Positions 1-64,000 of a stretch of 64,000 nt of DNA are shown one piece after another. The position numbers and the translations under genes were made by a program. Below the pieces are notes generated by a model. The model was given only the letters and a program-made list of their open reading frames with translations. It searched no databases and had not been told where the DNA came from. The DNA is from Gemmatimonadota bacterium (GTDB taxonomy: Bacteria > Latescibacterota > UBA2968 > UBA8231), in assembly GCA_038153405.1 (NCBI GenBank), contig JAYOYH010000010.1, positions 1 to 64,000 on the forward strand, in the 5' to 3' direction. Each line of letters begins with the position of its first letter. The first letter of the stretch is position 1.

Positions 1-777
1 CATCAGGCCTTCGACCAGCGTCGTCTCACCGCCCAATACCAAGCGGCTATCCGGCTCGTCGCCCGATACGTCGCGGCGCACATACTGCACCGATACCAGC
101 GAAGAAGGGTTCAGTTGGTAGGCCACACCCACGTGCACGTCCATCGGCAGCTTGCCCGCATCCGAATCGCCCTGCACGCTGCCATAGGCCACGTTCGGCT
201 GGTTCAGATTCTTCAGCAGCAGACCAAACTGCGCGCCCTTCAGCGGGCTCTTCCACATCAGGCCCAAATCGACACCTACATTGCCCGCGCTCTGATTCGA
301 CAGCGGATCGGCCCGACCGTTATCGGCGGGGATATCGCCCACGCTCCAGAACAGATATTTCGCGTTCAGACCGAGGTTAAACGACTTGCCCAACTTGTAG
401 GCCAGCGAAAGGAAGGCGCCGTTTTCGCTCATCAGATCGGAGCCGATGCGCTCGTAGCCCAGCCCCAAGCCCAGTTTCGAACCCAGCGGCATCACATACG
501 ATACGACGTGCTGTCCCAGATCGTCTCCCTCAATGCCGCCGAAAAACAGCGACACATTCGTGTAGGCCAATTGCGCCCCTTCGATCTGGCCCAAGCCGGC
601 CGGATTGGCAAAAACGGCGTCGGCATCGTCGGCGATGGCTACGTAGCTATTGCCCAGCGCCGCCGAGCGCGCGCCGGCGCCCACGTTCTGGATGTTAACG
701 ACGGCGTCGGCGACCTGAGATGACAGGAACACAACGCTGGCTGCCGCCAAAACACTAAAAATCTTCGAAGTTTTCAT
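1..777 (-). CDS. PorV/PorQ-family (FadL-like) outer-membrane beta-barrel, 3' end outside the window
   Basis: Absent from the ORF track. Manual translation from ATG 777 (SD AAGGAGGAG upstream) is open to position 1: MKTSKIFSVLAAASVVFLSSQVADAVVNIQNVGAGARSAALGNSYVAIADDADAVFANPAGLGQIEG..., then amphipathic strands (LSLAYKLGKSFNLGLNAKY, GVDLGLMW, FGLLLKNLNQP, LPMDVHVGVAY). GARxxALG...DxxAxFxNPAGL is the PorV/PorQ-type N-terminal signature. Confidence 0.85.
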   Translation of the reverse strand, partial: MKTSKIFSVLAAASVVFLSSQVADAVVNIQNVGAGARSAALGNSYVAIADDADAVFANPAGLGQIEGAQLAYTNVSLFFGGIEGDDLGQHVVSYVMPLGSKLGLGLGYERIGSDLMSENGAFLSLAYKLGKSFNLGLNAKYLFWSVGDIPADNGRADPLSNQSAGNVGVDLGLMWKSPLKGAQFGLLLKNLNQPNVAYGSVQGDSDAGKLPMDVHVGVAYQLNPSSLVSVQYVRRDVSGDEPDSRLVLGGETTLVEGLM

Positions 778-810
778 CAGCCAACTCCTCCTTGCTGGTG
801 GCTCAAATCT

Positions 811-1551
811 CTAATCGACTTTGCTGAGCTTGATCGTGCCGTCGCTGTAGATGCGGCCGATATCTCGGACAAATTGGTATTCAATATTGGTGGTCTCGAC
901 CGGCTCGTTGCGAAAATCAAAGCGCAACACGACGTCGTGTATTTGCACGTCTATAGAAGCCACGTCGGGATGCAACGCGGGAAATACTACGAAGCCTTCT
1001 GCTTCTTGGCCACTAAAAATTTCTTCGTTCTTTAGCATGGTGCGGCGCAGCAGGTCGCGACGCTCCTGATAGCGGGCGTATTCATTGCCCCTATACCCAA
1101 TGGCATAGGGCCTGTAGTACGTGTCGAGCTGCTCAAAGCTCAAGCTCCAATACTCGCGCTTATTGCTGGCCTTGATAACGATCTTGCTGGGATCAATCTT
1201 GACTTTGGGATAAGCGTAGTTTTTAACGCTCAACTTAAACACGGCAAAGCGCTGCTTCTCTTTGTTCGAACCCCAGAAAACCGAATTGCCAAACGTATAG
1301 GGATTGGTCGACTTGGGGCCAGCCTGCGAGTTGTTGAAAAACTGTCGATTCAGTTCTTCGTCGGTCATGGGCTTCAGGTTCACTTCAAAGCGATCCTGAG
1401 CAAACGTAACCGTGCCATCGTCAGCAACGGTCATAGCGGCAGACTGATCCTCATTGGGACGCAGAGGGCCAGTGTAGTAGTGATAGCCACACCCCGAAAG
1501 CGAAGTGATTGCTATCAGTGCGGCGATAAACAATCTGTGTGATGTGCTCAA
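811..1551 (-). CDS. Lipoprotein of unknown function, paralog of 29570-30334
   Basis: Lipobox LSGC; shares VADDGxV, PMTDEELNRQF, NPYTFGNS, YPKVxxDPxK and IFSxQExEG with the paralog. TTG start. Confidence 0.8.
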   Translation of the reverse strand: MSTSHRLFIAALIAITSLSGCGYHYYTGPLRPNEDQSAAMTVADDGTVTFAQDRFEVNLKPMTDEELNRQFFNNSQAGPKSTNPYTFGNSVFWGSNKEKQRFAVFKLSVKNYAYPKVKIDPSKIVIKASNKREYWSLSFEQLDTYYRPYAIGYRGNEYARYQERRDLLRRTMLKNEEIFSGQEAEGFVVFPALHPDVASIDVQIHDVVLRFDFRNEPVETTNIEYQFVRDIGRIYSDGTIKLSKVD

Positions 1552-1554
1552 GAA

Positions 1555-2496
1555 TCAATTCCCCGCTGTTGTGTGTTTCTTAACTGCGCCCCAGGAGCGC
1601 TGCTCAACGACAGTCGGAACAAAGATACCCTCTAAGGGCATCAGCATCAAATCGGCGAAGCGCTCCGAAAAACGGTAGGAGTTTAACTCGCCAGACAGCG
1701 ACCACTTTGCATCGAGTAAATCCGACTGGATATCAAAGTCGTTAAACTCGACGTTGAAACCGATGATCTCCGATTCCTGCAGCCGGTGCTCAACGCTCAA
1801 GAAGGAAGCGCTGACGTCAATCCGATCAAAGGGAACCAGTGACATCTCGTATCGGACGATGCCCCGTCCGTTCTCCTGCCCTTCGTAAACCACGGCCGCT
1901 TCAGTGTAGGGGCCATCGGCCAGCGCATACCACGCAGCGGCCGAATAGTTGACGAAAAAGTCTTCATCGGGCGGAGGACCAGCCAACACAAAGTGGCTGG
2001 CCTGCGTGCCGTTTACTTTGGCCTGCTCTTCGGGTGACAGTTCCGAAAAGTTGGCGAACTGACCGCCCGAGTGATCCGCATCGACGAATACTTCCAGCGC
2101 ATCGTCCAAAAAGATGCGCGTCGACGCGGTGCCTGCAGGCCGGTCGATCTGGTGTATATCATCGCTCACCTGCGCGGCGATATACAGCCTATTCTGCTCT
2201 TTGCTCCACCCCACGAACAGAGTCGCAGAAAAATCCTCGACATCTGTTTGACTTCCGCCGATCAGGTCGTGCAAATCGTCGGAAGTAATCCGATATGCAT
2301 CCCCGACGAGCCTCCAGTCGTCCAACTGGCCATCGACGGCGGGCTCAAAACCGGCGGGAAACTGAAACGCCTTGAAAACCTCCCCGCTCGGCGCATGCGC
2401 CCAACTGGGGACAGCTCCTGCAACAAAACAGATCAAAACCGCTGCGCGCACGGTTTTTACAACCGCACAGCACGCGCCGTAGTACTTTTCAAGCAT
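1555..2496 (-). CDS. Secreted CBM9/DOMON-like sugar-binding protein with C-terminal WGxxK tail
   Basis: Signal peptide ending SWA-H; VDGQLDDW, GWSKEQNRLYIAAQVSDD, DALEVFVDAD, IIGFNVEFNDFD resemble CBM9/DOMON-like domains; tail PTVVEQRSWGAVKK. Paralog of 39174-40079. Confidence 0.7.
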   Translation of the reverse strand: MLEKYYGACCAVVKTVRAAVLICFVAGAVPSWAHAPSGEVFKAFQFPAGFEPAVDGQLDDWRLVGDAYRITSDDLHDLIGGSQTDVEDFSATLFVGWSKEQNRLYIAAQVSDDIHQIDRPAGTASTRIFLDDALEVFVDADHSGGQFANFSELSPEEQAKVNGTQASHFVLAGPPPDEDFFVNYSAAAWYALADGPYTEAAVVYEGQENGRGIVRYEMSLVPFDRIDVSASFLSVEHRLQESEIIGFNVEFNDFDIQSDLLDAKWSLSGELNSYRFSERFADLMLMPLEGIFVPTVVEQRSWGAVKKHTTAGN

Positions 2497-2507
2497 TATT
2501 GCGCTGT

Positions 2508-2536
2508 ATGATAACTAATGGCTCTGGGCGTGTCAA
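2508..2536 (-). promoter_or_regulatory. Sigma70-type promoter TTGACA-N17-TATCAT
   Basis: Minus strand: TTGACA (2536-2531), 17-nt spacer, TATCAT (2513-2508), directly upstream of 1555-2496. Confidence 0.75.
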
Positions 2537-2686
2537 GCCATAAATAAATAGGATTAATAGCATGTTTTTTAAATAAAAGGGTTAACCTTGCTCGAGACAA
2601 ATACGCCCACTGAGCCCGCTGCCAAACGGACGCGCTGCCCTTAACGATTGGTGCTGAAAAACGCCCCGAAGCGGGACCGTGTCCCC

Positions 2687-5320
2687 CTACTCAACGCCGG
2701 CGTATACGGCGACAAAACTGCGCGTCCGCGTCTCGACCTCGTCGAATTCAAACTGGCGGCGGGCCAGTTCGAACCCTATAGTCGTCGTCAACTTGTATCC
2801 CTGGTACTCCGATAAATTGCTCAACTGCACCGTATTTACCAACCCGTGGAAGCTGTCTTCGCCTCCCGGCGGCGTGGGATCGAGCAGTTGGCTGAATATT
2901 TCGTATTCGATGCCCCACTCCACCGAACTGCTGCGCAAAAAGGGAAATCGCACGAGAAACGAGAAAAACTGGTCCCACTCTCGGCGTTTGGGCACGGAGC
3001 GCCTTACGTCGGCCTGATGGCGGTACTCGCTCTTCCAGCGCGGAACCCACGTTGTATTTAGCCAGTTCAGCTTGTATTCGACCTTGTCGATCAGCCCTAA
3101 AAAATAGGCGCGTTCGCGCTGGTCGCGCAGGGCCAACTCTATGGCATCATCCTGCTGCAGGTACAGTTGCCACTTCAGTTTATTTTCCCACCGCAACCCG
3201 CGAATGCGCGTGAAGTCAAAGCCCACCCAGGTGGTGTTGATCCACGTATCCTGCGCGGCAAGTGGGTCGGTTATAAGGCGCATGCCACCGCGCGTGTTGG
3301 CCGGCTGCTGCCACTGGAAAAGATCGTCCGCTATTGTGTCTTTAACTCGTCTGATATCCTGAAAGAGCACCCACTGCCCCCAGCCGAACAGATCGACGTT
3401 GGCCGCGCCGATTAGATACGTCGCCCGATTTTTGCGCTTCGCCGAGATCTGCCGCAGGCGCTGCTGTCCGACGGTAACTCGGATATCGGGGCTAAGGTGA
3501 AATCCGCCATAGGCATTATAGCCCTTGAAATCGGGCTTGTAGGGCAGGTCGGCCTGTTCGTCGTTTTCGAATCGATCGATCCAACCGTTGTGGTTCATAT
3601 CCACGCCGTAGAGAAATTCGGGACGATCGGCGTGAAAGCGCAGGAACGGCTCTTCGTAATCGGGTATGAGGTTGGGGCTGTCTTCGTTGTCGTTCTGATT
3701 GAAGTCCGAAATAAAGTCGTTGTTTTCATCCCAGCCCGGAAAGACTTCGCGGTCACCGGCCTCCCACCCCTTGCGGCGCCAATCGGGCTGGCGATCTTGG
3801 TCATCGTTGTCTTCGACGAATTCAAAGCGCAGAAAGTCGTTATCGAAATCGACCTGGCCGTTATTCCGGTCGACTACATACATATGCGTGGCGTAGCGCG
3901 GGCTAGTATCGAAAGCCTCGCCAAAAAAGAAGAACGGATACCGCGTGCGGGAAACGTTGAGCAACCAGGCCAGCGCCTCGTCTTCAGCCACCGCGTGGCG
4001 GTCGAGGCCGGGATTGGGATATTGGCGAAACTGGCGGTTCACGTTGACTTCCATATAGCTGCGGAAACCGGCCAGATCGTCGACCTCCAGCGTGAAACCA
4101 GCAATTTGGTTGGCGGTGGGAATACCGTAGTCAAAAGCGATGACGCGCTGGTTAGAATTGTCTTTTACATTGCCTGCAGCGCGTGCCAGAGGCAAGAAGG
4201 TTCCCTGCTGATCGGAGGCAATTTCAATGCGGTAGTCGTTGGCGATAACCAATTCGATACTCACGCGTTCGATAGCGGCGATATCGGGGCCTATATAGGT
4301 GCGATCGTTGAAGTCGTAGCTAATGTCAATAATCTCGCTGCCATCGGCTGCCAAGTAGCCGCGGCGCTGAAAGCCACCTTCGATCAAGGGGCGAAAACCG
4401 ATTTCGCTCCCCCGCGTCTGCTTGCCGTCCAGGTCGTAGATGAGAATATCGGTGGCAAAGAGCGCGCCGCCGCCCGTGCCGTCTTCTGGAGAATCGTCGC
4501 TTATGCGCACGTCGATGCGCGAAATGCTGGCAAAGTTCTGCGGTCCGGTGAGCGCGCCTTTGAACATATCGCCGCCAAACGATTCGAGCTGCGTGTAGGC
4601 CTGGTGCGCGTTGACAAAAGTGCCGCCGACCTTGGCAAAGTCGCCCATCTGCACTTCTATGCGACCGCCTATCAAATTGGTATTGTCCGTTTGTTGGCTC
4701 GGATTGGCGCCCGAGATGCCGGGCTCGCTTATGCGCGACATAATCAGCGTACCGGCGTATTTATCGGACATAAAGTCCCACTGCAGGCCATCGAAGAGTG
4801 GCTTGGAAAACGTCATCGGCGTAAGCGACGAGCGAATCTGGCTGCCGATGGTGATGGCATAGTGATACTGGCCCTTGTGGTCGGAAGCGATGACGAGATT
4901 GGAAAACCACGAGCTAAAGCGCCCAGACTTTTCGACCATCGAACCAAAGGGCTGGGGATTTTCCTGACGCCAATCGTAGATGAGCCAGCCGTGCATCAGG
5001 TAATTGCCGTATATGTCGTAGAAGTAGTCGCCTTCAAGCGCCGTCGAAACATAGCGCTGGTATAGCTGGTTGGCGTAGTTGGTATACTCGCGTGAATTCC
5101 ACCCGTACTCGGCGTAGAGTTCCTGCGGAACGTACCACTTGCGCACGACCGGATCGAGCGCATCAAAGAGAATGCCCGGACCCGTGGGCTCAAACGAGAC
5201 TTTGCCCCCGCGCTTCACCGTGCCGAGTCGAGCGCCGTATTCCTGTGCACTGGCACCTGCGCTACACAAAACGGCCAGCAGCAGCACGGCTCTGATTACC
5301 CTTTCTAACATATTCACCAA
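2687..5320 (-). CDS. Large exported protein, putative outer-membrane beta-barrel with Asp-rich Ca-binding loops (copy 1 of 3)
   Basis: Signal peptide ASA-Q; family motifs KWYVPQEL, LTPMTFSKP, DDSPEDG, DNDDQDRQPDW, PDYEEPFLRF, DMNHNGWIDRFEND; amphipathic strands at the C-terminus ending FVAVYAGVE. Start could be 5320, 5317 or 5311. Confidence 0.7.
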   Translation of the reverse strand: MVNMLERVIRAVLLLAVLCSAGASAQEYGARLGTVKRGGKVSFEPTGPGILFDALDPVVRKWYVPQELYAEYGWNSREYTNYANQLYQRYVSTALEGDYFYDIYGNYLMHGWLIYDWRQENPQPFGSMVEKSGRFSSWFSNLVIASDHKGQYHYAITIGSQIRSSLTPMTFSKPLFDGLQWDFMSDKYAGTLIMSRISEPGISGANPSQQTDNTNLIGGRIEVQMGDFAKVGGTFVNAHQAYTQLESFGGDMFKGALTGPQNFASISRIDVRISDDSPEDGTGGGALFATDILIYDLDGKQTRGSEIGFRPLIEGGFQRRGYLAADGSEIIDISYDFNDRTYIGPDIAAIERVSIELVIANDYRIEIASDQQGTFLPLARAAGNVKDNSNQRVIAFDYGIPTANQIAGFTLEVDDLAGFRSYMEVNVNRQFRQYPNPGLDRHAVAEDEALAWLLNVSRTRYPFFFFGEAFDTSPRYATHMYVVDRNNGQVDFDNDFLRFEFVEDNDDQDRQPDWRRKGWEAGDREVFPGWDENNDFISDFNQNDNEDSPNLIPDYEEPFLRFHADRPEFLYGVDMNHNGWIDRFENDEQADLPYKPDFKGYNAYGGFHLSPDIRVTVGQQRLRQISAKRKNRATYLIGAANVDLFGWGQWVLFQDIRRVKDTIADDLFQWQQPANTRGGMRLITDPLAAQDTWINTTWVGFDFTRIRGLRWENKLKWQLYLQQDDAIELALRDQRERAYFLGLIDKVEYKLNWLNTTWVPRWKSEYRHQADVRRSVPKRREWDQFFSFLVRFPFLRSSSVEWGIEYEIFSQLLDPTPPGGEDSFHGLVNTVQLSNLSEYQGYKLTTTIGFELARRQFEFDEVETRTRSFVAVYAGVE

Positions 5321-5334
5321 TTCGCGGAAACCTC

Positions 5335-7260
5335 TTAGTAGGCTATGGCTATAGTGCCCGTATGAACTTCTTCAAAGGCGTCGGCGCGTATGCGCATGAC
5401 CCAGATATAGGAACCGGGCACTAGGCCCTTGCCATCTGCCCCACGGCCATCCCAGCGCTTTTCGACCGGACCGATGCGGTGTTCATCGGAAAATACCGTA
5501 TGCACTTTGCGCCCGGCCAAATCGTAGATCTCCAGCACTACGGGGGTTGGCAGCGTTAGCTGCAGCAAGTTGAAAAAAATGTCGAGCTCGTCGTTGACGC
5601 CGTCGCCGTTGGGCGTCAACACTCGAGTGGAAAAGAGGATTTGGCCGACGAGCTTTCCAACCTGCGCTTGGGGAATGGCCACCGCTAAGCTAGCCAATTC
5701 GTCGCTGTCCTCAGGGCCAAACGATACGGCGTTGCCCGCTTCGAGGATCTGCGGCACGGACGGCCAGCGACTGTTGTAGGCGCGCCCAGAAAAGGTCGAG
5801 CCAAAGCGAAAAATAGGCAGATCAAATGTGAACTCCAGCAGATCGCCGTCGCCGTCGATCAGGGGAAAGGACAGCACGAAGCGATCCTCGTTATTGGCCA
5901 CGACGTCGAAGTCGACCGCTTCGCCATTGATGCGCAGGTTGCGAATGGCCGACACCTCGATATTGGTGTCGACTTCCAACCGATCGTAACCGCGCACGCT
6001 GCCGTTGGCCTTGAGCAGCACGGCGTAGTTAAAGCTAGCCGCTTTTTCGGCTTCGGCCAGACGCGGAAACACCTCCGCGCGCAGGGTGTCGGCGATGGGA
6101 GGCTGCAGGTAGTCAAACTGCAGGCGGGCCACCTGCCGCGCATCGAATATGCGGCCGTTGAAGTCGAAGCGGAACTGCACGTAGCGCCGCGGACCCGGTG
6201 CCGTAATTAGCTGGCCATTCTCGGCCGACTTCCACGGGCTCCAATGCTCTTCGTCCTCTATGAGCGGCCCTCTGTTGAGGCGATCCAGCTGGTAGTAGTC
6301 CGCTCCGGGTACTTCAATTACAAAGGGATCGCCGAACTCGCCCACCCCCTTGCGCTGGTAGACGACGGGGGTGTCGTCTAGACCGGTGCGAACTCGCACG
6401 CCGAGTGCGGAAAAGGCTGCCTCACCGACGGATTCCTCGATCCAGCGCACCCGACCAATCGTCGCCCGATCGCCCAGATCGATTAGATCGGTGAGGTAGC
6501 GCGCTTCGCTCAAATAACCCGTGCCATAGACCTCGACTTCATCGATCTCAAACGGCGTCGAAGACAGCGAGCGCACCTTGATAAGGCGCACGTACTGCGG
6601 TGGAACGTTCACGTCTACAATGGGCGACTCATTTTTTTCGTCGCGTGCGACCAATTCGTCGGGGGCATTCTGCGCCGTATTGGTCTGGCGATCGTTAATC
6701 CACACCTCGTATCCGCGCATAAAGTAGTCCTGGAACGGTGCGTTGGGCGTGGGCACCACCGTATTGCGCGGATAGAAGCGCACGCGGTGAATGCCCACCG
6801 GCATGCCAAAATCGAGGATAACTAAAATTCCGCGCGCATTGGCCTCTGGATTGGACAGCGTTGGCTTGCGCTCAAAGGCCACGTTGTGATCGCCGTTGAC
6901 CGTTCCCTCTAGCTGCAAGCGGCGCACCGCGCTGGAAATCAGCAACGAGTTGGGTGCCGTAATGCTGCCGCGGTCCAGCAAGACGCGCGATGCGATATTT
7001 TCCTCCAGTTCAAAAAAGCGCGGGCTAATCCATCCGGGGCGCTGCAGAAAGTCGATAGCATCTTCGGGCGTGTTAGTCGTATCCACTCGGCCGATAGCCG
7101 AGTCGCGCACGAGAATCTCCGGATCGATGCTACCGCCCCCTTCGCTCCAAGGCCGACCGCCCAAGCCAAGAGTAAACGTGCGCACGGACTGGCCGCTGGC
7201 CGGCGATATGCCCAGCGCCGCGCCGACGAGGATCAGTAGGATAAGCCGCTGCCATCGCAT
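5335..7260 (-). CDS. Secreted discoidin/galactose-binding-like protein with FlgD-Ig/CHU_C-like C-terminal domain
   Basis: Signal peptide; LDFGMPVGIHRVRFYPR, EIDEVEVYGTGY, WSPW...PGPRRYVQFR; C-terminus TPNGDGVND...IYDLAGR...WDGRG...PGSY...IAIAY. Confidence 0.75.
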   Translation of the reverse strand: MRWQRLILLILVGAALGISPASGQSVRTFTLGLGGRPWSEGGGSIDPEILVRDSAIGRVDTTNTPEDAIDFLQRPGWISPRFFELEENIASRVLLDRGSITAPNSLLISSAVRRLQLEGTVNGDHNVAFERKPTLSNPEANARGILVILDFGMPVGIHRVRFYPRNTVVPTPNAPFQDYFMRGYEVWINDRQTNTAQNAPDELVARDEKNESPIVDVNVPPQYVRLIKVRSLSSTPFEIDEVEVYGTGYLSEARYLTDLIDLGDRATIGRVRWIEESVGEAAFSALGVRVRTGLDDTPVVYQRKGVGEFGDPFVIEVPGADYYQLDRLNRGPLIEDEEHWSPWKSAENGQLITAPGPRRYVQFRFDFNGRIFDARQVARLQFDYLQPPIADTLRAEVFPRLAEAEKAASFNYAVLLKANGSVRGYDRLEVDTNIEVSAIRNLRINGEAVDFDVVANNEDRFVLSFPLIDGDGDLLEFTFDLPIFRFGSTFSGRAYNSRWPSVPQILEAGNAVSFGPEDSDELASLAVAIPQAQVGKLVGQILFSTRVLTPNGDGVNDELDIFFNLLQLTLPTPVVLEIYDLAGRKVHTVFSDEHRIGPVEKRWDGRGADGKGLVPGSYIWVMRIRADAFEEVHTGTIAIAY

Positions 7261-7263
7261 GGA

Positions 7264-9933
7264 TCAGAGACCCGCGTTAACCGTGAGAAAGAACAGGCTG
7301 GAGCGCTCGTCGTCGCCGCCGTCGAGATGGCGGTTGCCCAAACGAACCCCTGTGCGCAGGACGAGTTGGTATCCCATATAGCCGACCTTATTGGTAAGCT
7401 GTCCAACCCACGTCCAGCTGCGCGAGCTTTCGCGCACCGCTTCGCTCTGGCCGTCGAGCAGGCTAAGCCGGCTCAGCTCGATGCCCACCTGCAGCTGCGT
7501 GTTGAACAGCTGGCGACCGTAGCGCGGAAAGTAGGCCACCCCTACCGACTCGGCCATGAGGGGCTGCGTCCAGATGAGGAACAGCGTTTGCTCGGCTATC
7601 GTCGTTTCTTCGAGCAGCGCACTAAAGGGTCGATCGCGGCGCACCTCACTCTTAACGCGCGGCTCTAAGACGGCCAGGCCGATGGGAATGCTCCACTCGC
7701 CCTTGTTTATTAGTCCGAGAAAACCGCTGCGATAGCGCCCCTCGCGCTCGCGCACCGATTCGGATTCATCGCGCTGCCATAGCCCTTCCCACTTAACGCG
7801 GTGCAAGAAGTGCGTACCATTCCACAACTCGTGCTCGAAGTCCAAGTAGAACGTATTCTGCCACGTATTGCGCAGCGGCAGCAGGTCGAATACCCTGCGC
7901 ATGCGCCCCAGCGCTCCGGCCGGCTGAGTCCACTGATTGATGTCGTCGGGAATGTCGTCGCGCACCACTTTGCCGAGTTCGAACAGGCGCAACAAACCCC
8001 AGCGATGGCGCCATGACCAAGCCCAGAAACCATACCAACTGCGCGTGCGCCCATCGCCGGAGAGACGCCGCATGTCCTGGCGACCTGCCAATAGCAACAT
8101 ATCGGGGCCAACGCGAGCGGATAGATAGGCGTTAAAACCGCGCAGATCGCGTTTGAAGGGATAGTCGGGCAGGTCGTCGTCCTCAAAGCGGTCAACCGTG
8201 CCGTTGTGATTCATATCAAAACCAAATAGGTACTCGGGCCGATCGGAGCGAAAGCGGAGAAACGGCTCGTCGTAGTCAGGCTGTAAATTGAGGTTTTGGT
8301 TGTGGTCAAATATGAAGTCGCCGTTCTCGTCGTAACCAGGCCAAACCGTCGCATTCCACGGCTGCAGCGGCCTTTCCCAGTCGGGCACGGCGTTGAAGTC
8401 ATCGTCGTCGTCGACAAACTCGTAGAGCTGAGGCACGCGGTCTTTATAGCGAATAGAACCGCTGGCCTCGGTCAACCAATAGTTTGTCGCATAGCTATCG
8501 TCAATAGAAAATCCCTCGGCGTAGAGCGCCCACGGATACCGCTTGTAGAGCGCTGTGCCATAGGCTGCCGACGCCTGCTGCACGGCGCGATAACCGCGGG
8601 GTATATTAGGGCTGGGATACTGCCCATAGCGCCGATTGACGACTAGCTCACCCATGGTCGAAAGCCCCTTCCAATCGCGCAAATCCCAGTTAAAACCAAT
8701 CAATTCGTTGGCGGTAGGCAGCGCGTAATCGAGGCGCAGCACCGTGCCGTTACTGCGATCCGTTACGTTGCCGCTCGCCCGATCAAAGGTGAGGAAAACG
8801 GGTTCGGGGTCGCTGCGGTCGCCGTCGGTTTGCAGATTCGATGCCATCTCTATTCGATAGTCGTTGGCCAGCGAAAGTTCGACGCGGGCGCGGCTGAGAT
8901 CGACGGAATTGATGCCCTCGTAGTCGAGCGACTCCAAGTCGTAGTGCAAAACGATGCGCTCTGCTCCGGAAGCCACTAGCGTGCTGCCCTCGGAGCGCCC
9001 CCCTTCGACAAAGGGCAAAAAGCCAATCTCGCTGCCGCGGATTTGGCTGCCGCTGGTGTCGGTCAAAACGATGTCGTACGAAAAGAGCGCCGGCCCGCCC
9101 GTTCCGTCGGCCGGCGAATCATCGCGCACGCTCACCCAGAGATCCTGTAGAGCCTGATTTTGATTGGTCGTTAGCACGCCGGCAAAGGGATTGCCGCTGG
9201 CAAAGTCTTCCTTGCTGCGCGCGTTGTGCGCGCTGACGTAGGTCAAGCCAAAGCGCAGGTTGTCCGTCGCATCCACATCGATGTGCCCTCCCATAAGATT
9301 GGTCACGTCGGTGCGCGAATCGCGATTGGGCTCACTAGGCCGCGACAGGATCATACTGGCCAGCAGACGATCGGTAGCGTAGTCCATGCGCATGCCGTTG
9401 AAGCGGGGCTTGTAGAAGGTGAGCGGCGTAAAGTTGGTGTATATCTGATCGCCGATCATCAGGCGATAGGTGCCGCGGCCGTCGCCGTCGCTAGCAATCA
9501 CCAAGCGGCTGAAAAAGCTGGAGTAGGTATCGCGCCGCTCGGGACTAGCGGGTCGCTTCATAATGACGCTTCCCTGCGATGCGGCCTGCGTCTGCGTCCA
9601 GCTGTAGACCAGCCACCCGCGACCGAGCGGCGACCCAAAGCTGTCGTACCACTCCGAGCCTTCCAGCAGCTGGGCGACATAGCGCCGATAGTCCCCTTCG
9701 GCATAGCGCGTCTCCTGCGCGTACCAGGGCTGCGCGTAGGTTTCGAAAAGATGGCGCGGAGCGTACCATTTGTGAATTTCGGGCAGGGCATATTCGACGC
9801 CAAAGCGCGGCGCGAACGCGGCGTCTACCCCCCCGCCCAGCGCCGGTCGTTCGGCCGGCAGGTACTGCGCATCGACCCGATGGCATAGCGCAACAAATGC
9901 GCAGAGAGCACCCACGTATAGCAACGACCGCAT
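7264..9933 (-). CDS. Large exported putative beta-barrel with Asp-rich loops (copy 2 of 3)
   Basis: Start reassigned to ATG 9933 (MRSLLYVGALCAF..., signal peptide VDA-Q), overlapping the upstream stop as TGATG. Motifs KWYAP, FTPLTFYKP, DDSPADG, PDYDEPFLRF, DMNHNGTVDRFEDD; ends FFLTVNAGL. Confidence 0.7.
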   Translation of the reverse strand: MRSLLYVGALCAFVALCHRVDAQYLPAERPALGGGVDAAFAPRFGVEYALPEIHKWYAPRHLFETYAQPWYAQETRYAEGDYRRYVAQLLEGSEWYDSFGSPLGRGWLVYSWTQTQAASQGSVIMKRPASPERRDTYSSFFSRLVIASDGDGRGTYRLMIGDQIYTNFTPLTFYKPRFNGMRMDYATDRLLASMILSRPSEPNRDSRTDVTNLMGGHIDVDATDNLRFGLTYVSAHNARSKEDFASGNPFAGVLTTNQNQALQDLWVSVRDDSPADGTGGPALFSYDIVLTDTSGSQIRGSEIGFLPFVEGGRSEGSTLVASGAERIVLHYDLESLDYEGINSVDLSRARVELSLANDYRIEMASNLQTDGDRSDPEPVFLTFDRASGNVTDRSNGTVLRLDYALPTANELIGFNWDLRDWKGLSTMGELVVNRRYGQYPSPNIPRGYRAVQQASAAYGTALYKRYPWALYAEGFSIDDSYATNYWLTEASGSIRYKDRVPQLYEFVDDDDDFNAVPDWERPLQPWNATVWPGYDENGDFIFDHNQNLNLQPDYDEPFLRFRSDRPEYLFGFDMNHNGTVDRFEDDDLPDYPFKRDLRGFNAYLSARVGPDMLLLAGRQDMRRLSGDGRTRSWYGFWAWSWRHRWGLLRLFELGKVVRDDIPDDINQWTQPAGALGRMRRVFDLLPLRNTWQNTFYLDFEHELWNGTHFLHRVKWEGLWQRDESESVREREGRYRSGFLGLINKGEWSIPIGLAVLEPRVKSEVRRDRPFSALLEETTIAEQTLFLIWTQPLMAESVGVAYFPRYGRQLFNTQLQVGIELSRLSLLDGQSEAVRESSRSWTWVGQLTNKVGYMGYQLVLRTGVRLGNRHLDGGDDERSSLFFLTVNAGL

Positions 9934-12431
9934 CAGTAGACCACGTAAACGGGCACCGCAGCGCCCAGTCCCTCGTCGGCGTCTGCGGCAAAGTGAACGC
10001 GCAGCACATAGACCCCCGGCACTACAACGCTTCCGCCTTCGTCGCGCCCGTCCCACTGCAGGGCGTGCTCACCGCTGGCATTTGCTCGCTCAAAAGACAG
10101 GTCGCGCACCTGGCGGCCAGCCAAATCGTAGACGCTGACGGCAAAGTGCACGGCACCCGTCAAACGGTATACGGTAAACGAAACCTGCGCCGCGTCGTTT
10201 ATGCCGTCTCCGTTGGGCGTAACTACTCCGGGTACAGCCCGCAGTCCCGATAGGAGAGGTGCTTTGAGCAGGTCGGTTACCACGACCATCGACTGACTCC
10301 CCGCTAGGCTGCTGGCATCCCCGTCGCTGGCCACCTGCACTGTGCCGGGCAGCCCGCTGTTGGCTAGATCTACGTAAAAGGTCGTGCTGTTTAGAAAAAC
10401 GCGGGTGCGAAAAGTAATCGCGTAGAGGGTAGCCCCGCGCCGGGCCACCTGCGGCAGCGCGAGCTCGAAGTAGCCTGGCCCCTCCGCGCTGAGCGACCAC
10501 GGTCCCGGCCACAGCTGCTGGCCAGCACCAAAGCGCAGCGACGCCTCGCTGCCGGAGCGAACGGATACCAACTGCAAGCTGGCCGAAGAACTGGCGCGCA
10601 CTTTGAGGCGATCAAATCCTGGATCGCCGCCGCCAAAGGTCGGCAGCACATACACCGTAAACTCCGCTTCGCTACCCGCCTCAATGCCGCGCACCGGCCA
10701 AACTTCGGCAAATAGCTGGTCGACCAGCGGCGCGCTAAAGCGAAGCTGCACGCTGCGCAGGGCCGTAGCGCGCAGCGGATCCACGCTGCGCAACCGCGCC
10801 TGTACTTGTACCATGCGGCGGGGATTGGGCGAGCGAAAGGCGTCGCCGCTGCCCGCATACAGCTCGCTCCAATTGCTCCACTTGGGGCCGATTAATTCGT
10901 TGACGACGACCGGTCCACGGTGTTCCTGATTGCGGATATTAACCCAGCGCTCTTCGCTAATCTCGCGTCCGTAGCGGTCGTAATAGTGCGCATCTTCTAT
11001 GATGTCATCGCCCGAACGAGTGCGCACTTCTAGCCGCGCACCGGGCGGAATATCGGCATCCCACTCCAAGCTGGAGAATATCTGCGCGCGCGCTAGCTTG
11101 ATCAGCGGCGACGTCATCACTACGTCCGACACGTAGCCCTCTCCATAGGCCTGCACTTCGCTCAGCGTCGCCTTTTCTGCAGTCGAACCAACCAACTCCA
11201 AGCGACGCAGCTCGATGTGCTGGACTTCCTGTGGGATAAACTGCTCTTCCAATTGCACAAACGAGTTGGGATTAAAGCGCTCGTCAAATTCCTTCCACAC
11301 CAATTCCCCCGACGGATCCAGCCCGCCGTCCGATATGCGAATCTGATAGGCTACCGGCGGATTTTCCGGACTGATTAACCGCACGCGATCCAACCAGTAT
11401 TTGGCACCTAGGTCTATTTCCAACTGGTTTTCGTTTTTGAGAGGATCGTAGACGCGCAGATCAAACGAGGACATGTGCAGCCCGTCGGTAAGCTGGCGGC
11501 GCAGGAGATTGCCAAAGAGCGTCTGGTCCTGGAACAGTTCCCGCTGCGTGAGCGCTACCACGTTGTCTCCCAGCTCAACCACCTCGACTTCAGCGAGGCG
11601 CGGCCGCTCGCGGCGGTAGTAGCGCACCGGTCCGCGATCCACCTCGGGCAATAGCGCATAGGTATCGGGCAATACGGCAATTTCACGCCCGGCAGCCGTC
11701 ACCCGAAAGTAGTCGATCGCCCCCCGATCCTCATCCCCGAGCGCATCGTACTCTTCCTTGCCCACCTCGGCGCCGCGCGCGTTATCGCTGTCGAGCGCAT
11801 CAATGCGCACAAACTGGGTAACGGCACCTTCAACTCCACTAGGAGCGGGTCGCAGCGGTGCCACATCAAAGGAAAACTCGCGCTGGTCTTTATTGCGGAA
11901 GTTCACCTGTCCTACGCGCAAAAACTGGCGCCGATTGTCGCTGCCAAAAGCCTGGCGTCCATCGGAAATCATAACGCGAAATTTGAGAAAGGGATCGCCC
12001 ATACCCTCTTCGACAAAGCGCACGACGATGCGCTTGGCAATGACCGTGCGCCCGAGGTCGACTTCGACGTACCAGCGCTCGACCTCGTCGGCGCTGTCGG
12101 GCTCCCAGTACGTGTTGATATCGCCGTCGATGACGTGAGCCGCGTCGACAACGTTGCTTCCCGCGGCACTCACGCCCCCATACAGCGTGTCCTCCTCGGC
12201 ATTGACGCGAAAAAATTGGTCGGCATTGCGCACGGCATTGGTCTCCGAGCGCAAATAGCGCGGTCGCACGGTGCCGGTGTCATCGATCTGGCGCACGCCT
12301 AGGGGCGACTCCCAAACCTGCCACTGGTCCGCTCCTTCGATGACTACGCGATTCGACTCCAACCGATAGCCTTCTTGTGCATGCACCCAGCTGGCCGCGC
12401 AGAGGGCGAGCAATAGCCAACGCGGCGCCAT
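9933..12431 (-). CDS. Secreted two-discoidin-domain protein with FlgD-Ig/CHU_C-like C-terminal domain
   Basis: Signal peptide VHA-Q; IDGDINTYWEP...VDLGRTV (F5/8 type C-like) and a second IDLGAKYWLDRVRL unit; C-terminus TPNGDGIND...WDGRD...VYVVY. Closest to 33160-36501. Confidence 0.75.
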   Translation of the reverse strand: MAPRWLLLALCAASWVHAQEGYRLESNRVVIEGADQWQVWESPLGVRQIDDTGTVRPRYLRSETNAVRNADQFFRVNAEEDTLYGGVSAAGSNVVDAAHVIDGDINTYWEPDSADEVERWYVEVDLGRTVIAKRIVVRFVEEGMGDPFLKFRVMISDGRQAFGSDNRRQFLRVGQVNFRNKDQREFSFDVAPLRPAPSGVEGAVTQFVRIDALDSDNARGAEVGKEEYDALGDEDRGAIDYFRVTAAGREIAVLPDTYALLPEVDRGPVRYYRRERPRLAEVEVVELGDNVVALTQRELFQDQTLFGNLLRRQLTDGLHMSSFDLRVYDPLKNENQLEIDLGAKYWLDRVRLISPENPPVAYQIRISDGGLDPSGELVWKEFDERFNPNSFVQLEEQFIPQEVQHIELRRLELVGSTAEKATLSEVQAYGEGYVSDVVMTSPLIKLARAQIFSSLEWDADIPPGARLEVRTRSGDDIIEDAHYYDRYGREISEERWVNIRNQEHRGPVVVNELIGPKWSNWSELYAGSGDAFRSPNPRRMVQVQARLRSVDPLRATALRSVQLRFSAPLVDQLFAEVWPVRGIEAGSEAEFTVYVLPTFGGGDPGFDRLKVRASSSASLQLVSVRSGSEASLRFGAGQQLWPGPWSLSAEGPGYFELALPQVARRGATLYAITFRTRVFLNSTTFYVDLANSGLPGTVQVASDGDASSLAGSQSMVVVTDLLKAPLLSGLRAVPGVVTPNGDGINDAAQVSFTVYRLTGAVHFAVSVYDLAGRQVRDLSFERANASGEHALQWDGRDEGGSVVVPGVYVLRVHFAADADEGLGAAVPVYVVY

Positions 12432-14305
12432 TAGTAGACGACTCCCAGGGTACCCTCGCGCTCGACCGGGCCACCATCAACGTCGATCGATAGCCTGTAC
12501 ACGTAGATGCCGGGCGCGGCGAGCAGCCCCGTGGCATCGCGGCCGTCCCAGCGATAGGACTGGTCGCCGTTTAGCTGGAAGCCGCCGTCTATACGCCGCA
12601 ACAAACGGCCGTCCAGCGCGTAGATATCGAGGTGCGAAGCGGCCGACTGCGTCAGTTTGAGCAGGGCATAGCGCAGTTCAAAAACATCGTTTATACCATC
12701 CCCGTTGGGCGAAAACACATTGACCTTTGCTCCTACCCCGTCCAGCAGCGGCAGGCGTCCTTCACTGCTGGCCAAGCGCACGATTAGACTGCCCCCGAGC
12801 GACAGTGGTTCGACGTCGCCTTCCTGCGCCGATTGGTGCACGGTGAGCAATTCGCCCTCTATCAGACGACGGTCACCGGCCTGCACATCAAAGCGCGTCG
12901 CATCGCGAAATACGGTCCCGCGCAGAACGACCTGTATAAACGTCCCATCCTGTAAAATCGATCGCCGTAGGCGGATCGTCGTGCCCTCTTCGGCATGGTA
13001 ATCAGCGGTGAACTCCACTTCGCGATCGTCGACTAACACCTTGTCTATCGCATCAATGCGCGCCGCTGTCTGTATGCGCAGACTTTGAAATCCCGTGTCG
13101 GCGTTGGGCAAGAGCGAACCGTCTGTACGCCAAATGCGCATGCGCGTCTGCAGCGATATGGTAAACTGAGTCTGCTGACCGGCTTCGACCACAAGCGGCG
13201 ATATTTCCGCTGCCAAGGCATCAGCAATGGGCGGGTTGAGGTACTCTATGACCAGGCGCTTTATCACTGTACCAGGTCCATTAATCTGCAGGCGAAACTG
13301 AATGTAGGGATGGTTGCTGGGCGAGCGCACCTGACCGTCTGTGACCGTCTCCCAAGGGGACCAATCGGGGTTGCGCAAAATAGGCCCCTGTTCAACGGAG
13401 TCGAGGCGAGTATACTGGGCCATGCTGACCCGCTCGCGGTCTCCACCAACCCCGGTATAGCGAAAGTAGTGCAGCGGTTCTCGGTCCGGCCCCGTGCGCG
13501 TCTGCACCGTCAGCGGCAGATCGGTGATGTCCCCTCCATCATAGCGCACCTTCCCCCACAGCGGACGCGGCCCTTCGGTGGCGAGGATGGGCACAGATAC
13601 ATACTCTCCGGCCACGCCGATTCCATCGCTATAGACCTCCAACTCGGCGATTTCCCACGGCTGATTTTCACGCACCTGCAGGCGTATGAAGCGCACGTTG
13701 CGACTCTCGAATATGCGCTCTACCACCGGTTGGCGATTGGGGTTTGAATTGAAGAAGTTGAACACCGATTCAAACGGCCGTTCGAGTAAGTTGCCCGTCT
13801 CGACTTCACCCTCGTCGCCCAACCCCCCATTGGTCGACAGGCTAAAAGAGCGCGGAAAGAGCGTCTTGTGCTCGGGATCCTGGCGCGGGTAGAGCCGTAT
13901 GCGATCGACGCGGAAGGTCGCTCCCAAATCGATGTAAAACGTCGAGGTGCGCTCGACGCCGTAGCGCGCGGCAAAATCGTCTGGATTAAACGCCGTTGAA
14001 TCCACCCCGTCGAACATCACCTCGGCACCGGCGATAAACGTCGCCACGCCTCCGCTGCCGCCCGGCACCAGCACATACCCTGCACGCTCGGGCGTAGCCG
14101 GCGCCAAGTTGCTGTTGGGCTGCACATCCCACGTCCAGATTGAATCGGCGCGAATGGCCAAAAAGCGCGCCTCGGATACGCCCTGGTTCCAGCGCGCAAT
14201 GCTGGCGCGCCAGCCCACGCCCAGCGAGTCGACAGCACGCACAGGCGCGACGGCGCCCCACAGGCAGCACAAACTGACCACACCCCAAACGAGTAATCGC
14301 GTCAT
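12431..14305 (-). CDS. Secreted discoidin-like protein with FlgD-Ig/CHU_C-like C-terminal domain
   Basis: Start reassigned to ATG 14305 (MTRLLVWGVVSL..., GAGG upstream, signal peptide). MFDGVDSTAF, IDLGATFRVDRIRLYPR, WEIAELEVY; SPNGDGIND...LGVVY. TAATG overlap with the next gene. Confidence 0.75.
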   Translation of the reverse strand: MTRLLVWGVVSLCCLWGAVAPVRAVDSLGVGWRASIARWNQGVSEARFLAIRADSIWTWDVQPNSNLAPATPERAGYVLVPGGSGGVATFIAGAEVMFDGVDSTAFNPDDFAARYGVERTSTFYIDLGATFRVDRIRLYPRQDPEHKTLFPRSFSLSTNGGLGDEGEVETGNLLERPFESVFNFFNSNPNRQPVVERIFESRNVRFIRLQVRENQPWEIAELEVYSDGIGVAGEYVSVPILATEGPRPLWGKVRYDGGDITDLPLTVQTRTGPDREPLHYFRYTGVGGDRERVSMAQYTRLDSVEQGPILRNPDWSPWETVTDGQVRSPSNHPYIQFRLQINGPGTVIKRLVIEYLNPPIADALAAEISPLVVEAGQQTQFTISLQTRMRIWRTDGSLLPNADTGFQSLRIQTAARIDAIDKVLVDDREVEFTADYHAEEGTTIRLRRSILQDGTFIQVVLRGTVFRDATRFDVQAGDRRLIEGELLTVHQSAQEGDVEPLSLGGSLIVRLASSEGRLPLLDGVGAKVNVFSPNGDGINDVFELRYALLKLTQSAASHLDIYALDGRLLRRIDGGFQLNGDQSYRWDGRDATGLLAAPGIYVYRLSIDVDGGPVEREGTLGVVY

Positions 14306-14514
14306 CGCCTCAATTGTCTTTGCTCGCGCCCCGTTGCCTAGCGCCAACCCCATGCTATTTGCCTTGTAAATGAACGAGTTAAATAAACGGCATAGGGCGA
14401 CATTTTCAAATAATTCCACCCGTTGAAAGCCATTCAAAAGACGCACTGACCTTCCGTTCGGTCATACAAATAAGCTCGCAAATCCAATTGTGGGGAACGG
14501 CCTTTTTTCTTAGT

Positions 14515-14543
14515 TTGTACCTTCGTATTGTAATGTATACACT
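14515..14543 (+). promoter_or_regulatory. Possible sigma70-type promoter for 14580-17249
   Basis: TTGTAC (14515-14520), 17 nt, TACACT (14538-14543) in the AT-rich divergent intergenic region; imperfect consensus. Confidence 0.4.
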
Positions 14544-14579
14544 AGATCCTACCTTGACGAGAAGACCTGGAGCGGACAC

Positions 14580-17249
14580 ATGATTCGACTTTTCGCTTTG
14601 GCGCTGGCCACTACGTGCCTTCTGAGCTCTTCCATCGGCGCGGAAATCCGCAGTTGGCGCATTGGTGACGCCGAACATCCGTGGACGCTCAGACCTGTAT
14701 CTGGGGACATTGACTTGGGCAGGGGCTGGGGCGTTGAACTCCTTGCCGACGACGACGGCGACGGGCTCATTGACGAAGACCCCGTGGAGTTAATAGACAA
14801 CGACGGCGATGCCCTCATAAACGAGGATCCCGTCGACCCACAGGTCGACAACGACGGCGACGGTCTATTTGGCGAAGATCCGGTAAACAATCTCGACGAC
14901 GATGGCGATGGCCAGATCGACGAGGATCCAGTAGAGGCCTTTGACAACGACAACGATGGGCTGATCGACGAAGACGGTCCCGATCCACAAATCGACAACG
15001 ACAACGATGGGCTTTTCGGTGAAGACGGTCTCTATACCGACTTTGACGACGACTATGACGGCGTGCAGAACGAAGACCCGCGCAACGGAATCGACGACGA
15101 CGGCGATGGACTGATCGACGAAGACGGTCCCCTCCCCCAACACAGCACCGCCGACAACCAAACCCTCTGGCTGCGCCCCGTTCGGCTGGACAGCCTGCGC
15201 AACCTCGCCTATCTGGTCAACCAGCGCTTTATCGCCGGCGAATTCGGCGGTATTGTCCCGGGCAAAGCCCCCGGTCGTCCCTTTATGGTCGTTCCCAGCG
15301 AATACGGTTACCGCAACGAAACCGCTGATCCCATCTCGCCAGACTATTGGTCGGTCTCCGCCCAAATCGGTCGCACCGATGCGACCCTGATGGTCGATAG
15401 TAATTTGAGTACGGCCTATGGATCCGCCCTGATCAACCGCGGAGGCGTGGGCGTCAATCTGATGGGCTTTTACTACATCAACCGGATCGTGTTCCGCCCG
15501 CGCCCGACGCTGCCCGATGCGACCATTGCCAACTACTACATTCGCGCCGGCGGCCCTCAGTCGGTCAACGAGCGCGTGCAGAGCATTCAGCCCGATCGCT
15601 TGATCGTGCCGACGGTGCGCGGCGAGTACAATCCGACCGTCAAGGACCTTCACTTTGATCCACCCCACCTGTTGGGGCGCATTGACATCGTGTCGATCGA
15701 TCCCAACGGAACCCGCATCGAAACGGCCGAAGCGCAGTTTTACGGGAAGGGATTTGCCACAGATGCCATTTTCACCTCGGAAGTCATTGATGTGGGCACA
15801 CCGACCCCGCGCGTCCGGCGCTACGACCGCGAAATCGAGCAGTTTTCGTCATCGGAAGAATCGGCCTACCTCGGCCAATTTGCCGTCGATACGCCCGGCG
15901 ATATCGTCAACTGGGGCCGCGTGCGTTGGCGCGGGCGTCGCATCGGCGACGACGGCAACGTGCGCATCCAATTCCGCGTAGGCAATACGCTGGACCCGCG
16001 CCTGTACGCGCGGCGCCTAGGTCCCGGGCTGAGTGACACGCGCGACGCCGACGGCAATATGCTCGATCTGTTTTCTTGGATCAAGCTAAGCGACGGACGC
16101 ATTGACGAGCGCGAGCTGCAGTACAACGAGCTCGGCGCCAATCTGGGCGAGGACGGCACCGACGGCTGGAGCTACTGGTCTGCTCCTTTCAAATTCGAGG
16201 ACGGCCTTATTGACGACACCCTCCCCCCCGAACAGTGGAGTGCGACCGGCGTTCAGCTACCTCTGCCAGGCGGTACGCGCTACATACAGTTTCGCATTTT
16301 CTTCGACAGCACGGTAGAAAGTGCGATTCAGCTGGATTTTCTCGAATTCGATTACGACAGCCCTCTGGTAGACGGCGGCGTCGTGGCCGAAATCTTTCCG
16401 TCCCAAGTGCCTCTAGGCGAAGAAACGTCGTTTCGCTATTTCTTGCGGCCGCTTTTCAGCGCCAGCGAAGAGAACAGCTTCAATCGAATAGAAATTGCCG
16501 TTCCCTCCATCGATACGCGCATTGATACGCTGTTTTTTGACGGACAAAGGTGGACTGAGATCGAAGCTCCTGCAACGGACGCGGCGGATCCGCTCGCTAC
16601 CCTGCAGGTCAGCCGCCTCGCACCAGCGTCCGATGGGGCCGACTCTCTAGGCCAGTTTGCCCAGAGCATCGTGATCGATCCCGTCACGCAGACTCCTAAG
16701 CTACTCATTAAGCTGCCCTCTATGCGCGCGCGCGACTTCCAGTTTGGTCAGAATATAGAGATCGTCTTCCGCTCTAAGCTGTTTCGCGGGTCGAAGGAGT
16801 TTACCAGCACCGTGTGGAACGATAAGGGGGGCGCGCAGGAAGAGTCGATACCGCAGCCCACTCAAGGCGGAGACGCAACGCCGGACGTAGCGACAAATGC
16901 GGTTTTGGTCGTGGTGGATGAAATCGGGCAACTGCTCGAAACGCCCAACGTGCTGCCCAACCCCTTTACCCCCAACGGCGACGGGATCAACGACGAGGTA
17001 GTATTCTCATTCGATCTATTTCTAGTCCTCGACCAAATCGATATCGAATTGGGCATTTACGATCTCTCCGGACAACTGGTGCGCCGTTTGGACGCGATAG
17101 ATCGCAGCGCAGGCAATATCCAAGTGCGCTGGGACGGCAACGATGCCAACGGCGCCAGAGCGACGCCCGGTATCTATCTCTACTATCTGAAGGTCGGCAG
17201 CGACGATGAGTCAAGCGAATATTCGGGAACGATTTCGCTAGTCTACTAA
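14580..17249 (+). CDS. Secreted discoidin-like protein with N-terminal Asp-rich repeats and FlgD-Ig/CHU_C-like C-terminal domain
   Basis: SD GGAG, signal peptide; eight D[DN]DxDx(3-4)ED repeats; INRIVFRPR, YIQFRIFF; PNPFTPNGDGIND...WDGND...ISLVY. Confidence 0.8.
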   Translation: MIRLFALALATTCLLSSSIGAEIRSWRIGDAEHPWTLRPVSGDIDLGRGWGVELLADDDGDGLIDEDPVELIDNDGDALINEDPVDPQVDNDGDGLFGEDPVNNLDDDGDGQIDEDPVEAFDNDNDGLIDEDGPDPQIDNDNDGLFGEDGLYTDFDDDYDGVQNEDPRNGIDDDGDGLIDEDGPLPQHSTADNQTLWLRPVRLDSLRNLAYLVNQRFIAGEFGGIVPGKAPGRPFMVVPSEYGYRNETADPISPDYWSVSAQIGRTDATLMVDSNLSTAYGSALINRGGVGVNLMGFYYINRIVFRPRPTLPDATIANYYIRAGGPQSVNERVQSIQPDRLIVPTVRGEYNPTVKDLHFDPPHLLGRIDIVSIDPNGTRIETAEAQFYGKGFATDAIFTSEVIDVGTPTPRVRRYDREIEQFSSSEESAYLGQFAVDTPGDIVNWGRVRWRGRRIGDDGNVRIQFRVGNTLDPRLYARRLGPGLSDTRDADGNMLDLFSWIKLSDGRIDERELQYNELGANLGEDGTDGWSYWSAPFKFEDGLIDDTLPPEQWSATGVQLPLPGGTRYIQFRIFFDSTVESAIQLDFLEFDYDSPLVDGGVVAEIFPSQVPLGEETSFRYFLRPLFSASEENSFNRIEIAVPSIDTRIDTLFFDGQRWTEIEAPATDAADPLATLQVSRLAPASDGADSLGQFAQSIVIDPVTQTPKLLIKLPSMRARDFQFGQNIEIVFRSKLFRGSKEFTSTVWNDKGGAQEESIPQPTQGGDATPDVATNAVLVVVDEIGQLLETPNVLPNPFTPNGDGINDEVVFSFDLFLVLDQIDIELGIYDLSGQLVRRLDAIDRSAGNIQVRWDGNDANGARATPGIYLYYLKVGSDDESSEYSGTISLVY
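14748..15128 (+). repeat. Eight tandem 16-17 aa acidic coding repeats (consensus DxDGDGLIDEDP)
   Basis: DDDGDGLIDEDP, DNDGDALINEDP, DNDGDGLFGEDP, DDDGDGQIDEDP, DNDNDGLIDEDG, DNDNDGLFGEDG, DDDYDGVQNEDP, DDDGDGLIDEDG; degenerate at DNA level. Confidence 0.9.
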
Positions 17250-17275
17250 AGGCGCGCCACATCGGGTCTAACACC

Positions 17276-17313
17276 TTCGGGGGCGAGGCATGATCTCGCC
17301 CCCGAATTCTTTT
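17276..17313 (+). terminator. Intrinsic terminator after 14580-17249
   Basis: Perfect 12-bp stem TTCGGGGGCGAG / CTCGCCCCCGAA, 7-nt loop, followed by TTCTTTT. Confidence 0.75.
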
Positions 17314-17325
17314 ATCTATCATTCC

Positions 17326-19443
17326 ATGTCCGCATTGCGCACCAACTCATTCCTCGCATTCTCTCTGCTCGGCGCGCTGATCTTGCGACTCATCTTTGTG
17401 TGGGAGTCCAGCGCCAACCCATTTTTTGATGCGCCCATAGTCGATGCACAGACGTTTCTCCGGCAGGCGCAGAGCATTGCGGCAGGCGACCTCTGGGGCG
17501 GCAGCGAACCCTTCTGGCAACCCCCTCTGTACATATACGTACTGGCGTTTATTTGCTGGCTGTTTCCCAGCGATTACTTCGTCGCCATGCGCCTACTGCA
17601 AGCCGCGCTGGGCACCCTATCCTGCGGGCTCTTATACGCAATCGCAAAGCGCTGTTTCGACGAAAAAACTGCCCGCATCGCCAGCATCGGGGCAGTGCTG
17701 TGCGGCACTTTTATTTTTTTTGAGGGCGAGCTGCTCGCCGTTGCTCTTGAGATCTTTTTAAATCTCTTGGTGCTGCAGCGACTCATCGTCGCCGTCGAAA
17801 AACCAGCGTACACTCGCTGGGTTGCAGCCGGCCTACTCACTGGGCTAGCGGCTTTAACCCGTCCCAATATTCTGCTCTTCGTCGCCGCCTTTGCTCTGTG
17901 GTATTTTGCAACATCAATCCAAGACCCAAAGAGCAGATGGAAAACGTCTGTGCGACTACTCCTTCTAATTGGCTCTCTGTCGCTGCCGATCATACCCGTT
18001 ACCGCGCGCAACTACATCATGGAACCCGAGTTGGTGCTGATCTCGTCGAACGGCGGCATCAACTTCTACATCGGCAACAGCGGCCAGTATGAAGAAAAAG
18101 TCTCAATCCACCCAGGTATGCGCTGGGAAGAGATGGCCATGCTGCCCGTGCGCGCGGGCCATACCACCGCCGCGGCAAAGTCTGCCTATTTCTTCTCCCG
18201 TTCGTTTGAATACATTACGGCGCATCCACTCGAATACGCGCAAACACTCGTGCACAAACTATTCCTCTTTTTCAGCGGACCGGAAATAAAGCGCAATTTC
18301 GATATTTACTTTGCCCGCCAATACTCATATGTGCTCAGCGCACTGCTCTGGGACTATGCTCTGTCCTTTCCCTTTGGCCTGATCGGTCCCCTCTCTCTCA
18401 TTGGGCTGTATACAACCTGGCGCAGCCGGTCAATGAGCATATCCATTATCCGCCTATATGCCCTTACCTATGTGCTCTCTGTGGTACTTTTCTTTGTCGC
18501 AGCGCGCTACCGAATGCCGGTGTTGCCCATTCTCATTCTCTTTGCGTCCGTCGGCGGGCTCGGTATATATGGTAGGGTGCGCGAAGGCCTCGGATGGACT
18601 AGTAGTAAAATCCTTTGGATCTTCGCCGCGCTCATTCTCGTTTTCAACCTGCGCGCCGCAGCCGACCAGACGCGCGATGCGCAGCTGCAATTCGATCTGG
18701 GCGAAGTATATCTGCGCAAGGGCTCATACGAACTGGCCGCTGCACACGCACAGAAGGCTCTGCAATTGGAACCCACCTATAATTACGCACGTCATAACTT
18801 GGCCGTTGCCCTATTTAATCTGGGAGCGCTAGACCGAGCAATGGTCGAGGGCGAACAAACCGTGCGCGAAAATCCACAGCGGGCCGACACCCACGCGCTG
18901 CTCGGCCGCACCTATGCCAAACAGGGGGATTTCCAACGGGCAGAGCAGGCCTTTCTCCGCGCCTTAGACATTGATCCGAGCAGTGGAATAACGCATTATT
19001 ATTATGGGCGCTTTCTCTACCAGGCGCGTCGCTACGAACGCGCCAGCGCAGAGTTAACAAAAGCCGCTGCATGGAAGCCGAGCGATCCTTGGATTCACTA
19101 CGAACTCGGGCGCGCCCTGCACGGGACGGGCGATGCGGCCAATGCGCTAATTGCCTATGAGCGAGCCTGGTCCAGCGGGCAGCTAGCCGATGCGGCCAAT
19201 GCCATCGGCGCCGTTCACTTTGTTGCTGGACGCTTCCAACAGGCGCGCGCGTTTTTTTCGCGCGCCGCGCAGAAAGACCCGAACAGCCTCGACGCGCAGA
19301 TCAACCTATGTCTGCTCGACATTCAAGAAGGCCAAATCGACAGGGGTCTAAATGGCCTGCGATCGCTGTATGGGCAATTTCCTGAATCGCTGACCATTCG
19401 CCGCGCACTGCAGTCGGTCACTGGCAGCGCAGCGACTCCGTAA
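17326..19443 (+). CDS. GT-C fold membrane glycosyltransferase (PMT/ArnT-like) fused to C-terminal TPR repeats
   Basis: Multiple transmembrane segments with PIVDAQTF, FWQPPLY, GLAALTRPNILLF, NGGINFYIGN, ARYRMPV; TPR helices in the C-terminal third. ATG 17290 lies in the terminator loop, so in-frame ATG 17326 is preferred. Confidence 0.75.
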   Translation: MSALRTNSFLAFSLLGALILRLIFVWESSANPFFDAPIVDAQTFLRQAQSIAAGDLWGGSEPFWQPPLYIYVLAFICWLFPSDYFVAMRLLQAALGTLSCGLLYAIAKRCFDEKTARIASIGAVLCGTFIFFEGELLAVALEIFLNLLVLQRLIVAVEKPAYTRWVAAGLLTGLAALTRPNILLFVAAFALWYFATSIQDPKSRWKTSVRLLLLIGSLSLPIIPVTARNYIMEPELVLISSNGGINFYIGNSGQYEEKVSIHPGMRWEEMAMLPVRAGHTTAAAKSAYFFSRSFEYITAHPLEYAQTLVHKLFLFFSGPEIKRNFDIYFARQYSYVLSALLWDYALSFPFGLIGPLSLIGLYTTWRSRSMSISIIRLYALTYVLSVVLFFVAARYRMPVLPILILFASVGGLGIYGRVREGLGWTSSKILWIFAALILVFNLRAAADQTRDAQLQFDLGEVYLRKGSYELAAAHAQKALQLEPTYNYARHNLAVALFNLGALDRAMVEGEQTVRENPQRADTHALLGRTYAKQGDFQRAEQAFLRALDIDPSSGITHYYYGRFLYQARRYERASAELTKAAAWKPSDPWIHYELGRALHGTGDAANALIAYERAWSSGQLADAANAIGAVHFVAGRFQQARAFFSRAAQKDPNSLDAQINLCLLDIQEGQIDRGLNGLRSLYGQFPESLTIRRALQSVTGSAATP

Positions 19444-19464
19444 CGAATCGAGCCATCCATTTTT

Positions 19465-21129
19465 ATGTTTCGACCTATAGCATATTCAATGGGCATAGCC
19501 TGTGCTCTCTGGTCTTATAGCGCCCATGCACAGGCTCTGCACTTTGTCGATGTCGCAGTCGATTCGGGGATCGACTTCATCAACGCATCCGGTTCGGCTG
19601 AAAAGCACTATATCATCGAGACACAGTCGGCCGGAGGCGGTTTCTTTGATTACAATGGCGACGGCGTGCTCGATATATACCTCACTAACGGCGTAGCCAC
19701 AGACGATGCGCACAACCCAACGCTTGGCACCGCGCTGTACCGCGGGCTGGACAACGCTCGTTTTGCCAACGCCACGGCGCAGAGCAATGCCCACTTGTCG
19801 GGCTGGACCATGGGCGTTGCCTTTGCCGATTACGATGCCGATGGCAATGCCGATCTCTATGCGACGCGATGGGGCCCCGATGTGCTGCTGCGCAACGCCG
19901 GCGACGGCACCTTTGCCGACCATACCGAGCGGGCTGGTCTCGGTTCGGACGCTTGGGGCATCGGCGCATCCTTTGCCGATTTTGATCTCGACGGCGATCT
20001 CGATCTCTACGTGGCCAATTACATCGAATTTTCCCTTGGCGGTCCCCCATTCTACGACCGCTGGTGCACGCACAACGGCGTGCGCGCCGCCTGCGGTCCG
20101 GTCGGAGCTCAAGCGCAGGCCGACCTGCTGTACCGCAACGAGGGCGATGGGCGCTTTAGCGAAGTGAGCCACAGCATGGGCCTCGCCGGCCGAAGCTACT
20201 ACGGCATGGGCGTTGCCTGGACCGATTACGACGACGACGGCGATCCCGATATCTATGTTGCCAATGACGGCCATCCCAATAGCCTATTTCGCAACGACGG
20301 CCAGCGCTTTGTCGACGTCGCACTCGTGCAGTCTGTAGCCTATAGCGGCGATGGGCGCCCGCAGGCGGGAATGGGCGTTGCCGTCGGCGACTACGATCGC
20401 GACGGACGCTTTGACCTCTTTGTGACCAATTTCTCACAGGACTACAACACGCTGTACCGCAATAGTGGTCAGGGCTACTTTGTCGACGTCAGCGGGCGAG
20501 CTAACTTAGCTGGAAGCAGCCGTCCGCACATGGGATGGGGCACTTTCTTCTTTGATGCCAACTGCGATGGCTACGAGGATCTCTTTGTCGCCAATGGCCA
20601 TCTTATGCCCGAAATCGAGCAGGCCGGTATTGCCATGCACTACAGGCAGCAAAACCTGCTCTACCAAAATGCTGGCAACGGCAAGTTTGTCGACGTTTCG
20701 CACAGCGCAGGCCCCGGTCTCCGCTTAGCCGAGGTCAGCCGCGCCGCGGCCTACGGCGACTACGACAACGACGGCGATCTCGACATCTTAGTCGCCAACC
20801 TAGACGCCAGGCCTAGCCTGCTGCGCAACGATAGCACGCCTCTTGGTCACTGGCTGTCGCTACGCCTGCGTGCAGAGGGGCCCAACCGACAGAGCATCGG
20901 CGCGCGCATCTACGTGCAGACAGACGGCGCGGTGCAAATGCGCGAAGTGCGCACGGGGACGAGTTTTCAATCGCAGAACGACCTGCGACAGCACTTTGGC
21001 CTAGGGCACCACGAACGCGCAGACATTCGCGTTCGCTGGCCCGACGGCAGCGAGCAACGATTTGCCTCCGTTGGAGCAAATCGCTTCTACACCATTGATA
21101 AAGAAGATGCAAAAATCAACGTGGAGTAA
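19465..21129 (+). CDS. CRTAC1-family protein (FG-GAP/VCBS repeats plus ASPIC/UnbV domain)
   Basis: Signal peptide AHA-Q; repeated DYDxDGDxDIYVAN...LxRNxG; C-terminal NRQSIGARI...SFQSQNDLRQHFGLG...VRWPDG. Confidence 0.9.
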   Translation: MFRPIAYSMGIACALWSYSAHAQALHFVDVAVDSGIDFINASGSAEKHYIIETQSAGGGFFDYNGDGVLDIYLTNGVATDDAHNPTLGTALYRGLDNARFANATAQSNAHLSGWTMGVAFADYDADGNADLYATRWGPDVLLRNAGDGTFADHTERAGLGSDAWGIGASFADFDLDGDLDLYVANYIEFSLGGPPFYDRWCTHNGVRAACGPVGAQAQADLLYRNEGDGRFSEVSHSMGLAGRSYYGMGVAWTDYDDDGDPDIYVANDGHPNSLFRNDGQRFVDVALVQSVAYSGDGRPQAGMGVAVGDYDRDGRFDLFVTNFSQDYNTLYRNSGQGYFVDVSGRANLAGSSRPHMGWGTFFFDANCDGYEDLFVANGHLMPEIEQAGIAMHYRQQNLLYQNAGNGKFVDVSHSAGPGLRLAEVSRAAAYGDYDNDGDLDILVANLDARPSLLRNDSTPLGHWLSLRLRAEGPNRQSIGARIYVQTDGAVQMREVRTGTSFQSQNDLRQHFGLGHHERADIRVRWPDGSEQRFASVGANRFYTIDKEDAKINVE

Positions 21130-21132
21130 ATC

Positions 21133-22494
21133 ATGAAGTGCAGATTCATCCCTCTCTTCGCCCTGTGCATCGGCTGTGGCCAAGAGGTAGCCCAACCCCC
21201 GGAGTCCCCGCCCCTCTCTGCGCCGGAACCAGCCGTTGCCTTACCGACAGCCGATGAGCTCTTTGCGCAGGGCCGAGCGCTGCAGGCACGCGCCGATTTT
21301 AACGGGGCCGAGTCGCGCTATCGACAGGCGATGACAGCCGCACCCAATAACCCGCAGTATGCCTACTATCTCGGCACGGTGCTGCACGCGACAAGCCGCT
21401 ACGGCGAGGCGCGCAGCCTGTTTGAGCGGGCCATTGAGCTCAAAAGCGACTACGCCGCTCCGCGCATAGCCCTAGGCAAGCTGCTGTACGACGTCGATGG
21501 CCAAGCCGAAGCGGCCGGAGCACTGCTGCAACAGGCGCTGCAAATCGCCCCGCAGGCCGCCGAAGCCCGATACACGCTCGCCCTCATACACCTTCGCGAG
21601 GGACGGGCCGACGAAGCGATTGCTCTCTTTTCACAGCTAGTGCAAACCGATACGAGCAATGCGCAGGCGCGCGCGCAGCTGGGATTGGCCTACCTGCAGC
21701 GGGGCGATGTCGAACGCGCTCAGCTCGAACTGCAGCAAGCAGCCGATGCTCAGCCTTATTACAGCACGGCCTACCATGGCCTCGGTCAGACCTTTATTCG
21801 ACAGGGCAAAGCCGACATCGGCCAACGGCTGCTGCTGCGCGCACAGCAGCTGGAAGAAGAGGCCACTCAGCTCACGCCACACCTAAATGCCCTGCGCCAA
21901 AATCCCAACCAACCACAAGCCCATTACAACTTGGCGATCATGTATGCGCGCTTTAGCCGCCTGCGCTATGCTGCCCAGCACTTCGGCCAAACCATAGAGC
22001 TCGATAGCACCTTCGCCCCGGCCTATCAGGGATTGGGCAACCTGTATCAGCGTCTGGGCACGACACCCGAGGCCCGTGCCAGCTATGCCGGCAAAGCCCG
22101 CGCGCTCTATCTGCGCGCCCTGCAGATCGACCCTAAACTGGCCGATACGCACAACAATCTCGGCCTCCTTTTACACAGTGCGGGCGATGTACAGGCAGCC
22201 GTGCACCACTACGAGCAGGCGACCCAAATTGATCCGCAGGCGGGTTTTTATCAGGCCAATCTGAGCCGAGGGTATTACGACACAGAGCGCTATGAAGACG
22301 CCCTAGGCGCCGTGCGCCGCGCCCTGCAGATCGATCCAACGCTGGCCGGTGCGCGCGAAACGCTAGGCGACATTTTTGCGGCCGAGGAAAATTGGTCGGA
22401 GGCACTCGAAGCGTGGGAAGCCATCGAGCAGCTGGGCACATCCCCCCAGTTAGAGCAGAAAATCGCCCGGGCGCGCAGCCGGTTAGGCCGGTAA
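21133..22494 (+). CDS. TPR-repeat lipoprotein
   Basis: Lipobox CIGC, Pro-rich linker, many TPR units (AHYNLA, THNNLG, ALQIDP). Confidence 0.85.
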   Translation: MKCRFIPLFALCIGCGQEVAQPPESPPLSAPEPAVALPTADELFAQGRALQARADFNGAESRYRQAMTAAPNNPQYAYYLGTVLHATSRYGEARSLFERAIELKSDYAAPRIALGKLLYDVDGQAEAAGALLQQALQIAPQAAEARYTLALIHLREGRADEAIALFSQLVQTDTSNAQARAQLGLAYLQRGDVERAQLELQQAADAQPYYSTAYHGLGQTFIRQGKADIGQRLLLRAQQLEEEATQLTPHLNALRQNPNQPQAHYNLAIMYARFSRLRYAAQHFGQTIELDSTFAPAYQGLGNLYQRLGTTPEARASYAGKARALYLRALQIDPKLADTHNNLGLLLHSAGDVQAAVHHYEQATQIDPQAGFYQANLSRGYYDTERYEDALGAVRRALQIDPTLAGARETLGDIFAAEENWSEALEAWEAIEQLGTSPQLEQKIARARSRLGR

Positions 22495-22501
22495 TCAGAC
22501 G

Positions 22502-24013
22502 GTGTCTAGGGCGACGTATATACTCGTTGCAGTCCTGCTCTGGGCCTGCACTGATCCACCGGCAGACAGCGTATCGCCTTCTGCGCAGCGATTATTCGAA
22601 CAGGGCCTCGAAGCCTCGGCGCAGCAGCGCCACCGAGAAGCACTCGACTTTTTTCAGTCAGCGCGCCGAGATGCTCCCGCTCTTGCGCACTTAGCGCACT
22701 TCGAAAGCGGCAATATCTACGCGCAGCTGGGACAGGCCAACCTAGCGGCCGAGCAATATGAGCAGGCCCTAGGAGCCGAACCCAACCACGCCGAAAGCAG
22801 GCATAACTTAGCCGTGCTGCGCGCCGATCAGGGCCGCCTTCCCGAGGCCATCGCCCTATTAGAGCAACTGCCCGACTACGTACCCGCGCTCAGCACACTC
22901 GCCCTCTTTTACGCCAAACAGGCGCAGTACGACCGGGCGACGACCGCGCTCCAACGGGCTCTAGCGCTCGCACCACAGTCCTCTCAGCTCAACCGCCAAT
23001 TGGGCTCACTGCTCATGCAGCAAGGCCTGTTTGCAGCGGCCGATGACCAATTGGGCAAGGCCTGGGCCCTCGATTCAACCGACGCTGAAACGGCGCGTAT
23101 CATGGGGCAGCTCAGCGTGCGCATGGACCGCCCTCAGCGCGCAATCGACTTTTTTCACCGCGCCCTTAACGCCCGCCCGCTACACGCCGAAACGCAGTAC
23201 AATATGGCGACGGCGCTGGCCCAGTTCGGCCGGCGCGACGAAGCACAGACCTATATGCAGCGCTTTGAAGAGCTCGCCCAGCGCAGCGCCGAGATTGCCC
23301 AACTGCGGCGGTCACTCGATGATGCTCCAGACGATATCGCCCTCCACCTGGCATTGGCGCACCACTACGCTGCCCTTCAGCAGCCGAACCGCGCCCGCGA
23401 CTACTACCGCGCCGTTCTTCTGATCGACTCGCTGCACTTAGAAACCCTTGTGCGTCTTTCGAGCCTATTACTGCGACAGGGCGAGCGGTCCGAAAGCCTA
23501 GCGCTGTGTCAGCGCGGCATCGAAGCGCATGGAGACGGTCCAGAAACGAGCCCTCTGCACTTTACCACTGGCTACATCCACTACTTGGAAAAGCGTTACC
23601 CTGAGGCTGAAACGGCCTTTTCGCGCTCGCTTTCACTCGACGCCCAGCAAGCCGAAGCGTGGAACAATCTCGGCAACGTACAGCAGCTACGAGGCGACAT
23701 CGCAGCGGCACAGAGCTCGTTTACAAAAGCCATTGCCGCCGATTCCCTGTTAATTGATGGGCACTTTAATCTGGCCATCACCTATCAACGCCAGAAGGCC
23801 TGGCTCTCGGCCCACCGATCTTTTAGCAGGGCTCTGGAGATTAACCCTCGCTATGCACAGGCCTATTACGGCTTGGCCACCGTCTGTGAAGCAATGGACT
23901 CCACCGCCGCGGCTCTGCGCGCCTATCGCAAGTTTCTCGACTACAACCCAGTCGATGCAGCGTGGCGCGCACGCGCTCAACAGCGCCTAGCACAGCTCGA
24001 GTCCCAGCTCTAA
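22502..24013 (+). CDS. TPR-repeat lipoprotein
   Basis: GTG start, lipobox LWAC, TPR units (SRHNLA, AWNNLG, ALEINP). Confidence 0.85.
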   Translation: MSRATYILVAVLLWACTDPPADSVSPSAQRLFEQGLEASAQQRHREALDFFQSARRDAPALAHLAHFESGNIYAQLGQANLAAEQYEQALGAEPNHAESRHNLAVLRADQGRLPEAIALLEQLPDYVPALSTLALFYAKQAQYDRATTALQRALALAPQSSQLNRQLGSLLMQQGLFAAADDQLGKAWALDSTDAETARIMGQLSVRMDRPQRAIDFFHRALNARPLHAETQYNMATALAQFGRRDEAQTYMQRFEELAQRSAEIAQLRRSLDDAPDDIALHLALAHHYAALQQPNRARDYYRAVLLIDSLHLETLVRLSSLLLRQGERSESLALCQRGIEAHGDGPETSPLHFTTGYIHYLEKRYPEAETAFSRSLSLDAQQAEAWNNLGNVQQLRGDIAAAQSSFTKAIAADSLLIDGHFNLAITYQRQKAWLSAHRSFSRALEINPRYAQAYYGLATVCEAMDSTAAALRAYRKFLDYNPVDAAWRARAQQRLAQLESQL

Positions 24014-25747
24014 ATGCGCATCCAATCACTCATCGCGTCGCTGCTGCTCTACATGGGCTGCGGCGAACCACCCACCGACTCAATGCACCCAGTGGATACC
24101 GTTGCGTCGATTACCGAGCGCCAATCGGTGTATTTTGTAGATGTGGCAGCCGACGTCGGCCTCGTCTGGCAGCACGACAACGGCGTCAGTCCCAACAAAT
24201 TCTTTCCAGAAACGATGAGCGGAGGAGGGGCTTTCTTCGACTACGACGGCGATGGCGACCTCGACGTGTACGCCATCAACGGTGGAGCGTTAGAAGGCGA
24301 ACAAACAGCTCGCCCGCCCAATGCGCTCTTCCGCAACGACGGCGGTCTTTTTACCGCCGTCGACCATGCCGCCGGCGCGGACGACCGGGGCTACGGCATG
24401 GGAACGGCGGCCGGCGATATCGAGGGCGACGGCGATCTCGACCTCTATATCACCAACTTTGGCTCCAACGTCTTGCTGCGCAATGATGGTGGCCTTTTTG
24501 CCGATATAAGCCATGGCAGCGCTACCGATGATTCGCTGTGGGGCAGCAGCTGCGCTTTTGCCGACTACGACCGCGATGGCGATCTCGACCTCTATGTCGC
24601 CAATTACGTGCGCTATGCCCTGAGCGATGCCGCACGAGACAATGCGCCCTATATGTCAAACTACGATTCCTACGAAGGCAATGTGCAAAAGGGCTATCCC
24701 CATCCGGCCAACTTCCCCGGTTCACCCGATCGCCTCTATCGCAATGACGGCACGGGACATTTCAGCGAAGTGGCTCAACAGGCCGGTATCTTCGACGAGG
24801 GAGGCAAGGGACTCGGCGTAGTATTTGCAGACTACGACGTCGACGGCTGGCCCGACATCTACGTCGCCAACGACGCCGTGCGCAATTTTCTCTACCGCAA
24901 TGCGCAGGACGGCACTTTTGTCGAAGGGGCCTCTCTATCGGGTGTGGCCTACGGACAGGATGGACAGATGGAAGCGGGCATGGGCGTCGATTGGGGTGAT
25001 TACGACGGCGATGGCCTGCTCGATCTAACAGTGACCAATTTTCAGGCCGAACCCAACGCTCTTTATCGCAACGAAGGAAACCAGTTTTTTTCCATCGCGA
25101 GCTTTACTTCGGGCACCGGCATGGTAACGCTCCCCTACCTGGGCTTTGGCACGCAATTTATCGACTACGACCACGACGGCGACCTCGATTTGTTCACCGC
25201 CAACGGACACGTCTTAGACAACGTAGAAGACGTCGACCAATCGACCCAGTATGCTCAGCGCAACCTGCTTTTCCGCAACGACGGCGCGGCGACGGGGCCT
25301 GTGCGCTTCAGCGAAGTGGGGCTGCAGGTGGGCCTGAATAGCGAACGCGTCAGCCGCGGATCGGCCAGTGGCGACTACGACGACGACGGCGATGTAGATC
25401 TATTGGTGTTCAACGTGGGACAAGAGCTCAACTTATTCCGCAACGATAGCAGCGCGACCGATAAGCACTGGCTGTGGGTTGAGTTACAGGGTAAGGGCGC
25501 CAACCGGCACGGCATTGGCGCGCGCCTTACGCTATCGGTCGGCGGCATCGAGCAGGTGCGCGAAGTGCGCGGCAGCCGTTCGTACCTATCGCAGAGCGAT
25601 TTAAAAGTGCATTTCGGTTTGGGAACACAGCCCTCTGCCGAATGGCTGGACGTGCACTGGCCCTCGGGCATAAAAGAGCGCTTTCAACAGGTAGCCGGCC
25701 GCCAAGTCGCGCGCATAGCAGAGGGTTCCGGGCAGCCGCTGCCCTAG
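24014..25747 (+). CDS. CRTAC1-family lipoprotein (FG-GAP repeats plus ASPIC/UnbV)
   Basis: Lipobox YMGC; ETMSGGGAFFDYDGDGDLD, repeated FG-GAP units, SYLSQSDLKVHFGLG...HWPSG. Paralog of 19465-21129. Confidence 0.9.
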   Translation: MRIQSLIASLLLYMGCGEPPTDSMHPVDTVASITERQSVYFVDVAADVGLVWQHDNGVSPNKFFPETMSGGGAFFDYDGDGDLDVYAINGGALEGEQTARPPNALFRNDGGLFTAVDHAAGADDRGYGMGTAAGDIEGDGDLDLYITNFGSNVLLRNDGGLFADISHGSATDDSLWGSSCAFADYDRDGDLDLYVANYVRYALSDAARDNAPYMSNYDSYEGNVQKGYPHPANFPGSPDRLYRNDGTGHFSEVAQQAGIFDEGGKGLGVVFADYDVDGWPDIYVANDAVRNFLYRNAQDGTFVEGASLSGVAYGQDGQMEAGMGVDWGDYDGDGLLDLTVTNFQAEPNALYRNEGNQFFSIASFTSGTGMVTLPYLGFGTQFIDYDHDGDLDLFTANGHVLDNVEDVDQSTQYAQRNLLFRNDGAATGPVRFSEVGLQVGLNSERVSRGSASGDYDDDGDVDLLVFNVGQELNLFRNDSSATDKHWLWVELQGKGANRHGIGARLTLSVGGIEQVREVRGSRSYLSQSDLKVHFGLGTQPSAEWLDVHWPSGIKERFQQVAGRQVARIAEGSGQPLP

Positions 25748-27768
25748 CGGTGCACGGCCAACTGCGCGAGTAGGAAGCGTCCGTATTCTGCCTGGCCCAG
25801 CTCACCCGTCACTGCACGCACGTGGCGTTCGGCATCGGCAGCGCGCCCCTGTTCGGGTAGCTTTTCGCATAGGATGGCCAGCAGATCGTAGAAGAATAGC
25901 CGGCGCACTTGGGCATCTTCAAGCGATTTTTCCAGCAGTTCCACGCCATCTTCTCCCAACAAGTAGTGCGCATATCCGGCAAAGAACGCGGCCAACCCCG
26001 GCGAGAAGCCGGCGCTGTGCGCCAACAGCGATAGGCGTTCCTGCATGGCTCGTATAGCGAGCCTTTCGCTTTCGCTTAGCCCACCAGATAGCGCCTGACG
26101 ACTGCGCCCCCAGCGCAGGGTAGCCCACATATCGCCCCACGGGGTAAACGGCTCCTCCAAGCTAGCCGCGCGATAGTACTGCGCAGCGCGCTCGACGTCG
26201 CGGTTGGCAAAGAGCTGATCGGCGGCATTGAGAGCGAGGATTGCCGGCCCCTTGCCCTGGCGCCAGCGCTGGTAGGCGCTCTGTTCCGCCGGACTTAATG
26301 TGCCCCACAGCGCATCAGCCCGCTCCGCTAACTCGCCAGCGTGCCGCTCGTTGCCCAGACTCATGGGCTCCTCGCTGAGCAAGATATGCATGTCGTGCAA
26401 TACGGCCAGCTGCTCTAACGGCAAATCACCTTGGAGTGTGCGGTAGACGCTATCGGCCCGCCCAACCGCTGCGCTGGCCGCGTCGCCGGCCACCATGCCA
26501 ACGAGCGCTTCTGCCACGCCGCGCGCCAGCAAGACCTGTCCCCGGGACGTGGGATGCACGTGATCGGCCATCAGCTCCCACCCCACCCCTGCAGCTGGGC
26601 TGCGCTCGGCAAAGAGGACCTCGCTATCGACCAGCACAACATCCCGCGCGCGCGCCGTTGTGCGAATGGCTTCGTTCAGCGCGCTGCTGGCGCGCCAGGG
26701 CGTAGGATCCATATCGCGTGCCGCCCTATAAGCGCGCCGTGCCTGCTGGCCGCGCCCAAGAGCCTCCAAGCAGCGGCCGCGATTAAAGTGTGCCCATGCG
26801 CTATAGGGCGCCTGCTGCAGGGCGTCGTCAAAAGCCTCCAACGCCGCGGCAAAACGCCCCGCCGCGTAGGCCTCGACGCCACCTGCTGTCAGCGCCAGCC
26901 AAACGCTGAGCGCCTCGCCATCCATGGGCGGCTCGGCATAGGTCGGAGCAAACCCCCGCTCATTGCTTGCCACGGTGCACAGAACGAGCTGCACGCCATT
27001 TTCTTTACACGTCTGAGCTAGGGCGCTTAGGTTGGCGCGGATATTCTCTTCCGCGGCGTTGCGCCGTGTATCATCGGCCTCTACGTTGCCCGCGGCGGAC
27101 ATGACGCGCAGCAGCGAGGTCGGAGGGGAACTGCCTTCGGCGTTGAGAAGAGATAGCGCCTGTCGCACAAGCGAAGTCAGCCCCCACTGCATCAGACCGT
27201 AGTGCAGTTCTTTCATCCATATCGACGAACCGCCCTGGCTAAGCGAAGCCGACCCATAGACTCCGTATATTTCGTTGTGTCCGCTGTAGACGACCACGAC
27301 GTCGGGCTCTAGTTCCATCGCGTCTTCTACAGCACGGGCAACGGCAAAGCTGGATATAGCCGTGATGCCCATGTTAAAGACCTCGACTGAACGGCCGGGC
27401 ATGGCCTCCGCGAGCATCGTTTGCACATAGGAAGAAACCGAGAGTCGCCGGGGATGGGGATATCCCTGCACGGTTGATCCGCCGACGAGTATCACTCGCA
27501 GCGCATCGGCGGGGCGCGGTTCGACAAAGGGATGGGGCGTCATGCGCATACCGGCCACAGACACCCCCGAAAAAAAGCGCCGCGCATATTCTGGATTTAT
27601 CGCGTACAGGAATTTCTCTTCAACGCGCGCCAGTTCGACTACCAGCCGCGGCGCGCGAAAATCAAAGACAAAGCGCAGGCACAGTTCCAACCCTATAACC
27701 AGAAAGAACCCCAGCGCCAGCGCGGCGGCTACACCGCCCCACCGCCCAATACCTTGCACCTGCAGCAT
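25744..27768 (-). CDS. Membrane-anchored SGNH/GDSL-like hydrolase domain protein with TPR
   Basis: N-terminal TM with LELCLR; VGGSTVQG (block I), VFNMG, YSGHNE (block III), DHVHP (block V); TPR insert AWAHFNRGRCL. Confidence 0.7.
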   Translation of the reverse strand: MLQVQGIGRWGGVAAALALGFFLVIGLELCLRFVFDFRAPRLVVELARVEEKFLYAINPEYARRFFSGVSVAGMRMTPHPFVEPRPADALRVILVGGSTVQGYPHPRRLSVSSYVQTMLAEAMPGRSVEVFNMGITAISSFAVARAVEDAMELEPDVVVVYSGHNEIYGVYGSASLSQGGSSIWMKELHYGLMQWGLTSLVRQALSLLNAEGSSPPTSLLRVMSAAGNVEADDTRRNAAEENIRANLSALAQTCKENGVQLVLCTVASNERGFAPTYAEPPMDGEALSVWLALTAGGVEAYAAGRFAAALEAFDDALQQAPYSAWAHFNRGRCLEALGRGQQARRAYRAARDMDPTPWRASSALNEAIRTTARARDVVLVDSEVLFAERSPAAGVGWELMADHVHPTSRGQVLLARGVAEALVGMVAGDAASAAVGRADSVYRTLQGDLPLEQLAVLHDMHILLSEEPMSLGNERHAGELAERADALWGTLSPAEQSAYQRWRQGKGPAILALNAADQLFANRDVERAAQYYRAASLEEPFTPWGDMWATLRWGRSRQALSGGLSESERLAIRAMQERLSLLAHSAGFSPGLAAFFAGYAHYLLGEDGVELLEKSLEDAQVRRLFFYDLLAILCEKLPEQGRAADAERHVRAVTGELGQAEYGRFLLAQLAVHR

Positions 27769-27784
27769 GCCCTAGTGCACCGCT

Positions 27785-29455
27785 TCAACGACTTTCCGCA
27801 TAGCGCGCAAGAGCCTCTTCATTCCACTGTGTCTGGTCTTTATAAGCCAAGCGCAGCGAGTCGAGATACGCGGCAAATAGCTTGGCCTCTTCTTGCTCTC
27901 GCAGCTTAACGCGGATGGGACGCTGCACCTGCTTAAAGGGAATAGCTTCCTTTAATATGGGTCGATTGAGGCGAAAAACGCTAAAGCGATCTTGGACTTC
28001 CAATGGTCCGTGCACAATACCTACGTCTTTTTCGTTGCTGTCGCCCAAAAACGTTCGGTACGGCGACTGATACAGCGATGCAATCTCTAACCGGCCGCTG
28101 TCGGAAAAGGCATGACCGCCCAACTCCTCCATACCCGGCCGCACGGAAAGGCGCCCGGCCAGCGACTCCAGCGATTCTCCGCCGCGGGCGAGCTCGACGA
28201 CCTCCTCCGCTTCGCTCCGAGTCTCGACCAGCACCTCGGTAAGGTGAATAACGCCGGGCAGCTTCTTATACGTGTCGAGATATTCCTCGTAATAGGCTTC
28301 GACGCGTTCGTCGGCAATTGCCACTTTATCTGCGATCTGATCTAGGCGCAGCTGATTAATCATAAGTGCTCTGCGGCGCTGCTGGCGGAACGCAACGATA
28401 TCGCTATCGGCACCTCGGTTTTGTCTGCGCGCCTCTAAGACCATGAGCGAATCGGGCAGAATCCACCGCTCGATTTCATCGAATACTGCAGTGCTATCGG
28501 GCGGTAGGGCCCCCTTTTTCAGGTCGCGAATTCCGCGCACGGCATCGCCGACCAAAATGCGCCCTCCCCGATAGCTAATTAATTCTCGCGCGGCCGATTC
28601 CGGAGTTAGCCCCTTGCGAAAAAGCCCGTTGAGCACATCGTGTACGCGCTCTCGCTCGTAGCGTATATCGCGCAATGTGGCGAGCGAATCGACGACGACT
28701 TCACGTCGCTCTGCCCATTTAACTTTGCTCATCCTATTGGCAATATTGTCGCGAACGGCCGCAAAGCCTTTGCGTCGCTTTTCTATAATCTTTACAATTT
28801 CCCAGCCGTCCTTCGTGCGAATAGGCTCGCTAAACTCGCCCTCTTCCAAGAAGAAGGTGGCCTCGCGCAGTGCAGGAACGACATCTCCCTGCCCAAAGAA
28901 CGCCCCCAAATTGCCGCCCGTTATGGCATCATCGGCACGCGAATATTCCTTGGCCACTTCGGAGAAAGGGCGGCCTTTGCGCAGCTCCTCAATAACGACG
29001 CGCGCATCTTCTTCGCTCTTTGAGAGAATGTGCGCCGGCCACACCTCCCAGCCTAAATCAAAGCTTTCATAGGCCTCGCGCAGTTCGGCCTCGTCTATGC
29101 GCAGCTGGCGATCCACCAATTCGATAGACACCTTCTGAGCCAAACGCTTGTTGGTTTCCACATCCAACACATGCTCCAATTCGGGCAGCACCCCGATGCC
29201 TTTTTTCGCCGCTTCCAAGAGCATAATTTCTCGGTCGACCAAGTCCTGCGCATACTGTCGCAATGCACTTACATCTTCTTTTTCGGCACGTAGATGGTTA
29301 GGTAAACTGGCGATAAAAGCCGATACTTCGCCGGCATCGATATCAACGTCTCCGACCTGAACAATACTGGAGTCCGGGACGCCTATCTTTTTTTGATCGG
29401 CACAGCCGCCCACAGCCAGCGCGGCAACCAAACCCGCCCATGCGTAACGAATCAT
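27785..29455 (-). CDS. Parvulin (PpiC-type) peptidyl-prolyl isomerase lipoprotein, two PPIase-like domains
   Basis: Lipobox VGGC; HIL...FSEVAKEYS...GGNLG...GEFSEPIRTKDGWEIVK; second degenerate domain GESLESLAGRLS. Confidence 0.8.
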   Translation of the reverse strand: MIRYAWAGLVAALAVGGCADQKKIGVPDSSIVQVGDVDIDAGEVSAFIASLPNHLRAEKEDVSALRQYAQDLVDREIMLLEAAKKGIGVLPELEHVLDVETNKRLAQKVSIELVDRQLRIDEAELREAYESFDLGWEVWPAHILSKSEEDARVVIEELRKGRPFSEVAKEYSRADDAITGGNLGAFFGQGDVVPALREATFFLEEGEFSEPIRTKDGWEIVKIIEKRRKGFAAVRDNIANRMSKVKWAERREVVVDSLATLRDIRYERERVHDVLNGLFRKGLTPESAARELISYRGGRILVGDAVRGIRDLKKGALPPDSTAVFDEIERWILPDSLMVLEARRQNRGADSDIVAFRQQRRRALMINQLRLDQIADKVAIADERVEAYYEEYLDTYKKLPGVIHLTEVLVETRSEAEEVVELARGGESLESLAGRLSVRPGMEELGGHAFSDSGRLEIASLYQSPYRTFLGDSNEKDVGIVHGPLEVQDRFSVFRLNRPILKEAIPFKQVQRPIRVKLREQEEAKLFAAYLDSLRLAYKDQTQWNEEALARYAESR

Positions 29456-29493
29456 CTACTATGTTCTCCTCTGCAATACTTGTAACACAAAGC

Positions 29494-29523
29494 GACGCGA
29501 CACCGCCAAAGCGATGCCGCGTC
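29494..29523 (-). terminator. Hairpin, probable weak terminator or stabiliser after 29570-30334
   Basis: Minus-strand RNA GACGCGGCAUCGC-UUUG-GCGGUGUCGCGUC pairs fully with two G-U pairs (mismatched on the plus strand), followed by GCUUUGUGUU. Confidence 0.6.
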
Positions 29524-29569
29524 CGAATATGAACAGCTTGAAAACCGTATAACTAGCTATTGTGCGCGC

Positions 29570-30334
29570 TCAGGGGCTGGTATTGGCTACTCTGCGCCCG
29601 TCGGGATATACCCGCCCAATTTCGCGCTGAAAGAGCATCTCCACGTCGGTGGTCTCTACCGGGTCGCCTTTGTAGTCAAAGCGCACGACAATATCGTCAA
29701 TGTGCACCGTCAATAGGTCGACATCGCTAGCCAACGGTTCAAATACGATATAGCCCTCGCTCTCCTGGGCAGAAAAAATCTGCTCGTCTTGATACATCGT
29801 CCTGCGCAGAATGCCATCGCGTTCCTTCCAGACAATAAACGAATTGCCGGGTATGCCCGGCGAATCGCCTCCACTGCCGCCACCGGCGTAGCGGCGATAG
29901 TAAATGGATAGCTGGTCTCTGGTCAACGCATAGTATTTGCGGCCGTTTGACGTCGTGATATACACCTTCTGCGGATCGAGGTAGACCTTGGGATACTCGT
30001 AATTGGACACGTTGAGGCGAAAAATCGTCCACCGTTTGGGCGTATCCCCGGTGTCAAAATACTCCGAGTTGCCAAAGGTATACGGGTTGCGGGACTCGGC
30101 CCCGTCGTTGGAATAAGCGCTGAACTGGCGATTGAGTTCTTCGTCAGTCATCGGCCGCAGGGTGATGGCCAGGCGCGCCTGGTTATAGGTAACGCTGCCA
30201 TCGTCGGCAACTTCTTTGTCCTCGCCCTGCTCCGCTTCGCTCAGCGGCTGCAAATCATCTGCATAGTATCGATATGAACAACCCGTCCATCCGACGGCTG
30301 CGGCGAAGAAGAGCAGGTAACAGATTTTCAACAT
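29570..30334 (-). CDS. Lipoprotein of unknown function, paralog of 811-1551
   Basis: Lipobox WTGC, SD GGAG; PMTDEELNRQF, NPYTFGNS, VxRFDY/F and IGRV/IY shared with the paralog. Confidence 0.8.
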   Translation of the reverse strand: MLKICYLLFFAAAVGWTGCSYRYYADDLQPLSEAEQGEDKEVADDGSVTYNQARLAITLRPMTDEELNRQFSAYSNDGAESRNPYTFGNSEYFDTGDTPKRWTIFRLNVSNYEYPKVYLDPQKVYITTSNGRKYYALTRDQLSIYYRRYAGGGSGGDSPGIPGNSFIVWKERDGILRRTMYQDEQIFSAQESEGYIVFEPLASDVDLLTVHIDDIVVRFDYKGDPVETTDVEMLFQREIGRVYPDGRRVANTSP

Positions 30335-30344
30335 GGCTCTCTCC

Positions 30345-33098
30345 TTATTCCAGACCAGCGTAAACCGTTACGAACATCGCCGTCTCGGTTCGCGCTTTAT
30401 CAGCCGATGCACGGTCGATTCGCGCGATGCGGAAACCCGCCTGCGTCCACAAATTATACCCTTGGTAGTCGACGTTATTAGTGAACTGCAGCGCGTATAC
30501 GAGCTCGTTGCGATCGGAGCGCAGCAGGTTGTCCTCGAGTTGTTTTCTATACTGCTCGACGAACAAGTACTCAACGCCGGTCTGCAGCTCTGTGCGAGAG
30601 AGGATCGGCACGCGCGCAATCAGCGAAAATAGCTCGCGCAATTCCGTCGTCGCTACGCGGACCTGAGAATCTTCTCTCTCGGCGGGACGCTGGCGCTGAA
30701 ACTCGCTCTTCCAGCGCGGCTGGAACTTGACAATGCCGACGTCAAACGTGTAGTCCAGCTTGTTGAGTATGCCAAGGAACGACGCCGATTCGCGTATATC
30801 TTGCTGCTCGACCGGACGCTGATCGTAGTCGATCTGGTTTACTACCTCCCACTTTACGCGATTCTTGAACTGCAATCGATCGCTGGTATACTGATAGCCA
30901 AAGTAGAAGGTGTTGGCCCACGCATCGCGAAACGGCAGCGGATCGGTGTAGGGAACGAAAGCGCCACGCGACCCCTCGCGGACGATCCACTCAATCATAT
31001 CATCGCGAATATCGTCCTGCACGCGGCGCAGGTTATTAAAGACCTGCACGCGGCCCCGGCGCGAAAAATCGCGATCGTAGGTCAGCATTAGGTAATTGCT
31101 GACGTTGGAGCGATCGTCCGCCAGCTGGCGCTCGTCGAGGCGTCCAACGGTCAGACGGGCCTCGGGACCCAACTGCGTGCCGATATAGGCGTTGTAGCCG
31201 CGGCGATCCCGCTTGTAGAGATAGTCCGGCAAATTGTCGTTTTCAAAGCGATCGACAATGCCGTTGTTGTTCATATCCACACCGAAGAGAAATTCCGGCC
31301 GATCGGACGCATAGCGCAAGAAGGGCTCCTCGTAGTCGGGCATCGTATTTTCCCGGACATCCGAGTCGTTCTGGTTGAAGTCGTTTACAAAGTCGTTGTT
31401 CTCGTCGTAGCCCGGAAAGATACGCGTATCCTGCGAAAAGTTAGAGCGCAGCCAGTCGGGATTGCGGTCTTGGTCGTCATTGTCGTCGACGAACTCGTAT
31501 ACAAAGCGCGTATTGTCGTCGTAGTTGATATCGGCGGCGTCATTCTGCGTTCCCGCCAGGTACGCGCTGGTACTGTAGTCGGGATCTACGTTGTAGACTT
31601 CGCCAAAGGCGTAGTAGGGATAGGCGCGCTTGTAGACGTTGACGAACCAGGCGTCGGCCTGATTGTTGAAGGCGCGATGCTGGGTCACATCGCTTTCCGA
31701 ACGGCGCGGATAGCGGAAGTGCTGGCGGTTGCGGTCCCATTCGCCGGAGAGATAAAAACCGCCGACATCGCTCACGTCGATGGTCACGCCAAAAATCTCG
31801 TTGGCAACCGGCAGGCCGTAGTTGACCCGTACGAACTGCTGGTTCGAACCGTCCTTGACGTTGCCGTCTGCACGCACGGTGCGCTCGGGGATGCCTTCGG
31901 ACAGCAGCACCGGCTGGCCGTTTGAGTTGAGCTGGCGGTTTGAGGTGACGTCGATTCGATAATCATTGGCCAGCAGTAACTGGAACTCTATGCTCTTAAT
32001 CTGCTCGGGCTGTGGACCGAATGAGTTGCGATATTCCGGCCCCTCGAGGTCGTAGACCAGGACGATGACCTCGTTGCCGTCGGCAGAGAGAAAACCCTCG
32101 CGGCGGAAGCCGCCCTGCACAGACGGATGAAAGTCGAGGATGTTGTTATCGCCCAAGCGGCGGCGGTTGCTGATCTTGCCGCCGTCGATCGTCGTTATGA
32201 TCATCTCCTCCTGAAAGTAGGCCGCACCCGCCTGGCCGTCCTCCGGCGAGTCATCGCTCAGGCGCACCTCAATGCGCGAGACGTCGGCGTTGTTCTGCCC
32301 TTCCGTCAGGGTGCCACCAAAGGGATTGCCCTGAAAGGCCTGCCCCTTCGTTTGTGCGTTAAACGCGCTCAAATAGGTCGCACCGAGCTTTACAAAATCA
32401 CCGATCTGCACGGTTCCTCGCCCACCGACTAAGTTGGTGTCGTTGGAGCGCTCGCGCCCACCGCCGGTAGTGTTTCCCGTCGTGCTACCCGTGGCACCCG
32501 GTGAAGATGGACGAGAAGCGATAAACGTCGCCTCGTATTTATCCGTAGCCAAGTCCAACTGGATGCCTGCAAACGTCGGCTTGGAAAAGGTCATCGGCGT
32601 CAGCGTTGTGCGGATGCGATCGCCAATGGTCAGCGCGTAGGCATACTGGCCTTTCTGATCGGAGGCAATGACCACGCCGGAAAACCAGCTGGTGAAGTTC
32701 GTAGTCTTGAACAGGTTGCTACCGGCCGTCTGCGGAGCAGAAATACGCCAGTCGTAAATGAGCTGTCCGCGCGTTATGTAGTTGCCGTACAGATCATAGA
32801 AGTAGAACCCTTCCTGCGTCGTGTTCACATACCGTTCATACTTGCGACGGGCGTAGTTGGTGTAGTCCTGCTGACGCCACTGGTACTCGTTGAAGAGCTC
32901 CTGCGGCACATACCACTTCTTCACCGCTGGATCCAACGCGTCAAACAACACACCCGAACCGTTCGGCTCATAGAATAGCTCGCCCCCGCGCCGGACGCCC
33001 AAACGCGAGCCAAAGTCTTCTTGTGCGAGCGCCGCATTGGCTTCTACTAACAGAACAGCAGCTGCTACAAACAGAAAAATACGTTTAGCGTTGTTCAC
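30345..33098 (-). CDS. Large exported putative beta-barrel with Asp-rich loops (copy 3 of 3)
   Basis: GTG start with SD GGAGGG; signal peptide ALA-Q; LFDALDP.VKKWYVPQEL, LTPMTFSKP, DDSPEDG, DDNDDQDRNPDW, DMNNNGIVDRFEND; ends MFVTVYAGLE. Confidence 0.7.
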   Translation of the reverse strand: MNNAKRIFLFVAAAVLLVEANAALAQEDFGSRLGVRRGGELFYEPNGSGVLFDALDPAVKKWYVPQELFNEYQWRQQDYTNYARRKYERYVNTTQEGFYFYDLYGNYITRGQLIYDWRISAPQTAGSNLFKTTNFTSWFSGVVIASDQKGQYAYALTIGDRIRTTLTPMTFSKPTFAGIQLDLATDKYEATFIASRPSSPGATGSTTGNTTGGGRERSNDTNLVGGRGTVQIGDFVKLGATYLSAFNAQTKGQAFQGNPFGGTLTEGQNNADVSRIEVRLSDDSPEDGQAGAAYFQEEMIITTIDGGKISNRRRLGDNNILDFHPSVQGGFRREGFLSADGNEVIVLVYDLEGPEYRNSFGPQPEQIKSIEFQLLLANDYRIDVTSNRQLNSNGQPVLLSEGIPERTVRADGNVKDGSNQQFVRVNYGLPVANEIFGVTIDVSDVGGFYLSGEWDRNRQHFRYPRRSESDVTQHRAFNNQADAWFVNVYKRAYPYYAFGEVYNVDPDYSTSAYLAGTQNDAADINYDDNTRFVYEFVDDNDDQDRNPDWLRSNFSQDTRIFPGYDENNDFVNDFNQNDSDVRENTMPDYEEPFLRYASDRPEFLFGVDMNNNGIVDRFENDNLPDYLYKRDRRGYNAYIGTQLGPEARLTVGRLDERQLADDRSNVSNYLMLTYDRDFSRRGRVQVFNNLRRVQDDIRDDMIEWIVREGSRGAFVPYTDPLPFRDAWANTFYFGYQYTSDRLQFKNRVKWEVVNQIDYDQRPVEQQDIRESASFLGILNKLDYTFDVGIVKFQPRWKSEFQRQRPAEREDSQVRVATTELRELFSLIARVPILSRTELQTGVEYLFVEQYRKQLEDNLLRSDRNELVYALQFTNNVDYQGYNLWTQAGFRIARIDRASADKARTETAMFVTVYAGLE

Positions 33099-33159
33099 GA
33101 AAACCCTCCCTTATTCACCAGCATTTGTCTGACAATCTATTCCAAATGCTCGAAGTACG

Positions 33160-36100
33160 TCAATATGCCACATTGACAATGCGCATCAGCTCGCTGTCGC
33201 CCTGATCGGCTTCAACGATGATGCGGCAAATATACATACCCGGAGGCACCAACGCCCCCGACGCGTCGAGCCCGTTCCAGCGGAACTCCTGCGCACCAAC
33301 CATCCCGGCCATACCGCTTCCCTGTCCGCGCCCCACCAAGCGCCCACTAAGGTCGAATATCTCCACACCTAGCGGACGCTCTTCCAACACTTTGAGCAGG
33401 GCGAAACGCACGACGAGTTCGTCGTTTATGCCATCGCCGTTCGGCGTAAATACAGCCGCCATATCAACGTCTTGAATGAGCGCATCACTCAGCGCCATTA
33501 GGCTGACGCGAGCCGTTGAGGATTCGACCAGTTCGGTAGCATCCTTTGACGACGTATCAACGCGCTGAAAAACGCCCTCTTCGCCGTTGGACGAACGGAC
33601 GAAACTGCCAAACTCAATGCCTTCGCGGAAGCTCTGGGATTCAAACTGCACCTCGACAATGGCATGGCGTCCTCCCAACAAGTTTCCATTCACCGATTCG
33701 GGGAAGCGCACCCATAGCGAGTCGCTGCGCGTAGCCATAACCATGAGCGCCTCGCCCGCCTCGTTGCGAAAGGTGCCGTCGGCATCCCGACCATAAAACC
33801 GCGTGAAATCGGTCTGTACGGCAGTCGTCAGGGAGGCCGTAGGATCGATGAGAGAGGCCTGTTCAGATACGGATACCGTTCCGACCCGCACGCCTTTCAA
33901 CTCGGCAGCGAGTGGAGTGACGATAAGAACTTCATTGAAGCCATCGCGCACCGTCACGTCAGCCGGATCCGGTGCAGCCGCTCGAATAAAGTACGAGAAG
34001 CTCTGCTGCGAAAGGGGATCAACGCCCGTAGGCGCCACGTAATCGACGGGAAGCGAAAGGAGCTCCGTCACGGGACGGCCCTTACCCTCGTCCGTAAGCA
34101 GCGCTAGTTCGCCCGCTAGTTCTAACGACAGGGGCGGCGCCAAATCGACGCGCAGTTCGCGAACGCGGGCCGTCTTGAACGGTTCTTCGGAGGAAATATT
34201 AACGCGAATCTGCAAAAACTTGCGCGGGTTAGGCGAGGTTATCGTCGCCTCGTTGCGCCCGTTGGTCGGCGCATACGACTCGCTCCACTCGCTCCAGCCG
34301 ACAAAGGCCAGTTCGCCTTCGCTGTCGTAGGAAGAGCGCGGCTCGCGGCGGAGTTTCTTTCCGTCTTCGTCTACCAATCCATCGCCGTCGTTGTCGATCA
34401 GGTCGATGGGATCTTCATCCGTCACGCCATCGCCGTCGTCGTCGACGCGACTCTCGTGCCGTTTGTTGTCTGGCAAGGTCTGCCAGATATTCCATGCGGT
34501 CCACTCCAGCACCAGCGCATCGTAGACTTCCTTTGCAACCTCCTGCCGCTCTTGGGCTCCGGCAATTTCGACCACTTCGTAGTAGGTGAAGTTGGTATCG
34601 GTTTGATCGGACGTGCGCGTTTGCACCTGCAGGCGCACGTCGGGATGGTTCTCCAACGGCTCAATCCGCTCGACGGTTTGCCCGGTAACCGGGTCGGTGT
34701 CGCGAATAATCACATCGCCTCCCCAGGCAATCTGCGGCAGCGTTTTGCGAATAAACTCCCCGCGCGCATCCGTCAGGGAGATCGGCGGCGAATAGGCCCA
34801 AACGCTAACGGGATACCCCTCCCCATAGAGTTGGATCTCGCCGAGGGTTGCCAGCGAACCATAGCGTCCCGACTGCTGCCCGGTCACGTCGATATCGCGC
34901 ACCTGCAAAAAGCGGATTTTGCGCGGGGAAAACGTCTCGCGGAATATGCGCACGACTTGGTCGTGATTGTCCACGTGCTCGGCAGAAATAATGTTGTCCC
35001 ACTTAAGCCCCTCTTCCAACTGGGGAAAATCGTCGCGCTGTTGCATGCTGAGCGGCTTGAGCAGCGTGCCGTCTGACACCAAGATATCCGGGCCTAGGAA
35101 AGCGCCTAAATGGCTCTGGTTGATGCGCTTGTTAACCACGGAGACGTTATCCACCCAGAATACGGCACCCAAATCGTACCAGGCCGTTCCCTTAAGATAG
35201 ATCGGAGACCACGTATTGGCCTGCCATTCGGAGTCGTAGAGCCCATCCGTGGCCAACTCGGGGGCTCCAAGGCCACCATTTTCATAGGAGGCGCCACCGC
35301 GCTTTTCCGGCTGCAGGGCGTAATTATCGCCCTTGGCCCACACCTGCACTTCGGAAATGCGCGGCACTTCACGGCTGTAATAGAGTATGGGACCGCGCTT
35401 GTCCTCCGACAGGGCTTCAAACTTAGCGCGAGCATTCAGGCCGTTTTCGTCGTCCTGCAGCTCCACGAGCAGGCCGCCCGCCGTCAGGCGCTGAAAGACC
35501 AGTGCACCTCTCTGTTCCGAGGGAAGTGCCTCGTACACCACCCGGCCCTCTTCCCCAGCCCCGAGGAACGCATCGCGCCACAAATCGGAATCGGTGACCT
35601 TAATGCGGATATACTGCAGAAACGTGCCGTCTATATCGGGCAGTCCATCCAAATCCCAGTCGGCGCGATCTAGCGGGCGGAGGGGAAAGGTCATCTGCAC
35701 GTAGCGCCCGTCCGTGCCCGGCGTGGGGCGGAGCACGAGTTCGTTAACCTCTTCTCCTCCACCGCCCGAACACGAGGTGCCTCCGGCATAGCCTGCCGAC
35801 TCATCGCGCACGCATTGAGCGATTTTTCCGGCGGCAAAGTTGGTCGCAACCTGTCCGACGAGCGAGAAGTTCAGGCTGTTACCCAGTGGAAAGGGAAAGC
35901 GCTCGCCCATGGACGCAAAAACGGCAAATGATTTCAGTGGTTCACCGAGAAATTCTTCTCCTACCTGGCCAGCCGGAAAAATAACCGTGACGCTGTCGAC
36001 GTAAACCAAACGCCCTAGGTCGATTTCCAATTCCCACTTGCGCAACCCATCGACGGAAAACTCGTGCGTTTCGTCGAGGCGACGCTCGTAGTTGGAAGCA

Positions 36101-36501
36101 ACGGAGGGTTCCCAGTAGGTCTCGAGATTGTCGTCAAGGATAGCTAAGGACCGGGTGTTATTGGATAAACTGCTGGCCCCACCGCTGACCACATCGCCGC
36201 CAGCGCGCACCAAATCCTTATAGCTAAAGTTGGCTGCCGTAGGGCCGATGTTGATATTGCGCCGATAAAAGACCGGACGCATCCCCTCCGCATCGACCTG
36301 AAAGATGTCGGCGTCGGTAATGGGCACGTTAAGCGAACCGACGAGGTCGTTTTGATAGCTCCAATTGAGCCAATGCGAAGCCCTATCGACTCGAATCGAG
36401 TTGCCAAATAGCCTGTAGGCGTCACCGACCTGAGACAGTGCAGGGACTGCCAACAGGACTCCTAGCAACACAGCGTGGCACACAGTCATCCGATTTTTCA
36501 T
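33160..36501 (-). CDS. Secreted two-discoidin-domain protein with acidic insert and FlgD-Ig/CHU_C-like C-terminal domain
   Basis: Signal peptide; ILDDNLETYWEP...IDLGRLV, second YDLGAVFWVD unit; two DxDGDGxxDED repeats; FTPNGDGIND...IVNVAY. Confidence 0.75.
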   Translation of the reverse strand: MKNRMTVCHAVLLGVLLAVPALSQVGDAYRLFGNSIRVDRASHWLNWSYQNDLVGSLNVPITDADIFQVDAEGMRPVFYRRNINIGPTAANFSYKDLVRAGGDVVSGGASSLSNNTRSLAILDDNLETYWEPSVASNYERRLDETHEFSVDGLRKWELEIDLGRLVYVDSVTVIFPAGQVGEEFLGEPLKSFAVFASMGERFPFPLGNSLNFSLVGQVATNFAAGKIAQCVRDESAGYAGGTSCSGGGGEEVNELVLRPTPGTDGRYVQMTFPLRPLDRADWDLDGLPDIDGTFLQYIRIKVTDSDLWRDAFLGAGEEGRVVYEALPSEQRGALVFQRLTAGGLLVELQDDENGLNARAKFEALSEDKRGPILYYSREVPRISEVQVWAKGDNYALQPEKRGGASYENGGLGAPELATDGLYDSEWQANTWSPIYLKGTAWYDLGAVFWVDNVSVVNKRINQSHLGAFLGPDILVSDGTLLKPLSMQQRDDFPQLEEGLKWDNIISAEHVDNHDQVVRIFRETFSPRKIRFLQVRDIDVTGQQSGRYGSLATLGEIQLYGEGYPVSVWAYSPPISLTDARGEFIRKTLPQIAWGGDVIIRDTDPVTGQTVERIEPLENHPDVRLQVQTRTSDQTDTNFTYYEVVEIAGAQERQEVAKEVYDALVLEWTAWNIWQTLPDNKRHESRVDDDGDGVTDEDPIDLIDNDGDGLVDEDGKKLRREPRSSYDSEGELAFVGWSEWSESYAPTNGRNEATITSPNPRKFLQIRVNISSEEPFKTARVRELRVDLAPPLSLELAGELALLTDEGKGRPVTELLSLPVDYVAPTGVDPLSQQSFSYFIRAAAPDPADVTVRDGFNEVLIVTPLAAELKGVRVGTVSVSEQASLIDPTASLTTAVQTDFTRFYGRDADGTFRNEAGEALMVMATRSDSLWVRFPESVNGNLLGGRHAIVEVQFESQSFREGIEFGSFVRSSNGEEGVFQRVDTSSKDATELVESSTARVSLMALSDALIQDVDMAAVFTPNGDGINDELVVRFALLKVLEERPLGVEIFDLSGRLVGRGQGSGMAGMVGAQEFRWNGLDASGALVPPGMYICRIIVEADQGDSELMRIVNVAY

Positions 36502-36558
36502 ACTCTATCCTCTTTGAGGAGCATTTCGCGCAGATCGTCGCAATGCGTTTCCCGCAGC

Positions 36559-39009
36559 TTAATAGGCGACGGAAATGAGTTTCGTTCTCGCCTCGCCCGC
36601 ATCGTCCGCTTCCGTCGACAGCCGCAATATGTATAGTCCTGGCGGCACCAGGCTGCCCATGTCGTCCCTTCCATCCCACTGTTCTGAATAGCCACCTGAG
36701 TTCAGCAAGCGCTCGATGAGGCGCAGGCGGTTCCCATTCAGATCGTATACCGCAAGCAGGACCGCGCGGGGCTCTAACAAGCGCTGGACGTCAAAGCGGA
36801 CCTCTAACAGATCGTTGACCCCGTCGCCGTTCGGTGTAAAAGGGTTGGGAGTCGTTTCGAAGTTCGCAACTAAATTGCTCCCCTGCGCCGAGATATCGGC
36901 GATAACCGCAAGCGAGTTGCGGTCGGAAAGCTGCTCTGTAGCATCAAAATCGATGACATCGCTGCCCTCGACCGGCTGCGGCAGAAAGAGAGCCAAGGTG
37001 TCGGCAGCTGCGCCCAACGTGAGGATTCCGTTATTGGTAAAGCGGCGATCGAAGCTCGATGCCAGCGTATCCAAGAACACGTTGGCCGCGAAGTTGGTGC
37101 GGAAGTCAATCACGCGCGCGCGGAAGTTGACTTTCACAACCGCCTCCCGATCCAGCCCATCGTCACCGGGGGCAATCGTCGGAAATCCGATCACAAATTG
37201 CTCGTCATCAACGAATAGCGCGCTGAACTGATCATCATCGAAATCGGGGTTTTCGCTGGCAGACAACATGCGCACATCGCCGGCACCCATATCGATTGAC
37301 ACAGATTGAATGTTTTCGACGCGGGCAGGCGTGAAGACCTGCAGCCGATTGAAACCGTTGTTATTCGCTCCCAGGGACGCTCTAATCGCAATGGCGAAGG
37401 TCGTGTCTATACCAGCCTTGACGTCGACCGCGGGAGCGATCTCGCCGACCACGGCGTCGGTGATCTGCGGCGCCGAGTATTCAAAGCGCAGGTTGCGCAC
37501 AATCGTCGCCGACTCCGATGATAAACTTCTGAACTCAACATCGATCTGAATAAAGGGCCTACCACTCGGCGAGTTGATGAGCTGGCCATTGGTCACCTGC
37601 TGCACGCCGCTCCAGTACTCGAGATCCGGCTCAATTTTCCTGCGCAAGTTGCCGGGCAGCGCCTGATATTCGGCGCGCGTCAGACGAACGGATTCGCGCT
37701 CGTCGGGCAGCAGCGCGCTGAATATTTCGCGAACTTCTAGGTTGAACTGTGGGTCGTTCAAGTCGATCTGCTCGCCGCGCGTCTTCGATCCGGCGCGACG
37801 GTCCACTACAATAGCGTTTTCCGGCTTCCACTCGACCTGACGCTCGAATTCGTTGACGCGAAACAGCACATCCGGCTCGGCATTAACACCCGTCTGAATG
37901 CGCACGATGGCACTCGACTTGGTCGGGTCACCGACCTTATCCTCTTCCCAAAAAATGCGACCAAGGGTCGACGGCGGCAGCGGCAAGGCGATAGAGCGAT
38001 AGGTCGCCTGCGGCACAAAGCCGTCGGCAAAGAATTCCATCTCGCCCAAATCATAGTCGAGTTCGGTCTGAAAGTCCATGCGCGCGTAGCGCATTTTGGC
38101 GGGCGGATCGAACGCCACCGCCACTGTGTCCTCGACGTTAACGGGCGCACTCTGCTCGGGAACAAAAGTGGGAAACGTCGGGGCAATTTTGGTGAATATG
38201 GGAAAGGCCAACTGACCGACGGTCGGATCGTCCAAGCTCAAGCCGGCAATGACTTTTTCCGTGCCGGCAATACCCCGATAGAACGTGTAGGCAGAAATGC
38301 GAACGGGCGCCTCCGGACTGGGATATACCCGCATGAGGCGAATGGGAAAAAAGCGTCCGAGGTCGACATACAGCGTCCAGACCTGCTTGACGTCCTGCCC
38401 AACGCGGTCGATGCGCTCAAAGTGGGTAAGCGGATCGCCGTCAAATACGCGGCCCAATCCCTCTTGGAGCCGCTGTAAGGTCAGCGCACGCTCAAAAATA
38501 CCCAGTGTCGTGAGATTGAGACCCTTATTGTATTTGTCTCCTCCCGGCGGGCGCGGAAACGACTCCGCTACGTTAATCAGCGCAGCGACCGTATCCACGC
38601 CGGCTAGGCGCAGCATCTGCACGTCTTCCAGCGACCGAGGAAAGTCACCCCAGCGCGAAATGAGCACATCACCAGCGGCCACGGAGCGATCGCCGAGGGT
38701 GGCATCCAGCTGCGCTACGACTTCGGATCGGGCAACGTGTTGCGAAAATTCAAATAGAATGGAGTCAGCACCAGCGCTGCCCTCCTCAACCTGCGGGACA
38801 GGCACCATTTGCACCGGCTCGATCGGCGCAATCCCGTCGGGAACGCGTAGGAGATCGACGGCTTCGAGATAGCGCTGCTCGGAGATAGGTCCCTGTTTGG
38901 CATCAACCCAGGAGATATCTTGCGGAATGGAAAAGATCTTGAGTTCGGCAGGGCTTTCGCCCACCAGGCCCGCCAGCACTGCTACGGCGATACGCTTTGA
39001 CCATCTCAT
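36559..39009 (-). CDS. Secreted discoidin-like protein with FlgD-Ig/CHU_C-like C-terminal domain
   Basis: Start reassigned to ATG 39009 (MRWSKRIAVAVLAGL...). VFDGDPLTHF, VDLGRFFPIRLMRVYP, SPSGRPFIQ; PNPFTPNGDGVND...WDGRD...ISVAY. Confidence 0.75.
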   Translation of the reverse strand: MRWSKRIAVAVLAGLVGESPAELKIFSIPQDISWVDAKQGPISEQRYLEAVDLLRVPDGIAPIEPVQMVPVPQVEEGSAGADSILFEFSQHVARSEVVAQLDATLGDRSVAAGDVLISRWGDFPRSLEDVQMLRLAGVDTVAALINVAESFPRPPGGDKYNKGLNLTTLGIFERALTLQRLQEGLGRVFDGDPLTHFERIDRVGQDVKQVWTLYVDLGRFFPIRLMRVYPSPEAPVRISAYTFYRGIAGTEKVIAGLSLDDPTVGQLAFPIFTKIAPTFPTFVPEQSAPVNVEDTVAVAFDPPAKMRYARMDFQTELDYDLGEMEFFADGFVPQATYRSIALPLPPSTLGRIFWEEDKVGDPTKSSAIVRIQTGVNAEPDVLFRVNEFERQVEWKPENAIVVDRRAGSKTRGEQIDLNDPQFNLEVREIFSALLPDERESVRLTRAEYQALPGNLRRKIEPDLEYWSGVQQVTNGQLINSPSGRPFIQIDVEFRSLSSESATIVRNLRFEYSAPQITDAVVGEIAPAVDVKAGIDTTFAIAIRASLGANNNGFNRLQVFTPARVENIQSVSIDMGAGDVRMLSASENPDFDDDQFSALFVDDEQFVIGFPTIAPGDDGLDREAVVKVNFRARVIDFRTNFAANVFLDTLASSFDRRFTNNGILTLGAAADTLALFLPQPVEGSDVIDFDATEQLSDRNSLAVIADISAQGSNLVANFETTPNPFTPNGDGVNDLLEVRFDVQRLLEPRAVLLAVYDLNGNRLRLIERLLNSGGYSEQWDGRDDMGSLVPPGLYILRLSTEADDAGEARTKLISVAY

Positions 39010-39100
39010 TCCTTGGCTCTCCGGGTCAGATTCCTCATTCAATACGCGATAAAGGGCGAGATACTAAACGGCAGGAAGGTTAGAGCACGCGTTTGTCCTG

Positions 39101-39144
39101 AAAAACAGCGTTGAAGAGAGGGGGTTGCCCCCCTCTCTTCAACG
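39101..39144 (-). terminator. Strong intrinsic terminator after 39174-40079
   Basis: Perfect 16-bp stem CGTTGAAGAGAGGGGG (39109-39124) / CCCCCTCTCTTCAACG (39129-39144), 4-nt loop, followed on the minus strand by CUGUUUUU. Confidence 0.85.
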
Positions 39145-39173
39145 GGATATCACAGCGCATTGCAGCGCTTAAA

Positions 39174-40079
39174 TTACTCGACCGAGGCCTTGATACGACC
39201 CCAAGAATCGCTCTCAACAGCCGTGCCACCACCACCGGCACCGACCAAGCGACCATCGACGAAACGCTCAGCGTAACGCCAGGTAGCGGCCTGACCGGAC
39301 AGGGTGTGGAACGCGCGGTAGTTGGAGGGCTCGATGTCGAAGTCAGGCACCGAAACCTGGAAGCCAATGATGCCACCGTCGACCAGGTTCGTGGCCTGGC
39401 TATCATCGGGGCTGTTCCAGATCAGGTCGTCAAACGGCGTGACGTAGAACTCGAAGATCGAGGTCGTCGGACCCTCGCCAACCGAGCCACCGCCGCCATC
39501 GGCATAGGGCAGCGCGTTGACCCACTCGGCACCGGCGCCCTGATAACCGACGTGGCGGCCATCGGGGGTGTCGGCAATAGCGACATACTGCTGAGCGGTG
39601 CGGTTGTTGTTCAACAGCTTCTCGTCGTCGGTCCAGTTCTCGTCAGCCGAACCCGTGTAGTCACCACCGGTGTGGTCGCCGTCGAGCATGAACTCGATAG
39701 CGTCGTGACGCCAGAGCTGACCGAGGTCGCCACCAGCATACTCGTTGATGTACACGTTATCAACGCGCTCCATGGCCATGTAGATGGTGCTGGAGTTGCC
39801 GTTCCAGCCTACCCAAATGCGGTAGTCGAGGTCGGCCGGATCATACTGGGCACCTTCGCCCACGGTCGGATCCTGGTAGAAATCAGTCGTGACGAGCGGA
39901 GCATCGCCAACGACGTCTTCCCAGTCAGCAACGCTGATATCGCGAATATCGATATCAGACAAATCCGAATCGGGAATTTCGTAGATCAGGTAAACAGATT
40001 CGCCTATGTGGGCGCTTGCGGTACCGCTCATGCCGCCAACGAGGCCGGCAACGATCAGAGAGAGTAGAGACTTTCTCAT
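39174..40079 (-). CDS. Secreted CBM9/DOMON-like protein with C-terminal WGxxK tail
   Basis: Start reassigned to ATG 40079 (SD GGAAGGAG; MRKSLLSLIVAGL...ASA-H). VGWNGNSSTIYMAMERVD, DAIEFMLDGDHTGG, IIGFQVSVPDFD; tail GGGGTAVESDSWGRIKASVE. Confidence 0.75.
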   Translation of the reverse strand: MRKSLLSLIVAGLVGGMSGTASAHIGESVYLIYEIPDSDLSDIDIRDISVADWEDVVGDAPLVTTDFYQDPTVGEGAQYDPADLDYRIWVGWNGNSSTIYMAMERVDNVYINEYAGGDLGQLWRHDAIEFMLDGDHTGGDYTGSADENWTDDEKLLNNNRTAQQYVAIADTPDGRHVGYQGAGAEWVNALPYADGGGGSVGEGPTTSIFEFYVTPFDDLIWNSPDDSQATNLVDGGIIGFQVSVPDFDIEPSNYRAFHTLSGQAATWRYAERFVDGRLVGAGGGGTAVESDSWGRIKASVE

Positions 40080-40310
40080 TTGTTTGGACTCCTTCCAAAA
40101 GATCTTTTGAATCACACTGTACTCATACGTAAAGAAGGCTTCTGCGGCATCGATATGACACCGCATGAAAACTGAAAATACCGAAGCATTTTCAGGAAAA
40201 TTTCAGTTCGCCATCACCTCCTTTCGCCGTGGAATGCGCAGAAAACAAAATGCGACCATCGCCCTTCTCTAAAGAGAGAACGCGATGGGAATGCGTTAGA
40301 TAAAAAATTT
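40080..40310 (-). promoter_or_regulatory. Long structured 5' leader with three hairpins and an orphan perfect Shine-Dalgarno
   Basis: Hairpins at 40256-40288, 40172-40195 (cUUCGg loop then UUUU) and 40143-40165; AAAGGAGGUGAU at 40224-40213. Confidence 0.6.
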
Positions 40311-40316
40311 CACCTT

Positions 40317-40345
40317 ATGATATGTTAAAGTACAGCAGGTGTCAA
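40317..40345 (-). promoter_or_regulatory. Sigma70-type promoter TTGACA-N17-TATCAT
   Basis: Minus strand TTGACA (40345-40340), 17-nt spacer, TATCAT (40322-40317). Confidence 0.75.
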
Positions 40346-40426
40346 GGCAAAACTGCCCTCGCCACACCCAGCCCTAAGGTAGTAGAAAATAATACGTTAT
40401 GATTCGAATGGGGCAAATCAGTGCCT

Positions 40427-41284
40427 CTATTTATCTTCTTCCTGCTCATCCTGAGCCCGAAAGCGTATTTGTTTTACGTGGTGCATGCCAATGGAAAACG
40501 GGCCAGAAGGGGTCTTTCCCGTCAAGGCCGCATTGACGCGGTCGTAATAGCTCCTGTCGGTTTCCCCCGACAGGCGCACGGTGCTGGCATCGACAGTGCC
40601 CATCACCGTTCGCCCGTTCCAGTAGATGGCCGTGATGGGGCGAAACTCCTCGGCGGAGCCGCTGTCGTCGAAATCTATTTTGTCGACTTTGTCCAGGGGG
40701 ATAAAACGCTTGTTGCGACCGCGAAAAAAGTCGAGGCGCAGCTTGCCGCGAAAGCGCAGGTCTTCCACTTCGAAGCGCTTGCCCTCCAACGTGATGACGG
40801 TAGCCTTTAATACGGGCTCCTCGACGACCTCCTCGCCTTCGGGGTGCTGCAGGATGATTTCCTGCACATCGCTGACCAAGATGAAGAACGGCCCCAGCGA
40901 TGTGACGCCCGTAAAGCGCCGGCCGCTGCTGCCTCCTCCAACTGCGTCCTGGTGCGGAGCTGCCCCACCACCGGTCAACATGAGGCCCCTCTCTTTCTTT
41001 CCAGACCGCATCGACAGAGATACGGCCTGTTCCTCGTCTCTTCCCTCCCCTTCAAAGCGGATTCGATCGATCAGTACTAATTGCAGCATTCGCCGCTGAT
41101 CGCCGATATAGACTTCGATTTCTTGACGTCCCTGATACGCAAAGCGCTCTACCTTGTGCTGGTTACCATAGCGATCAATCACGATCGCCTGCGCGGCCCC
41201 TCCTTCGATAACGCCGCACAGAGTGAGCAATAGACCGAGCAACACTATCAGGTGACTACGAGCCTGTTCACGTGTAGATTTCAT
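40427..41284 (-). CDS. Exported hypothetical protein with internal duplication
   Basis: Signal peptide; two similar beta-rich halves ending TGVTSLGPFFILVSDVQEI and TGKTPSGPFSIGMHHVKQI. Confidence 0.65.
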   Translation of the reverse strand: MKSTREQARSHLIVLLGLLLTLCGVIEGGAAQAIVIDRYGNQHKVERFAYQGRQEIEVYIGDQRRMLQLVLIDRIRFEGEGRDEEQAVSLSMRSGKKERGLMLTGGGAAPHQDAVGGGSSGRRFTGVTSLGPFFILVSDVQEIILQHPEGEEVVEEPVLKATVITLEGKRFEVEDLRFRGKLRLDFFRGRNKRFIPLDKVDKIDFDDSGSAEEFRPITAIYWNGRTVMGTVDASTVRLSGETDRSYYDRVNAALTGKTPSGPFSIGMHHVKQIRFRAQDEQEEDK

Positions 41285-41308
41285 ACAGATCGCTCCGCGT
41301 TGAGTCTA

Positions 41309-41998
41309 TTATTGTTCGCCTTCGTCGGCCGCCCCTTCGCCGGGCTGTCCCGGAGTCGGCGGAGGTCCGATAATGATATTCTGCGTCTGGCCCATATTGA
41401 CCTGCACCGGACGAATCTCATCGCTGCCGCTGCTGGACAAGTTTTCAATGCGCACTTTGTACTCGCCGGTCGGCACGATAAAATACCGCACTTCGGTCGA
41501 CGTCATGCCGCGCCCTAGAACCGTGCGCAGATTGTAGTCATATATAAGAAAGGGCACCTGGCGACGCTCGCTGCCCTCAAAGAAGATGAGCTGAAAGCGC
41601 CCAATGGGAATGGTCGCATACACTTCCTGTCCCATATTGACCTGCACTTCCTTCTCCACGCTGTCCTCGACATCCGTATTGACCACGACCAAATAGGATC
41701 CCGGCGGCAGATCGACGTACTGGGGAAAGGCGCCATAACCCGTTTCGTAGCCGACGGGCGAACTAGCCGCAGAGCGCGGCGAATCGGCATACACCTCTTC
41801 GCCCGTATCGTTATCAATGACGTAGAAGTTGACCTCGTTGATTCCGCCCGCTTCCAACATGAGACGGCCCTTGCCCTCGGCAATCGGCGGTGGACCGTAG
41901 GCTGTGCCGCTACCGGTCGTGGCACAGCCTACCAACGCGACGAGCAGCGCAAAACAAGCGCAAAACCAAACCCTATTCCGCAACCATCCTGTAATCAT
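41309..41998 (-). CDS. Lipoprotein with beta-sandwich (prealbumin/Ig-like) repeats
   Basis: Start reassigned to ATG 41998 (GAGG upstream), lipobox LVGC; LPPGSYLVVV and VPTGEYKVRI repeats. Confidence 0.65.
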   Translation of the reverse strand: MITGWLRNRVWFCACFALLVALVGCATTGSGTAYGPPPIAEGKGRLMLEAGGINEVNFYVIDNDTGEEVYADSPRSAASSPVGYETGYGAFPQYVDLPPGSYLVVVNTDVEDSVEKEVQVNMGQEVYATIPIGRFQLIFFEGSERRQVPFLIYDYNLRTVLGRGMTSTEVRYFIVPTGEYKVRIENLSSSGSDEIRPVQVNMGQTQNIIIGPPPTPGQPGEGAADEGEQ

Positions 41999-42069
41999 TG
42001 TGCCTACCCTCCTCTGGCATTTGAGCCAATAGCCCGTTAAGCGGCCAGACCGCAATGCCTTCATTGCTC

Positions 42070-43662
42070 CTAATGAACGCGCAGCGGCACTAGCGTGAAG
42101 TGACGCGATGCATCGGACTGGCTCTTCACATGAGAAAGAAACCTTTTCTCGTCTCTCCACAAGTGGGGATACGAAGCGGGGGTGGAAACCCCTCGCTCTA
42201 CCAGCACGCGCCAGAATGCCTTGTCGCGCATGGCAAAGGCTGTGGCGACCAAGAAAAAGTCCGCGCCGGCTTCGGCCAAGCTGTCTAGGCGCGAAATGGA
42301 AAATGCGTCCGGCGTGAGCTGCCAGCCCTTGCGATGGCAATAGTATAACATGGTCGGACTCTGTGCGCGAAACGGCGCGCCGGCGTTTTCGTCCAGATCG
42401 CCAACGACTAGCAGGGCGTCGCTCGGCACCTTGGTATCGACGATCTTTCCCGCAGCAAAACAGCTCTCGTAGTAGGCGTGTAGATTATTGGGCTGTTCGT
42501 AGTAGGGGCTCAGCGCTCCGGCGCTGTGCGCCAGCGTTACGCCGCTCACAACGCCTAAGAAGACGACGCGCGGGACTGCGTTTCCGTTCCGCATCCAAGC
42601 GGCGCGGTGCATCCACTGGTAGAGCCAATCGACTCCGCGCGCAGCCAACAGCGCCCCGAACGGCACAAAGGGCAACTGGTAGTAGTGCAGCTTGCGATTG
42701 CCCTCTGGCACAAGTGCCAAATACAGCAACAGCCCCAATGCCCAACCCCACAGTCCCCAGGCATGCCGCGCCCTCTGCTTCCATAAGGCGAACGCACCCA
42801 TCCCCAGCGCCGCGGCACCCACTGGCGTATAAACCACGTCGATAAAACGCCAGCCCATCTGTTTGTAAAAATCAATGGACCACAGCACGCTTCGATCCCA
42901 CTTATCGTAGCCGTAGCGGTTCCAGATGCCAAACGTCAGGCCCGTCTCGGCAAACAAATCTGCCGCGTGCGCATACCACATCGCGGCGGGCAGCAGCACT
43001 GCTAGTGCATAGACCCATAGGGCAGGGCGCAAGAGAAATCGCCATCCCCAGCGCTCCAAAGCGAGCCCGACCAAGGCAAAGCCGAGGTACAGGGTGGGAA
43101 TCTTAACCATGAAGCACAGCGCAGCGCTGGCAGCGGCACCCAAAGCGTACGGTAAACGCCCGCTCTCCGCCCAGCAATGGAACAGCAGCAGCGCCGCTAC
43201 GCTCAGCAGGAGCATGAGCGGCTCGGGCATAAAAACGCGTCCGAAATATATGCTGAGCGGGGTGAAGAGAAAGAAGAATACTGCCCACAGAGCGACCCGT
43301 TCGTCGCCGAATATTCGCCGGGCAAAAACAAATAGCAGAAAGGCCGCTGCCAGCGAAAACAGGGCAGAGATCAGGCGTCCCAACCCTTCGTGGACGCCCC
43401 CGTAGACACCGTATACCGCGGCGACTATAAAAGGATACAGGGGAAAATTCATTTCTACGAAGCCGGGCGTATTGCCGCGCCAGTCGACCCGGGGGTAGAG
43501 CAGATCGTACCCCTCTTCGTAAAAGTTGCGCGCAATCGCCGCCGTATCCGTCTGGCGCCACGCCTGTTTGTCTATGAGGGGTTCGCCCATCTCGACGAGG
43601 CGCACAGCCAACCCCAACGCCAGCATCCCCAGCAGCCACAGCCGGGCGGTCTGCCTGGACAT
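42070..43662 (-). CDS. GT-C fold membrane glycosyltransferase (ArnT/PMT_2-like)
   Basis: AWRQTDTAAIARNF, EMNFPLYPFI, YFGRVFMPEPLML, HYYQLPFVP; many TM helices. Confidence 0.8.
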   Translation of the reverse strand: MSRQTARLWLLGMLALGLAVRLVEMGEPLIDKQAWRQTDTAAIARNFYEEGYDLLYPRVDWRGNTPGFVEMNFPLYPFIVAAVYGVYGGVHEGLGRLISALFSLAAAFLLFVFARRIFGDERVALWAVFFFLFTPLSIYFGRVFMPEPLMLLLSVAALLLFHCWAESGRLPYALGAAASAALCFMVKIPTLYLGFALVGLALERWGWRFLLRPALWVYALAVLLPAAMWYAHAADLFAETGLTFGIWNRYGYDKWDRSVLWSIDFYKQMGWRFIDVVYTPVGAAALGMGAFALWKQRARHAWGLWGWALGLLLYLALVPEGNRKLHYYQLPFVPFGALLAARGVDWLYQWMHRAAWMRNGNAVPRVVFLGVVSGVTLAHSAGALSPYYEQPNNLHAYYESCFAAGKIVDTKVPSDALLVVGDLDENAGAPFRAQSPTMLYYCHRKGWQLTPDAFSISRLDSLAEAGADFFLVATAFAMRDKAFWRVLVERGVSTPASYPHLWRDEKRFLSHVKSQSDASRHFTLVPLRVH

Positions 43663-43669
43663 GAAGGCG

Positions 43670-44845
43670 TTAGAAGGGGCGCCAATGGGGAGACATATCG
43701 TCGCGGTCGTCGTTGTTCGTCAAGTTGACGGGCATACCAACGGGAGAGGGCAGATCATCCAAGTCAAAGCCGCGCGTCGATACGCGGTAAATGTCGTAGT
43801 CGTCTTCGTTCATCTTGCCCGCATAGGCAATCGACTTGCCATCACCCGACCACGTGGGCTCTTGCTCGTAGGTTTTTTCGGCGACGGAGATGCGCACCCG
43901 CGCACTGCCATCGGCATTCATCAGCATCAACTCTTGGCCGCCAAACCGCTCTGAATTATAGGCGATGCGCTTGCCCAGCGGCCCCCAAGCGGCAAACCAA
44001 TCGTATTTCTTATTGTCCGTCAGACGCACTCGATTCGAACCATCTACGGCGATGAGATAGAGCTCGTCATTGCTGTCAAAAACCGATGAAGTAAAGGCGA
44101 TGAGTCGGCCATCGGGCGACCACGAAGGTTCGCGCCCCTCGACCAGTTTGCGCTTATTGCCGCCATCGGCATCCATCAGCCAGATTGACTTATCGCCGTC
44201 GCGCTGGCTCTCAAAAGCGATGGTCCGGCCATCGGGCGACCAGACCGCGCGCTGGTCGCGCTCGGCGTGCTCGGTCAAGCGCCGTCGATTCGAACCGTCT
44301 GCGTCCAACGCATAAATGTCGAAATTGGTCATCACATCGCCGCTGGTAAACAGGATCTGCTGGCCATCGGGCGACCAAGACGGGTGCTGCTCAAACTCGG
44401 GCGTATCGGTCAACTGGCGCCGCTCGGAGCCATCTGCGCGCATCGTAAAAAGGTCCCAGTTGCGCGCGCTCTGCGGGGTCGATGCATACAGGATAGTACC
44501 GGCCAGCGATTCGCCGGCATTGCTCCCAGCCGGCACCTCAAAGGTGACCTTGTAGTCTTGGACCCCGCTCATTGGAGGCGCTTCCAACTCCAGCACCCGC
44601 GTATCCAGGTAGCTTCCAGCCGAGACGTTGACCACATACGTTCCGCTGCGCAACTCGGCGTCGCTGTCCGGACCGGGAAAGACGTAGGTTCCGGCCGATA
44701 CCAAGTTGTTGAACTTGTATTGCAGGTCGTTGGCATCTAAGCGCACGTGCTGCCCATCGCCGCCCTTCACCTCTATAGTAACCTGGTTTTTTCCACATGC
44801 GGCCAATAGAAAGACCGCTGCAAAAAGCGAAAAAACTATGCGCAT
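43670..44845 (-). CDS. TolB-like PD40-repeat beta-propeller lipoprotein
   Basis: Start reassigned to ATG 44845 (SD GGAGGG), lipobox LAAC; repeated PSWSPDG..IAF, ADGSNRRRLT. Confidence 0.85.
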   Translation of the reverse strand: MRIVFSLFAAVFLLAACGKNQVTIEVKGGDGQHVRLDANDLQYKFNNLVSAGTYVFPGPDSDAELRSGTYVVNVSAGSYLDTRVLELEAPPMSGVQDYKVTFEVPAGSNAGESLAGTILYASTPQSARNWDLFTMRADGSERRQLTDTPEFEQHPSWSPDGQQILFTSGDVMTNFDIYALDADGSNRRRLTEHAERDQRAVWSPDGRTIAFESQRDGDKSIWLMDADGGNKRKLVEGREPSWSPDGRLIAFTSSVFDSNDELYLIAVDGSNRVRLTDNKKYDWFAAWGPLGKRIAYNSERFGGQELMLMNADGSARVRISVAEKTYEQEPTWSGDGKSIAYAGKMNEDDYDIYRVSTRGFDLDDLPSPVGMPVNLTNNDDRDDMSPHWRPF

Positions 44846-44874
44846 ATATCCCTCCGCAACGTGTTGATATGCTC

Positions 44875-45555
44875 TCAATCCAATCCGCTGAGCCGGCGCA
44901 GGACTCCGTCCAACTCGTCAATGACGGCGGACAAATCGGCCATTCCCTGGGCTCGTATAGGTTTGCCAACGCGAAAAAAGACGCGCGAGCGCGGCCTGAT
45001 ATAGCTCTCGTATTCGATGCCAATGGGAACAATGGGCACTTCAATACCCCACCTTTCCTGCGTCCGCAATAGGTGCTCTACCACCTCCTTTTGCACGGGC
45101 CCCATACGGTCCTGGTAGCGCATGCCTTCGGGGTGGGAAATCACCAATTCGCCGTGCCTATACAGCCACGATAAATAGGCCTGCATATCGCTGTTGGCCT
45201 CTCGTGCACGCCGTATCGCTTCGCGCCGCTGCTCCCGATCCTTCAGCCGGCGCACATCTTTGGGGCGAGTGACCTTAACGCCGCCGGCCAGTTCCAGAAT
45301 GCCCCACAAGCCGCGCTTCATTACAAAGGTGGCAAAGCGACCCGTGTAGCGATACAGGGAAATCCCCTCGACGATAATATCCCGGTAGGCGTGGTGCTTG
45401 GGCAATAGCAGTCCTGCCCCTTCGCGCGGCAGGTTTTCGACGCCTTCGGCAACCACCTCGTGAAAGTGCAGCAACCCCGCACCGCACAAGCGCACGAGTT
45501 GGGCCAGCGCATCAATGCGCCGCAGGCTGAGGTCGTCGTCCCGCACTTCGCCCAT
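44875..45555 (-). CDS. Lysophospholipid acyltransferase family (PlsC-like)
   Basis: EGVENLP, HxxxxD (HHAYRD), HPEGMR, VPIVPIGI motifs. Confidence 0.8.
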   Translation of the reverse strand: MGEVRDDDLSLRRIDALAQLVRLCGAGLLHFHEVVAEGVENLPREGAGLLLPKHHAYRDIIVEGISLYRYTGRFATFVMKRGLWGILELAGGVKVTRPKDVRRLKDREQRREAIRRAREANSDMQAYLSWLYRHGELVISHPEGMRYQDRMGPVQKEVVEHLLRTQERWGIEVPIVPIGIEYESYIRPRSRVFFRVGKPIRAQGMADLSAVIDELDGVLRRLSGLD

Positions 45556-45563
45556 CGCAGCGC

Positions 45564-46046
45564 CTAGTGGAATAGTTCCTTGATTTTTCCCCAGGTGCTC
45601 TCGTCCACATCCGTGCTCATATGGGCGCCAGACAGGGAACGCACGACGGGTTCCATATCGCTTCCACTGCCGTGGGAATGGATGCGCGCATCGGGGTAAA
45701 CGAGCACGGCGTAGTCGCCGCTAGCGCCAGCCCGCTCGACGATGGAATCGGGGATAGCCCACTCGCCATCTATGGCTTTTGTGCGCGGCCAAACGACGCC
45801 GATTAAGTCAAAGGTATGTGCGGACGCGTTGGATATGTTCTGCCAGCTGGCCAGGCGCTCTACCTGTTGGAAGTGGTCTGGTGAGTACAAGTAGAACAGA
45901 CGCAGAGTGCCATCGCCTGCCGGGCCATAGCCGCCTTCACCCGCAATCCCGCTGCCGACGAGGATAAAGCTCAAGCAACACAGCACCACACTTACCCTAG
46001 TCACAACCCACCTGCTTGCCACCTTGTTACTCGGCGCGAATCGCAT
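45564..46046 (-). CDS. Small exported protein with C-terminal WGxxK tail
   Basis: Hydrophobic N-terminal stretch; tail STDVDESTWGKIKELFH. Start uncertain (20-nt overlap with the upstream gene; a later GTG is possible). Confidence 0.6.
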   Translation of the reverse strand: MRFAPSNKVASRWVVTRVSVVLCCLSFILVGSGIAGEGGYGPAGDGTLRLFYLYSPDHFQQVERLASWQNISNASAHTFDLIGVVWPRTKAIDGEWAIPDSIVERAGASGDYAVLVYPDARIHSHGSGSDMEPVVRSLSGAHMSTDVDESTWGKIKELFH

Positions 46047-47064
46047 AATCCTTCTGTACCTCTTCCTGTCCTTCGAGAATGCGCACTAGAGACAAATGCG
46101 CGCTCAGCACCTGTTCGATCTGCACCACGCCTACGCGGCGCGGAAGCGCCGTGCCCAGGACGGCACCCGTTTCTGGGTCCTTCAACTCTCGGCCGTGATC
46201 CCATACACCGTATTTGTTGCCGTTGGCCACCGAGTCAGCCAGACCGACGTTGATATAGGCGCGCGCGCCGTCGACGTCGATGATTTTTGGCCCGGACGAG
46301 ACTTTGAGCTCCGCTGGCGGCTTGATGAGGCTATCCAGTCCGGCGGCCAACTGCAAGAGCTCCTTGCCGACCGATTTGCCCAGCAGTGTCTCGTGAAACT
46401 CCGGACTGCCCCACTCCATTTGCCCCAGTAAAAAGTACTCTTTTTCCAGCGGGACATAGGCAGCCGGGTTCGTAATACCATAGCGCTTGCTATCTTCGAC
46501 AGCTTCGCGTATCACCTCGCCTGCCGGCTGTCCGTCAATGACTTTATACGGGTAGAGGCGTATGCTGGTGAGCCCCTGATAGCTGCGGTATCCTCCAACG
46601 GGTACAGTCGCGCGAAAGCGCTTCATGCTCAGCTCATCGATCTCGCCCAAGACGACGAAGTCCGCCCCGACTCGCCGGCCCACTTCCAGTGCCCTATCGA
46701 CGGAAATCCGCCCTTTTAGCTCTTTCTTATCCAGATGGACCAGCGCCGAATCGATGGGCAGCGTGCGAAAAAATTCACTGGCGTAGAGCGAATCGGCCAG
46801 GCCGCGCGGCAGCGCAGTGTAGATATCCCACTGCCCCTTGTATTTCGATTCGTCCTTAAAGGGCAGAAATAGCAGTGCCTGCGCCAGAGCGCTGGCGCTG
46901 TCTGTAGCCGCGCTAGAGGGCACAACAAAATCGGCTGCCGTCGCGCCGCCTTCCCCCGTCTTTTGCTTTGAGCCAACGCCCATGACCGGCACCGGCGACT
47001 CGCGGACCGAGGCGCAGCCCCAAACCAAACACCCCAGCAACAGCAGCATCGCCCTATGCTTCAT
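46027..47064 (-). CDS. Lipoprotein with CsgG/TolB_N-like domain and FlgT C-terminal-like domain
   Basis: Lipobox VWGC; LPFKD...ALEVGRRVGADFVVLGEI; YINVG...ELKDPETGAVLG...VGVVQIEQV. Confidence 0.65.
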   Translation of the reverse strand: MKHRAMLLLLGCLVWGCASVRESPVPVMGVGSKQKTGEGGATAADFVVPSSAATDSASALAQALLFLPFKDESKYKGQWDIYTALPRGLADSLYASEFFRTLPIDSALVHLDKKELKGRISVDRALEVGRRVGADFVVLGEIDELSMKRFRATVPVGGYRSYQGLTSIRLYPYKVIDGQPAGEVIREAVEDSKRYGITNPAAYVPLEKEYFLLGQMEWGSPEFHETLLGKSVGKELLQLAAGLDSLIKPPAELKVSSGPKIIDVDGARAYINVGLADSVANGNKYGVWDHGRELKDPETGAVLGTALPRRVGVVQIEQVLSAHLSLVRILEGQEEVQKDYAIRAE

Positions 47065-48338
47065 GAGACGCGCTCCTGCAAGCGGGTGAGCACATAGGGC
47101 CCTTTGGGAATCACGGCGATGCGCGCATCGTCGCCCCTCTCGCGCAGCGCGCGCTGAATGCCCTCTTCGACAGAGGGGACCATTTCAACCAGCACGCTGT
47201 CGCGCTGCTCTGCGCCAATACCCTCCGAATACATCATGACCCGTGCCTTGCGCAGCACCTTGCACAACTCCTGCAGCTGCCACTGATCGATGACGAAAAA
47301 CTGCGGATCTTCCAACTGGCGCGCGAACTGCTCGACGCTCTCCGTGTTGAGCAATAGCTCGGTAAACTCGGGACTGCCAATCCCCTCGTCGCAGCGGGCC
47401 ACGATCAGTACCGTGCCCCCTTCGGCCACGATCGGCAGAGCGGCTGTAAGCCCCTTGACGGCTTGATAAAAAGTCAGATCGAGCGGCAGCCCCGCGCTCG
47501 AGGTGATAACTAAGTCGGCCGGTTCGGCCAGAGCAGCGCCATTCTGCTTTTCGACAAAGGCCACGCCCTCGGCGTGCGCTTTTTCCAGATCGCCAGCAAA
47601 AATAGCGGTGATCTCGCGCCGCTCGTTCATGGCGACATTGAGCGTAAAATCGACGCCGGCGCGCTGGGCCACTTCCAGCGCCTGGCGGTGGAATGGATTG
47701 CCCTCGATAATGCCTTCAGCGGCGTTGGCATGCGATAGCAGGCGCGGGCCGTGCAAGACCCGCATCGTATCAACCCCCATCAAGCCGGGGCAAATCGCCT
47801 TGCGCCCGCCGGAATAGCCAGCCATCAGATGGGGTTCAATTAACGAGGTCGCAATCTTCAAGTCGGCTTCGACATAGAGAGTATCGATCCAGATTGGCGC
47901 ACCACCCGAGGTCTCGCCCAGATAGGTGAGGGTGTCCTTATCGCGCGCCCGGTGGTTTACAACCCGGTAGTTCTGCGCAATTTCGGCGCCGACCAACTGC
48001 ACTAGTTCGTCCCCTTCATTGGGACGATGCAAGCCCGTGCCGATGAGAATAGTGATGTCCTCGCGGGCCATGCCCTCCTCTTCGAGGGTGCGCAAGATGG
48101 GCGGCAGAATCGTTGCATTGGGCACCGGTCGAGTTATATCAGCGATGACGACGCAGGCATTTTTCCGACCGGCTGCCAGTCGACGCAGCGACGGCGTGCC
48201 AATGGGATGGGCCAGCGCGTGATCGAGTCGCCCCTCAATCTGATCGAGCGCTGGCGCACCGCTCATCTGTAAGATGTGGGCGCGGTCGGGCACTTCGATC
48301 TGTAGGCCGTCCCGTCCGTAGTCCATCGTCACTTTCAT
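47061..48338 (-). CDS. larA: Nickel-pincer-dependent lactate racemase (LarA) family protein
   Basis: DITRPVP, GTGLHRP, VVNH, IEPHLMAGYSGGRKAICPG, FYQAVKG, WQLQ. Family-level call; substrate uncertain. Confidence 0.85.
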   Translation of the reverse strand: MKVTMDYGRDGLQIEVPDRAHILQMSGAPALDQIEGRLDHALAHPIGTPSLRRLAAGRKNACVVIADITRPVPNATILPPILRTLEEEGMAREDITILIGTGLHRPNEGDELVQLVGAEIAQNYRVVNHRARDKDTLTYLGETSGGAPIWIDTLYVEADLKIATSLIEPHLMAGYSGGRKAICPGLMGVDTMRVLHGPRLLSHANAAEGIIEGNPFHRQALEVAQRAGVDFTLNVAMNERREITAIFAGDLEKAHAEGVAFVEKQNGAALAEPADLVITSSAGLPLDLTFYQAVKGLTAALPIVAEGGTVLIVARCDEGIGSPEFTELLLNTESVEQFARQLEDPQFFVIDQWQLQELCKVLRKARVMMYSEGIGAEQRDSVLVEMVPSVEEGIQRALRERGDDARIAVIPKGPYVLTRLQERVS

Positions 48339-49228
48339 ATGGGCTTGCGCTCCTCTGCGAGTTTTTCTTCGAGATAGACGCGGAAAGCCGCTCCGTGTTC
48401 CGGATCCTGCAGGGCAAAATCGGCGAATGCCTTGAAGTAGGTGAGCGGCGTGCCGATGTCGTAGCGCCGTTCGGCTCCGTTGAGACGCACGCAGCGCACG
48501 GGGGCACCGCGCTGCAGCAGAATGCGAATGGCGTCGGTTAGCCAGAGTTCGCCACCCAGCCCGGGTTTGATCGAATCGATGGCCGAAAATATCTCCGGCG
48601 TAAAGATGTAGCGTGCGGCGACAGCCAAACAGCTGGGCGCCTCCGCGATATCGGGCTTTTCCACGATATCGGCGATGGCAAAATCATCGCCAACCTCTCC
48701 CGCCGGCTGCACGACTCCATATTTGCGCGTGTCTTCGCGCGGCACTTCCCAAACGCCAATGGTAGCTACCGAGTTGTGACGTTCGTGCGAATCGGCCATA
48801 CGCTCGATAACGCGCGGCTCATCGGGCGAGTAGATAATCGTATCGCCAAAGGCAACTACAAAGGACTCATTGCCGACGAATTCGCGGGCCAATCGCACGG
48901 CATCGGCATTTCCGTCAGGACGGCGCTGGCGCGCGTAGTAGAATTCTACACCTTGAGCGGCATAATCGACTTCGCCGATGATCTGCTCTTTGTCGGACAG
49001 CCGCGCTTCCAACTCGGGATCTGCGTCGAAGTGATCCTCAATCGAGCGCTTTTTCCGGCCCGTTATAAAAAGGAACTTACTCAGGCCCTGTTGGATCATC
49101 TCCTCGACGACGTACTGCACTACCGGCTTATACCCCACCGGCAACATTTCTTTTGGCTGGGATTTTGTCGCAGGCAGTAATCGAGTACCCATGCCCGCGA
49201 CGGGGAAAACGGCTTTGCGAATAGACAT
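48335..49228 (-). CDS. galU: UTP--glucose-1-phosphate uridylyltransferase family
   Basis: KAVFPVAGMGTRLLPATKSQPKEMLPV, IEDHFD, IVEKP, GELWLTDAI, RYDIG. Confidence 0.9.
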   Translation of the reverse strand: MSIRKAVFPVAGMGTRLLPATKSQPKEMLPVGYKPVVQYVVEEMIQQGLSKFLFITGRKKRSIEDHFDADPELEARLSDKEQIIGEVDYAAQGVEFYYARQRRPDGNADAVRLAREFVGNESFVVAFGDTIIYSPDEPRVIERMADSHERHNSVATIGVWEVPREDTRKYGVVQPAGEVGDDFAIADIVEKPDIAEAPSCLAVAARYIFTPEIFSAIDSIKPGLGGELWLTDAIRILLQRGAPVRCVRLNGAERRYDIGTPLTYFKAFADFALQDPEHGAAFRVYLEEKLAEERKPI

Positions 49229-49359
49229 GTGCTTACAATCTGGCTACAAGGTGCGACTAACGGTCTAGCTGGCATAAAATAGGCCATGCTCGAACATCGA
49301 GCAACCTCGTTGTTTTTTAACCACTTTCGCAATTTGGCAAAAGCAATTGACCGCTGTAT

Positions 49360-51207
49360 TTAGGACCGATACGCCTCTTCGATTAGCGCGCCATAGCGCT
49401 CGACGATGGCCTTGGGAACGACCTTCTTGAGACCGCGCGTCAGGGTGCCATCCTCTTCGCTGAGCGGGTTGGGCAAGAGCGCGATGCGCTGCGGCCGCTC
49501 GTGGCCGGGCAGGCCGGCGGCACGCGCTTCACCAAGCAGCTGTGCGCGCACCAATTCGGCTATCTGTGGATGGACGCGCAGGGCGTCCTCGCCGATGCCC
49601 TGTAGCTCATCGGGTGCGTGTTTTTGCGCCTCTTCGACGTCGACTACGACCAGCGGCAGAGGAAAGTCGCGCTGCTGGTCGCCGCAGATCAAAACGTGCT
49701 CGACCAACGGCGCGCGCGCAAAGATGCGCTCCAGCAGTTCCGGGTTGACAAACTCGCCATTGCGCAGCTTGAACTGGCGACCGACCCGACCGCGAAACGT
49801 CAGAAAGCCCTCCTCGTCCATACTGAACAAGTCGCCGGTGCGATACCAAATCTGTCCTTCGTGCTCGACGAGAGCCCGCTGCGTCTGCTCCGGATCGTCC
49901 AAATAGCCGCGCATGACGTTGGCCCCGCTGGCCCACAGTTCGCCCACGCGTCCCCCGCCGGGCCGATAGATGCCCTCACCCTCGGGATCCCCGTAGCCTA
50001 TTTCACCGCCCTGATCATCGACGATACGCACCTTGATCAGCGGCCGTCCCACGGTGCCGACCTTGCGTCCGCCCAAATGGTTTGCGGCAATCAGCGGCGC
50101 GCACTCCGTAGCGCCGTAGCCCTCGAACGTAGTGATGTCCAAGACTTGGTGAAAAAAGTCCAGCGCCTCTGGATCGGCCTTGGCTGAGCCCACGATAAGC
50201 ACTTCCAGATTAGCGCCCACGCGCGTGGCAAACTGCTGGCGAATCTTATCGATCACCTTGGCGCCGACCAGTGCAAAAAACAAGCGATCGACCGCCGTTG
50301 CCTCGCCCCTGCTCAATCGCTGTTTGGCCGTTACGGCGCGTTTGATAAGAGCCCCTTTCACCCCACCGGCCTGAATCTCTTTGCGCACATTGCCGTAGAC
50401 CTTGTCGAGAATCAGCGGCACCGTGAGAAAGCCGTGCGGTTCCGAAAGGCGGATATCGCTCAGCACGCGATCGGGCGAACGCGCCATGTCCAGCACCCAG
50501 CCCTTAGCAAGCGGGTAGTATATGTTCAGGATGCCCATCGAGTGGTAGTCCGGCGCGGACTTGAAAAAGCGAAAGTCCTCGCGCAGGCTAATCACATCCC
50601 ACGCTTCCTCTACATTGGCGACGATATTGGCATGAGTCTGTATAACGCCCTTGGGCATGCCGGAAGAACCCGATGTATAGAGCACCTTGCTCTCGTCATC
50701 GGCACTTATTTCCACGTCGGGTAAATCGCCCTCCGCGCCGACCAATTGCTGCCAGGCAGCGGCCGCTTCTCCCTCGCCGTCTACCAGCACCAACTGGGGC
50801 GGGGCGGGCATATCCTGCAAGACGTTTCCCAGCGCCTCGGCTCCCTTGCGATCGACCACCAGCAGCGCCATGCCCGAGTGGCGGATGTTGTAAGCGAGGA
50901 TTTCTGGCGACGACTTCAGGCAAAGCGGCACGCTACTCAGCCCTAACCGATCGCAGGCCAGAAATACCAGCAGCGGTTCAAAGCCGCCGTCGGTGAGAAT
51001 GCCGATGCGCTGTCCTTTGACCATCCCGCGACCGGCCAATCCAGCGGCCAGTCGGTCGCGCTGCGATTTTAGCTCTGCATAGGTCATGGGCTGGTACTGT
51101 GCATCCCTGCTGCCGGGAGGCAGCACGCGCACGGCCACTCGTTCAGCACATTCGGTAAAACTCCGCTCCAATAATTCCGCAAGTGTTCGCACGTTGGTAG
51201 GCTCCAT
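49360..51207 (-). CDS. Long-chain fatty acid--CoA ligase (AMP-binding family)
   Basis: YTSGSSGMPKGV, EGYGATE, YRTGD, GEFVNPE, LTRGLK. Confidence 0.85.
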   Translation of the reverse strand: MEPTNVRTLAELLERSFTECAERVAVRVLPPGSRDAQYQPMTYAELKSQRDRLAAGLAGRGMVKGQRIGILTDGGFEPLLVFLACDRLGLSSVPLCLKSSPEILAYNIRHSGMALLVVDRKGAEALGNVLQDMPAPPQLVLVDGEGEAAAAWQQLVGAEGDLPDVEISADDESKVLYTSGSSGMPKGVIQTHANIVANVEEAWDVISLREDFRFFKSAPDYHSMGILNIYYPLAKGWVLDMARSPDRVLSDIRLSEPHGFLTVPLILDKVYGNVRKEIQAGGVKGALIKRAVTAKQRLSRGEATAVDRLFFALVGAKVIDKIRQQFATRVGANLEVLIVGSAKADPEALDFFHQVLDITTFEGYGATECAPLIAANHLGGRKVGTVGRPLIKVRIVDDQGGEIGYGDPEGEGIYRPGGGRVGELWASGANVMRGYLDDPEQTQRALVEHEGQIWYRTGDLFSMDEEGFLTFRGRVGRQFKLRNGEFVNPELLERIFARAPLVEHVLICGDQQRDFPLPLVVVDVEEAQKHAPDELQGIGEDALRVHPQIAELVRAQLLGEARAAGLPGHERPQRIALLPNPLSEEDGTLTRGLKKVVPKAIVERYGALIEEAYRS

Positions 51208-51399
51208 GTTGCCACAGTTGGGATCGAGACCTCGTTCTTCAGCCTATTACATAAGAAAAAACGCGGTAAAATCAACCGTTTTATTGCCGATGCCTCGCCG
51301 CACCTCAGGGGGTATCGGCAAGCCATTTTACCACCGGGGTACTAGTTCATATATTGGTAGAGGAACAGGGCACCATAGGTCCATTTTTGAGCACCCAAT

Positions 51400-54351
51400 A
51401 TGAGCGGCGAAAAATTCGACAAAAAACGTGCGGAAGCGGAGGTCTCCAATGGGGAAAGCCTTCTGGAAGGCCTAGAGTCGCTCTTGGCCGAAGAAGGGCT
51501 CAGCCTCGAAGGCGAGATCGATGAAGAAGAACTCGACCTTCTACTTGAAGGGGATGGCGATCTCGGCGAGGAAATTAAAGGGGAACCCGCACCCCGCAAC
51601 CGCAGCCGCAGCGCCCAGCGCTCAAAGGGAACCGAACGGCGCAGCCGCGACCGCGCCGACTTTCACAACCTCGATACCCAGATGCAGGTTGCCCCCCTCG
51701 GCGTCATCGTATCGCAAGATCAGCTAACCGCAACGCTGTCGCACATTACAGAAGACCACGACTACGAAACTGTGATTGAGCTCATTCGCAGTCGCGGCAT
51801 ATCGCATGGCATCGACTACGTCGCTATCCGCTCGGCGATCAATAGCGCCCGGCGCGGCATATCCTGCCGCGAACTAGTCATCGCACGCGGTCACCCGCCG
51901 CAACGCATTAAAGAAGCATCGACAGTCTATCGCCTACCCGTCGAAGTCATGCAGAAGAAAAAACCTTCGGACAAGATGACGGACTTCGAGCTGTTAAAGC
52001 ACATCCTCGAGGGCCGGCATATAGAGGCGATTCGATCGTATCGCGGCGTGGTCAGACCCGTCATACCCGGCGATGTCATCACCGAAATTATTCCGGCTGA
52101 GATAGAACCCGGCGTGACGGTCTTTGGCACGCCGTTCGACTTGGAACAAGACGATGAAGTCTACCTGCAGATTGGCGACAATACCGACTTGTCGGAAGAC
52201 GGCCTAAGCTGTGTAGCCTCCATATATGGGTATGCCGGAATACTGGATGGCGTCCCGACGGTCCTCCCTCCGATTTGGATTAGCCCGGACCGCATGGATG
52301 CCTACTTCGTCTTTATTGCGCCGGCCGAGGGCTACGCCCAACCCGCGCCTTCGATAGAGGACTTGAACTACCTGCTGGAGATGATGTGGATCAGCAATGG
52401 TATTATGGAAAAGCAGGTTCTCCTCATCCAACAGCGCCTCGAACGCGCCCATCCCCTACCCTCTCTGCTGCCCATTGCCCAAGGCCATCACGAAGTGCCC
52501 GGCGACAATGCGCAAATACACTATACCTTCGACCCCTATTCCATCCTGTCGTGGAACCAAATTGAGGCAGTGCAGTCCATGCAGTCGCCCGAGGAAATAT
52601 GCGAAGCGCTCGATGCTATTTACTCCGATCCAGCCGCTCCGACATTCACCGCTATGGGCACGGGACACACGCTCATCGAAAAGACGCCGGCCACTGTAGG
52701 CGTCACCGGCGTCGACATACAGGGCGAAGAAGTCGTTCCCAAACCGGGCGATGACCTGCAGATCGAATTTGGCAGCTTTCTTTACCTAGACAAAAACGGG
52801 CTGCGCTGTCGCGCAGAGGTCTTTGGCTACGTGTGTCTACAGTGGGACATTCAAGTCCGTCTGCTGCCGCCGCTATGGATTACGCCCGATAAGACGCGCG
52901 CCTACTTTCTCAACCTGCCCCAGGGATCGTCGCCGCGCTATCCCCAGCTAAACGAGATAGAGGCCCTGTTCCAGCAGTACGACATCACCTATGGCTTCGA
53001 TCCAGAGCGCTGGCTGAGCGCTCTCGGGCAGCTGAAAAAAGGAGAGCAGAACGACTACCTCATCCTAATTGCGGAAGGCGAGCCGGCGCAGACCGGCCGC
53101 GACGCCTATTTCGAGTGGAACGTCGACGTGCTCGAAGAGAAGAAAATCGGCAAGGTGCTCGAAGATGGCTCGATCGACTTCCGCGAGCGCGATCTGATTA
53201 CGCTAGTACAGGAAAACGATCTATTGGGGCGACTAATCCCTCCCCTACCCGGCACGGAGGGCAAAGATATATTCGGCAACCCGCTAAGCCCACCACCGCA
53301 CGTCAACATCGAGGTGGTCATCGACTCGCACGTCTACGCCAAACCAGAGCAAGACGGCGTTATTGGCTTCTTTGCCAGTAAAGACGGCGGGATCTCGGTC
53401 CTATCTAAAGACAAAGAGGCAAACGGACGGCGTTCGCGCCGAATTGATATCAGTATCAACTCGATCTCGAGCATTGACGGCGACGTCGACTACACGACCG
53501 GCAATATCGATTTTAACGGAGACGTCGTCATCGACGGCTCGGTGCAACAGCAGTTTTCGGTGCGCGCAACGGGCAGCGTCACCATCGGCGGCTACGTCGA
53601 GTCTGGGGCGTATATCACCGCCGGCAAAAACATCGTGGTCAAACGCGGCGTCATCGGCGATACGACGGAGCTAATCGCAGGCGCGAGCATCATCACCAAG
53701 TACGTCCAGGAGTCTACTGTGCGGGCGGGCGGCGACATCCGCGTGGGCTCGTATATATTCAATGCCTCCGTGCGTGCCGGGGGACAGGTCGTCGTTTCCG
53801 GCAAAGGCGAAGGCAAGTCACGCGCCCTAGTCGGTGGCTTAGTATGGGGCGGGCGCGGCATCCTCGCCAAGTCCATCGGCTCGCCCTATAACACCAATAC
53901 TAAGCTAGTAGCTGGGATCAATCCGGATTCGGTCGAGCGCATCGATAAAATTCGAGCCAACCTTATCACCTGCGGAGAAAAACAGGAAGCGCTGCTGGCG
54001 CACATTGGCCTTTCCAGCATGGATATCGCCCAGGTCAAGAAAAAGCTGTCCTTTTGCCGCACGGACAAGGATAAGCAGAAGATCTTGCAAGTCGTCAAGC
54101 GCATCGCCCACGTTGCCGAGCTGGAAGACAGCCTGCAGCAGGAGTTGGAAGATATCGCAGATAGACAGCGCAAAACATCGCTGCGCACCGTTATCAGCAT
54201 CCATGGGAAACTCTTTGCCGGCGTAGAATTGCGCATTGGCGAACTGACCCATTTGATTAACGAAGATCTGCAAAATATCAGCTTTGGCATTGTGCAAAGC
54301 GACGACGAACAAACCATACAGGTGGGGCCATTCAGAGGCTCGTCGCGCTAG
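51400..54351 (+). CDS. FapA/DUF342-family protein, extended, with triplicated N-terminal unit
   Basis: DGSIDFRE, GKDIFG, DGDVDYTTGNIDFNGDVVIDGSV, beta-helix repeats, C-terminal coiled coil and LFAGVELRIG. Confidence 0.8.
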   Translation: MSGEKFDKKRAEAEVSNGESLLEGLESLLAEEGLSLEGEIDEEELDLLLEGDGDLGEEIKGEPAPRNRSRSAQRSKGTERRSRDRADFHNLDTQMQVAPLGVIVSQDQLTATLSHITEDHDYETVIELIRSRGISHGIDYVAIRSAINSARRGISCRELVIARGHPPQRIKEASTVYRLPVEVMQKKKPSDKMTDFELLKHILEGRHIEAIRSYRGVVRPVIPGDVITEIIPAEIEPGVTVFGTPFDLEQDDEVYLQIGDNTDLSEDGLSCVASIYGYAGILDGVPTVLPPIWISPDRMDAYFVFIAPAEGYAQPAPSIEDLNYLLEMMWISNGIMEKQVLLIQQRLERAHPLPSLLPIAQGHHEVPGDNAQIHYTFDPYSILSWNQIEAVQSMQSPEEICEALDAIYSDPAAPTFTAMGTGHTLIEKTPATVGVTGVDIQGEEVVPKPGDDLQIEFGSFLYLDKNGLRCRAEVFGYVCLQWDIQVRLLPPLWITPDKTRAYFLNLPQGSSPRYPQLNEIEALFQQYDITYGFDPERWLSALGQLKKGEQNDYLILIAEGEPAQTGRDAYFEWNVDVLEEKKIGKVLEDGSIDFRERDLITLVQENDLLGRLIPPLPGTEGKDIFGNPLSPPPHVNIEVVIDSHVYAKPEQDGVIGFFASKDGGISVLSKDKEANGRRSRRIDISINSISSIDGDVDYTTGNIDFNGDVVIDGSVQQQFSVRATGSVTIGGYVESGAYITAGKNIVVKRGVIGDTTELIAGASIITKYVQESTVRAGGDIRVGSYIFNASVRAGGQVVVSGKGEGKSRALVGGLVWGGRGILAKSIGSPYNTNTKLVAGINPDSVERIDKIRANLITCGEKQEALLAHIGLSSMDIAQVKKKLSFCRTDKDKQKILQVVKRIAHVAELEDSLQQELEDIADRQRKTSLRTVISIHGKLFAGVELRIGELTHLINEDLQNISFGIVQSDDEQTIQVGPFRGSSR

Positions 54352-54361
54352 GAGATCCTCC

Positions 54362-56002
54362 ATGAAACTCGGCATTGGGCTATTGATTTTCACATCGATC
54401 ACCCTGAGTCTGGCCTCCCGTGTGTATGCACAGGATGAAGATGAAACGACGCGCCCCGCCTTGAGCGGCAGCATGGGCAGCGTCACCATTGGCCAAGAGC
54501 AGTTCTACCGACTCAGCATGCGACCCGATATCCCCGTCGGCCGATGGGGTTTCGCTCTCGACATCGAGCTATTTATCGATTCGGAGGGGGATGTCAGCGC
54601 GCGCGGCTGGCGCTTTGGTTCGTCGACGGAGGCACTCGACTCCTTTCTGCGCAAGATTTACTACGTGCGCTACGGGCGTCCGAACGACCCGCTCTACTTC
54701 AAGATTGGCGCCTTGGACAGAGTCGGACTCGGCTATGGGCTCATCATGTCCGACTACAGAAATACCCTGCAGTATCCCGGCATAAAAAAGACGGGCATCC
54801 AATTCCGCTTTGAAGAAATCGCTGGAAGCCCTCTCGGCATAGAGGGCGTAGTGAATAATATCCAGGACTTTCAAGAGGGAGGCGGCCTCATCGGCCTGCG
54901 CGCCTTTGCCCGCGCGATGGGCAAACTCGAACTGGGTGTGACCTACGTCGTCGACCTCGATCAGTACAGCGGGCTGCGCGACCGCGACGGCGATGGCTTT
55001 CCCGACGAGGTAGACGCCTTTCCATCAAATAGCCAGCTATCCCTAGACAACGACGGCGACGGCGTGCCCGACCAGATCGATAGCGACGACGACAACGACG
55101 GGGCCATCGACATCGACAGCGAAAGCGGCGTACCGCCCGCCGTGGCGGCGGCCCTAGAACAACTGAATGCCGACTATGGCGACGCCTTTGCCGTCGATAC
55201 GGAGGTATCCCGCAGAAAGCCCTTTAACCGCGACCAGGTCGGACGCGATCGCTTTGCCATATTTGGTGTTGACGCGGGCTACCCGCTCAGCGAACGAGAT
55301 GCACTGCAGCTCAAACTATACGGCCAATTTGCCCTGCTCGTAGACGACGAAGACGACATCAGCGCATTCGAGGCGAACGCTCAGGGCCTAGTGCCGGGCA
55401 ATCGCCGCGCCGAGGGCTGGGGCCTTGCCGCCCCGGGCCTATGGCTCAAAGCCGGCCCCCTGGACGGCCAAATTGAGTTTCGCCATTTTCGCGACGACTT
55501 TGACGCGCGCTATTTCGACGAACTCTACGAGCTCGACCGTGCGCGCATTGACGTGGCCTCGGGGCGCGCCCGCCCCAAAGACGCCCTGCTCGACCACAGC
55601 GATCCGCTATCCGGCGTATTCGGTCGCCTTGGAGCGGATTTGGGGTCGTACCTCTACGCGTCGGCCGCCTACCAATACCTGTCTGGCAGCGACGATCCCA
55701 AGCAGCAGCTGTTGACTAATGTGCGCCTGGCCCCCTCCCTGTTGAAGTCCATACCGCGCCTTACTCGCGCCCGCGCCTACTATCAAAAAAATAATATCGG
55801 CGCGCGACTCAACGAGGAGGGCACGGGGCCCGATGGCTTTTTCGAATCCACCGAGGATGCGTTCTACGGCTACGAACTGGGGCTGGCGATGAGCGGCGGC
55901 GTCGACGTGCTGTGGGATACGCGCTTCGTATTTGAACGAGATGCCAATCGCCAGCTGCGGGCGCGCAAAATTATGACCATCGAAACGGTATTCACCTTCT
56001 AA
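54362..56002 (+). CDS. Outer-membrane beta-barrel-like protein with thrombospondin type-3-like acidic insert
   Basis: Start reassigned to ATG 54362 (SD AGGAG, signal peptide VYA-Q); DRDGDGFPDEVDAFP...DNDGDGVPDQIDSDDDNDG; ends IETVFTF (terminal Phe). Confidence 0.7.
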   Translation: MKLGIGLLIFTSITLSLASRVYAQDEDETTRPALSGSMGSVTIGQEQFYRLSMRPDIPVGRWGFALDIELFIDSEGDVSARGWRFGSSTEALDSFLRKIYYVRYGRPNDPLYFKIGALDRVGLGYGLIMSDYRNTLQYPGIKKTGIQFRFEEIAGSPLGIEGVVNNIQDFQEGGGLIGLRAFARAMGKLELGVTYVVDLDQYSGLRDRDGDGFPDEVDAFPSNSQLSLDNDGDGVPDQIDSDDDNDGAIDIDSESGVPPAVAAALEQLNADYGDAFAVDTEVSRRKPFNRDQVGRDRFAIFGVDAGYPLSERDALQLKLYGQFALLVDDEDDISAFEANAQGLVPGNRRAEGWGLAAPGLWLKAGPLDGQIEFRHFRDDFDARYFDELYELDRARIDVASGRARPKDALLDHSDPLSGVFGRLGADLGSYLYASAAYQYLSGSDDPKQQLLTNVRLAPSLLKSIPRLTRARAYYQKNNIGARLNEEGTGPDGFFESTEDAFYGYELGLAMSGGVDVLWDTRFVFERDANRQLRARKIMTIETVFTF

Positions 56003-56018
56003 TGCGAGTGTTCTGTTC

Positions 56019-57131
56019 ATGAAAATAACCGCCGTCCGCGCCCACGTGTTGCGCCTGCCCGAAGTCAGTGCCATTTGCGAAGGCACGCAAGATACCTGCC
56101 TAATTCATATAGAAACCGATGCGGGTATCAGCGGCTGGGGCGAAGTCGACTCCTGTCCGAGCGTAGTCAAGGCGGTGATCGAAGCCCCGCTGTCGCACCA
56201 GATCTGCAACGGCCTGGCCAACGCCTTGGTGGGCGCCGATCCGCTGGCTGTCGAGGCCTGCATGGCGCGCATGGATGCAGCAGCGAACTACTACGGGCGC
56301 GTCGGCGTGGGCGCCCCCCCCCAGGCCCGCATACACCACGCGCTGTGGGGTATAGCCGGCCAATCCCACGGGGCCCCCCGCCCCCACCGGCCTTGGGGGC
56401 CCCTTAATACGAAGTTTCGCGCCTACTGCTCCATTCTCTTCGGCGATACACCCAAAGCGACATACGAACTGGCGCGCCAACACGCCGATATGGGATTTAC
56501 CGCCATCAAATTTGGCTGGGGGCCAATGGGGCAGAGCGAAGAGAGCGACATCGCTCTTGTGCGCGAAGCGCGGCGCGGCGCCGGAAACGACGTCGATGTG
56601 CTCGTTGACGCCGGTCAGGTTTGGGACTGGAAAACGGCCCTGCAGCGCGCCGAGGCCTTTGCCGAATACGGCATCTTCTGGCTGGAAGAGCCGCTGCACC
56701 CCCAAGACGTGGCCGGCTATGCCCAGCTCTGTGGCTCCTCTCCGGTGCCCATTGCCACTGGAGAAGCCGAATCGAATCTGCAGGATTTCGAGCGCCTGCT
56801 CATCGAAGGCGAAATCGACTGGGTGCAGCCCGATCCGGGCCGCTGTGGCATATCCACCATGGTCGAGGTGGGCCGTTTGGCACACAGACTGCACCGCAAG
56901 GTAGTCAACCACAGCTTTAAGAGCGGCATCACCATTGCCGCGTCACTGCACGGCTTAGCCGCCGTGCCCCATGGCGCACTCTTCGAGTATTGCATGGCCG
57001 ATTCGCCGCTGCGTCACGAGCTAACGCGCGAGACGTTTGACGTGGTCGACGGCTACGTCCACGTGCCCCAAGCACCCGGATTGGGCGTGACGATCAACGA
57101 GGATACGCTGGCCAAATTCCTGGTGGCCTAG
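56019..57131 (+). CDS. Mandelate racemase/muconate lactonizing enzyme (enolase superfamily)
   Basis: IETDAGISGWGE, VDAG, WLEEP, IATGE, WVQPD, VNHS, PGLG. Segment 56313-56405 looks corrupted. Confidence 0.9.
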   Translation: MKITAVRAHVLRLPEVSAICEGTQDTCLIHIETDAGISGWGEVDSCPSVVKAVIEAPLSHQICNGLANALVGADPLAVEACMARMDAAANYYGRVGVGAPPQARIHHALWGIAGQSHGAPRPHRPWGPLNTKFRAYCSILFGDTPKATYELARQHADMGFTAIKFGWGPMGQSEESDIALVREARRGAGNDVDVLVDAGQVWDWKTALQRAEAFAEYGIFWLEEPLHPQDVAGYAQLCGSSPVPIATGEAESNLQDFERLLIEGEIDWVQPDPGRCGISTMVEVGRLAHRLHRKVVNHSFKSGITIAASLHGLAAVPHGALFEYCMADSPLRHELTRETFDVVDGYVHVPQAPGLGVTINEDTLAKFLVA

Positions 57132-57223
57132 GGCACACCGGCTCCCACGCTTCACATCCGCAACACGCAACGGGCCCTGTAGCCCATTACGCGCTCGGCG
57201 CACATACCAACGGCGGGGCTCTT

Positions 57224-58357
57224 ATGTCGACACACCCGATGCTCATACTCGATGGTCACCTCGACCTGGCATACAACGCGCTCTTTCACCGGCGCGACCT
57301 GACCCAAGACGTCTATGCGCTGCGCGAGCGCGAAGATCCGCGCCCACCGGGACCGGCCCATCCAGACTCGCTGCGCGAGCGCAAGCGCCAGGAAAGCCCG
57401 GCCAAGGGCACGGCGACGGTTGCCCTGCCCGATATGCGCCGCGGCCGGATCGGCATCGCCCTTTCGACGATTATGACGCGCGTGCAAATGCCCACGCAAA
57501 CCCTCGATGACGGAGCGCGCACGCAGCTGGCCGCCCATGCCCTCGGACAGGCGCATCTGCACTACTACAAAGCATTGGAGCGCGAGGGGCACCTGCGCTT
57601 TATCCACGGCATAGACGATTTAGACGCCAGCATTCAGGCGTGGTCTGCCCCGGCACCCGACGCACCGATTGGCCTAATTTTATCGATGGAAAGTGCGGAC
57701 TCCATTCTCGGACCCGACCAGGTTAGCTGGTGGTACGAACAAGGGCTGCGCTCGGTTGGCCTGACGCACTTTGGCGCCAATACCTGGGGACACGGCACCG
57801 GCACGCGCGGCGGCCTGTACGCCTGTGCCTATCCCCTACTCGACGCGCTATCCGAAACCAATATCGCGCTCGATTTGACGCACGCTGCCGACCTAACCTT
57901 CTGGCAGTTGCTCGACTACTGGCAAGGTGCCGTGCACGCCAGCCACTGTATGTGCCGCACGCTCGTGCCCGGCCAGCGCCACCTGAGTGACGATATGATC
58001 AAGGCCCTCATCGAACGCGGTGGCGTGATCGGCATAGTCTTCGCCGAGTACATGCTCAACCCGGAAATCGACTTCGACAACCCGGCGACCTACCCGCGCA
58101 CGGCGCGGCGCAGCATGAGCGCCGCCATTGACCACGTCGACCACATTTGCCAACTGGCCGGCAACTGCCAGCACGTGGCCATCGGCTCCGATCTCGACGG
58201 CGGCTTTGGCCGCGAGCTCTCACCCACCGATCTCGACACCATTGCCGACCTGCAGCGCTTTCTCGACCAGCTAACGCGCAGGGGCTATAGCACGGCGGAT
58301 ATAGAGGCCATTGCCCACGGCAATTTGGTGCGCTTTTTTCGCCAGACCTGGAGTTAG
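57224..58357 (+). CDS. Membrane dipeptidase (peptidase M19) family
   Basis: DGHLD, SMESAD, LTHFG, DLTH, ASH, IGSDLDG, GNLVRFF. Confidence 0.9.
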   Translation: MSTHPMLILDGHLDLAYNALFHRRDLTQDVYALREREDPRPPGPAHPDSLRERKRQESPAKGTATVALPDMRRGRIGIALSTIMTRVQMPTQTLDDGARTQLAAHALGQAHLHYYKALEREGHLRFIHGIDDLDASIQAWSAPAPDAPIGLILSMESADSILGPDQVSWWYEQGLRSVGLTHFGANTWGHGTGTRGGLYACAYPLLDALSETNIALDLTHAADLTFWQLLDYWQGAVHASHCMCRTLVPGQRHLSDDMIKALIERGGVIGIVFAEYMLNPEIDFDNPATYPRTARRSMSAAIDHVDHICQLAGNCQHVAIGSDLDGGFGRELSPTDLDTIADLQRFLDQLTRRGYSTADIEAIAHGNLVRFFRQTWS

Positions 58358-58360
58358 ACC

Positions 58361-59446
58361 ATGAGCGACGAACGCCCTCTCATACTCGACAGTCACCTCG
58401 ACCTCTCCTTTTCCGCCCTGCAAATCAACCGCGACCTGACCCAGCCGGCAGCGACGGTGCGCGCGCACGACTCGGTCGCAACCATGGAAGGCTTTGGCTC
58501 CTGCACCGTCACCCTACCCGAGTTGCGCAAGGGCAAGGTCGGCCTAGTGTGCGGCACGGTAATGTCGCGATTAGACCCCGACGACAAATGGACGCGCACC
58601 GGCATGTACACCCAAGCCCAATGCCACGGCGTTGGCCGGGGGCATCTGGCCTACTATCAAGCATTGGAACGAGCAGGGCATATCCGCTTTATCAAAACGA
58701 CAGCCGAACTCGATGCAGCCGTTGCCGCCTGGCAAGACCCCCCTGCCGACGAGCCGATCGGCCTTATCCTCGCCATGGAAAGTGCAGACCCCATTCTCGG
58801 TCCCGACCAAGTGTCCGAATGGTATGACCTAGGCCTGCGCATGGTGAGCATTTCGCACTATGGGACCAGCGCCTACTCGCACGGCACCGGCACCGAGGGC
58901 GGCCTGCTGCCCACGGCCAAACCGCTGCTCGATGCGCTGCGCGCAGCCGGCATCATCGTCGACGTCACCCACCTGACCGACCAGGCGCACTGGGAATTAC
59001 TCGATGCGTACGACGGTCCCATTGCCGCATCGCACCACAATTGCCGCGCCCTGACACCCGGACAGCGCCAGCTAACCGATGAAATGATCCACTCCATAGC
59101 CGAGCGCAACGGCGTGATCGGCGCAGCGCTCGACGCCTGGATGCTCGATCCAACCTGGCAGCGCAAGGTGCCCGCTTTTGGCCAGCAAACCCAGGCGACC
59201 TTAGAGACCGTTGCCGACCATATCGACTACATTTGCCAGCTGCTGGGAACGGCGCGCCACTGCGGCATCGGCACCGACTTAGACGGCGGCTTTGGCACCG
59301 AACAGGCCCCGCGCGACCTCAATACCATCGCCGACCTGCAGAAGTTGGTCGCCATCTTCGAAGGGCGCGGCTACGACCCAGCGACGATTGCCGGCATTTT
59401 TTCCGGCCACTGGATCGACCTCTTTCGCCGCACCTGGTCGCGCTAA
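58361..59446 (+). CDS. Membrane dipeptidase (peptidase M19) family, tandem paralog
   Basis: DSHLD, AMESADP, DVTH, ASHHNCRAL, IGTDLDGGFG. Confidence 0.9.
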   Translation: MSDERPLILDSHLDLSFSALQINRDLTQPAATVRAHDSVATMEGFGSCTVTLPELRKGKVGLVCGTVMSRLDPDDKWTRTGMYTQAQCHGVGRGHLAYYQALERAGHIRFIKTTAELDAAVAAWQDPPADEPIGLILAMESADPILGPDQVSEWYDLGLRMVSISHYGTSAYSHGTGTEGGLLPTAKPLLDALRAAGIIVDVTHLTDQAHWELLDAYDGPIAASHHNCRALTPGQRQLTDEMIHSIAERNGVIGAALDAWMLDPTWQRKVPAFGQQTQATLETVADHIDYICQLLGTARHCGIGTDLDGGFGTEQAPRDLNTIADLQKLVAIFEGRGYDPATIAGIFSGHWIDLFRRTWSR

Positions 59447-59663
59447 AAAAATCTAAAAGCCAGCAATCGCCCCCGACAAGATTGCGGAGGGCTTAGGTCC
59501 TCTTTTTTCATCAACGTGACTTTTTCTTTTCTTTTACCTTGATGCATACGTCTTTTTTCTAGTAAAATTGCCCTCATTCCAAATTTTCTATTGTCATTTT
59601 GATTGAAATAGGCTTAAATTTGCTTAGTAGGTAAACATAATACTTTTCTAAGGGAGATATACG

Positions 59664-61382
59664 ATGGCTAGAGGAGCCGACGTCGTCATTGAAGCACTCG
59701 ACCGCTTCGGGGTCGAGTACGTCTTCGGCCACCCCGGCGGGGCCGCTATGCCCATTTTTGACGCCCTGCTCAATTCGGACCAGATCAAGTTCGTGCTCAC
59801 GCGCCACGAGCAGGGCGCCACCCACATGGCCGACGGCTACGCGCGCGCCACGGGCAAGCCCGGTGTCGCCCTCGTAACATCGGGCCCGGGGGCCACCAAC
59901 ACGATCACCGGCTTGCTGACAGCGCAGATGGACTCATCGCCCATTATCGTGCTCACAGGGCAGACCATCACCTCGATGCTCGGCAAGGACGCCTTTCAGG
60001 AAGCCGACGTATTCGGCATCTCCATGCCCGTCGTCAAGCACTCCTACTTGGTCAAGGATCCCGACGAGATCCCCCGCATTATGATGGAAGCGTTTCACAT
60101 TGCCACCACGGGGCGCACGGGACCCGTACTCATCGATCTGCCCAAGGACGTAACGCAGGGAGCGCCTTTTCCAGAGTGCACGACCAGTTTTCCCGAGAAA
60201 GTGTATCTGCCCGGATACCACTGGCAGCCCAAGGCCAATCCGGACCTCCTGCGCGAAGCGGCCGACCTCATTCGCCAGAGCAAACGCCCCCTGCTCTATC
60301 TGGGCGGTGGCTGCATTGCGGCCGGAGCCCACGAGGCGGCAAAGGCCTTTGCTGAGAAAACGCGCATGGCCGTTACCAACACCCTGCTGGGCAAGGGTGC
60401 CTTCCCAGAGCAGCACGAACTGTCGGTCGGCATGTTGGGGATGCACGGCACGGCCTACGCCAACAAAGCCGTTGTCGGCTGTGACCTAATCATGTCCGTC
60501 GGCGGCCGCTGGGACGACCGCATCACCGGCAAGCTCTCTGAGTTCTGTCCCGACGCAAAGAAAATCCACATCGATATCGACCCGGCCGAACACGGCAAAG
60601 TCATCATGCCGGACGTCTTCATCGAAGGCGATGCGCGCCAGGTCCTCGAAGAGTTGATCAACCTTGTTGAACCGCTTGACAGCGGCCAGTGGCTAGCGCA
60701 AATAGACGAGTGGAAGGAAAAATACCCGCTGAAATACGGCAAGCGCGGCGGCCTTAAAATGCAGGCCGTCATCGATCGGATCTACCACTTGACCGCCGGC
60801 CGCGCCATCGTCACCACCGACGTCGGTCAGCACCAGATGTGGGCGGCACAGTTCTATAAGACAGCACATCACCGGCAGTGGCTCTCCTCGGGCGGCGCCG
60901 GCACCATGGGCTTTGGTTTCCCCGCTGCCATCGGCGCTCAATTCGGACGACCCGATGACATAGTCATCGCCATTGCCGGCGACGGCGGTTTTCAAATGAC
61001 GCTGTGCGAATTGGCCACGGCCTGTATCCACCGCCTGCCAATCAAAATCTTGGTGCTCGATAACAAGTATCTCGGCATGGTACGCCAGTGGCAAAACCTC
61101 TTTTTCGACAACCGCCTGTCCGGCGTAGACCTGGATGGCAACCCCGACTTCGTCAAGCTCATTGAAGCGTACGGCGGCAAGGGCTTCCATCTGCGCCGCA
61201 CCGCCGATATCGACAAGGTGTTGAAACAGGCTCTCGATTACAACGAGGGTCCCTGCCTCATCCACGCCGAGTGCGAAAAAGAAGACAATGTCTTCCCGAT
61301 GATTCCGGCTGGCGCCGCCATAAGCGAGATGCTCACAGAAGCGCCCAAGCACAAACTGGCGCAACCCAAAGGGAGTACCTGA
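59664..61382 (+). CDS. ilvB: Acetolactate synthase large subunit (biosynthetic)
   Basis: [59 protein letters not shown]. Confidence 0.95.
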
Positions 61383-61384
61383 TT

Positions 61385-61960
61385 ATGCAGCCCACTATTG
61401 CCTTTGACGAAAAGGAGCTCAACGCGCGGCAGGCCGCCGTCGATGCACCGCAACTGCGGGCGGCTACGCCGAACGAGAAGTCTACCATAGGCCTGCTGGT
61501 CAACGATCGCCCTGGCGTGCTCGTTCGCATCGCCCAAGTTTTTGCTCGACGCGGCTACAACATTGAGAACTTGGTCGTCTCGCAGGCCCATATTCCCAAT
61601 ACCTCGCGCATGACCATTACCTGTATCGGGCCAGAGAACGAGCTCCAGCAGATCATTCTGCAGCTCAACAAATTGGTCGACGTCATCCACGCCAAAGACC
61701 ACACAGACGACCAAGCCATCGCGCGCGAGTTGGCCCTCTTCAAAATCGGCTGCACGGTTTCCGAACGCACCGAAGTGCTGCAAATAGCGGAGGTGTTTCG
61801 CGGCAAGACCGTCGATATCTCGTCGGAGACCATCACAATAGAAGCGACGGGGACTACAGAAAAAATGGACGCCCTGCGCGCGCTGCTAGACAAATTTGCG
61901 ATAAAGGAAATGGTGCGGACCGGCAAAGTCGTCATGGCCCGCGGCGACCAGAGCACCTGA
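61385..61960 (+). CDS. ilvN: Acetolactate synthase small (regulatory) subunit
   Basis: Start reassigned to ATG 61385; VNDRPGVLVRIAQVFARRGYNIENL, QLNKLVDV, RELAL, EMVRTG. Confidence 0.92.
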   Translation: MQPTIAFDEKELNARQAAVDAPQLRAATPNEKSTIGLLVNDRPGVLVRIAQVFARRGYNIENLVVSQAHIPNTSRMTITCIGPENELQQIILQLNKLVDVIHAKDHTDDQAIARELALFKIGCTVSERTEVLQIAEVFRGKTVDISSETITIEATGTTEKMDALRALLDKFAIKEMVRTGKVVMARGDQST

Positions 61961-61966
61961 TGCGGC

Positions 61967-62007
61967 ATTGAGGCACGGCTTTCCAAGAAGGCTCGCCGTG
62001 CCTCAAT
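61967..62007. other. 13-bp inverted repeat after ilvN
   Basis: ATTGAGGCACGGC (61967-61979) / GCCGTGCCTCAAT (61995-62007); no U-tract, so a stabiliser or weak terminator. Confidence 0.55.
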
Positions 62008-62032
62008 CACTCCATTGGAATAGGAGATTCCT

Positions 62033-62410
62033 TTGAGCGAAAAACCGACCTGGACGCTGCTGCTGATCGACCCGAGCGCCATGTCGCGCGCCACGCTCAA
62101 ACGCCAGCTGGAGTACTATGGCTACGCCGTGAGCGAAGCCGAAAGCGGGCGCGGCGGCGTGCAGCTATTCCAACAGCAGCACCGCGAAATCGATCTGATC
62201 GTTCTCGATATGGGTATCGGCGACGTGCCCGGAGCCAACGTCCTGCAAGTGCTGCAGAAGATACGCCCCGAAGCCAACGTTATTCTCATCACCGACCAAG
62301 CGCTGGCCGATGGGCGCGCCCTGCCGGAAGGCGTGGCCGGCGTGCTCAAAAAACCCGTGCGCACCGACCGTCTACTCGCCGTCGTTGGCAAAGCCTTAGG
62401 ACGCACGTGA
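62033..62410 (+). CDS. Single-domain response regulator receiver
   Basis: TTG start with SD AGGAG; IDLIVLDM (phospho-acceptor Asp), ILIT, KKP. Confidence 0.8.
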   Translation: MSEKPTWTLLLIDPSAMSRATLKRQLEYYGYAVSEAESGRGGVQLFQQQHREIDLIVLDMGIGDVPGANVLQVLQKIRPEANVILITDQALADGRALPEGVAGVLKKPVRTDRLLAVVGKALGRT

Positions 62411-62994
62411 ACTGGACGCCGCCCGCGCACTGTCGGGGCCTCCTATTTGACTGCGATGGCACGCTCGTCGACTCCATGCCGCTCCACTATCGGGCCTGGT
62501 GCACGACGCTCAACCGCCATGGCCTCGCCTTTCCCGAAACGCAGTTCTACGCCTGGGCTGGCCTCCCCATTGCCGACATCATAGCGCGCCTCAGCGCGGC
62601 ACAGGGCATCGACGTCGACATCGATGCCGTTGCCGCCGAACGCGATCAGTGCTTTCACAGTCTGTCCACGTGCGCTATGCAGCCGGTTCAACCCGTTGTC
62701 GAAATCGCCCGAGCCCATCGCCAGGTCCTGCCCATGGCCGTGGCTACCGGCAGCACCCACGCGTCGGCCAGCGCCTCGCTGGAAGCCATAGGGATATTGC
62801 CTTGGTTTGCTGCCGTGGTAAGTTCTTTAGACGCCGGACGGGCCAAACCCGCACCCGATGTCTTCTTGGCTGCTGCGCGGGCCATCGGCGTTCCGGCCGA
62901 CTCCTGCGTTGCCTTTGAAGACGGCGATACGGGCTTAGAAGCAGCCCGCGCTGCGGGCATGTTGGCCATCGATATTCGACCGTGGTTGAAATGA
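62407..62994 (+). CDS. HAD-IA phosphatase (beta-phosphoglucomutase/YqaB-like)
   Basis: FDCDGTLVDS, ATGS, KPAPD, FEDGDTG. Confidence 0.9.
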   Translation: MNWTPPAHCRGLLFDCDGTLVDSMPLHYRAWCTTLNRHGLAFPETQFYAWAGLPIADIIARLSAAQGIDVDIDAVAAERDQCFHSLSTCAMQPVQPVVEIARAHRQVLPMAVATGSTHASASASLEAIGILPWFAAVVSSLDAGRAKPAPDVFLAAARAIGVPADSCVAFEDGDTGLEAARAAGMLAIDIRPWLK

Positions 62995-63012
62995 CTCGAA
63001 CGAGGAATTGCC

Positions 63013-63918
63013 ATGTCTATACGACCCGTTAAATCCACCCTGCAGGCGCAACCAACCCAAGAAGGTGCCGGCGTTAAGCTGCACCGCGGCTTCGGCTTTG
63101 GCCAGACGAACGAGACCGATCCATTCCTGCTCTTCGACGACTTTCGCAACGAAAATCCCCAGGACTATCTGGCCGGCTTTCCCTGGCACCCGCATCGGGG
63201 CATTGAAACCATTACCTATGTGCTGGCCGGAACTGTAGCACACGGCGACAGCTTGGGCAACAGCGGCGATCTCGGCGCCGGCGACGTGCAGTGGATGACC
63301 GCCGGTCGGGGCATTTTGCACCAAGAGATGCCGCGCGGCGATGCGGCCGGTCGCATGCACGGATTTCAGCTATGGGCCAACCTCCCCTCGTCGCTAAAAA
63401 TGACGGCGCCGCGCTATCAGGACGTGCTGTCGAAGGACATCCCTGCAATCACCGACGACGACGGTACGACGGCACGCATTATCTGCGGCCAGTTTTGGGG
63501 ACAGAAAGGCGTAGTCGACGGCATCGCCGCCGACCCATGCTATCTGGATATTTCGATTCCGCCCAACCAGTTCAAAATACTACCCGTCGACACCTACCGC
63601 AGCGCCTTTGCCTATATCTTTGCCGGATCGGGCTGGTTCCGCGACGCCTCGGCGCCGCAGGCCGTGCAAACGGAGATCCTCGGACAAGTCGCCCCGGGTG
63701 AGGTCGATGCCTTGGGCAACCGCTCGCTCGTGCTCTTTGACGGCGGCGACCAAGTAGCGGTGCAGGCCGGTCCCGAAGGCATGCGCTTTCTGCTTATTTC
63801 GGGTCGCCCCATTGAAGAGCCCGTCGCCTGGTACGGCCCCATCGTTATGAATACCGAAGCCGAACTGCGACAGGCCTTCAGCGAACTGCAAAACGGCACG
63901 TTTATTGCAGACCGCTAG
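63013..63918 (+). CDS. Pirin family protein
   Basis: DPFLLFD, GFPWHPHRGIETITY, QWMTAGRGILHQE, QLWANLP, GPIVMNT. Confidence 0.95.
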   Translation: MSIRPVKSTLQAQPTQEGAGVKLHRGFGFGQTNETDPFLLFDDFRNENPQDYLAGFPWHPHRGIETITYVLAGTVAHGDSLGNSGDLGAGDVQWMTAGRGILHQEMPRGDAAGRMHGFQLWANLPSSLKMTAPRYQDVLSKDIPAITDDDGTTARIICGQFWGQKGVVDGIAADPCYLDISIPPNQFKILPVDTYRSAFAYIFAGSGWFRDASAPQAVQTEILGQVAPGEVDALGNRSLVLFDGGDQVAVQAGPEGMRFLLISGRPIEEPVAWYGPIVMNTEAELRQAFSELQNGTFIADR

Positions 63919-63945
63919 CCCCACACCGGTCCCACCAAAACGCAA

Positions 63946-63986
63946 AAGGCCCCGTTAGATCCATATCTAACGGGGCCTTCTTTTTT
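63946..63986 (+). terminator. Intrinsic terminator after pirin
   Basis: 15-bp stem AAGGCCCCGTTAGAT / ATCTAACGGGGCCTT, 4-nt loop, then CTTTTTT. Confidence 0.9.
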
Positions 63987-64000
63987 GCCTCTTACATAGT

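Follow-up and report, generated by a model that had tools for sequence, protein, structure and literature searches.

Gene content of the window

The window analyzed here is a 64,000-nt stretch (contig JAYOYH010000010.1) of a Latescibacterota-type genome. Four gene families recur in it: predicted large outer membrane barrels, discoidin surface proteins with a [TS]PNGDG tail, a PMTDEELNRQF lipoprotein and a CBM9-like WGxxK protein (Table 1). The preliminary description, which had been made from the sequence alone, placed these families at the same positions, and all four were confirmed there. Three genes belong to the barrel family (38-45% identical to one another), five tailed proteins are encoded on the minus strand and a divergent sixth on the plus strand, and both lipoproteins have a conserved lipobox Cys. 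The two CBM9-like proteins are supported by a CBM9_1 match (first copy) and the family alignment. The PorV/PorQ-like gene expected at the end of one cassette was also recovered, with a score below the cut-off of its model, as was the parvulin PPIase lipoprotein beside one cassette. The window cassettes have no cluster of glycoside hydrolases or sulfatases beside them.

Table 1. Genes of the two cassettes and the block associated with them
Feature	Position	Strand	Basis
PorV/PorQ-like small outer-membrane barrel, cut by contig end	1..774	-	NF033709 72.7 bits, cut-off 90
~250-aa PMTDEELNRQF lipoprotein, no known family	811..1551	-	lipobox alignment
Secreted CBM9/DOMON-like protein, C-terminal TAVE..WGxIK motif	1555..2496	-	PF06452 (CBM9_1) 25.5 bits, above cut-off
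Large outer-membrane beta-barrel (predicted), cassette 1, undescribed family (modelled copy)	2687..5311	-	AlphaFold2, Foldseek
Class I discoidin surface protein, TPNGDG tail (modelled copy)	5335..7260	-	AlphaFold2, profile match, CHU_C
Second large barrel of cassette 1	7264..9933	-	family HMM; 38-39% identity to 2687-5311
Class II (longer) discoidin surface protein, TPNGDG tail	9933..12431	-	F5/8 type C above cut-off, FlgD_ig, CHU_C, tree
Class I discoidin surface protein, SPNGDG tail	12431..14305	-	Pfam, tree
Divergently transcribed discoidin-family member, N-terminal Asp-rich repeats, TPNGDG tail	14580..17249	+	family HMM 342 bits; CHU_C 36.9 bits
Associated block: PMT-type glycosyltransferase-TPR, two FG-GAP/ASPIC-UnbV, two TPR proteins	17290..25747	+	Pfam
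Parvulin/PrsA-type PPIase lipoprotein	27785..29455	-	Pfam Rotamase
Second PMTDEELNRQF lipoprotein	29570..30334	-	46% identity to 811-1551
Large barrel of cassette 2	30345..33098	-	45% identity to 2687-5311
Class II discoidin surface protein, 1113 aa, TPNGDG tail	33160..36501	-	family HMM, tree
Class I discoidin surface protein, TPNGDG tail	36559..39009	-	family HMM, tree
Second CBM9-like WGxIK protein	39174..40079	-	family HMM 297 bits; alignment

Distribution of the module

Family HMMs matched 23 barrels, spread over 14 loci, along with 53 discoidin proteins and eight lipoproteins in this genome. Both cassettes of the preliminary description are present in the window, but they represent only two of the 14 genomic barrel loci. 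A discoidin gene lies directly upstream of 15 of the 22 barrels that have an upstream gene; for the chance comparison, discoidin genes make up 53 of 4015 called genes. In other genomes, the same order holds for 30 of the 34 barrels of the satellite clade. The proposed co-occurrence of families across genomes held for three of them: among 151 genomes of the phylum, 95 were positive for the barrel, 97 for the TPNGDG discoidin protein and 92 for the lipoprotein. Barrel and discoidin families were found together in 94, with one barrel-only genome and three with weak discoidin matches only.

The lipoprotein is closely tied to the barrels, with all eight copies lying within 10 genes of one; its lipobox G-C is invariant in 8/8 paralogues, and no Pfam or PDB match was found for it. 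By the same measure of neighbor enrichment (a distance of at most 10 genes from a barrel, against a background of 4.7%), 7/9 CBM9-like WGxIK proteins, 8/12 family copies of the PPIase lipoprotein, 13/21 FG-GAP/ASPIC genes, 3/6 sugar-ABC binding proteins and 5/21 DUF6785 genes are near barrels; the profiles had been seeded from barrel neighbors, and the counts are inflated by this. Enrichment was not seen for PhyH (3/47) or Gfo/Idh/MocA (1/34). The PPIase lipoprotein is likely a foldase for the barrel system.

The predicted large barrel family

The AlphaFold2 model of the 2687..5311 protein (pLDDT 87.6, pTM 0.85) has an N-terminal domain of ~120 residues and a predicted barrel of 22-24 strands with an inserted beta-sandwich and an Asp-rich loop. 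Twenty-two strands are long and amphipathic (residues 127 to 850), up to two more lie in residues 82-124, and residues 1-70 are of low confidence. All top 50 Foldseek rows obtained with this model are outer membrane barrels, the top matches having a TM of 0.25 or less. The proposed assignment of the large protein as an outer membrane barrel is supported by both the predicted fold and these matches. The description "Asp-rich" fits a single loop, where Asp makes up 18% of mature residues 470-575, but not the whole proteins (8.0-8.5% Asp). No Pfam family or close PDB relative of the ~900-aa barrel was found, and none of the three window barrels had a Pfam match at E 0.01, including the TonB plug PF07715. 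The model leaves room for a non-homologous plug-like domain at residues ~30-124.

The large barrel was compared with known barrel classes. SprA/Sov translocons are 36-stranded, longer than 2000 aa and carry SprA_N, whereas this protein has ~900 aa and 22-24 strands in the model, and it shows no profile similarity to the genome's own SprA beyond a 15-column motif. Envelope tethers of the SlpA/OmpM type have an N-terminal SLH domain and a coiled coil ahead of the barrel; here no SLH domain was matched, the long N-terminal helix is absent from the model and TM is 0.20-0.21. In size, the PorP/SprF class (TIGR03519; ~300 aa, 14 strands) also differs, and no NCBIfam match to the large barrel was obtained.

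Barrels expand also without cargo: barrel tandems lacking it occur at three loci (L078, L079 and L081), and three family members have 49-85 barrel candidates each, with only weak discoidin matches. Over 14 pairs, barrel similarity followed that of the cargo body (rho 0.29, p 0.017) more closely than that of the tail (rho 0.14, p 0.098). Mirror-tree support is weak, mostly reflecting operon duplication.

Discoidin proteins and their probable type IX secretion route

The 5335..7260 protein was modelled (pLDDT 92.2) as a split beta-sandwich with an inserted discoidin domain, followed by an Ig-like domain and the TPNGDG tail, and in profile comparison it matched FlgD as well as the lectin domain of Sm-hPAF (E 4e-5). 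The discoidin proteins are predicted to share an all-beta, four-domain fold. The F5/8 type C matches in Pfam, the Sm-hPAF match and the CBM9-like neighbor point to a lectin-type domain, and the discoidin proteins are likely sugar-binding. Tailed proteins of the window have signal-like N-termini; CHU_C is above cut-off in five of the six, the tail also scores FlgD_ig, and the type B model TIGR04131 gives 16-20 bits against a cut-off of 35. The 53 discoidin tails in the genome, 50 of which end in Tyr, form a class distinct from 48 other FlgD-type tails. The 14580..17249 member occupies the same position in a second genome (G002). In a first-look search, the number of discoidin candidates per genome reached 346; the 53 genes of this genome gave 119 candidates by the same count.

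The search for type IX secretion (T9SS) components proposed earlier found both SprA (a 2132-aa SprA_N protein on contig C29, above cut-off) and PorU, the latter on contig C91 together with PorV. No protein of this genome matched a PorP/SprF model above cut-off, and the GldM profile had no match here or in control genomes. The PorV-like gene at the contig end has a full-length orthologue of 324 aa in the same genus (G003), and in the deep clade 33 of 69 loci have a small PorV-like barrel immediately after the cargo gene; the PorV-like barrel is a candidate shared shuttle or anchor for TPNGDG tails. Because the families co-occur, SprA, PorU and PorV are encoded, the large protein has a barrel fold in the model and literature searches found no described counterpart of the module, the preliminary description held on all three points on which it could have failed.

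Its suggestion that the large barrel takes the PorP/SprF partner role found only partial support. Such a barrel, a giant counterpart of PorP/SprF acting as cognate shuttle and surface anchor of the TPNGDG tail in a module that displays adhesins or lectins, would fit the cargo-then-barrel order, which mirrors that of type B cargo and porP/sprF (PMC12618676), as well as the co-occurrence of the two families, the missing PorP/SprF matches and the separate class of tails. However, discoidin genes outnumber barrels 53 to 23, and 16 of the 53 have no barrel within eight genes; as originally worded, the role is not supported. The barrel also has 22-24 predicted strands rather than the 14 given for PorP/SprF in PMC9143113, its identity tracks the tail poorly, cargo-free tandems exist, a PorV-like barrel follows cargo in the deep clade and occurs in cassette 1, and a pure anchor leaves the motor genes described below unexplained. 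We regard this reading as unlikely.

Motor genes and a TonB-like DUF4159 protein

Cassette 1 runs off the contig end. In two genomes of the same genus (G003 and G007), it is followed by the PorV-like gene, a giant TPR gene, ExbB, ExbD and DUF4159. The same continuation genes, at 85-94% identity, lie on another contig of this genome (C85), which carries the 3' half of the PorV-like gene with 83% nucleotide identity over the overlap; we infer that C10 and C85 join here, the two ends coming from alleles at 83% identity. Two further motor loci were found (C7 and C34), and in this genome 3 of the 14 barrel loci carry the motor. ExbB/ExbD were seen in 18 of 69 deep-clade loci, a count obtained with cut flanks and narrow profiles, and a big TPR gene directly follows the barrel in 62 of the 69.

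The DUF4159 protein appears from its sequence to be built like TonB, with a single helix bearing SxxxH. The [SAG]xxxH motif is present in the N-terminal helix of 39/48 DUF4159 proteins (absent from 9/48) versus 22/526 control segments, and the helix is followed by a Pro/Arg/Lys-rich linker. The gene order exbB-exbD-DUF4159 parallels exbB-exbD-tonB elsewhere in the genome (C52). The locus shares with Ton motors the ExbB/ExbD gene pair and a transducer in which a periplasmic linker follows the SxxxH helix, with DUF4159, not TonB_C, as terminal domain; the two TonB_C matches of the genome are elsewhere (C52 and C2). Ten plug-bearing TonB-dependent receptors, encoded by other genes, and a canonical TonB are also present. 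With the ExbB/ExbD, TPR and TonB-like genes beyond the contig end, which the preliminary description could not see, the system looks energised rather than a passive display.

A force generator resembling Agl-Glt/Agl-Nfs, with adhesins on the barrels being moved or positioned by ExbBD, TPR and transducer for gliding, adhesion or coat building, seems improbable to us. TPR, TolQ-like and two TolR-like genes do recur in core loci, and a TPR-TolQ-TolR-TolR arrangement beside vWA transducers has been suggested to have a possible gliding role (PMC12204202, section 8). The very large paralogue numbers, the FG-GAP/ASPIC and LRR neighbors (adhesion-type folds) and the best Foldseek row, the envelope protein SlpA, point the same way. 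However, Pfam/NCBIfam scans gave no Glt/Nfs homology beyond generic TPR and TolQ/TolR-level matches, the SlpA match has a TM of 0.20 with no SLH domain detected, a set of 23 divergent barrels is more than a single gliding machine would require, and transporter genes flank several barrel loci.

Less probable still is a role in secretion, with the barrels as dedicated export pores or the Exb-TPR-DUF4159 motor replacing GldLM. The unmatched GldM (by a profile that matched no control genome either), a barrel size overlapping that of the ushers and LptD among the Foldseek rows, and the PPIase and PorV-like genes beside the barrel, which recall the SprA-PorV-PPI set, would agree with it. On the other hand, of the genomes sampled from families in which searches found no barrel and no lipoprotein, 14/14 have SprA, so the module is not needed for T9SS to work there, and the barrel shares only the short motif mentioned above with SprA.

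Proposed mechanism

The window module, present in two copies here and repeated many times in this uncultured marine bacterium, is likely to be a powered system for nutrient capture of a new kind. We start from the observed gene set, gene order, co-occurrence and motor-gene linkage in relatives, together with the predicted barrel fold. The reading that we favor, at slightly less than even probability, is that the predicted barrel imports glycans or other large solutes caught by the discoidin proteins, powered by ExbBD through the TonB-like DUF4159 protein. With the same near-even confidence, this can be put as a capture-and-import system that is SusCD-like in logic and built of unrelated parts, with lectin lids delivered by T9SS. 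Several observations count against it: the missing plug match, the motor at only 3 of 14 loci, the 9/48 DUF4159 proteins lacking the motif, the missing hydrolase and sulfatase clusters beside the cassettes, the PhyH and Gfo/Idh/MocA genes that are not enriched, and the plug-bearing receptors and canonical TonB that the genome already has.

The discoidin proteins would be exported by Sec across the inner membrane and then, by means of their TPNGDG tail, pass through SprA in the outer membrane; the PorV-like small barrel is a possible shuttle or anchor. Class I and class II proteins may then sit as lids over their cognate large barrel, with the protein body docked on the beta-sandwich and the probably calcium-bound Asp-rich loop, the outer inserts of the barrel. 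ExbBD would exert its pull on the conserved N-terminal domain of the barrel by way of two proteins, the DUF4159 transducer and a TPR scaffold of ~1080 aa, leading to its opening. The few motor loci (three in this genome) could serve all 23 barrels, and lipoprotein and PPIase may help assemble or stabilise them. It is a somewhat more tentative proposal that these parts form a separate class of proton-powered outer membrane importer with no relation to TonB-dependent transporters: a new family of gated barrels, opened by ExbBD via DUF4159 and giant TPR, under heterodimeric lectin lids brought by T9SS. With its tens of copies per genome, such an importer would be the chief means by which marine and host-associated Latescibacterota capture nutrients.

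The lineage is marine, abundant and uncultured, and since the barrel family reaches tens of copies in each genome, it likely shapes feeding or attachment. Should import prove to be the wrong reading, the barrel, lipoprotein and transducer families would still be uncharacterised and tightly linked, with confident models at hand for structural studies.

Comparison with known systems

The Agl-Glt/Agl-Nfs machinery of Myxococcus combines TolQ and two TolR-like subunits with a TPR scaffold, outer membrane barrels and lipoproteins. No specific homology to it was found, and the barrels and surface proteins here are massively paralogous. Deinococcus SlpA, MtrB, LptD and ushers, the top Foldseek rows, are likewise large monomeric barrels with inserts, but TM of 0.25 or less, rmsd above 18 A and 6-10% identity indicate shared architecture only. 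T9SS type B cargo with PorP/SprF, as in SprB-SprF and PG1035-PorP-PorE (PMC12618676 and PMC9143113), resembles the module in its cargo-then-barrel order, CHU_C-matching tail, SprA, PorU and PorV, and a small PorV/PorP-like barrel in the operon. It differs in that the tail here is below the TIGR04131 cut-off with a FlgD-like second half, the adjacent barrel is far larger, no PorE-like OmpA protein was seen, and ExbBD rather than GldLM is linked. The vWA force transducers (PMC12204202, section 8) are similar in that a C-terminal domain other than that of TonB follows a TonB-like helix and linker, and in having TPR and motor genes as neighbors; the main text of that paper mentions neither DUF4159 nor Latescibacterota. 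Here, by contrast, the C-terminal domain is DUF4159, and outer membrane partners are encoded alongside.

In the SusC/SusD systems and utilisomes of Bacteroidota, one Ton motor serves many SusC paralogues. The module has a similar layout of many paralogous pairs of barrel and surface-binding protein and few ExbBD motors. As with Ton transducers (PMC12204202), a single-helix SxxxH protein with a Pro-rich linker is encoded after exbB-exbD. The barrel, predicted to have ~22 strands, lies behind an N-terminal domain, as in TonB-dependent transporters. Ton transducers, however, end in TonB_C, and TonB-dependent transporters have a plug that was not matched here; Foldseek gave no close structural match to them (TM 0.27 or less). 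SusD-type lids are lipoproteins, whereas here they would be T9SS-type tailed proteins, and a giant TPR protein is encoded in the motor locus. To our knowledge, TonB-dependent transporters are almost the only known route of energised outer membrane import. If the import reading is true, DUF4159 would gain a role, type IX secretion outside Bacteroidota would be tied to a defined job, and an unrelated barrel wired to ExbBD by a different transducer would represent a second solution.

Gene layout of the two cassettes

An ORF map with translations showed that all families listed in the preliminary description are present at the locus: a predicted large outer-membrane barrel of ~900 aa, discoidin proteins with TPNGDG tails (the putative cargo, in classes I and II), a PMTDEELNRQF lipoprotein, CBM9-like WGxxK proteins and a small PorV-like barrel at the contig end. 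Intergenic gaps within the cassettes are mostly below 65 bases, with 114-274 bases in four. Between the cassettes, a sixth TPNGDG protein opens a block of genes on the plus strand that encode TPR and FG-GAP/ASPIC proteins. Parts of positions 1-17300 are covered by contigs from four RNA runs (three studies), a coverage that need not mean transcription and cannot rank genes.

Besides the cassette genes, several other proteins were observed. One genomic copy of the lipoprotein-like protein at 46027-47064 sits in a motor locus on contig C34, between the conserved lipoprotein and ExbB. Genome-wide, 14 proteins, some of them non-CBM, close with the motif [TS]WGx[IVL]K at the C-terminus, usually preceded by TAVE; this motif may represent a separate short sorting signal.

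Positions of the features in the window (cassette genes in transcription order)
Feature	Description	Position	Strand
Cassette 1, gene 1	Discoidin class I	12431-14305	-
Cassette 1, gene 2	Discoidin class II	9933-12431	-
Cassette 1, gene 3	Barrel	7264-9933	-
Cassette 1, gene 4	Discoidin class I	5335-7260	-
Cassette 1, gene 5	Barrel	2687-5311	-
Cassette 1, gene 6	CBM9-like	1555-2496	-
Cassette 1, gene 7	Lipoprotein	811-1551	-
Cassette 1, gene 8	PorV-like, cut by contig end	1-774	-
Cassette 2	CBM9-like, class I, class II, barrel, lipoprotein, PPIase, in order	40079 down to 27785	
Two genes directly upstream of cassette 2	Single-copy, secreted or lipoprotein-like, no confident family	40427-42340	-
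Lipoprotein-like protein	No Pfam match, 3 genome copies	46027-47064	-
572-aa protein	Single-copy, barrel-like C-terminus, internal thrombospondin-3-like Asp repeat, no Pfam match	54284-56002	+
FapA flagellar assembly protein	983 aa, four FapA_N stretches	51400-54351	+
Protein ending in [TS]WGx[IVL]K		45564-46046	-
Protein ending in [TS]WGx[IVL]K		1555-2496	
Protein ending in [TS]WGx[IVL]K		39174-40079	

Fold of the large barrel

The barrel-like nature proposed for the large protein was borne out by an AlphaFold2 model (85-row alignment; pLDDT 87.6, pTM 0.85), which predicts an outer-membrane barrel fold. The top 50 Foldseek ranks listed are all outer-membrane barrels, including SlpA, MtrB, LptD, ushers, TonB-dependent transporters and porins, with query TM-scores of at most 0.25. 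Mature residues 127-850 form 22 long strands, every one with alternating hydrophobic columns (0.36-0.91); among the earlier strands, 82-94 alternates moderately (0.39), and 102-106 and 117-124 do not. From these 22 amphipathic strands plus the ambiguous earlier ones, a barrel of 22 or 24 strands is predicted. It carries two inserts, a beta-sandwich (218-374) and an Asp-rich segment (448-572), the latter being the most conserved part of the protein; the earlier label "Asp-rich" holds for this one loop and not elsewhere. Judged by parity from the last strand, both inserts would follow outward-pointing strands.

A midpoint-rooted tree separates a deep clade (the copies on contigs C7 and C34) from a satellite clade that includes the window copies, and the pattern Y-NY--Y--Y--YD--G--L--G at residues 50-90 is kept in both. 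The family is large: with an E threshold of 0.001, the search gathered 1025 representatives. No match was found for the barrel in Pfam, NCBIfam or PDB sequences (best E 0.053), and sequence search revealed no solved relative of the lipoprotein (best E 0.16). For both proteins, 30 of 30 ESM Atlas matches were without a common Pfam; the closest clusters that carry a name are DUF6029 (0.89) and LssY_C/DUF4352 (0.82/0.79), no more than leads. Two other candidates were tried and rejected: the barrel as a SprA fragment, and a cargo-barrel fusion, for which the candidate frames in relatives, 1400-1650 aa long, proved to be overlapping frames.

Discoidin surface proteins and the T9SS

The model of a discoidin protein (618 residues, pLDDT 92.2) is nearly all beta and, read off strand order, appears to be a split sandwich with an inserted discoidin domain, an Ig-like domain and the tail. 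Profile searches matched the Sm-hPAF lectin domain (E 4e-5) and FlgD; Foldseek returned no whole-chain solved relative, only generic beta-sandwich rows at TM 0.21 or less, and no catalytic domain was detected. The tails (TPNGDG.ND...Y, Tyr-ended in 50/53) form a group apart from 48 other tails of FlgD type, most of which read YPNPFN...LL[KR]. Both main classes are present at most loci, and contigs C3, C9, C47 and C52 carry class I and class II pairs with no adjoining barrel, which suggests that class I and class II proteins operate in pairs.

Several T9SS genes are present outside the window: SprA (C29) and PorU and PorV (C91) pass their cut-offs, and nothing in this genome passes that for PorP/SprF. 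GldM drew no match here, but none in the control genomes either. SprA was found in 37 of 38 hand-picked genomes, including 14/14 from barrel-less families. In addition, a second PorU-like protein of 1858 aa (L004; C48 5701-11277) scores 256 bits against a sortase cut-off of 420, and on the strand of sprA at L028:2800-13059 the next gene encodes a ComEA-like helix-hairpin-helix protein, with dprA four genes beyond it.

Distribution in the genome and the phylum

Iterative profiles identified 23 barrels, 53 discoidin proteins (leaving out three weak rows with E above 1e-20), 8 lipoproteins and ~10 CBM9-like proteins in this 93% complete genome. Both cassettes are real, but they are two of a larger set, the genome's barrels being held by 14 loci. 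A discoidin gene lies directly upstream of 15 of the 22 barrels having an upstream gene; of the 53 discoidin genes, 28 have a barrel no more than 3 genes away, 9 have one at a distance of 4-8, and 16 are farther away or on barrel-less contigs. Neighbourhood counts, which tend to be high because the profiles were seeded from neighbours, were compared with a background of 4.7%; no more than 10 genes from a barrel were 8/8 lipoproteins, 7/9 CBM9-like proteins, 8/12 PPIases, 13/21 FG-GAP/ASPIC, 4/5 LRR, 5/21 DUF6785 and 3/6 sugar-binding proteins, and only 3/47 PhyH and 1/34 Gfo/Idh/MocA. At L043:13472-19323, eight CBM9-like genes or fragments are arrayed beside a discoidin-barrel pair.

The expected co-occurrence of the families was also seen across genomes. 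Among 151 phylum genomes (one draw), 95 were positive for the barrel, 97 for a tail-less discoidin profile and 92 for the lipoprotein; barrel and discoidin occurred together in 94, a co-occurrence that amounts to a handful of events rather than 151 because kin are not independent. The barrel occurred alone in one genome (68% complete), and discoidin without barrel in three, each by a single weak match (E about 1e-11). All three families were found in 63/63 genomes of the own family and the barrel in 31/36 genomes of ten more distant families; profile search detected barrel and lipoprotein in 0/51 genomes from three sister families. Where barrel homologues carry an organism name, it is mostly Candidatus Latescibacterota and in some cases Gemmatimonadota; by depositor labels, most of 69 barrel loci come from Latescibacterota or Gemmatimonadota, alongside Handelsmanbacteria (2), Zipacnadia (1), Planctomycetota (1) and "uncultured bacterium" (4). 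Metagenomes from estuary, seawater and marine samples contain the DNA.

The preliminary description had offered the large barrel as a possible PorP/SprF-like shuttle for tailed cargo. Its gene order fits, as for type B cargo genes and PorP/SprF in PMC12618676. However, PorP and SprF are 14-stranded according to PMC9143113, unlike the predicted 22- or 24-strand barrel; the small PorV-like barrel is available for the shuttle job; and barrels expand without cargo in three other phylum genomes (G009, G015 and G100) and at loci L078, L079 and L081. A mirror-tree test of barrel and cargo gave weak support. We regard the shuttle role as unlikely.

Motor genes beyond the contig end

In two same-genus genomes (G003 and G007), cassette 1 continues through the PorV-like gene into genes for a 1079-aa TPR protein, ExbB, ExbD and a 452-aa DUF4159 protein. 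Contig C85 of the present genome carries these continuation genes at 85-94% identity and ends in the 3' half of a PorV-like gene, overlapping the first 250 bases of the window at 83% identity. We infer that the two contigs join, their ends representing different alleles (window 1-250; C85 14275-14707). RNA-run contigs show differences concentrated in two stretches of the PorV-like gene, 37-109 and 342-400, a hint of a surface loop that may vary in the population.

C7 and C34 are two further loci pairing barrels with TPR and ExbB/ExbD. Among 69 deep-clade loci, TPR directly follows the barrel in 62, and lipoprotein, discoidin gene and DUF4159 are present in 60, 60 and 44, respectively; a PorV-like barrel directly follows the discoidin gene in 33, and ExbB plus ExbD lie within the fetched flank in 18. 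In their build the DUF4159 proteins resemble TonB (N-terminal helix, Pro/Arg/Lys-rich linker and globular end), and 39 of 48 distinct full-length ones carry [SAG]xxxH in the helix, versus 22/526 control segments; the genome's true TonB carries SVVLH. According to PMC12204202, this motif is the motor-binding site, and transducers ending in vWA adjoin TPR-TolQ-TolR-TolR genes; neither DUF4159 nor Latescibacterota appears in the paper's main text. Two 343-aa proteins (L067:18473-19504 and L069:15790-16821) with ExbD in the C-terminal third at the expected ExbB position are possibly ExbB-ExbD fusions. At L078, L079 and L081, two or three barrels stand in tandem together with DUF4159 and DUF6785 genes, and the flanks that were fetched contain no discoidin gene.

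Proposed mechanism and comparison with known systems

The most economical reading, which we advance tentatively, is that the module would be a Ton-like machine, built of non-Ton parts, for putative capture and import. Many barrel-plus-lid pairs would be served by few motors via a transducer, and the T9SS would be the route placing the lids outside the cell. A motility or coat role is considered unlikely, and a role in secretion very unlikely.

Literature searches, whose coverage lacks most subscription papers, found no paper on T9SS in Latescibacter, on DUF4159 with ExbB, or on SprA distribution across Gemmatimonad and Fibrobacter groups. Set against the defining features of TonB-dependent transporters, PorP/SprF, SprA and SlpA, the module's parts belong to none of these groups, though the system is likely to work like Ton/Sus.

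Follow-up and report, generated by a model that had tools for sequence, protein, structure and literature searches.

A short C-terminal tail on unrelated exported proteins of Latescibacterota, a likely outer-membrane address or docking tag

Genes of the window

The window (the whole analysed stretch of 64,000 nucleotides from contig JAYOYH010000010.1) contains three genes, here called P0001, P0002 and P0003, which all lie on the minus strand and all encode a protein with the C-terminal tail described below. Together with their neighbours they are arranged as follows.

1..777, minus strand: putative outer-membrane barrel of the PorV/PorQ family, N-terminal 259 aa, the gene being cut by the contig start (NF033709, 72.7 bits)
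811..1551, minus strand: lipoprotein (~250 aa, lipobox Cys) that could be assigned to no known family, next gene downstream of P0001 (alignment of homologues)
1555..2496, minus strand: P0001, CBM9-like exported protein, 313 aa (translation, Pfam CBM9_1)
1555-1617, minus strand: tail of P0001, degenerate (TVVEQRSWGAVKK plus 6 residues; leave-one-out score only 10.0 bits)
2687..5320, minus strand: giant outer-membrane-type protein, 877 aa, of an unnamed family (no Pfam/NCBIfam family), upstream of P0001
5335-7260, 9933-12431, 12431-14446 and 33160-36501: further CTD cargo genes (Pfam)
7264-10056 and 30345-33098: paralogues of the giant protein (sequence similarity)
29570..30334, minus strand: second copy of the lipoprotein family, ending the P0002 cassette (47% identical to the 811-1551 product)
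36559..39042, minus strand: T9SS-CTD cargo gene of the CHU_C/FlgD_ig type, adjoining P0002 (Pfam)
39174..40166, minus strand: P0002, CBM9-like exported protein, ORF of 330 aa (translation; CBM9 fold by Foldseek)
39174-39224, minus strand: tail of P0002, TAVESDSWGRIKASVE, after a GGGG linker (kept by 116/119 orthologues)
45564..46046, minus strand: P0003, exported protein of no known family, 160 aa (no Pfam/NCBIfam match)
45564-45617, minus strand: tail of P0003, STDVDESTWGKIKELFH (orthologues with the canonical ending WGKIKELFR)
46027..47064, minus strand: lipoprotein-like protein of no known family, 345 aa, directly upstream of P0003 (conserved gene order)

A preliminary description of this DNA had quoted three C-terminal tails, and all of them (3/3) are present in the translations of the minus strand: P0001 ends in ...PTVVEQRSWGAVKKHTTAGN, P0002 in ...GGGGTAVESDSWGRIKASVE and P0003 in ...STDVDESTWGKIKELFH. 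The P0001 product extends six residues past the stretch quoted there, and the coordinates given with that stretch do cover them. The start of P0002 probably lies within its ORF, as the orthologues begin near ORF residue 30, at MRKSLL.

P0001 and P0002 are paralogous, with 29% identity in BLAST (E 2e-23). P0001 belongs to the family CBM9_1 (PF06452; 25.5 bits at a cut-off of 23.4), and the predicted structure of P0002 matches the entries 7nwn and 1i82 (Foldseek E 2e-9, TM 0.72-0.76 on the target), so that both bodies have a CBM9-like fold. P0003 matches neither of them in BLAST searches and none of the Pfam or NCBIfam families, so that the initial view of two CBM9-like carriers and an unrelated third one holds.

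The tail and its recurrence in the genome

The tail follows the consensus [ST]-A-V-E-x-x-[ST]-W-G-x-[IV]-K-x-x-(F/L/V) with one to three further residues and comprises ~16 residues in total. Genome-wide 17 ORFs end with [ST]AVExx[ST]WGx[IV]Kxx(F/V/L)x-stop; an internal copy of the motif occurs in none of these 17. With an HMM of the tail searched over 71,449 stop-to-stop ORFs there were 17 matches (23.7-33.5 bits), each of which ended 0-12 residues ahead of the stop codon; the ORF ranked after them reached 9.9 bits and the best reversed ORF 11.1 bits. The plain pattern WG.[IVL]K occurs among the 4,230 called genes 16 times within 15 residues of the C-terminus (~1.2 expected; binomial p = 1e-16) and five times internally. 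The motif is thus terminal, as had been proposed, and it is not confined to one homologous family: the bodies of the 17 carriers fall into 10 BLAST clusters, and those of 39 carriers from six genomes into 19.

In leave-one-out scoring 11 of the 17 tails reach at least 16.6 bits, the other six lying in the noise range (8.0-12.6 bits). Among the low scorers are P0001 (10.0 bits) and P0003 (8.0 bits). P0001 was kept as a tail carrier because of the homologous position within the CBM9-like family, and its orthologue in a congeneric genome (G102) has a tail that is just as degenerate at the same position; P0003 was kept because its orthologues end in the canonical WGKIKELFR.

These six weak tails, together with the fact that CBM9-like proteins are the largest carrier class (8/17 in this genome, 18/39 in the sample from six genomes), would suit the idea that CBM9-like proteins simply have a conserved structural terminus and that the matches on other proteins are due to chance or misassignment. 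Yet four carriers of other families (fasciclin, LTXXQ, C24 and C19) score 16.6-23.4 bits when left out, and among the carriers in relatives HmuY, propeller, DUF5818 and further bodies share the canonical terminus WGxIKxLF[KR]. Moreover, a flexible Gly/Pro linker joins the tail to the carrier body and separates it from the fold, the tail is disordered in the P0002 model, and the CBM9-like homologues of one genome of family f10 (G009) have a PKD domain instead of the tail. We therefore regard a mere structural end as extremely improbable.

No Pfam or NCBIfam model matched over the tail in any carrier scanned (3 + 14 + 5 carriers, and others in relatives). Neither did the literature, searched by motif spellings and by Latescibacterota combined with sorting signal or type IX secretion, yield a paper on it, and a search for PorU2/PorV2 returned nothing relevant to the tail. 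As far as we found it is likely to be undescribed. Since no curated model covers the tail, proteins that carry it are annotated as if they were freely soluble.

Conservation and predicted shape

In alignments the tail is under much tighter constraint than the rest of its carriers. The eight CBM9-like paralogues of this genome are only 22-31% identical overall, yet the tail residues T, V, E, W, G and K are invariant in all of them, and P0003 orthologues from two other families show 30-32% identity in the body and nine identical residues among the last ten. Behind the invariant Lys there are three to nine mostly polar residues (15 in the FGE-sulfatase carrier) and no hydrophobic stretch. In this genus these residues are relaxed (ASVE, TTFQ and the like), and the very last one can be E, N, H, Q, K, R, D or F.

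According to the P0002 model, in which tail residues 312-330 have a pLDDT below 50, the tail is predicted not to pack on its own protein. Residues 316-329 are drawn as a helix at low confidence, and in the alignment of tails the spacing of W(0), I(+3) and F/L(+7) fits one helical face. It is conceivable from this shape that the tail needs no machine at all and acts as an amphipathic C-terminal helix (one face formed by W, I and F/L, with Lys on its flanks) which adheres directly to peptidoglycan or a membrane leaflet, or as a mark for a periplasmic tail-specific protease. PBP5 and PBP6 offer known examples of C-terminal amphipathic anchors, and a carrier of periplasmic type (LTXXQ) would be in accordance with this function. 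Such a helix would span only ~10 residues, however, and the invariant W-G and K with the upstream T-A-V-E point to specific recognition; a general affinity for membranes would also leave the clean loss from whole families (0/60 genomes, see below) unexplained. Altogether a tail without a machine appears quite unlikely.

Carriers and their export signals

All 17 carriers possess an N-terminal signal-like segment. A crude rule for signal peptides flags 11 of them in comparison with 16.5% of all genes (Fisher p = 1e-5), an enrichment for which a test had been suggested, and in the remaining six visual inspection shows a hydrophobic signal-like segment that follows an internal Met or a GTG start. 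A lipobox was found in none of the 17. The ten clusters of bodies include CBM9-like proteins (8), fasciclin, LTXXQ, FGE-sulfatase and others; one further body in this genome shows a weak metallopeptidase match. In relatives the tail is found on HmuY, on BNR/sortilin-type propellers, on NHL and on DUF5818 proteins. The HmuY homologue among them combines a plain signal peptide with the tail; the best-known HmuY relative is lipid-anchored. In three families a tailed protein of ~210 aa is encoded directly after a giant type A CTD protein. An LTD-domain protein on contig C85 of the genome has a variant tail with WA instead of WG.

Gene neighbourhood

In families f1, f6 and f11 the lipoprotein gene directly follows the genes of tailed CBM9-like proteins. 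The model of the lipoprotein encoded at 811..1551 (pLDDT 86.6) suggests a beta-sandwich, for which Foldseek returned only weak generic beta-sandwich matches in the PDB (best E 1e-3, TM 0.3-0.5). The neighbouring barrel at 1-777 scores 72.7 bits against NF033709 on the 259 residues kept (cut-off 90); the canonical PorV, encoded beside PorU on contig C91, reaches 257 bits. Its full-length orthologue in G102 gives a weak match to UPF0164 in Pfam. One contig of that genome carries, in this order, the P0001 orthologue, the lipoprotein, the PorV-like barrel, a TPR protein of 1,079 aa, ExbB, ExbD and a DUF4159 protein. The order of carrier, lipoprotein and PorV-like barrel is conserved and runs on into the ExbBD cluster, and where the lipoprotein is present as a single copy it sits inside the cluster of ExbBD, TPR and barrel genes (G006, G008, G009, G024). 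Likewise, the gene order LarA-like protein, 345-aa protein and P0003 is the same in G008 and G023.

The giant outer-membrane-type family has 23 paralogues in the genome, nine of them within four genes of eight carriers, and 19 T9SS-CTD genes lie within four genes of carriers. Only 8 of the 17 carriers are found near a giant barrel and only one is located beside the PorV-like barrel. No sortase-like gene was detected beside the carriers of this genome.

From this arrangement the lipoprotein at 811..1551 emerges as a candidate docking partner. The suggestion in the preliminary description that the tag may be handled by the PorV-like barrel nearby is plausible: the conserved gene order and the lack of this barrel in all tail-free genomes (60/60) speak for it, the lack of a detected copy in four tail-bearing families and its position beside only 1 of 17 carriers against it.

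Distribution among Latescibacterota

The distribution was scored over 153 Latescibacterota genomes of at least 80% completeness that belong to 14 families. The tail is present in 88 of these genomes and in ten families, with 2,078 matching ORF ends. It occurs in every scored genome of eight families, in six of the eleven f10 genomes and in the only one from f13, and it is absent from all 60 genomes of f2, f3, f4 and f14; in five near-complete tail-free genomes nothing scored above 17.3 bits. The distribution across the families of this phylum is all-or-none. Of five tail-free genomes that were sampled, four lack the CBM9-like family itself, which is present in G009.

Several candidate partners share roughly the distribution of the tail, namely the lipoprotein, the 345-aa lipoprotein, the 1,079-aa TPR protein and the PorV-like paralogue. 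The lipoprotein family was detected in 92 genomes, all from the same ten families as the tail, and in 0 of the 60 tail-free genomes; strong matches to the TPR protein are also restricted to these ten families. None of the 60 tail-free genomes has the PorV-like paralogue, and at E <= 1e-25 it was not found in f8, f10, f11 and f13 either, all of which have tails. A search for related loci with an alignment of orthologues reached only MAGs of Latescibacterota type, some of them labelled Gemmatimonadota by the submitters. Phylogenetic profiling for a cognate partner, as had been recommended, thus yielded candidates and singled out none of them, because whole families possess or lack tail, CBM9-like family, lipoprotein, TPR protein and 345-aa lipoprotein as a set and the number of independent gains or losses is very small. 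In two genomes (G006 and G008) 25-26 tails are accompanied by one lipoprotein copy, a ratio that may reflect a shared reader and would fit the absence of any relationship equally well.

Relation to the type IX secretion system

Among the 119 orthologues of P0002 there are two (P0039 and P0071) in which the junction that otherwise bears the tail carries an extra domain and a type A T9SS CTD, and in two of 76 readable genomic loci (L093 and L113) the tail is replaced in the same manner; these two pairs may partly be the same proteins. The replacing CTD matches Por_Secre_tail with 32.9 bits. This exchange raises the possibility of a minimal signal for type IX secretion: the tail would replace the CTD of ~80 residues and be read by SprA/PorV with PorU or a second C25 sortase. 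The frequent encoding of tail genes with CTD cargo (the 19 CTD genes mentioned above) would agree with it, and so would the invariant Lys of the tail: in PMC10994853, one conserved and functionally important Lys of type A CTDs is described as contacting PorV. A further point in its favour is that the genome encodes a second, long C25 protein, which scores 255.6-294 bits on PorU-type models and thus stays below the cut-off (450 for NF052324).

This long C25 gene has no tailed neighbour, however, and the number of C25 genes does not follow the tail. In the tail-rich genus g12, 23 of 28 genomes combine 25-54 tails with a single C25 gene of ~1,250 aa; the tail-free families f3 and f4 have one as well (~1,900 aa where the frame length is given) and tail-free f14 has two to three. 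As 57 of the 60 tail-free genomes possess a C25 peptidase, a T9SS alone is not sufficient for the tail. PMC10994853 also reports that the solved interface between CTD and translocon buries ~1,850 square angstroms of folded domain, an area that a peptide of 16 residues cannot mimic. We thus consider a minimal T9SS signal doubtful.

Two special forms of a T9SS connection were rejected. A second PorU-like sortase (NF052324) as reader of the tail is contradicted by the C25 numbers and the lack of adjacency in this genome, and as judged from gene content this reading fails in the phylum. A truncated type A CTD is contradicted by comparison of the tail profile with ten type A CTDs (hhalign probability 0.3%), by the lack of TIGR04183/PF18962 matches and by the length of 16-20 residues.

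Interpretation

The claim of a portable C-terminal tag on exported proteins stands in its three parts, since the carriers come from unrelated families, the motif is terminal and the carriers have signal peptides. It is likely that the ~16-residue tail shared by these 17 exported proteins of about ten unrelated families is an outer-membrane address or docking tag. The more specific proposal that it is a portable docking or sorting tag which holds Sec-exported proteins at the outer membrane and is read by an envelope cluster is tentative, and we give it a probability of roughly 0.4. After export and removal of the signal peptide the unstructured tail would fold on a partner. This partner is most likely to be encoded in the cluster into which the P0001 operon leads and would comprise the beta-sandwich lipoprotein of ~250 aa and the PorV-like barrel, whose genes adjoin those for the giant TPR protein, ExbB-ExbD and the DUF4159 protein. 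In this way soluble lectin-like or binding proteins without lipid anchor could be tethered beside the giant barrels and the T9SS cargo encoded with them. Display at the surface cannot be assumed because the LTXXQ carrier (Spy/CpxP-like) would normally be periplasmic.

A more far-reaching version sees in the tail the label of a novel sorting or docking machine of the outer membrane that would be driven by the proton motive force and work alongside the T9SS without depending on it. It would consist of ExbB-ExbD, a transducer headed by DUF4159, the giant TPR scaffold, the PorV-like barrel, the lipoprotein and the giant barrels. We think that such a machine is rather unlikely.

In the case of LPXTG, PEP-CTERM and the T9SS CTD, the C-terminal tag has in each instance led to an envelope machine devoted to it. 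Should the tail be a docking or sorting signal, the envelope or surface proteins of Latescibacterota and of related uncultured phyla could be predicted by a simple rule at the sequence level, and the tail would provide a handle of 16 residues for fishing out its reader and a possible function for the widespread unexplained clusters of ExbBD, TPR and giant-barrel genes.

Comparison with known systems

Like the signals of LPXTG/sortase, PEP-CTERM/exosortase, GlyGly-CTERM/rhombosortase and MYXO-CTERM, the tail is a short C-terminal motif on unrelated exported proteins with a lineage-restricted, all-or-none occurrence. It differs from these tripartite signals (motif, hydrophobic helix and basic cluster) in that neither a transmembrane helix nor a basic cluster follows the motif. 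It also deviates from the beta-signal of outer-membrane proteins, in which a terminal F, W or Y closes a barrel strand, because its last residue varies and its carriers are soluble folds (CBM9, fasciclin, LTXXQ).

The CTDs of the T9SS (type A with TIGR04183/PF18962; FlgD_ig/CHU_C) resemble the tail in their position at the extreme C-terminus of Sec-exported proteins from many families, in an FCB-group host with a T9SS. A few orthologues exchange one for the other at the same junction, tail genes lie together with those for CTD cargo and close to a PorV-like barrel, and the invariant Lys of the tail has a counterpart in the conserved Lys of type A CTDs. In contrast with the tail of 16-20 residues, these CTDs are folded seven-stranded domains of 70-100 residues to which it shows no similarity by model or profile. 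Furthermore, the tail is absent from T9SS-bearing sister families and independent of the copy number of C25/PorU. The cargo partners of the T9SS (type B CTD with PorP/SprF, PorZ-PorQ and PorU-PorV) are comparable as well, inasmuch as a tagged protein is encoded beside a small outer-membrane partner (here the lipoprotein and the putative PorV/PorQ-family barrel) that could hold it on the envelope. On the other hand, a lipoprotein without any known family would be part of the partner of the tail, the cluster would be powered by ExbB-ExbD instead of GldLM, and the tag is a peptide and not a domain.

Tailed proteins in the window

The three short C-terminal tails that a preliminary description had reported from this DNA are all present, on the minus strand and at the ends of open reading frames:

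1555-2496, minus strand: P0001, 313 aa, C-terminus ...PTVVEQRSWGAVKKHTTAGN
39174-40166, minus strand: P0002, 330 aa as longest ORF, C-terminus ...GGGGTAVESDSWGRIKASVE
45564-46046, minus strand: P0003, 160 aa, C-terminus ...STDVDESTWGKIKELFH

It had also rightly described two carriers (tailed proteins) as CBM9-like and the third as unrelated. P0001 and P0002 are paralogues (29% identity, BLAST E = 2e-23); Pfam CBM9_1 matches the former with 25.5 bits against a cut-off of 23.4, and the solved CBM9 modules 7nwn and 1i82 match the structure model of the latter (E = 2e-9). P0003 has no family match and no similarity to either of them. In the model of P0002 the body is folded and residues 312-330 have pLDDT values below 50; the tail is thus a flexible extension that follows a Gly/Pro linker.

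In the CBM9-like carriers (window 39174-40079 and paralogues) the mature protein starts with His directly after an AxA signal-peptidase site, and A52 and H53 are invariant across 18 orthologues (alignment A4). After CBM9 the best fold matches are NxrC and EbdC, both haem-binding DOMON-like subunits, and these carriers may possess a metal or haem site instead of being plain lectins. P0003 is encoded in a co-directional run (40427-49228) of NTP-transferase, LarA-like, 345-aa lipoprotein-like, P0003, acyltransferase, PD40 propeller and PMT_2 glycosyltransferase genes, whose LarA-like/345-aa/P0003 core is kept in families f9 and f12 of the phylum; the run may represent an operon for envelope glycan or lipid modification. 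Separately, positions 51400-54351 encode a 983-aa protein, unusually long for its family, with four stretches matched by FapA_N followed by a FapA beta-solenoid domain.

Terminal position and diversity of carriers

In the genome (G000; 4.86 Mb, 93 contigs, 59.4% G+C, with the window on contig C10) 23 of 25,036 raw ORFs have WG.[IVLMA]K no more than 15 residues from the end, and there are 25 internal matches. With the narrower form WG.[IVL]K there are 16 terminal versus 5 internal matches among 4,230 non-overlapping genes, where about 1.2 terminal matches are expected (binomial p = 1e-16). A tail HMM searched against 71,449 stop-to-stop ORFs finds 17 matches of 23.7-33.5 bits, each separated from the stop by 0-12 residues; the match ranking after them has only 9.9 bits, and reversed ORFs peak at 11.1 bits.

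Since this HMM had been built from the same 17 tails, leave-one-out scoring (with a model from the other 16) was added. Eleven tails keep 16.6-30.9 bits and six fall into the noise range (8.0-12.6 bits), including those of P0001 (10.0) and P0003 (8.0). Two of the three examples first reported are therefore diverged members. P0001 was accepted because its tail occupies the homologous position of the CBM9-like family, and P0003 on the strength of orthologues from two further families of the phylum, which end canonically in ...S[TV]WGKIKELFR. Three further candidates are degenerate:

Contig C14: WA replaces WG
Contig C11: without the TAVE part
Contig C85: LTD-domain protein ending in TAVTSANWAAVKRYR

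The suggestion of a portable signal rather than the mark of a single family is well supported. Without their tails the 17 bodies form 10 BLAST clusters (one of seven, one of two and eight singletons), and Pfam recognizes CBM9_1, LTXXQ, FGE-sulfatase, fasciclin and, weakly, a metallopeptidase; one singleton is also CBM9_1, giving eight CBM9-like carriers. A sample of 39 carriers, drawn from six genomes, contains 18 CBM9-like proteins, and the remaining 21 group into 18 clusters (19 in all), those of the sampled relatives including HmuY, BNR/sortilin-type propellers, NHL, DUF5818 and a weak cohesin-like protein. All 17 carriers show a hydrophobic signal-like segment at the N-terminus. The expected enrichment of signal peptides is borne out by a crude rule (11 of 17 carriers versus 699 of 4,230 genes, Fisher p = 1e-5), the remaining six segments being recognized by eye after an internal Met or GTG start; none of the 17 has a lipobox.

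The eight CBM9-like paralogues, only 22-31% identical, share invariant T, V, E, W, G and K in their tails. The tail closes 116 of 119 orthologues of P0002 (55-92% identical), the other three being a fragment and two with a different ending; at 80 genomic loci of this subfamily the counts are 73 with tail, two with a T9SS C-terminal domain (CTD), one masked and four running off the locus. Judged from these alignments the tail is conserved far better than the carrier bodies. The tail is a real feature. It is strictly terminal, under strong constraint and attached by a linker, and it occurs on signal-peptide proteins with many unrelated folds. No curated Pfam or NCBIfam model matches it in the carriers scanned, and it appears undescribed in curated resources. 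Our literature search found no paper on it, with preprint supplements and many journals outside that search, so a printed description is possible.

Distribution in the phylum

Among 153 genomes, each at least 80% complete, tails were detected in 81 with the model derived from G000 only and in 88 with a broader model (A6; 38 tails from seven genomes). The tail is present or absent in whole lineages.

Genomes with tails in families f1-f14 of the phylum (model A6)
f1: 68/68
f5, f6, f7, f8, f9, f11, f12: all
f10: 6/11, with 1-2 diverged tails each
f13: 1/1
f2: 0/3
f3: 0/22
f4: 0/31
f14: 0/4

In five near-complete tail-free genomes nothing exceeds 17.3 bits, even at E <= 5. The usual ending in most relatives is WGxIKxLF[KR]-stop, with the genus of G000 relaxed after Lys. 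Submitters have labelled records of the P0002 subfamily as Latescibacterota, Gemmatimonadota or Handelsmanbacteria.

Candidate partners

Within four genes of the 17 carriers there are 19 CTD-bearing proteins, nine giant barrel-type proteins (877-1,045 aa) and four small proteins (235-254 aa). The last are lipoproteins of no known family with an invariant lipobox Cys, modelled as a confident beta-sandwich (pLDDT 86.6; weak PDB matches only). Their gene directly follows a CBM9-tail gene three times in G000 and also in f6 and f11. This lipoprotein occurs in 92 of 153 genomes, namely all scored genomes of f1, f5-f9, f11 and f12, 10 of 11 in f10 and 1 of 1 in f13, and in none of the 60 genomes of f2, f3, f4 and f14; at family level its distribution matches that of the tail.

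As a single-copy gene (G008, G009, G006, G024) it lies inside a cluster of ExbB, ExbD, a TPR protein (~1,080-1,180 aa), a DUF4159 protein, and small and giant barrels. In the congeneric genome G102 one contig carries giant barrel, P0001 orthologue, lipoprotein, PorV-like barrel, TPR-1079aa, ExbB, ExbD and DUF4159. The corresponding gene of the window is truncated:

1-777: probable PorV/PorQ-family gene, cut at base 1 by the left edge

By synteny with G102 the left edge would run on into the ExbBD cluster located on contig C85, if the start of C10 and the end of C85 are adjacent, as they probably are. The two partial PorV-like pieces (C10, C85; L054) overlap at only 73% identity and may be two paralogues, as in G008. 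Further along, the longest ORFs of a giant barrel (7264-10056) and the upstream CTD gene (9933-12431) overlap by 124 bases, and the barrel probably starts further downstream.

Phylogenetic profiling singled out no one partner. Besides the lipoprotein, TPR-1079aa has strong matches only in the ten tail-bearing families, weak ones elsewhere (E 1e-11 to 1e-17) being probably generic TPR similarity. The PorV-like paralogue occurs in 63 genomes, none of them among the 60 without tails; a search at E <= 1e-25 also fails to detect it in f8, f10, f11 and f13. The 345-aa lipoprotein upstream of P0003 is distributed similarly to the tail, less cleanly. Several protein families share this pattern, and it rests on few independent events. 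We tentatively favour, with a probability of roughly 40%, that the tail is a docking or sorting tag whose likeliest readers would be the lipoprotein and the PorV-like barrel of the ExbBD cluster. A weak point is that most non-CBM9 carriers are not near this cluster. If the tail associated directly with a membrane or the wall, or marked its carriers for a protease, no such reader would be needed; we consider this improbable and rank it behind dependence on the T9SS.

Comparison with the type IX secretion system

That the tail is a short T9SS-dependent signal is the main rival explanation, less likely than docking to the lipoprotein and barrel. CTD-bearing proteins do lie near the carriers; comparing the tail profile with that of type A CTDs was negative (probability 0.3%). 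A ~210-aa tailed protein (cohesin match E 8e-4, below cut-off) is encoded directly after a giant protein with a type A CTD (1,450-1,990 aa) in three families (L037:2993-8051, L048:1334-8063, L139:107-5323).

G000 has two proteins of the C25 (PorU-type) family, a canonical PorU on C91 (665.7 bits, PorV adjoining) and a long form on C48 (L052:5701-11277; 1,858 aa) that itself ends in a CTD. The latter scores 256-294 bits on the PorU model, below cut-off, and 255.6 bits against a cut-off of 450 on NCBI PorU2. This second PorU-like protein was rejected as tail reader: its gene has no tailed neighbour, and across the phylum the number of C25 genes bears no relation to the tail. In genus g12, 23 of 28 genomes combine 25-54 tails with a single C25 gene of ~1,250 aa. 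Genomes of the tail-free families f3 and f4 have one each (~1,900 aa, the long form, wherever a frame is listed), and those of f14, which is tail-free as well, have two or three. In this phylum the tail therefore does not require a second sortase as its partner.

Beyond the preliminary description, the present analysis shows an all-or-none pattern of the tail across the phylum, rejects a second sortase as reader, links one carrier operon physically to the ExbBD/PorV-like/lipoprotein cluster, and documents replacements of the tail by a CTD or PKD domain. P0039 and P0071, orthologues of P0002, follow it to ...RFVDGRLVxAGG and then add a further domain and, after it, a type A T9SS domain (Por_Secre_tail, 32.9 bits); the same replacement is seen at loci L093 and L113. 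In G009 (f10) five CBM9-like homologues have a terminal PKD domain and not the tail. The HmuY homologue of G023 (L039:4138-11493), located between ExbB/ExbD/TonB-like genes and a TonB-dependent-receptor-like barrel, combines a plain signal peptide with the tail; the best-studied HmuY is a lipoprotein. These exchanges put the tail in the place taken elsewhere by anchoring or secretion modules.

Follow-up and report, generated by a model that had tools for sequence, protein, structure and literature searches.

The three large proteins analysed here belong to an undescribed family of predicted outer-membrane barrels, which has no assignment in Pfam, NCBIfam or the PDB and, as judged from the structural models, no close solved relative. 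Drawing the genomic, structural and comparative evidence together, we propose that these are energised import barrels that, in the clade represented here, carry lectin-like surface lids exported via the T9SS (type IX secretion system), with putative functions in binding and transport; we would give this reading about an even chance of being correct. The family would probably work in the manner of TonB/SusCD-type importers while standing outside that group. In a widespread uncultured phylum, few envelope families have expanded as far, many genomes having tens of copies, and no description of it was found in the literature searched (mostly openly readable main texts), nor in the accessible part of PMC11285876.

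The window, a 64,000-nucleotide stretch of contig JAYOYH010000010.1 (assembly GCA_038153405.1; here G000, 93% complete), encodes three paralogs on the minus strand: B1 (2687..5320; 877 aa), B2 (7264..9933; 889 aa) and B3 (30345..33098; 917 aa). The preliminary description of this DNA had portrayed them as three paralogs with shared motifs, and this is borne out: the open reading frames lie at these positions, all nine motif patterns match once per protein, and the pairwise identities are 36.8, 43.5 and 37.2% (BLASTP, ~900 columns, E < 1e-168). ‘Triplicated’, the word it had used, does not hold, as the three are part of a set of 23 family copies in the genome, one of which is truncated at a contig end. 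Its remark that the usual terminal aromatic residue is missing proved accurate, with an aromatic last residue in just 35 of 350 members; the same sequences place a Phe eight residues before the end in 95% of cases and a Gly two before the end in 97%.

Each barrel had also been said to sit directly behind a gene with a TPNGDG-type C-terminal domain (CTD), and CHU_C/FlgD_ig tails are indeed carried by the genes directly upstream of all three, that of 33160..36501 scoring below the Pfam cut-offs. The spacing is tight: a 14 bp gap before B1, a 1-bp overlap before B2, whose ATG overlaps the stop codon of the gene upstream, and a 61 bp gap before B3. The candidate cognate partners of B1 and B2 are type-B-like CTD proteins of 641 aa (5335..7260, minus strand) and 832 aa (9933..12431, minus strand; with an F5/8 type C domain), and a third, of 1113 aa (33160..36501, minus strand), is encoded directly upstream of B3. 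Further type-B-like CTD proteins are encoded at 12431..14446 (minus strand; 671 aa, with a weak F5/8 type C match), at 36559..39042 (minus strand; 827 aa) and, transcribed divergently, at 14580..17249 (plus strand; 889 aa, same cargo family).

Several smaller genes accompany these pairs, all on the minus strand. A CBM9-like protein with a WGxIK-type tail (1555..2496), a common member of barrel cassettes, has a second WGxIK-tailed relative of the same family at 39174..40166; a lipoprotein-like protein (811..1551), whose family members in the genome are all found no more than 7 kb from a barrel gene (8/8), has a second copy directly downstream of B3 (29570..30334); and a parvulin-type PPIase with a lipoprotein-like N-terminus lies at 27785..29455. 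The first operon of the window is closed by a PorV-related small barrel (1..777), truncated by the contig end, which matches the genome’s PorV with an E-value of 1e-15 and is a candidate shuttle for CTD proteins. Two estuary metatranscriptome runs from one study contain small shares of the region as contigs, and are uninformative on expression level or habitat.

With one paralog as query, 955 proteins were matched among 7,996 candidates scored, and those with a source name came from Ca. Latescibacterota or Gemmatimonadota-labelled MAGs; a 22-row profile gave 1,279 matches among 50%-identity representatives (E 0.001). The barrels are around 850-1,000 aa long. The family is present in 95 of 151 genomes of the phylum, including all 63 sampled from the taxonomic family of G000; three other taxonomic families, with 30, 19 and 2 genomes, yielded no match. 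The genome G060 holds 62 barrel matches, approximately 35 of them near full length. A Planctomycetota label is attached to two of the 80 best foreign loci.

The suggestion that this is a new family of outer-membrane barrels is supported by an AlphaFold2 model and by the absence of any family match: B1, B2 and B3 gave no Pfam or NCBIfam hit at E 0.01. Modelled as the mature protein with an 86-row alignment, B1 is predicted with confidence to be a large barrel (pLDDT 86.5, pTM 0.84), in which DSSP assigns 23 long strands between mature residues 117 and 850, and short strands at 73-106; we regard 24 as the likely final number. Co-variation across 411 sequences (effective number 255) identifies a sequence neighbour as the top partner for 19 of the 23 strands, but does not locate the seam of the barrel. 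Features of the outer-membrane class are in place, with an apparent 25-residue signal peptide (assigned by eye), sequential antiparallel amphipathic strands and top fold matches that are all membrane barrels.

Two large inserts interrupt the predicted barrel. The first, a predicted beta-sandwich carrying the DDSPxDG motif (mature residues 218-374; 4124..4594, minus strand), lies between strands 6 and 7; the second, of 125 residues (448-572), lies between strands 10 and 11, is nearly without regular structure in the model, and contains an acidic core (aa 500-587; 3560..3823, minus strand) with counterparts at 8176-8421 in B2 and 31236-31496 in B3. Confidence across the acidic block is variable (pLDDT 64-94), and co-variation joins strand 10 to strand 11 over this insert with a ladder score of 5.2, the joint highest. 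If the C-terminal strand finishes on the periplasmic side, the distribution of short turns and long loops would place both inserts on the outer face of the membrane. The N-terminal 70 residues, mostly below a pLDDT of 50, include an aromatic region (KWYxP, YxNY, YxRYV; 5036..5245, minus strand) that is a candidate luminal plug; in structural overlays, it is at model residues 16-36 that alignments start, both with the plug ends of TonB-dependent transporters and with VDAC’s luminal helix, which we take as weak evidence for a plug position because of that low confidence.

Comparison with solved structures returned generic barrels only. Foldseek matched MtrB, SlpA, LptD and FimD with E-values of 1e-7 to 1e-4, at TM-scores no higher than 0.25 by query length and identities no higher than 12%, and VIA gave Z-scores of up to 14.2 to many unrelated barrels, at an rmsd of 5-17 Å; from these matches we conclude that the B1 family is, in its predicted fold, a large barrel with no near neighbour among known structures. 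When profiles of 3, 22 and 150 rows were run against the sequences of solved structures, not even the best match (E 0.049) was credible. The ESM Atlas returned unnamed clusters only, with a DUF6029 row at 0.89 that serves as a lead and nothing more, and the acidic block alone gave no usable match. Likeness to SprA/Sov, to the FimD/PapC ushers, and to LptD and MtrB lies in their being large single-chain outer-membrane barrels that appear among the fold matches. Compared by profile, the SprA that this genome encodes elsewhere reached a probability of 8.4%, restricted to one 15-residue acidic loop, and the barrels have neither SprA_N homology nor SprA’s length of ~2,100 aa; by this measure they are not SprA relatives.

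SlpA of Deinococcus (PDB 8ae1, 7zgx; PF21620) deserves closer attention, as its barrel is also very large and carries acidic insertions that are putatively metal-binding. It ranks second in Foldseek, with a TM-score of ~0.2, and no other structure aligned over more residues in VIA (422; rmsd 6.8, Z 10.7). Likeness in sequence is weak and local: matches to SlpA_C, in every case at strands 8-10, were obtained for one genome paralog out of 22 and for 11 divergent members out of 53, and none reached the 35-bit cut-off (best E 2e-7). According to PMC9388160, luminal insertions of D. radiodurans SlpA bind metal and a scaffold function has been proposed, providing a precedent for metal-held luminal inserts. 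One might therefore imagine that the present barrels are structural scaffolds of the same kind, with metal-stabilised inserts that block the pore and a surface coat of CTD proteins held in place. We regard this as quite improbable, and the least favoured of the alternatives considered here: no SLH or coiled-coil domain was detected, whereas SlpA has both, together with 28-30 strands and one or two copies per genome; and a scaffold leaves unexplained the motor, the TonB-like protein and the tens of diverged, dispersed copies described below.

The association with type-B-like CTD proteins (hereafter ‘cargo’) extends well beyond the window. In G000, a cargo gene lies within 300 bp upstream of 15 of 23 barrels, as against three of 481 other genes encoding at least 600 aa (Fisher p 2e-20, with the caveat that tandem paralogs are not independent), and none of the 23 has a type-A gene in that place; these counts leave out three cargo-family members detected later. 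The genome encodes 49 CTD proteins with type-B-like tails, and roughly 48 with type-A-like tails or weaker matches. All 49 of the type-B-like proteins form one paralogous family with a common beta-rich module before the tail, and several have F5/8 type C matches. The model of the 641-aa protein is almost all-beta (pLDDT 91.9); a search for its fold identity yielded only generic multi-domain beta matches, with TM-scores no higher than 0.2 by query length. Among the 80 best foreign loci, which are biased to the query’s clade, 119 of 126 barrels have an intact start, and the gene before these is a cargo in 100 cases, another barrel in 11, a contig edge in five and something else in three, and never a type-A protein. 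Apparent fusions of barrel and cargo in relatives (frames of 1,200-1,630 aa) were rejected, being shadow frames over the upstream gene.

Barrel and cargo subtypes also track one another over 114 pairs (37/37 and 29/30 in the two largest barrel clusters), and for the 15 pairs in G000 the correlation is stronger for the last 260 residues of the cargo (rho 0.50) than for the tail alone (0.20), although co-duplication alone could explain the pairing of subtypes. At the level of genomes, the cargo family occurs in all ten barrel-bearing genomes searched and in none of 15 others, with SprA in 24 of the 25.

This arrangement mirrors that reported in PMC12618676 and PMC9143113, where a type B CTD gene is followed by its cognate porP/sprF gene, as for SprB-SprF and PG1035-PorP: there as here, a gene with a CHU_C-type tail precedes a barrel gene, and subtypes are paired. 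The large barrels could accordingly be oversized analogues of SprF/PorP that serve as a shuttle or anchor, taking the upstream CTD protein from SprA for display at the surface with no transport of their own. That PorP_SprF was not found in six of six genomes from the taxonomic family of G000 (the search of G000 by itself had no positive control) would be consistent with such a role, as would the gene order and the genome-level co-occurrence. Against this, the PorP_SprF model (PF11751; 273 positions) is roughly a third as long as the barrels and does not match them, and in three core loci (G000 C7, G003 and G015) a separate PorV/PorP-like barrel of 300-350 aa sits directly after the cargo and before the large barrel, so that the SprF position there is filled by another protein; a relative of this small barrel in G035 (a 300 aa product of a neighbouring gene) passes the PorP_SprF cut-off. 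Since expansions of the barrel without cargo also exist, we think this explanation unlikely, if the strongest of those competing with import.

Those cargo-less copies show that the CTD link, strong in the query clade, is not obligatory. In G003 (99% complete), 17 barrel matches in the ten loci examined are accompanied by one cargo; G060 has two cargos for its 62 barrel matches, and G006 and G015 have one each. Dispersed loci of G060 consist of a lone barrel without type-B cargo in 14 of 14 cases examined, a multi-copy, scattered behaviour like that of TonB-dependent transporters.

The same copies bear on the role of the acidic block. No other region of the protein is as conserved (mean entropy 1.61 bits; strands 11-23, 2.61 bits); 30% of its residues are Asp or Asn, and it contains several near-invariant DxDxDG-type loops, in which alternating Asp or Asn residues are followed by a Gly and a downstream acidic residue. 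Loops of this type form a class known to bind calcium. The label ‘Ca-binding-like’ in the preliminary description is thus apt for the motif, given its Asp/Asn-rich loops and high conservation, and it is at the motif level that the support lies. Its further proposal, that these loops dock the cargo, fares poorly as an account of the block’s main job: all 15 of the listed long barrels of G003 and 17 of 17 aligned G060 barrels, mostly without type-B cargo nearby, have a complete block, and its full retention makes docking unlikely to be its reason to exist. As far as the sequences go, a structural role would fit better.

By contrast with the acidic block, the KWYxP-type N-terminal extension marks the cargo-linked clade. 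All 22 barrels of this type, including B1-B3, fall in one clade (support 0.986) of a 49-barrel tree (FastTree, first 70 columns left out, midpoint root), and this is the clade that has expanded together with the cargo. Exceptions occur in both directions: the barrel of G000 C19 has KWYxP and no cargo, and some core barrels without KWYxP follow a cargo. The acidic insert shows Arg-Glu co-variation with strand positions that face the lumen (541/740 and 536/780), but this follows the clade split and is not independent evidence.

The likely source of energy lies in a small number of core loci. In G000 (C7 and C34), G003, G006 and G060, barrels are found together with a TPR protein of ~1,090 aa and ExbB; ExbD-like genes were seen at the core loci of G000, and in G015 the TPR protein lies at the edge of the retrieved stretch. 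Proteins with a DUF4159 domain, encoded near barrels, have a transmembrane helix that bears a His, then a linker that is basic and contains Pro, and lastly a globular end, matching the three-part layout described for TonB/TolA-like transducers in PMC12204202, where the proteins concerned carry a vWA domain and not DUF4159. Eleven such genes occur in eight of the ten G003 barrel loci, with others at G000 C7 and in G006; the protein at G000 C34 is without the His. The domain is rare elsewhere, in one of the 80 loci of the query clade and none of the 14 dispersed G060 loci, and the only mention of DUF4159 in the accessible part of the literature searched was in a Pfam database article.

A motor of this type might instead power secretion. 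The barrels would then be export pores of a separate ExbBD-driven route, carrying either type-B-like proteins or CBM9-like proteins with WGxIK tails. The CBM9/WGxIK genes are the most constant companion of the family (40 of 80 loci; in G000, 8 of 11 lie within 10 kb of a barrel) and a PPIase often adjoins (28 of 80), both of which would suit a secretion cassette. The barrels are in the size class of the FimD usher, which scores highest in VIA (Z 14.2, rmsd 8.4, 323 aligned residues), although that score is tied with those of unrelated barrels; and GldM was not found in G000, in a search run without a positive control. Yet SprA, PorV and PorU are all present in this genome, and dozens of stand-alone copies are better explained as substrate-specific receptors than as export pores, such that we consider an export function improbable, more so than a role in display.

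Import remains the reading that we favour: diverged and dispersed barrels, a few motor loci, a TonB-like protein and hand-picked catabolic neighbours are together best accommodated by an energised importer. Those neighbours, chosen without a background control, include genes for sulfatases, PhyH, Gfo/Idh/MocA, enolase-type proteins and acetyl xylan esterase beside cargo-less copies. The closest functional parallels are the TonB-dependent transporters and SusC/SusD pairs (BT1762-1763, PDB 5t3r), which likewise occur as many diverged, dispersed copies; here, too, ExbB/ExbD and a TonB-like protein are found at core loci, and the gene for a cognate surface protein adjoins that for the barrel. The differences are substantial, however. 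Neither PF00593 nor Plug was matched in the three window proteins, in 22 paralogs or in 53 divergent members, and no TonB box was recognised by eye; 23-24 strands are predicted and not 22; two large inserts are present; instead of a SusD lipoprotein, the partner is an all-beta protein with a T9SS tail; and the putative transducer, unlike TonB, ends in DUF4159. Two further observations weigh against import: ordinary TonB-dependent barrels also occur in G000, with seven matches in about six genes, and of the 21 genes for DUF6785 membrane proteins in that genome only four are found 10 kb or less from a barrel of the present family.

In the model that we propose, a plugged barrel would be gated by a proton-driven ExbB/ExbD motor to admit its substrate. 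The aromatic N-terminal region may fill the lumen as a plug, with the acidic insert acting as a calcium-stabilised structural element that helps to shut the pore from outside. Two products of the core loci, the TonB-like DUF4159 protein and the long TPR protein, might transmit the action of ExbB/ExbD, a motor presumably shared among the dispersed barrels as TonB is among TonB-dependent transporters. In the cargo-linked clade, CTD proteins would exit through SprA on the small PorV/PorP-like shuttle and seat on the large barrel, such that a cognate lectin-like protein comes to cover each barrel at the surface as its ‘lid’. Glycans, or the products of their breakdown, are the probable substrates. 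Should nutrient import be correct, the family would represent a new class of gated outer-membrane transporter with a new force-transducer domain, and would link type IX secretion to uptake.

In its fullest form, the model amounts to a second, non-homologous system for energised import across the outer membrane, with a 24-strand barrel, a plug and calcium-held insert, a pull exerted by DUF4159/ExbB/ExbD, and T9SS-exported lectin lids in one clade; this we advance tentatively, and suspect it is somewhat likelier to need revision than to stand in every part. If it did stand, an entire uncultured phylum would be taking up its nutrients chiefly by this route, and a T9SS cargo would, for the first time, be seen to act as an importer’s lid. 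The division between cargo-linked and cargo-less clades provides a natural comparison for locating the docking site.

The genes lying between the window's two barrel operons (17290-27768) encode a GT-C/TPR protein, two FG-GAP/ASPIC proteins, two TPR proteins and a GDSL/TPR protein, and genes resembling these also flank the barrels on four pieces of the window's own genome, G000 (C3, C4, C6 and C7). Three B1-type barrels are each directly followed by a leucine-rich-repeat lipoprotein-like gene (L001:2905-4461, L002:10130-11977 and L003:5215-6630).

Secreted proteins with a TAVE..SWGxIK-type tail are encoded in the window at 1555-2496, 39174-40166 and 45564-46046; across G000 as a whole, 14 open reading frames carry such a tail, many of them CBM9-like, and 8 of the 11 CBM9-like members have a barrel within 10 kb. 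This tail is possibly a third sorting signal. G000 encodes the type IX components SprA, PorU and PorV (C29:30661-37059 and C91:167-5065); a search for GldM in this genome, run without a positive control, found none.

At G000 C17:1-14946, a set of three large membrane genes comes after an apparent TonB-dependent receptor gene (labelled as such by eye), a CTD-like gene and a gene for PorV. At C7 and C60 this same set comes after the barrel loci, as though one barrel type could stand in for the other. DUF4159 proteins (L112-L122 in G003; L011:1973-3154; G000 C85:8437-9795) have a histidine-bearing membrane helix and a linker, TonB/TolA-like, and their genes are multiplied next to barrels in G003; they are a candidate new class of force transducer.

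In the single-contig genome G060, some 12 barrel copies are split into at least two open frames, which may reflect decay or long-read errors. Three compact relatives (P0260, P0267 and P0409; 744-769 aa) keep both the all-beta and the acidic insert in shortened form, and would be useful as minimal models.

Follow-up and report, generated by a model that had tools for sequence, protein, structure and literature searches.

Type B C-terminal domains (CTDs) of T9SS cargo generally end in a basic residue. Such cargo depends on a carrier, whose gene usually comes directly downstream, and remains uncleaved. Its ratio to carrier is mostly one to one, with one F. johnsoniae shuttle serving three. Described cargo–carrier pairs include SprB–SprF, Fjoh_3952–Fjoh_3951 and PG1035–PorP (PMC12618676, PMC9143113), the known carriers being 14-stranded barrels of the FadL family (PMC9143113), and mutation of motif E abolishes secretion of the SprB CTD (PMC12618676). 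In the type A class (TIGR04183), which goes with PorV and PorU, a near-terminal lysine is the sole conserved residue in contact with PorV (PMC10994853, section 7), and the conserved motifs mostly specify the fold (PMC10994853). The CTDs of PorU and PorZ are retained, bound to PorV and PorQ, respectively (PMC10202324).

The reviews consulted confine the T9SS to Bacteroidota, whereas the Latescibacterota genome analysed here has SprA (TIGR04189), PorV (PF19572) and PorU (NF033707) over their cut-offs, with the PorU and PorV genes adjacent on contig C91, which places this machinery and its cargo in a phylum outside Bacteroidota. SprA was matched in 119 of 121 genomes of the phylum, including 67 of the 69 that encode the tyrosine-ended proteins described below; G043 (96% complete) and G058 (80%) gave no SprA match, and both have a Tyr gene and barrels. 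GldM and GldN gave no match in the host genome, nor in the control genomes. We propose that an aromatic tail, in place of the lysine or arginine with which related export tags finish, likely routes these proteins to an outer-membrane carrier of their own beside a set of giant barrels.

The window, 64,000 nucleotides of contig JAYOYH010000010.1, contains six such paralogs, all six open reading frames being present with exactly the tails given in the first-pass annotation. In each, [TS]PNGDG lies 92–95 residues before the C-terminus and is followed by W[DN]G and PGxY. The first protein (5335..7260, reverse strand, 641 aa) consists of a signal peptide, a CBM32/discoidin-like domain, Ig-like domains and a CTD (about 5335–5652) with the tail IAIAY; directly downstream lies the gene for a giant outer-membrane barrel (2687..5320, reverse, 877 aa) of no named family, for which about 22 long strands are predicted; a beta domain is inserted in it, and one loop region is acidic. 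The second (9933..12431, reverse, 832 aa; F5/8 type C domain, tail VYVVY) has a stop codon that overlaps the start of the next gene, a giant barrel paralog (7264..9933, reverse, likely start ATG 9933). The third (12431..14305, reverse) probably starts at ATG 14305, within a frame that stays open to 14446, and has the tail LGVVY, with a K terminus in one ortholog. The fourth (14580..17249, forward, 889 aa; acidic DxDGDG repeats, tail ISLVY) is divergently transcribed, with no barrel directly downstream. The fifth (33160..36501, reverse, 1113 aa; tail VNVAY) lies 62 bp from its downstream giant barrel gene (30345..33098, reverse, 917 aa), and the sixth (36559..39009, reverse; start ATG 39009, open frame to 39042) ends in ISVAY. 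Around them lie a lipoprotein-like protein of no family with eight paralogs in the genome (811..1551, reverse), one of these in the second cassette (29570..30334, reverse), and a CBM9-like protein (1555..2496, reverse) that has a short tail, WGxxK, is over the PF06452 cut-off and recurs in cassettes, with a WGxIK-tailed paralog at 39174..40079 (reverse, likely start ATG 40079). A lipoprotein-like, parvulin-type PPIase (27785..29455, reverse) closes the second cassette; the first terminates in a small PorV/PorQ/PorP-like barrel (1..777, reverse), cut by the contig end, which is our candidate carrier.

What kind of domain bears this tail? PF13585 (CHU_C, gathering score 27) is passed by five of the six proteins (37, 27.3, 28.2, 36.9 and 30.2 bits), the product of 33160..36501 reaching 24.1 bits, and the type-B-like assignment of the first-pass annotation thus stands. 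None of the six passes TIGR04131 (cut-off 35; 16–20 bits or no match) or TIGR04183 (cut-off 23; best 16.2). Elsewhere in the genome two matches pass the former (37 and 35.4 bits), both in proteins of the same tyrosine-ended class, and six of that class narrowly pass the latter (23.1–27.5 bits). Four pass PF13860 (FlgD Ig-like, cut-off 27), and because this match falls within the CHU_C match, both covering identical residues, we regard the region as one domain and not a fusion. The idea of a hybrid sorting domain was accordingly rejected: TPNGDG, WDG and GxY occur together within SprB's own type B CTD, in a streptococcal C5a peptidase domain and in 593 of 1330 copies from repeat proteins. Across the 52 members of the class found in the genome (hereafter the Tyr class), motifs A, C and D are kept as [TS]PNxD[GA] in 51, WxG in 52 and PGxY in 51.

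The Tyr class thus shares with type B motifs A–D, among them TPNGDGxND (A), WDG (C) and GxY (D), and the register of the last strand, in which the SprB tail GHFTLYR aligns with GTIAIAY, and the difference from the SprB CTD is confined to that last strand. Unlike type B, it ends in tyrosine instead of arginine or lysine, and it spans about 105 residues against a profile of 85 positions. That Bacteroidota type B domains end in a basic residue is borne out by the two F. johnsoniae tails examined (R and K) and is otherwise general background. With type A CTDs the Tyr class shares an Ig-like beta-sandwich and the YDLxGR strand; it differs in having the TPNGDG loop and in that neither −6 nor −1 is basic. 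An AF2 model of the 5335–7260 protein (pLDDT 90.7) gave a CBM32 match (Z 15.3), and its modelled CTD superposed best on the PorU CTD (6za2; Z 12.7, rmsd 2.2 over 99 residues). PorU and PorZ are a precedent for an uncleaved CTD on a dedicated PorV-like barrel, but the Tyr class has no gingipain-type protease or PorZ body, numbers many paralogs and ends in tyrosine. The FlgD/Vpr Ig-like domains (PF13860), the C5a peptidase Fn domain and tandem CHU_C/FlgD repeats belong to the same fold family and carry both motif sets; their copies, however, are internal or repeated and have no Tyr tail, whereas the Tyr-class CTD occurs once and is C-terminal in 52 of 52. In a search of 1.84 billion proteins, taken as a control and not a census, the best 150 were multi-copy repeat proteins.

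The six window genes belong to a family of 52 predicted sugar-binding (lectin-like) surface proteins with signal-peptide-like N-termini, in which models and domain matches predict a CBM32-like head, an Ig stalk and an Ig-fold CTD. From their bodies alone all 52 form one homology cluster (BLAST E<1e-5), and in a tail-free CTD tree they form a single branch (SH-aLRT 82; a quick tree, with 78 of 125 forks open). Since all carriers are one family, the Tyr tail is not a modular tag, and the term sorting domain needs this caveat: type A passengers are unrelated enzymes. A literature search, with most subscription journals outside its reach, found nothing on such a family or system.

Profiles built without the last eight residues, excluding two internal matches and matches below 20 bits, recovered 52 Tyr-class proteins ending in Y (50), H (1) and W (1), none in K or R, and 51 type-A-like CTD proteins ending in R (28), K (17), Q (4) and D (2), never Y (50/52 versus 0/51, Fisher p ~2e-27, the paralogs not being independent). 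A tyrosine ends 19 of 765 other open reading frames of at least 500 aa. At position −6, K or R is found in 38 of 51 type A tails versus 0 of 52 Tyr-class tails, and in 2 of 228 and 0 of 96 Tyr-class proteins of relatives. Three sets of relatives have terminal tyrosine in 219/228, 95/96 and 118/120; the family's exceptions are F, W, H and, twice, K, so that "always ends in tyrosine" holds for the six window proteins but not for the family, and "invariant" has to give way to about 96–99%. A cause at the DNA level was ruled out, as both tyrosine codons (TAT 23, TAC 27) and all three stops are in use. The fold does not need the residue, because at the equivalent position internal domain copies carry Y or F in only 22 of 711, by a pattern-based count, and mostly T or N. 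We infer that the terminal tyrosine is a recognition element, bearing in mind that conservation alone cannot prove a signal among proteins of shared ancestry.

Which barrel might read it? The window's small barrel (1–777) scores 72.7 bits with NF033709 (PorV_fam, cut-off 90) and 35.6 bits with TIGR03519 (cut-off 90.55), below both cut-offs although the latter is the top TIGR03519 match of the genome; no PorP/SprF (PF11751/TIGR03519) match exceeded its cut-off in this 93%-complete genome, and the controls were blank too. At 20 loci chosen at best matches in distant genomes of four families, an open frame of 306–404 aa for a small barrel directly follows the Tyr gene in 11, as it does at G000:C7; small barrels from five of these twelve loci were scanned, and all five gave PorV_fam matches below cut-off. 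The simplest arrangement in the distant families is a lone Tyr gene with a small PorV/PorP-like barrel next, as in type B pairs. Orthologs of the window barrel occur in 34/44 genomes of phylum family f1, 2/2 of f6, 2/3 of f9, 1/1 of f11 and 3/3 of f13; with this single query none was found in the other 10 f1 genomes, in the one f12 genome or in any of 52 genomes of four families without Tyr proteins. In relatives, TPR, ExbB and ExbD genes follow this barrel. The Tyr class is thus linked to giant barrels, to small PorV-like barrels and to an ExbB/ExbD motor, and our best guess is that the window-type small barrel is its carrier.

We propose, at a little below an even chance, that the Tyr-tail family is type-B-like T9SS cargo, likely exported through SprA, left uncleaved and held at the surface by a dedicated small barrel of the PorV/PorP family. 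After Sec export the proteins would pass through the genome's SprA translocon, and the tail, G/R-x-hydrophobic-x-V-A/V-Y, would direct them to the small barrel that belongs to the cassette, while K/R-ended cargo would take the PorV–PorU route instead. The CTD would stay uncleaved and keep the protein on the cell surface at the small barrel. Where a lineage has one Tyr gene, the carrier would be encoded immediately after it; where the family has expanded, all paralogs would share one or two copies of the 1–777 type. In the weakest step, Tyr proteins may bind glycans at the surface as partners of the giant barrels, with uptake driven by a motor as the most likely function. The model draws on the coexistence of two cleanly separated kinds of tail in a single genome, on the contrast at −6 given that a near-terminal lysine contacts PorV, and on the 11 distant loci with a small barrel next. 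Against it, only 1 of the 52 Tyr genes in the genome directly precedes a small barrel, no small barrel reaches the PorP/SprF cut-off and the window's misses that of PorV_fam as well, 52 cargoes sharing one or two carriers would depart from the near one-to-one rule, the window-type barrel had no match in 10 of 44 f1 genomes or in the f12 genome, SprA is unmatched in two Tyr-positive genomes, and two members end in K.

Could the giant barrel itself serve as cognate carrier or as anchor, so that every Tyr CTD docks on its neighbouring barrel of about 900 aa in place of PorP/SprF? Gene order speaks for this: a Tyr gene lies directly upstream of 15 of the genome's 23 giant barrels (15 of 52 Tyr genes), of 109/138 barrels in 79 GTDB loci and of 57/88 in 67 metagenome loci, although both sets of loci had been selected by barrel; the overlap at 9933 adds to it, and type A genes have a giant barrel within 200 bp in 0 of 51 cases and within 5 kb in 1. 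Both partners are present in 69 of 121 phylum genomes and neither was found in 52. The association of the tyrosine with large barrels, which the first-pass annotation proposed to check, is upheld in gene order and co-presence. The divergence of barrel and upstream Tyr protein correlates (Spearman 0.92, n=108), but operon inheritance predicts as much. Yet 18 of the 52 Tyr genes lack a barrel inside 10 kb, and eight f10 genomes have one Tyr match and 3–8 barrel matches with the small barrel between them. Compared with the 14-stranded FadL-type carriers (PMC9143113), the AF2 model of 2687–5320 has about 22 long strands, by our count, and no profile match. Searches with the giant barrels matched no Pfam or NCBIfam family, TonB-dependent receptors included; a fold search gave generic barrels alone (query TM-scores <=0.27), with PorV, PorP and SprA absent among the matches listed, the best superposition was on SlpA (7zgx; Z 13.0, rmsd 5.8, 340 aligned), and the Atlas structural neighbours carry no Pfam family. 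Complex prediction of this barrel with the last 135 residues of the 5335–7260 protein, run without folded controls, gave scores of 0.07 and 0.30 where the mark was 0.32, and we give it no weight in either direction. We consider docking on the giant barrel rather unlikely.

It is also conceivable that the tyrosine is a structural cap inherited from one ancestor by a family that uses an ordinary carrier, its last residue not being specifically read. The single cluster and branch would fit, as would the fold-specifying role of type A motifs, the Y/F endings seen in unrelated repeat proteins (11 of 43 terminal copies) and the two tolerated lysines; but the tyrosine persists at 96–99% while CTDs average 36% pairwise identity, the same position holds K or R in type A and in both type B tails examined, internal copies mostly have T or N there, and the basic residue at −6 has been lost in parallel, all of which makes a mere cap unlikely. 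Quite improbable, in our judgement, is that these proteins are not T9SS cargo, being periplasmic or handled by the cassettes' TPR/ExbBD machine, with the aromatic end read as an OMP beta-signal, which alternating hydrophobic residues before an aromatic end may resemble, or by a tail-binding chaperone. The cassettes do encode a 1079-aa TPR protein, ExbB, ExbD and PPIases, the domain is also known as a plain repeat module, and the two genomes without a SprA match would agree; against this stand the single C-terminal placement of the domain, the PorV-like gene that comes next in the simplest loci and the presence of SprA in nearly all Tyr-positive genomes.

Type B-like features notwithstanding, the Tyr class departs from type B cargo in being one family grown to 52 copies, linked to unnamed giant barrels and ExbB/ExbD. 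In SusC/SusD glycan uptake pairs, a lipid-anchored surface glycan-binding protein is encoded beside a large barrel powered by an ExbB/ExbD motor. The Tyr loci resemble these in pairing a lectin-like gene with a large barrel and such a motor, but the proteins carry a T9SS-like CTD, the barrels lack a Pfam family and the glycan role is putative. We speculate, as a doubtful extension of the small-barrel model, that Latescibacterota have a second T9SS route in which K/R CTDs go to PorV–PorU and Tyr CTDs to a separate PorV-like carrier, loading dozens of lectin heads onto giant ExbBD-energised barrels as a SusCD-independent machine for glycan capture and uptake. Tyr-class cargo is tied to this large unnamed barrel family, which may help uncultured bacteria to use polysaccharides. 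One genome that combines 52 Tyr-class CTDs with 51 that mostly end in K/R, together with natural Y-to-K variants and several barrels of the PorV family, lends itself to a direct tail-swap test.

Our analyses delineate one protein family marked by a tyrosine tail, shared motifs in its C-terminal domain (CTD) and gene linkage to giant barrels. The six window ORFs, at 5335-7260 (-), 9933-12431 (-), 12431-14305 (-; likely start ATG 14305), 14580-17249 (+), 33160-36501 (-) and 36559-39009 (-; likely start ATG 39009), were all found with the last residues given in the first-pass annotation, and [TS]PNGDG lies 92-95 residues before the stop in each. With two CTD profiles that omitted the final 8 residues and left class assignment blind to the tail, tyrosine ended 50 of the 52 TPNGDG-class (Tyr-class) proteins of the host genome (the others ending in H and W) and none of 51 type-A-like proteins, which ended in R (28), K (17), Q (4) or D (2); these counts omit two internal matches and scores below 20 bits. 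As background, tyrosine ends 19 of the 765 remaining ORFs of at least 500 residues. K or R occupies position -6 in 38 of 51 type-A-like tails, versus none of the 52 Tyr tails. Identity between CTDs of the Tyr class averages 36%, and Tyr codons of both kinds occur. Among relatives, in sets that overlap one another and include kin, tyrosine ends 219 of 228 proteins from 79 loci (the rest 4 F, 2 H, 2 W and 1 K), 118 of 120 homologs (the best 120 of 256), 95 of 96 metagenome proteins (67 loci, one open ORF excluded) and 28 of 31 proteins from distant genomes, where propeller proteins from outside the family account for two of the three exceptions. Lysine is last in two true family members, L032:959-2857, an ortholog of window 12431-14305, and L194:2134-4566, which has a small barrel directly after it; both are natural test cases. 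Given these lysine-ended members and the other exceptions in relatives, the tyrosine, initially described as invariant, is a strong rule and not an absolute one.

The tail belongs to one family and is no mobile tag. Without their CTDs, the six ORFs still match one another at about 24-28% identity across long stretches, all 52 bodies fall into a single BLAST cluster (E<1e-5) whereas type A bodies form 21, and in a quick tail-free tree a single branch (SH-aLRT 82) contains the 52 together with 22 distant Tyr-class rows. Because the class shares descent, conservation alone is no proof of a signal. A confident structure model of 5335-7260 (pLDDT 90.7) comprises a CBM32/discoidin-like domain (Z 15.3, rmsd 2.1, 123 aligned against 4a42), more beta-sandwiches and a CTD matching that of PorU in superposition (6za2; Z 12.7, rmsd 2.2, 99 aligned); from the fold, sugar binding is predicted. 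Acidic DxDGDG repeats, probably calcium-binding, are inserted in 14580-17249 (+), at about residues 57-185, and in 33160-36501 (-), at about 698-720.

What kind of domain carries this tail? Scored against profiles, PF13585 exceeds its cut-off in five and PF13860 in four of the six ORFs, matching identical residues, while TIGR04131 and TIGR04183 do so in none. In the PMC12618676 supplement, SprB's type B CTD carries TPNGDG, WDG and GDY together and ends GHFTLYR; WDG and GxY are therefore type B motifs C and D. A tail derived from Fjoh_3952 ends GYLYLIK (same source). The window's GTIAIAY shares the register of both but has Y where those have R or K. Both motif sets also co-occur in the streptococcal C5a peptidase domain and in 593 of 1330 copies in the best 150 repeat proteins. 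Since the CHU_C and FlgD-Ig matches coincide and known domains carry both motif sets, the hybrid sorting domain of the first-pass annotation is ruled out. The Tyr CTD, of common fold but with an uncommon tail and setting, represents a novel type B variant that the curated test places outside type B; its distinctive part is the last strand. A literature search found no description of the Tyr family, and the apparatus to which these proteins belong may be new.

The giant barrels form an unnamed family of ~900 residues with 23 members in the host genome, three of them in the window (2687-5320, 7264-9933 and 30345-33098). The model of 2687-5320 (pLDDT 72.8) has 22 long strands by our count and an inserted beta domain, with the N-terminal and acidic segments poorly predicted; fold searches with it returned generic barrel matches only. 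A giant barrel is present within 5 kb for 31 of 52 Tyr genes, compared with 1 of 51 type A genes and 24 of 696 other long ORFs. Across 121 phylum genomes, which represent few independent lineages, 69 have the giant barrel, 63 of them with a Tyr-class CTD at E<=1e-19 and six with a weaker match read as a Tyr-ended gene; neither barrel nor Tyr CTD was found in the 52 genomes of families f2, f3, f4 and f8, with at most the best 40 CTD candidates scored per genome. The tracking of the Tyr class with the giant barrels is supported both by gene order and by distribution over the phylum; 18 of the 52 Tyr genes have no giant barrel inside 10 kb.

We tentatively propose the following model, to which, taken jointly, we give slightly less than an even chance. 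Tyr proteins would leave the cytoplasm through Sec export and pass SprA; a small barrel of the gene cassette would capture the Tyr-ended strand; the CTD would evade PorU cleavage; and the captured proteins would cooperate with giant barrels. In published work, type B cargo is retained without cleavage on PorP-like barrels of 14 strands (PMC9143113, PMC10202324), its carrier is mostly encoded downstream and motif E is required (PMC12618676), and a near-terminal Lys of type A touches PorV, most type A motifs setting the fold (PMC10994853). The simplest loci, judged by gene order, point to the small barrel as partner: the order Tyr gene, small barrel, giant barrel(s) occurs at 11 of 20 loci chosen around best matches in distant genomes (eight in family f10, one each in f5, f7 and f14) and on host contig C7. 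Eight f10 genomes have one Tyr match apiece versus 3-8 giant barrel matches (matches, not copy numbers). Counting against the small barrel, the gene directly after a Tyr gene in the host genome is a giant barrel 15 times (another Tyr gene 15, other 16, none within 400 bp 6) and a small barrel once. That the giant barrel is itself the carrier is the less likely alternative.

The five small barrels scanned from these loci score 33-76 bits against PorV_fam, under the cut-off of 90. Window 1-777 represents another type, remotely related to them (24% over 165 residues), and is the best TIGR03519 match of the host genome (35.3 against a cut-off of 90.55). Its orthologs were found in lineages whose Tyr family is expanded, in 0 of 52 genomes without Tyr proteins and 0 of 11 f10 genomes, and were not found in 10 of 44 f1 genomes. 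Five genomes hold two small-barrel copies 92-100% identical, one in the cassette and the other among housekeeping genes, which fits a role in trans. Window 1-777 and C85:14275-14706 (L153) are overlapping, non-identical fragments at contig ends; together with the near-identical pairs elsewhere, they suggest that the copies evolve in concert and that the assembly is broken at this point.

The tyrosine could instead be an inherited structural cap, as 11 of the 43 terminal copies found in unrelated repeat proteins have Y or F last (27 have K/R); internal copies, however, carry Y/F at the equivalent position in only 22 of 711 by a pattern-based count, and we regard a cap as improbable. Handling outside the T9SS appears quite improbable. 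SprA was found in 119 of 121 phylum genomes and was not matched in G043 (96% complete) or G058 (80%), both of which have the Tyr system; G043 (L110) has a Tyr gene, small barrel and giant barrels. In the host genome SprA, PorV and PorU exceed their cut-offs, PorV_fam in seven genes; PorP/SprF gave no match above cut-off there, and GldM and GldN gave none there or in control genomes.

The window's cassette runs on, in the relatives L024 and L030, into a 1079-residue TPR protein, ExbB and ExbD, whose counterparts lie on host contig C85. Three barrel-linked TPR, ExbB and ExbD sets occur in the host genome (C7:83622-88061, C34:20416-28219, C85:8437-14224). PorV-family barrels above cut-off adjoin K/R-, D- or Q-ended CTD genes at C17:5391-6431, C19:35600-36670, C31:18131-19943 and C91:167-1216, a hint that more dedicated carrier pairs exist.

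The short [ST]WGxxK tail of secreted proteins at 1555-2496 (-), 39174-40079 (-) and 45564-46046 (-) is possibly a second C-terminal signal; a strict form of the pattern occurs in 13 host ORFs, and CBM9-like ones recur in barrel cassettes. Large repeat proteins whose last domain copy ends in Y (P0017, P0019, P0038, P0060, P0070, P0101, P0103, P0115) are a possible independent aromatic-tail class. Between the cassettes, 17290-27768 encodes a PMT_2/TPR membrane protein, two FG-GAP/ASPIC-UnbV, two TPR and one GDSL/TPR protein. Proteins that bear a signal peptide and have no Pfam match are encoded at 40427-41284 (-), 46027-47064 (-) and 54284-56002 (+), the last with acidic repeats and the look of an outer-membrane protein.
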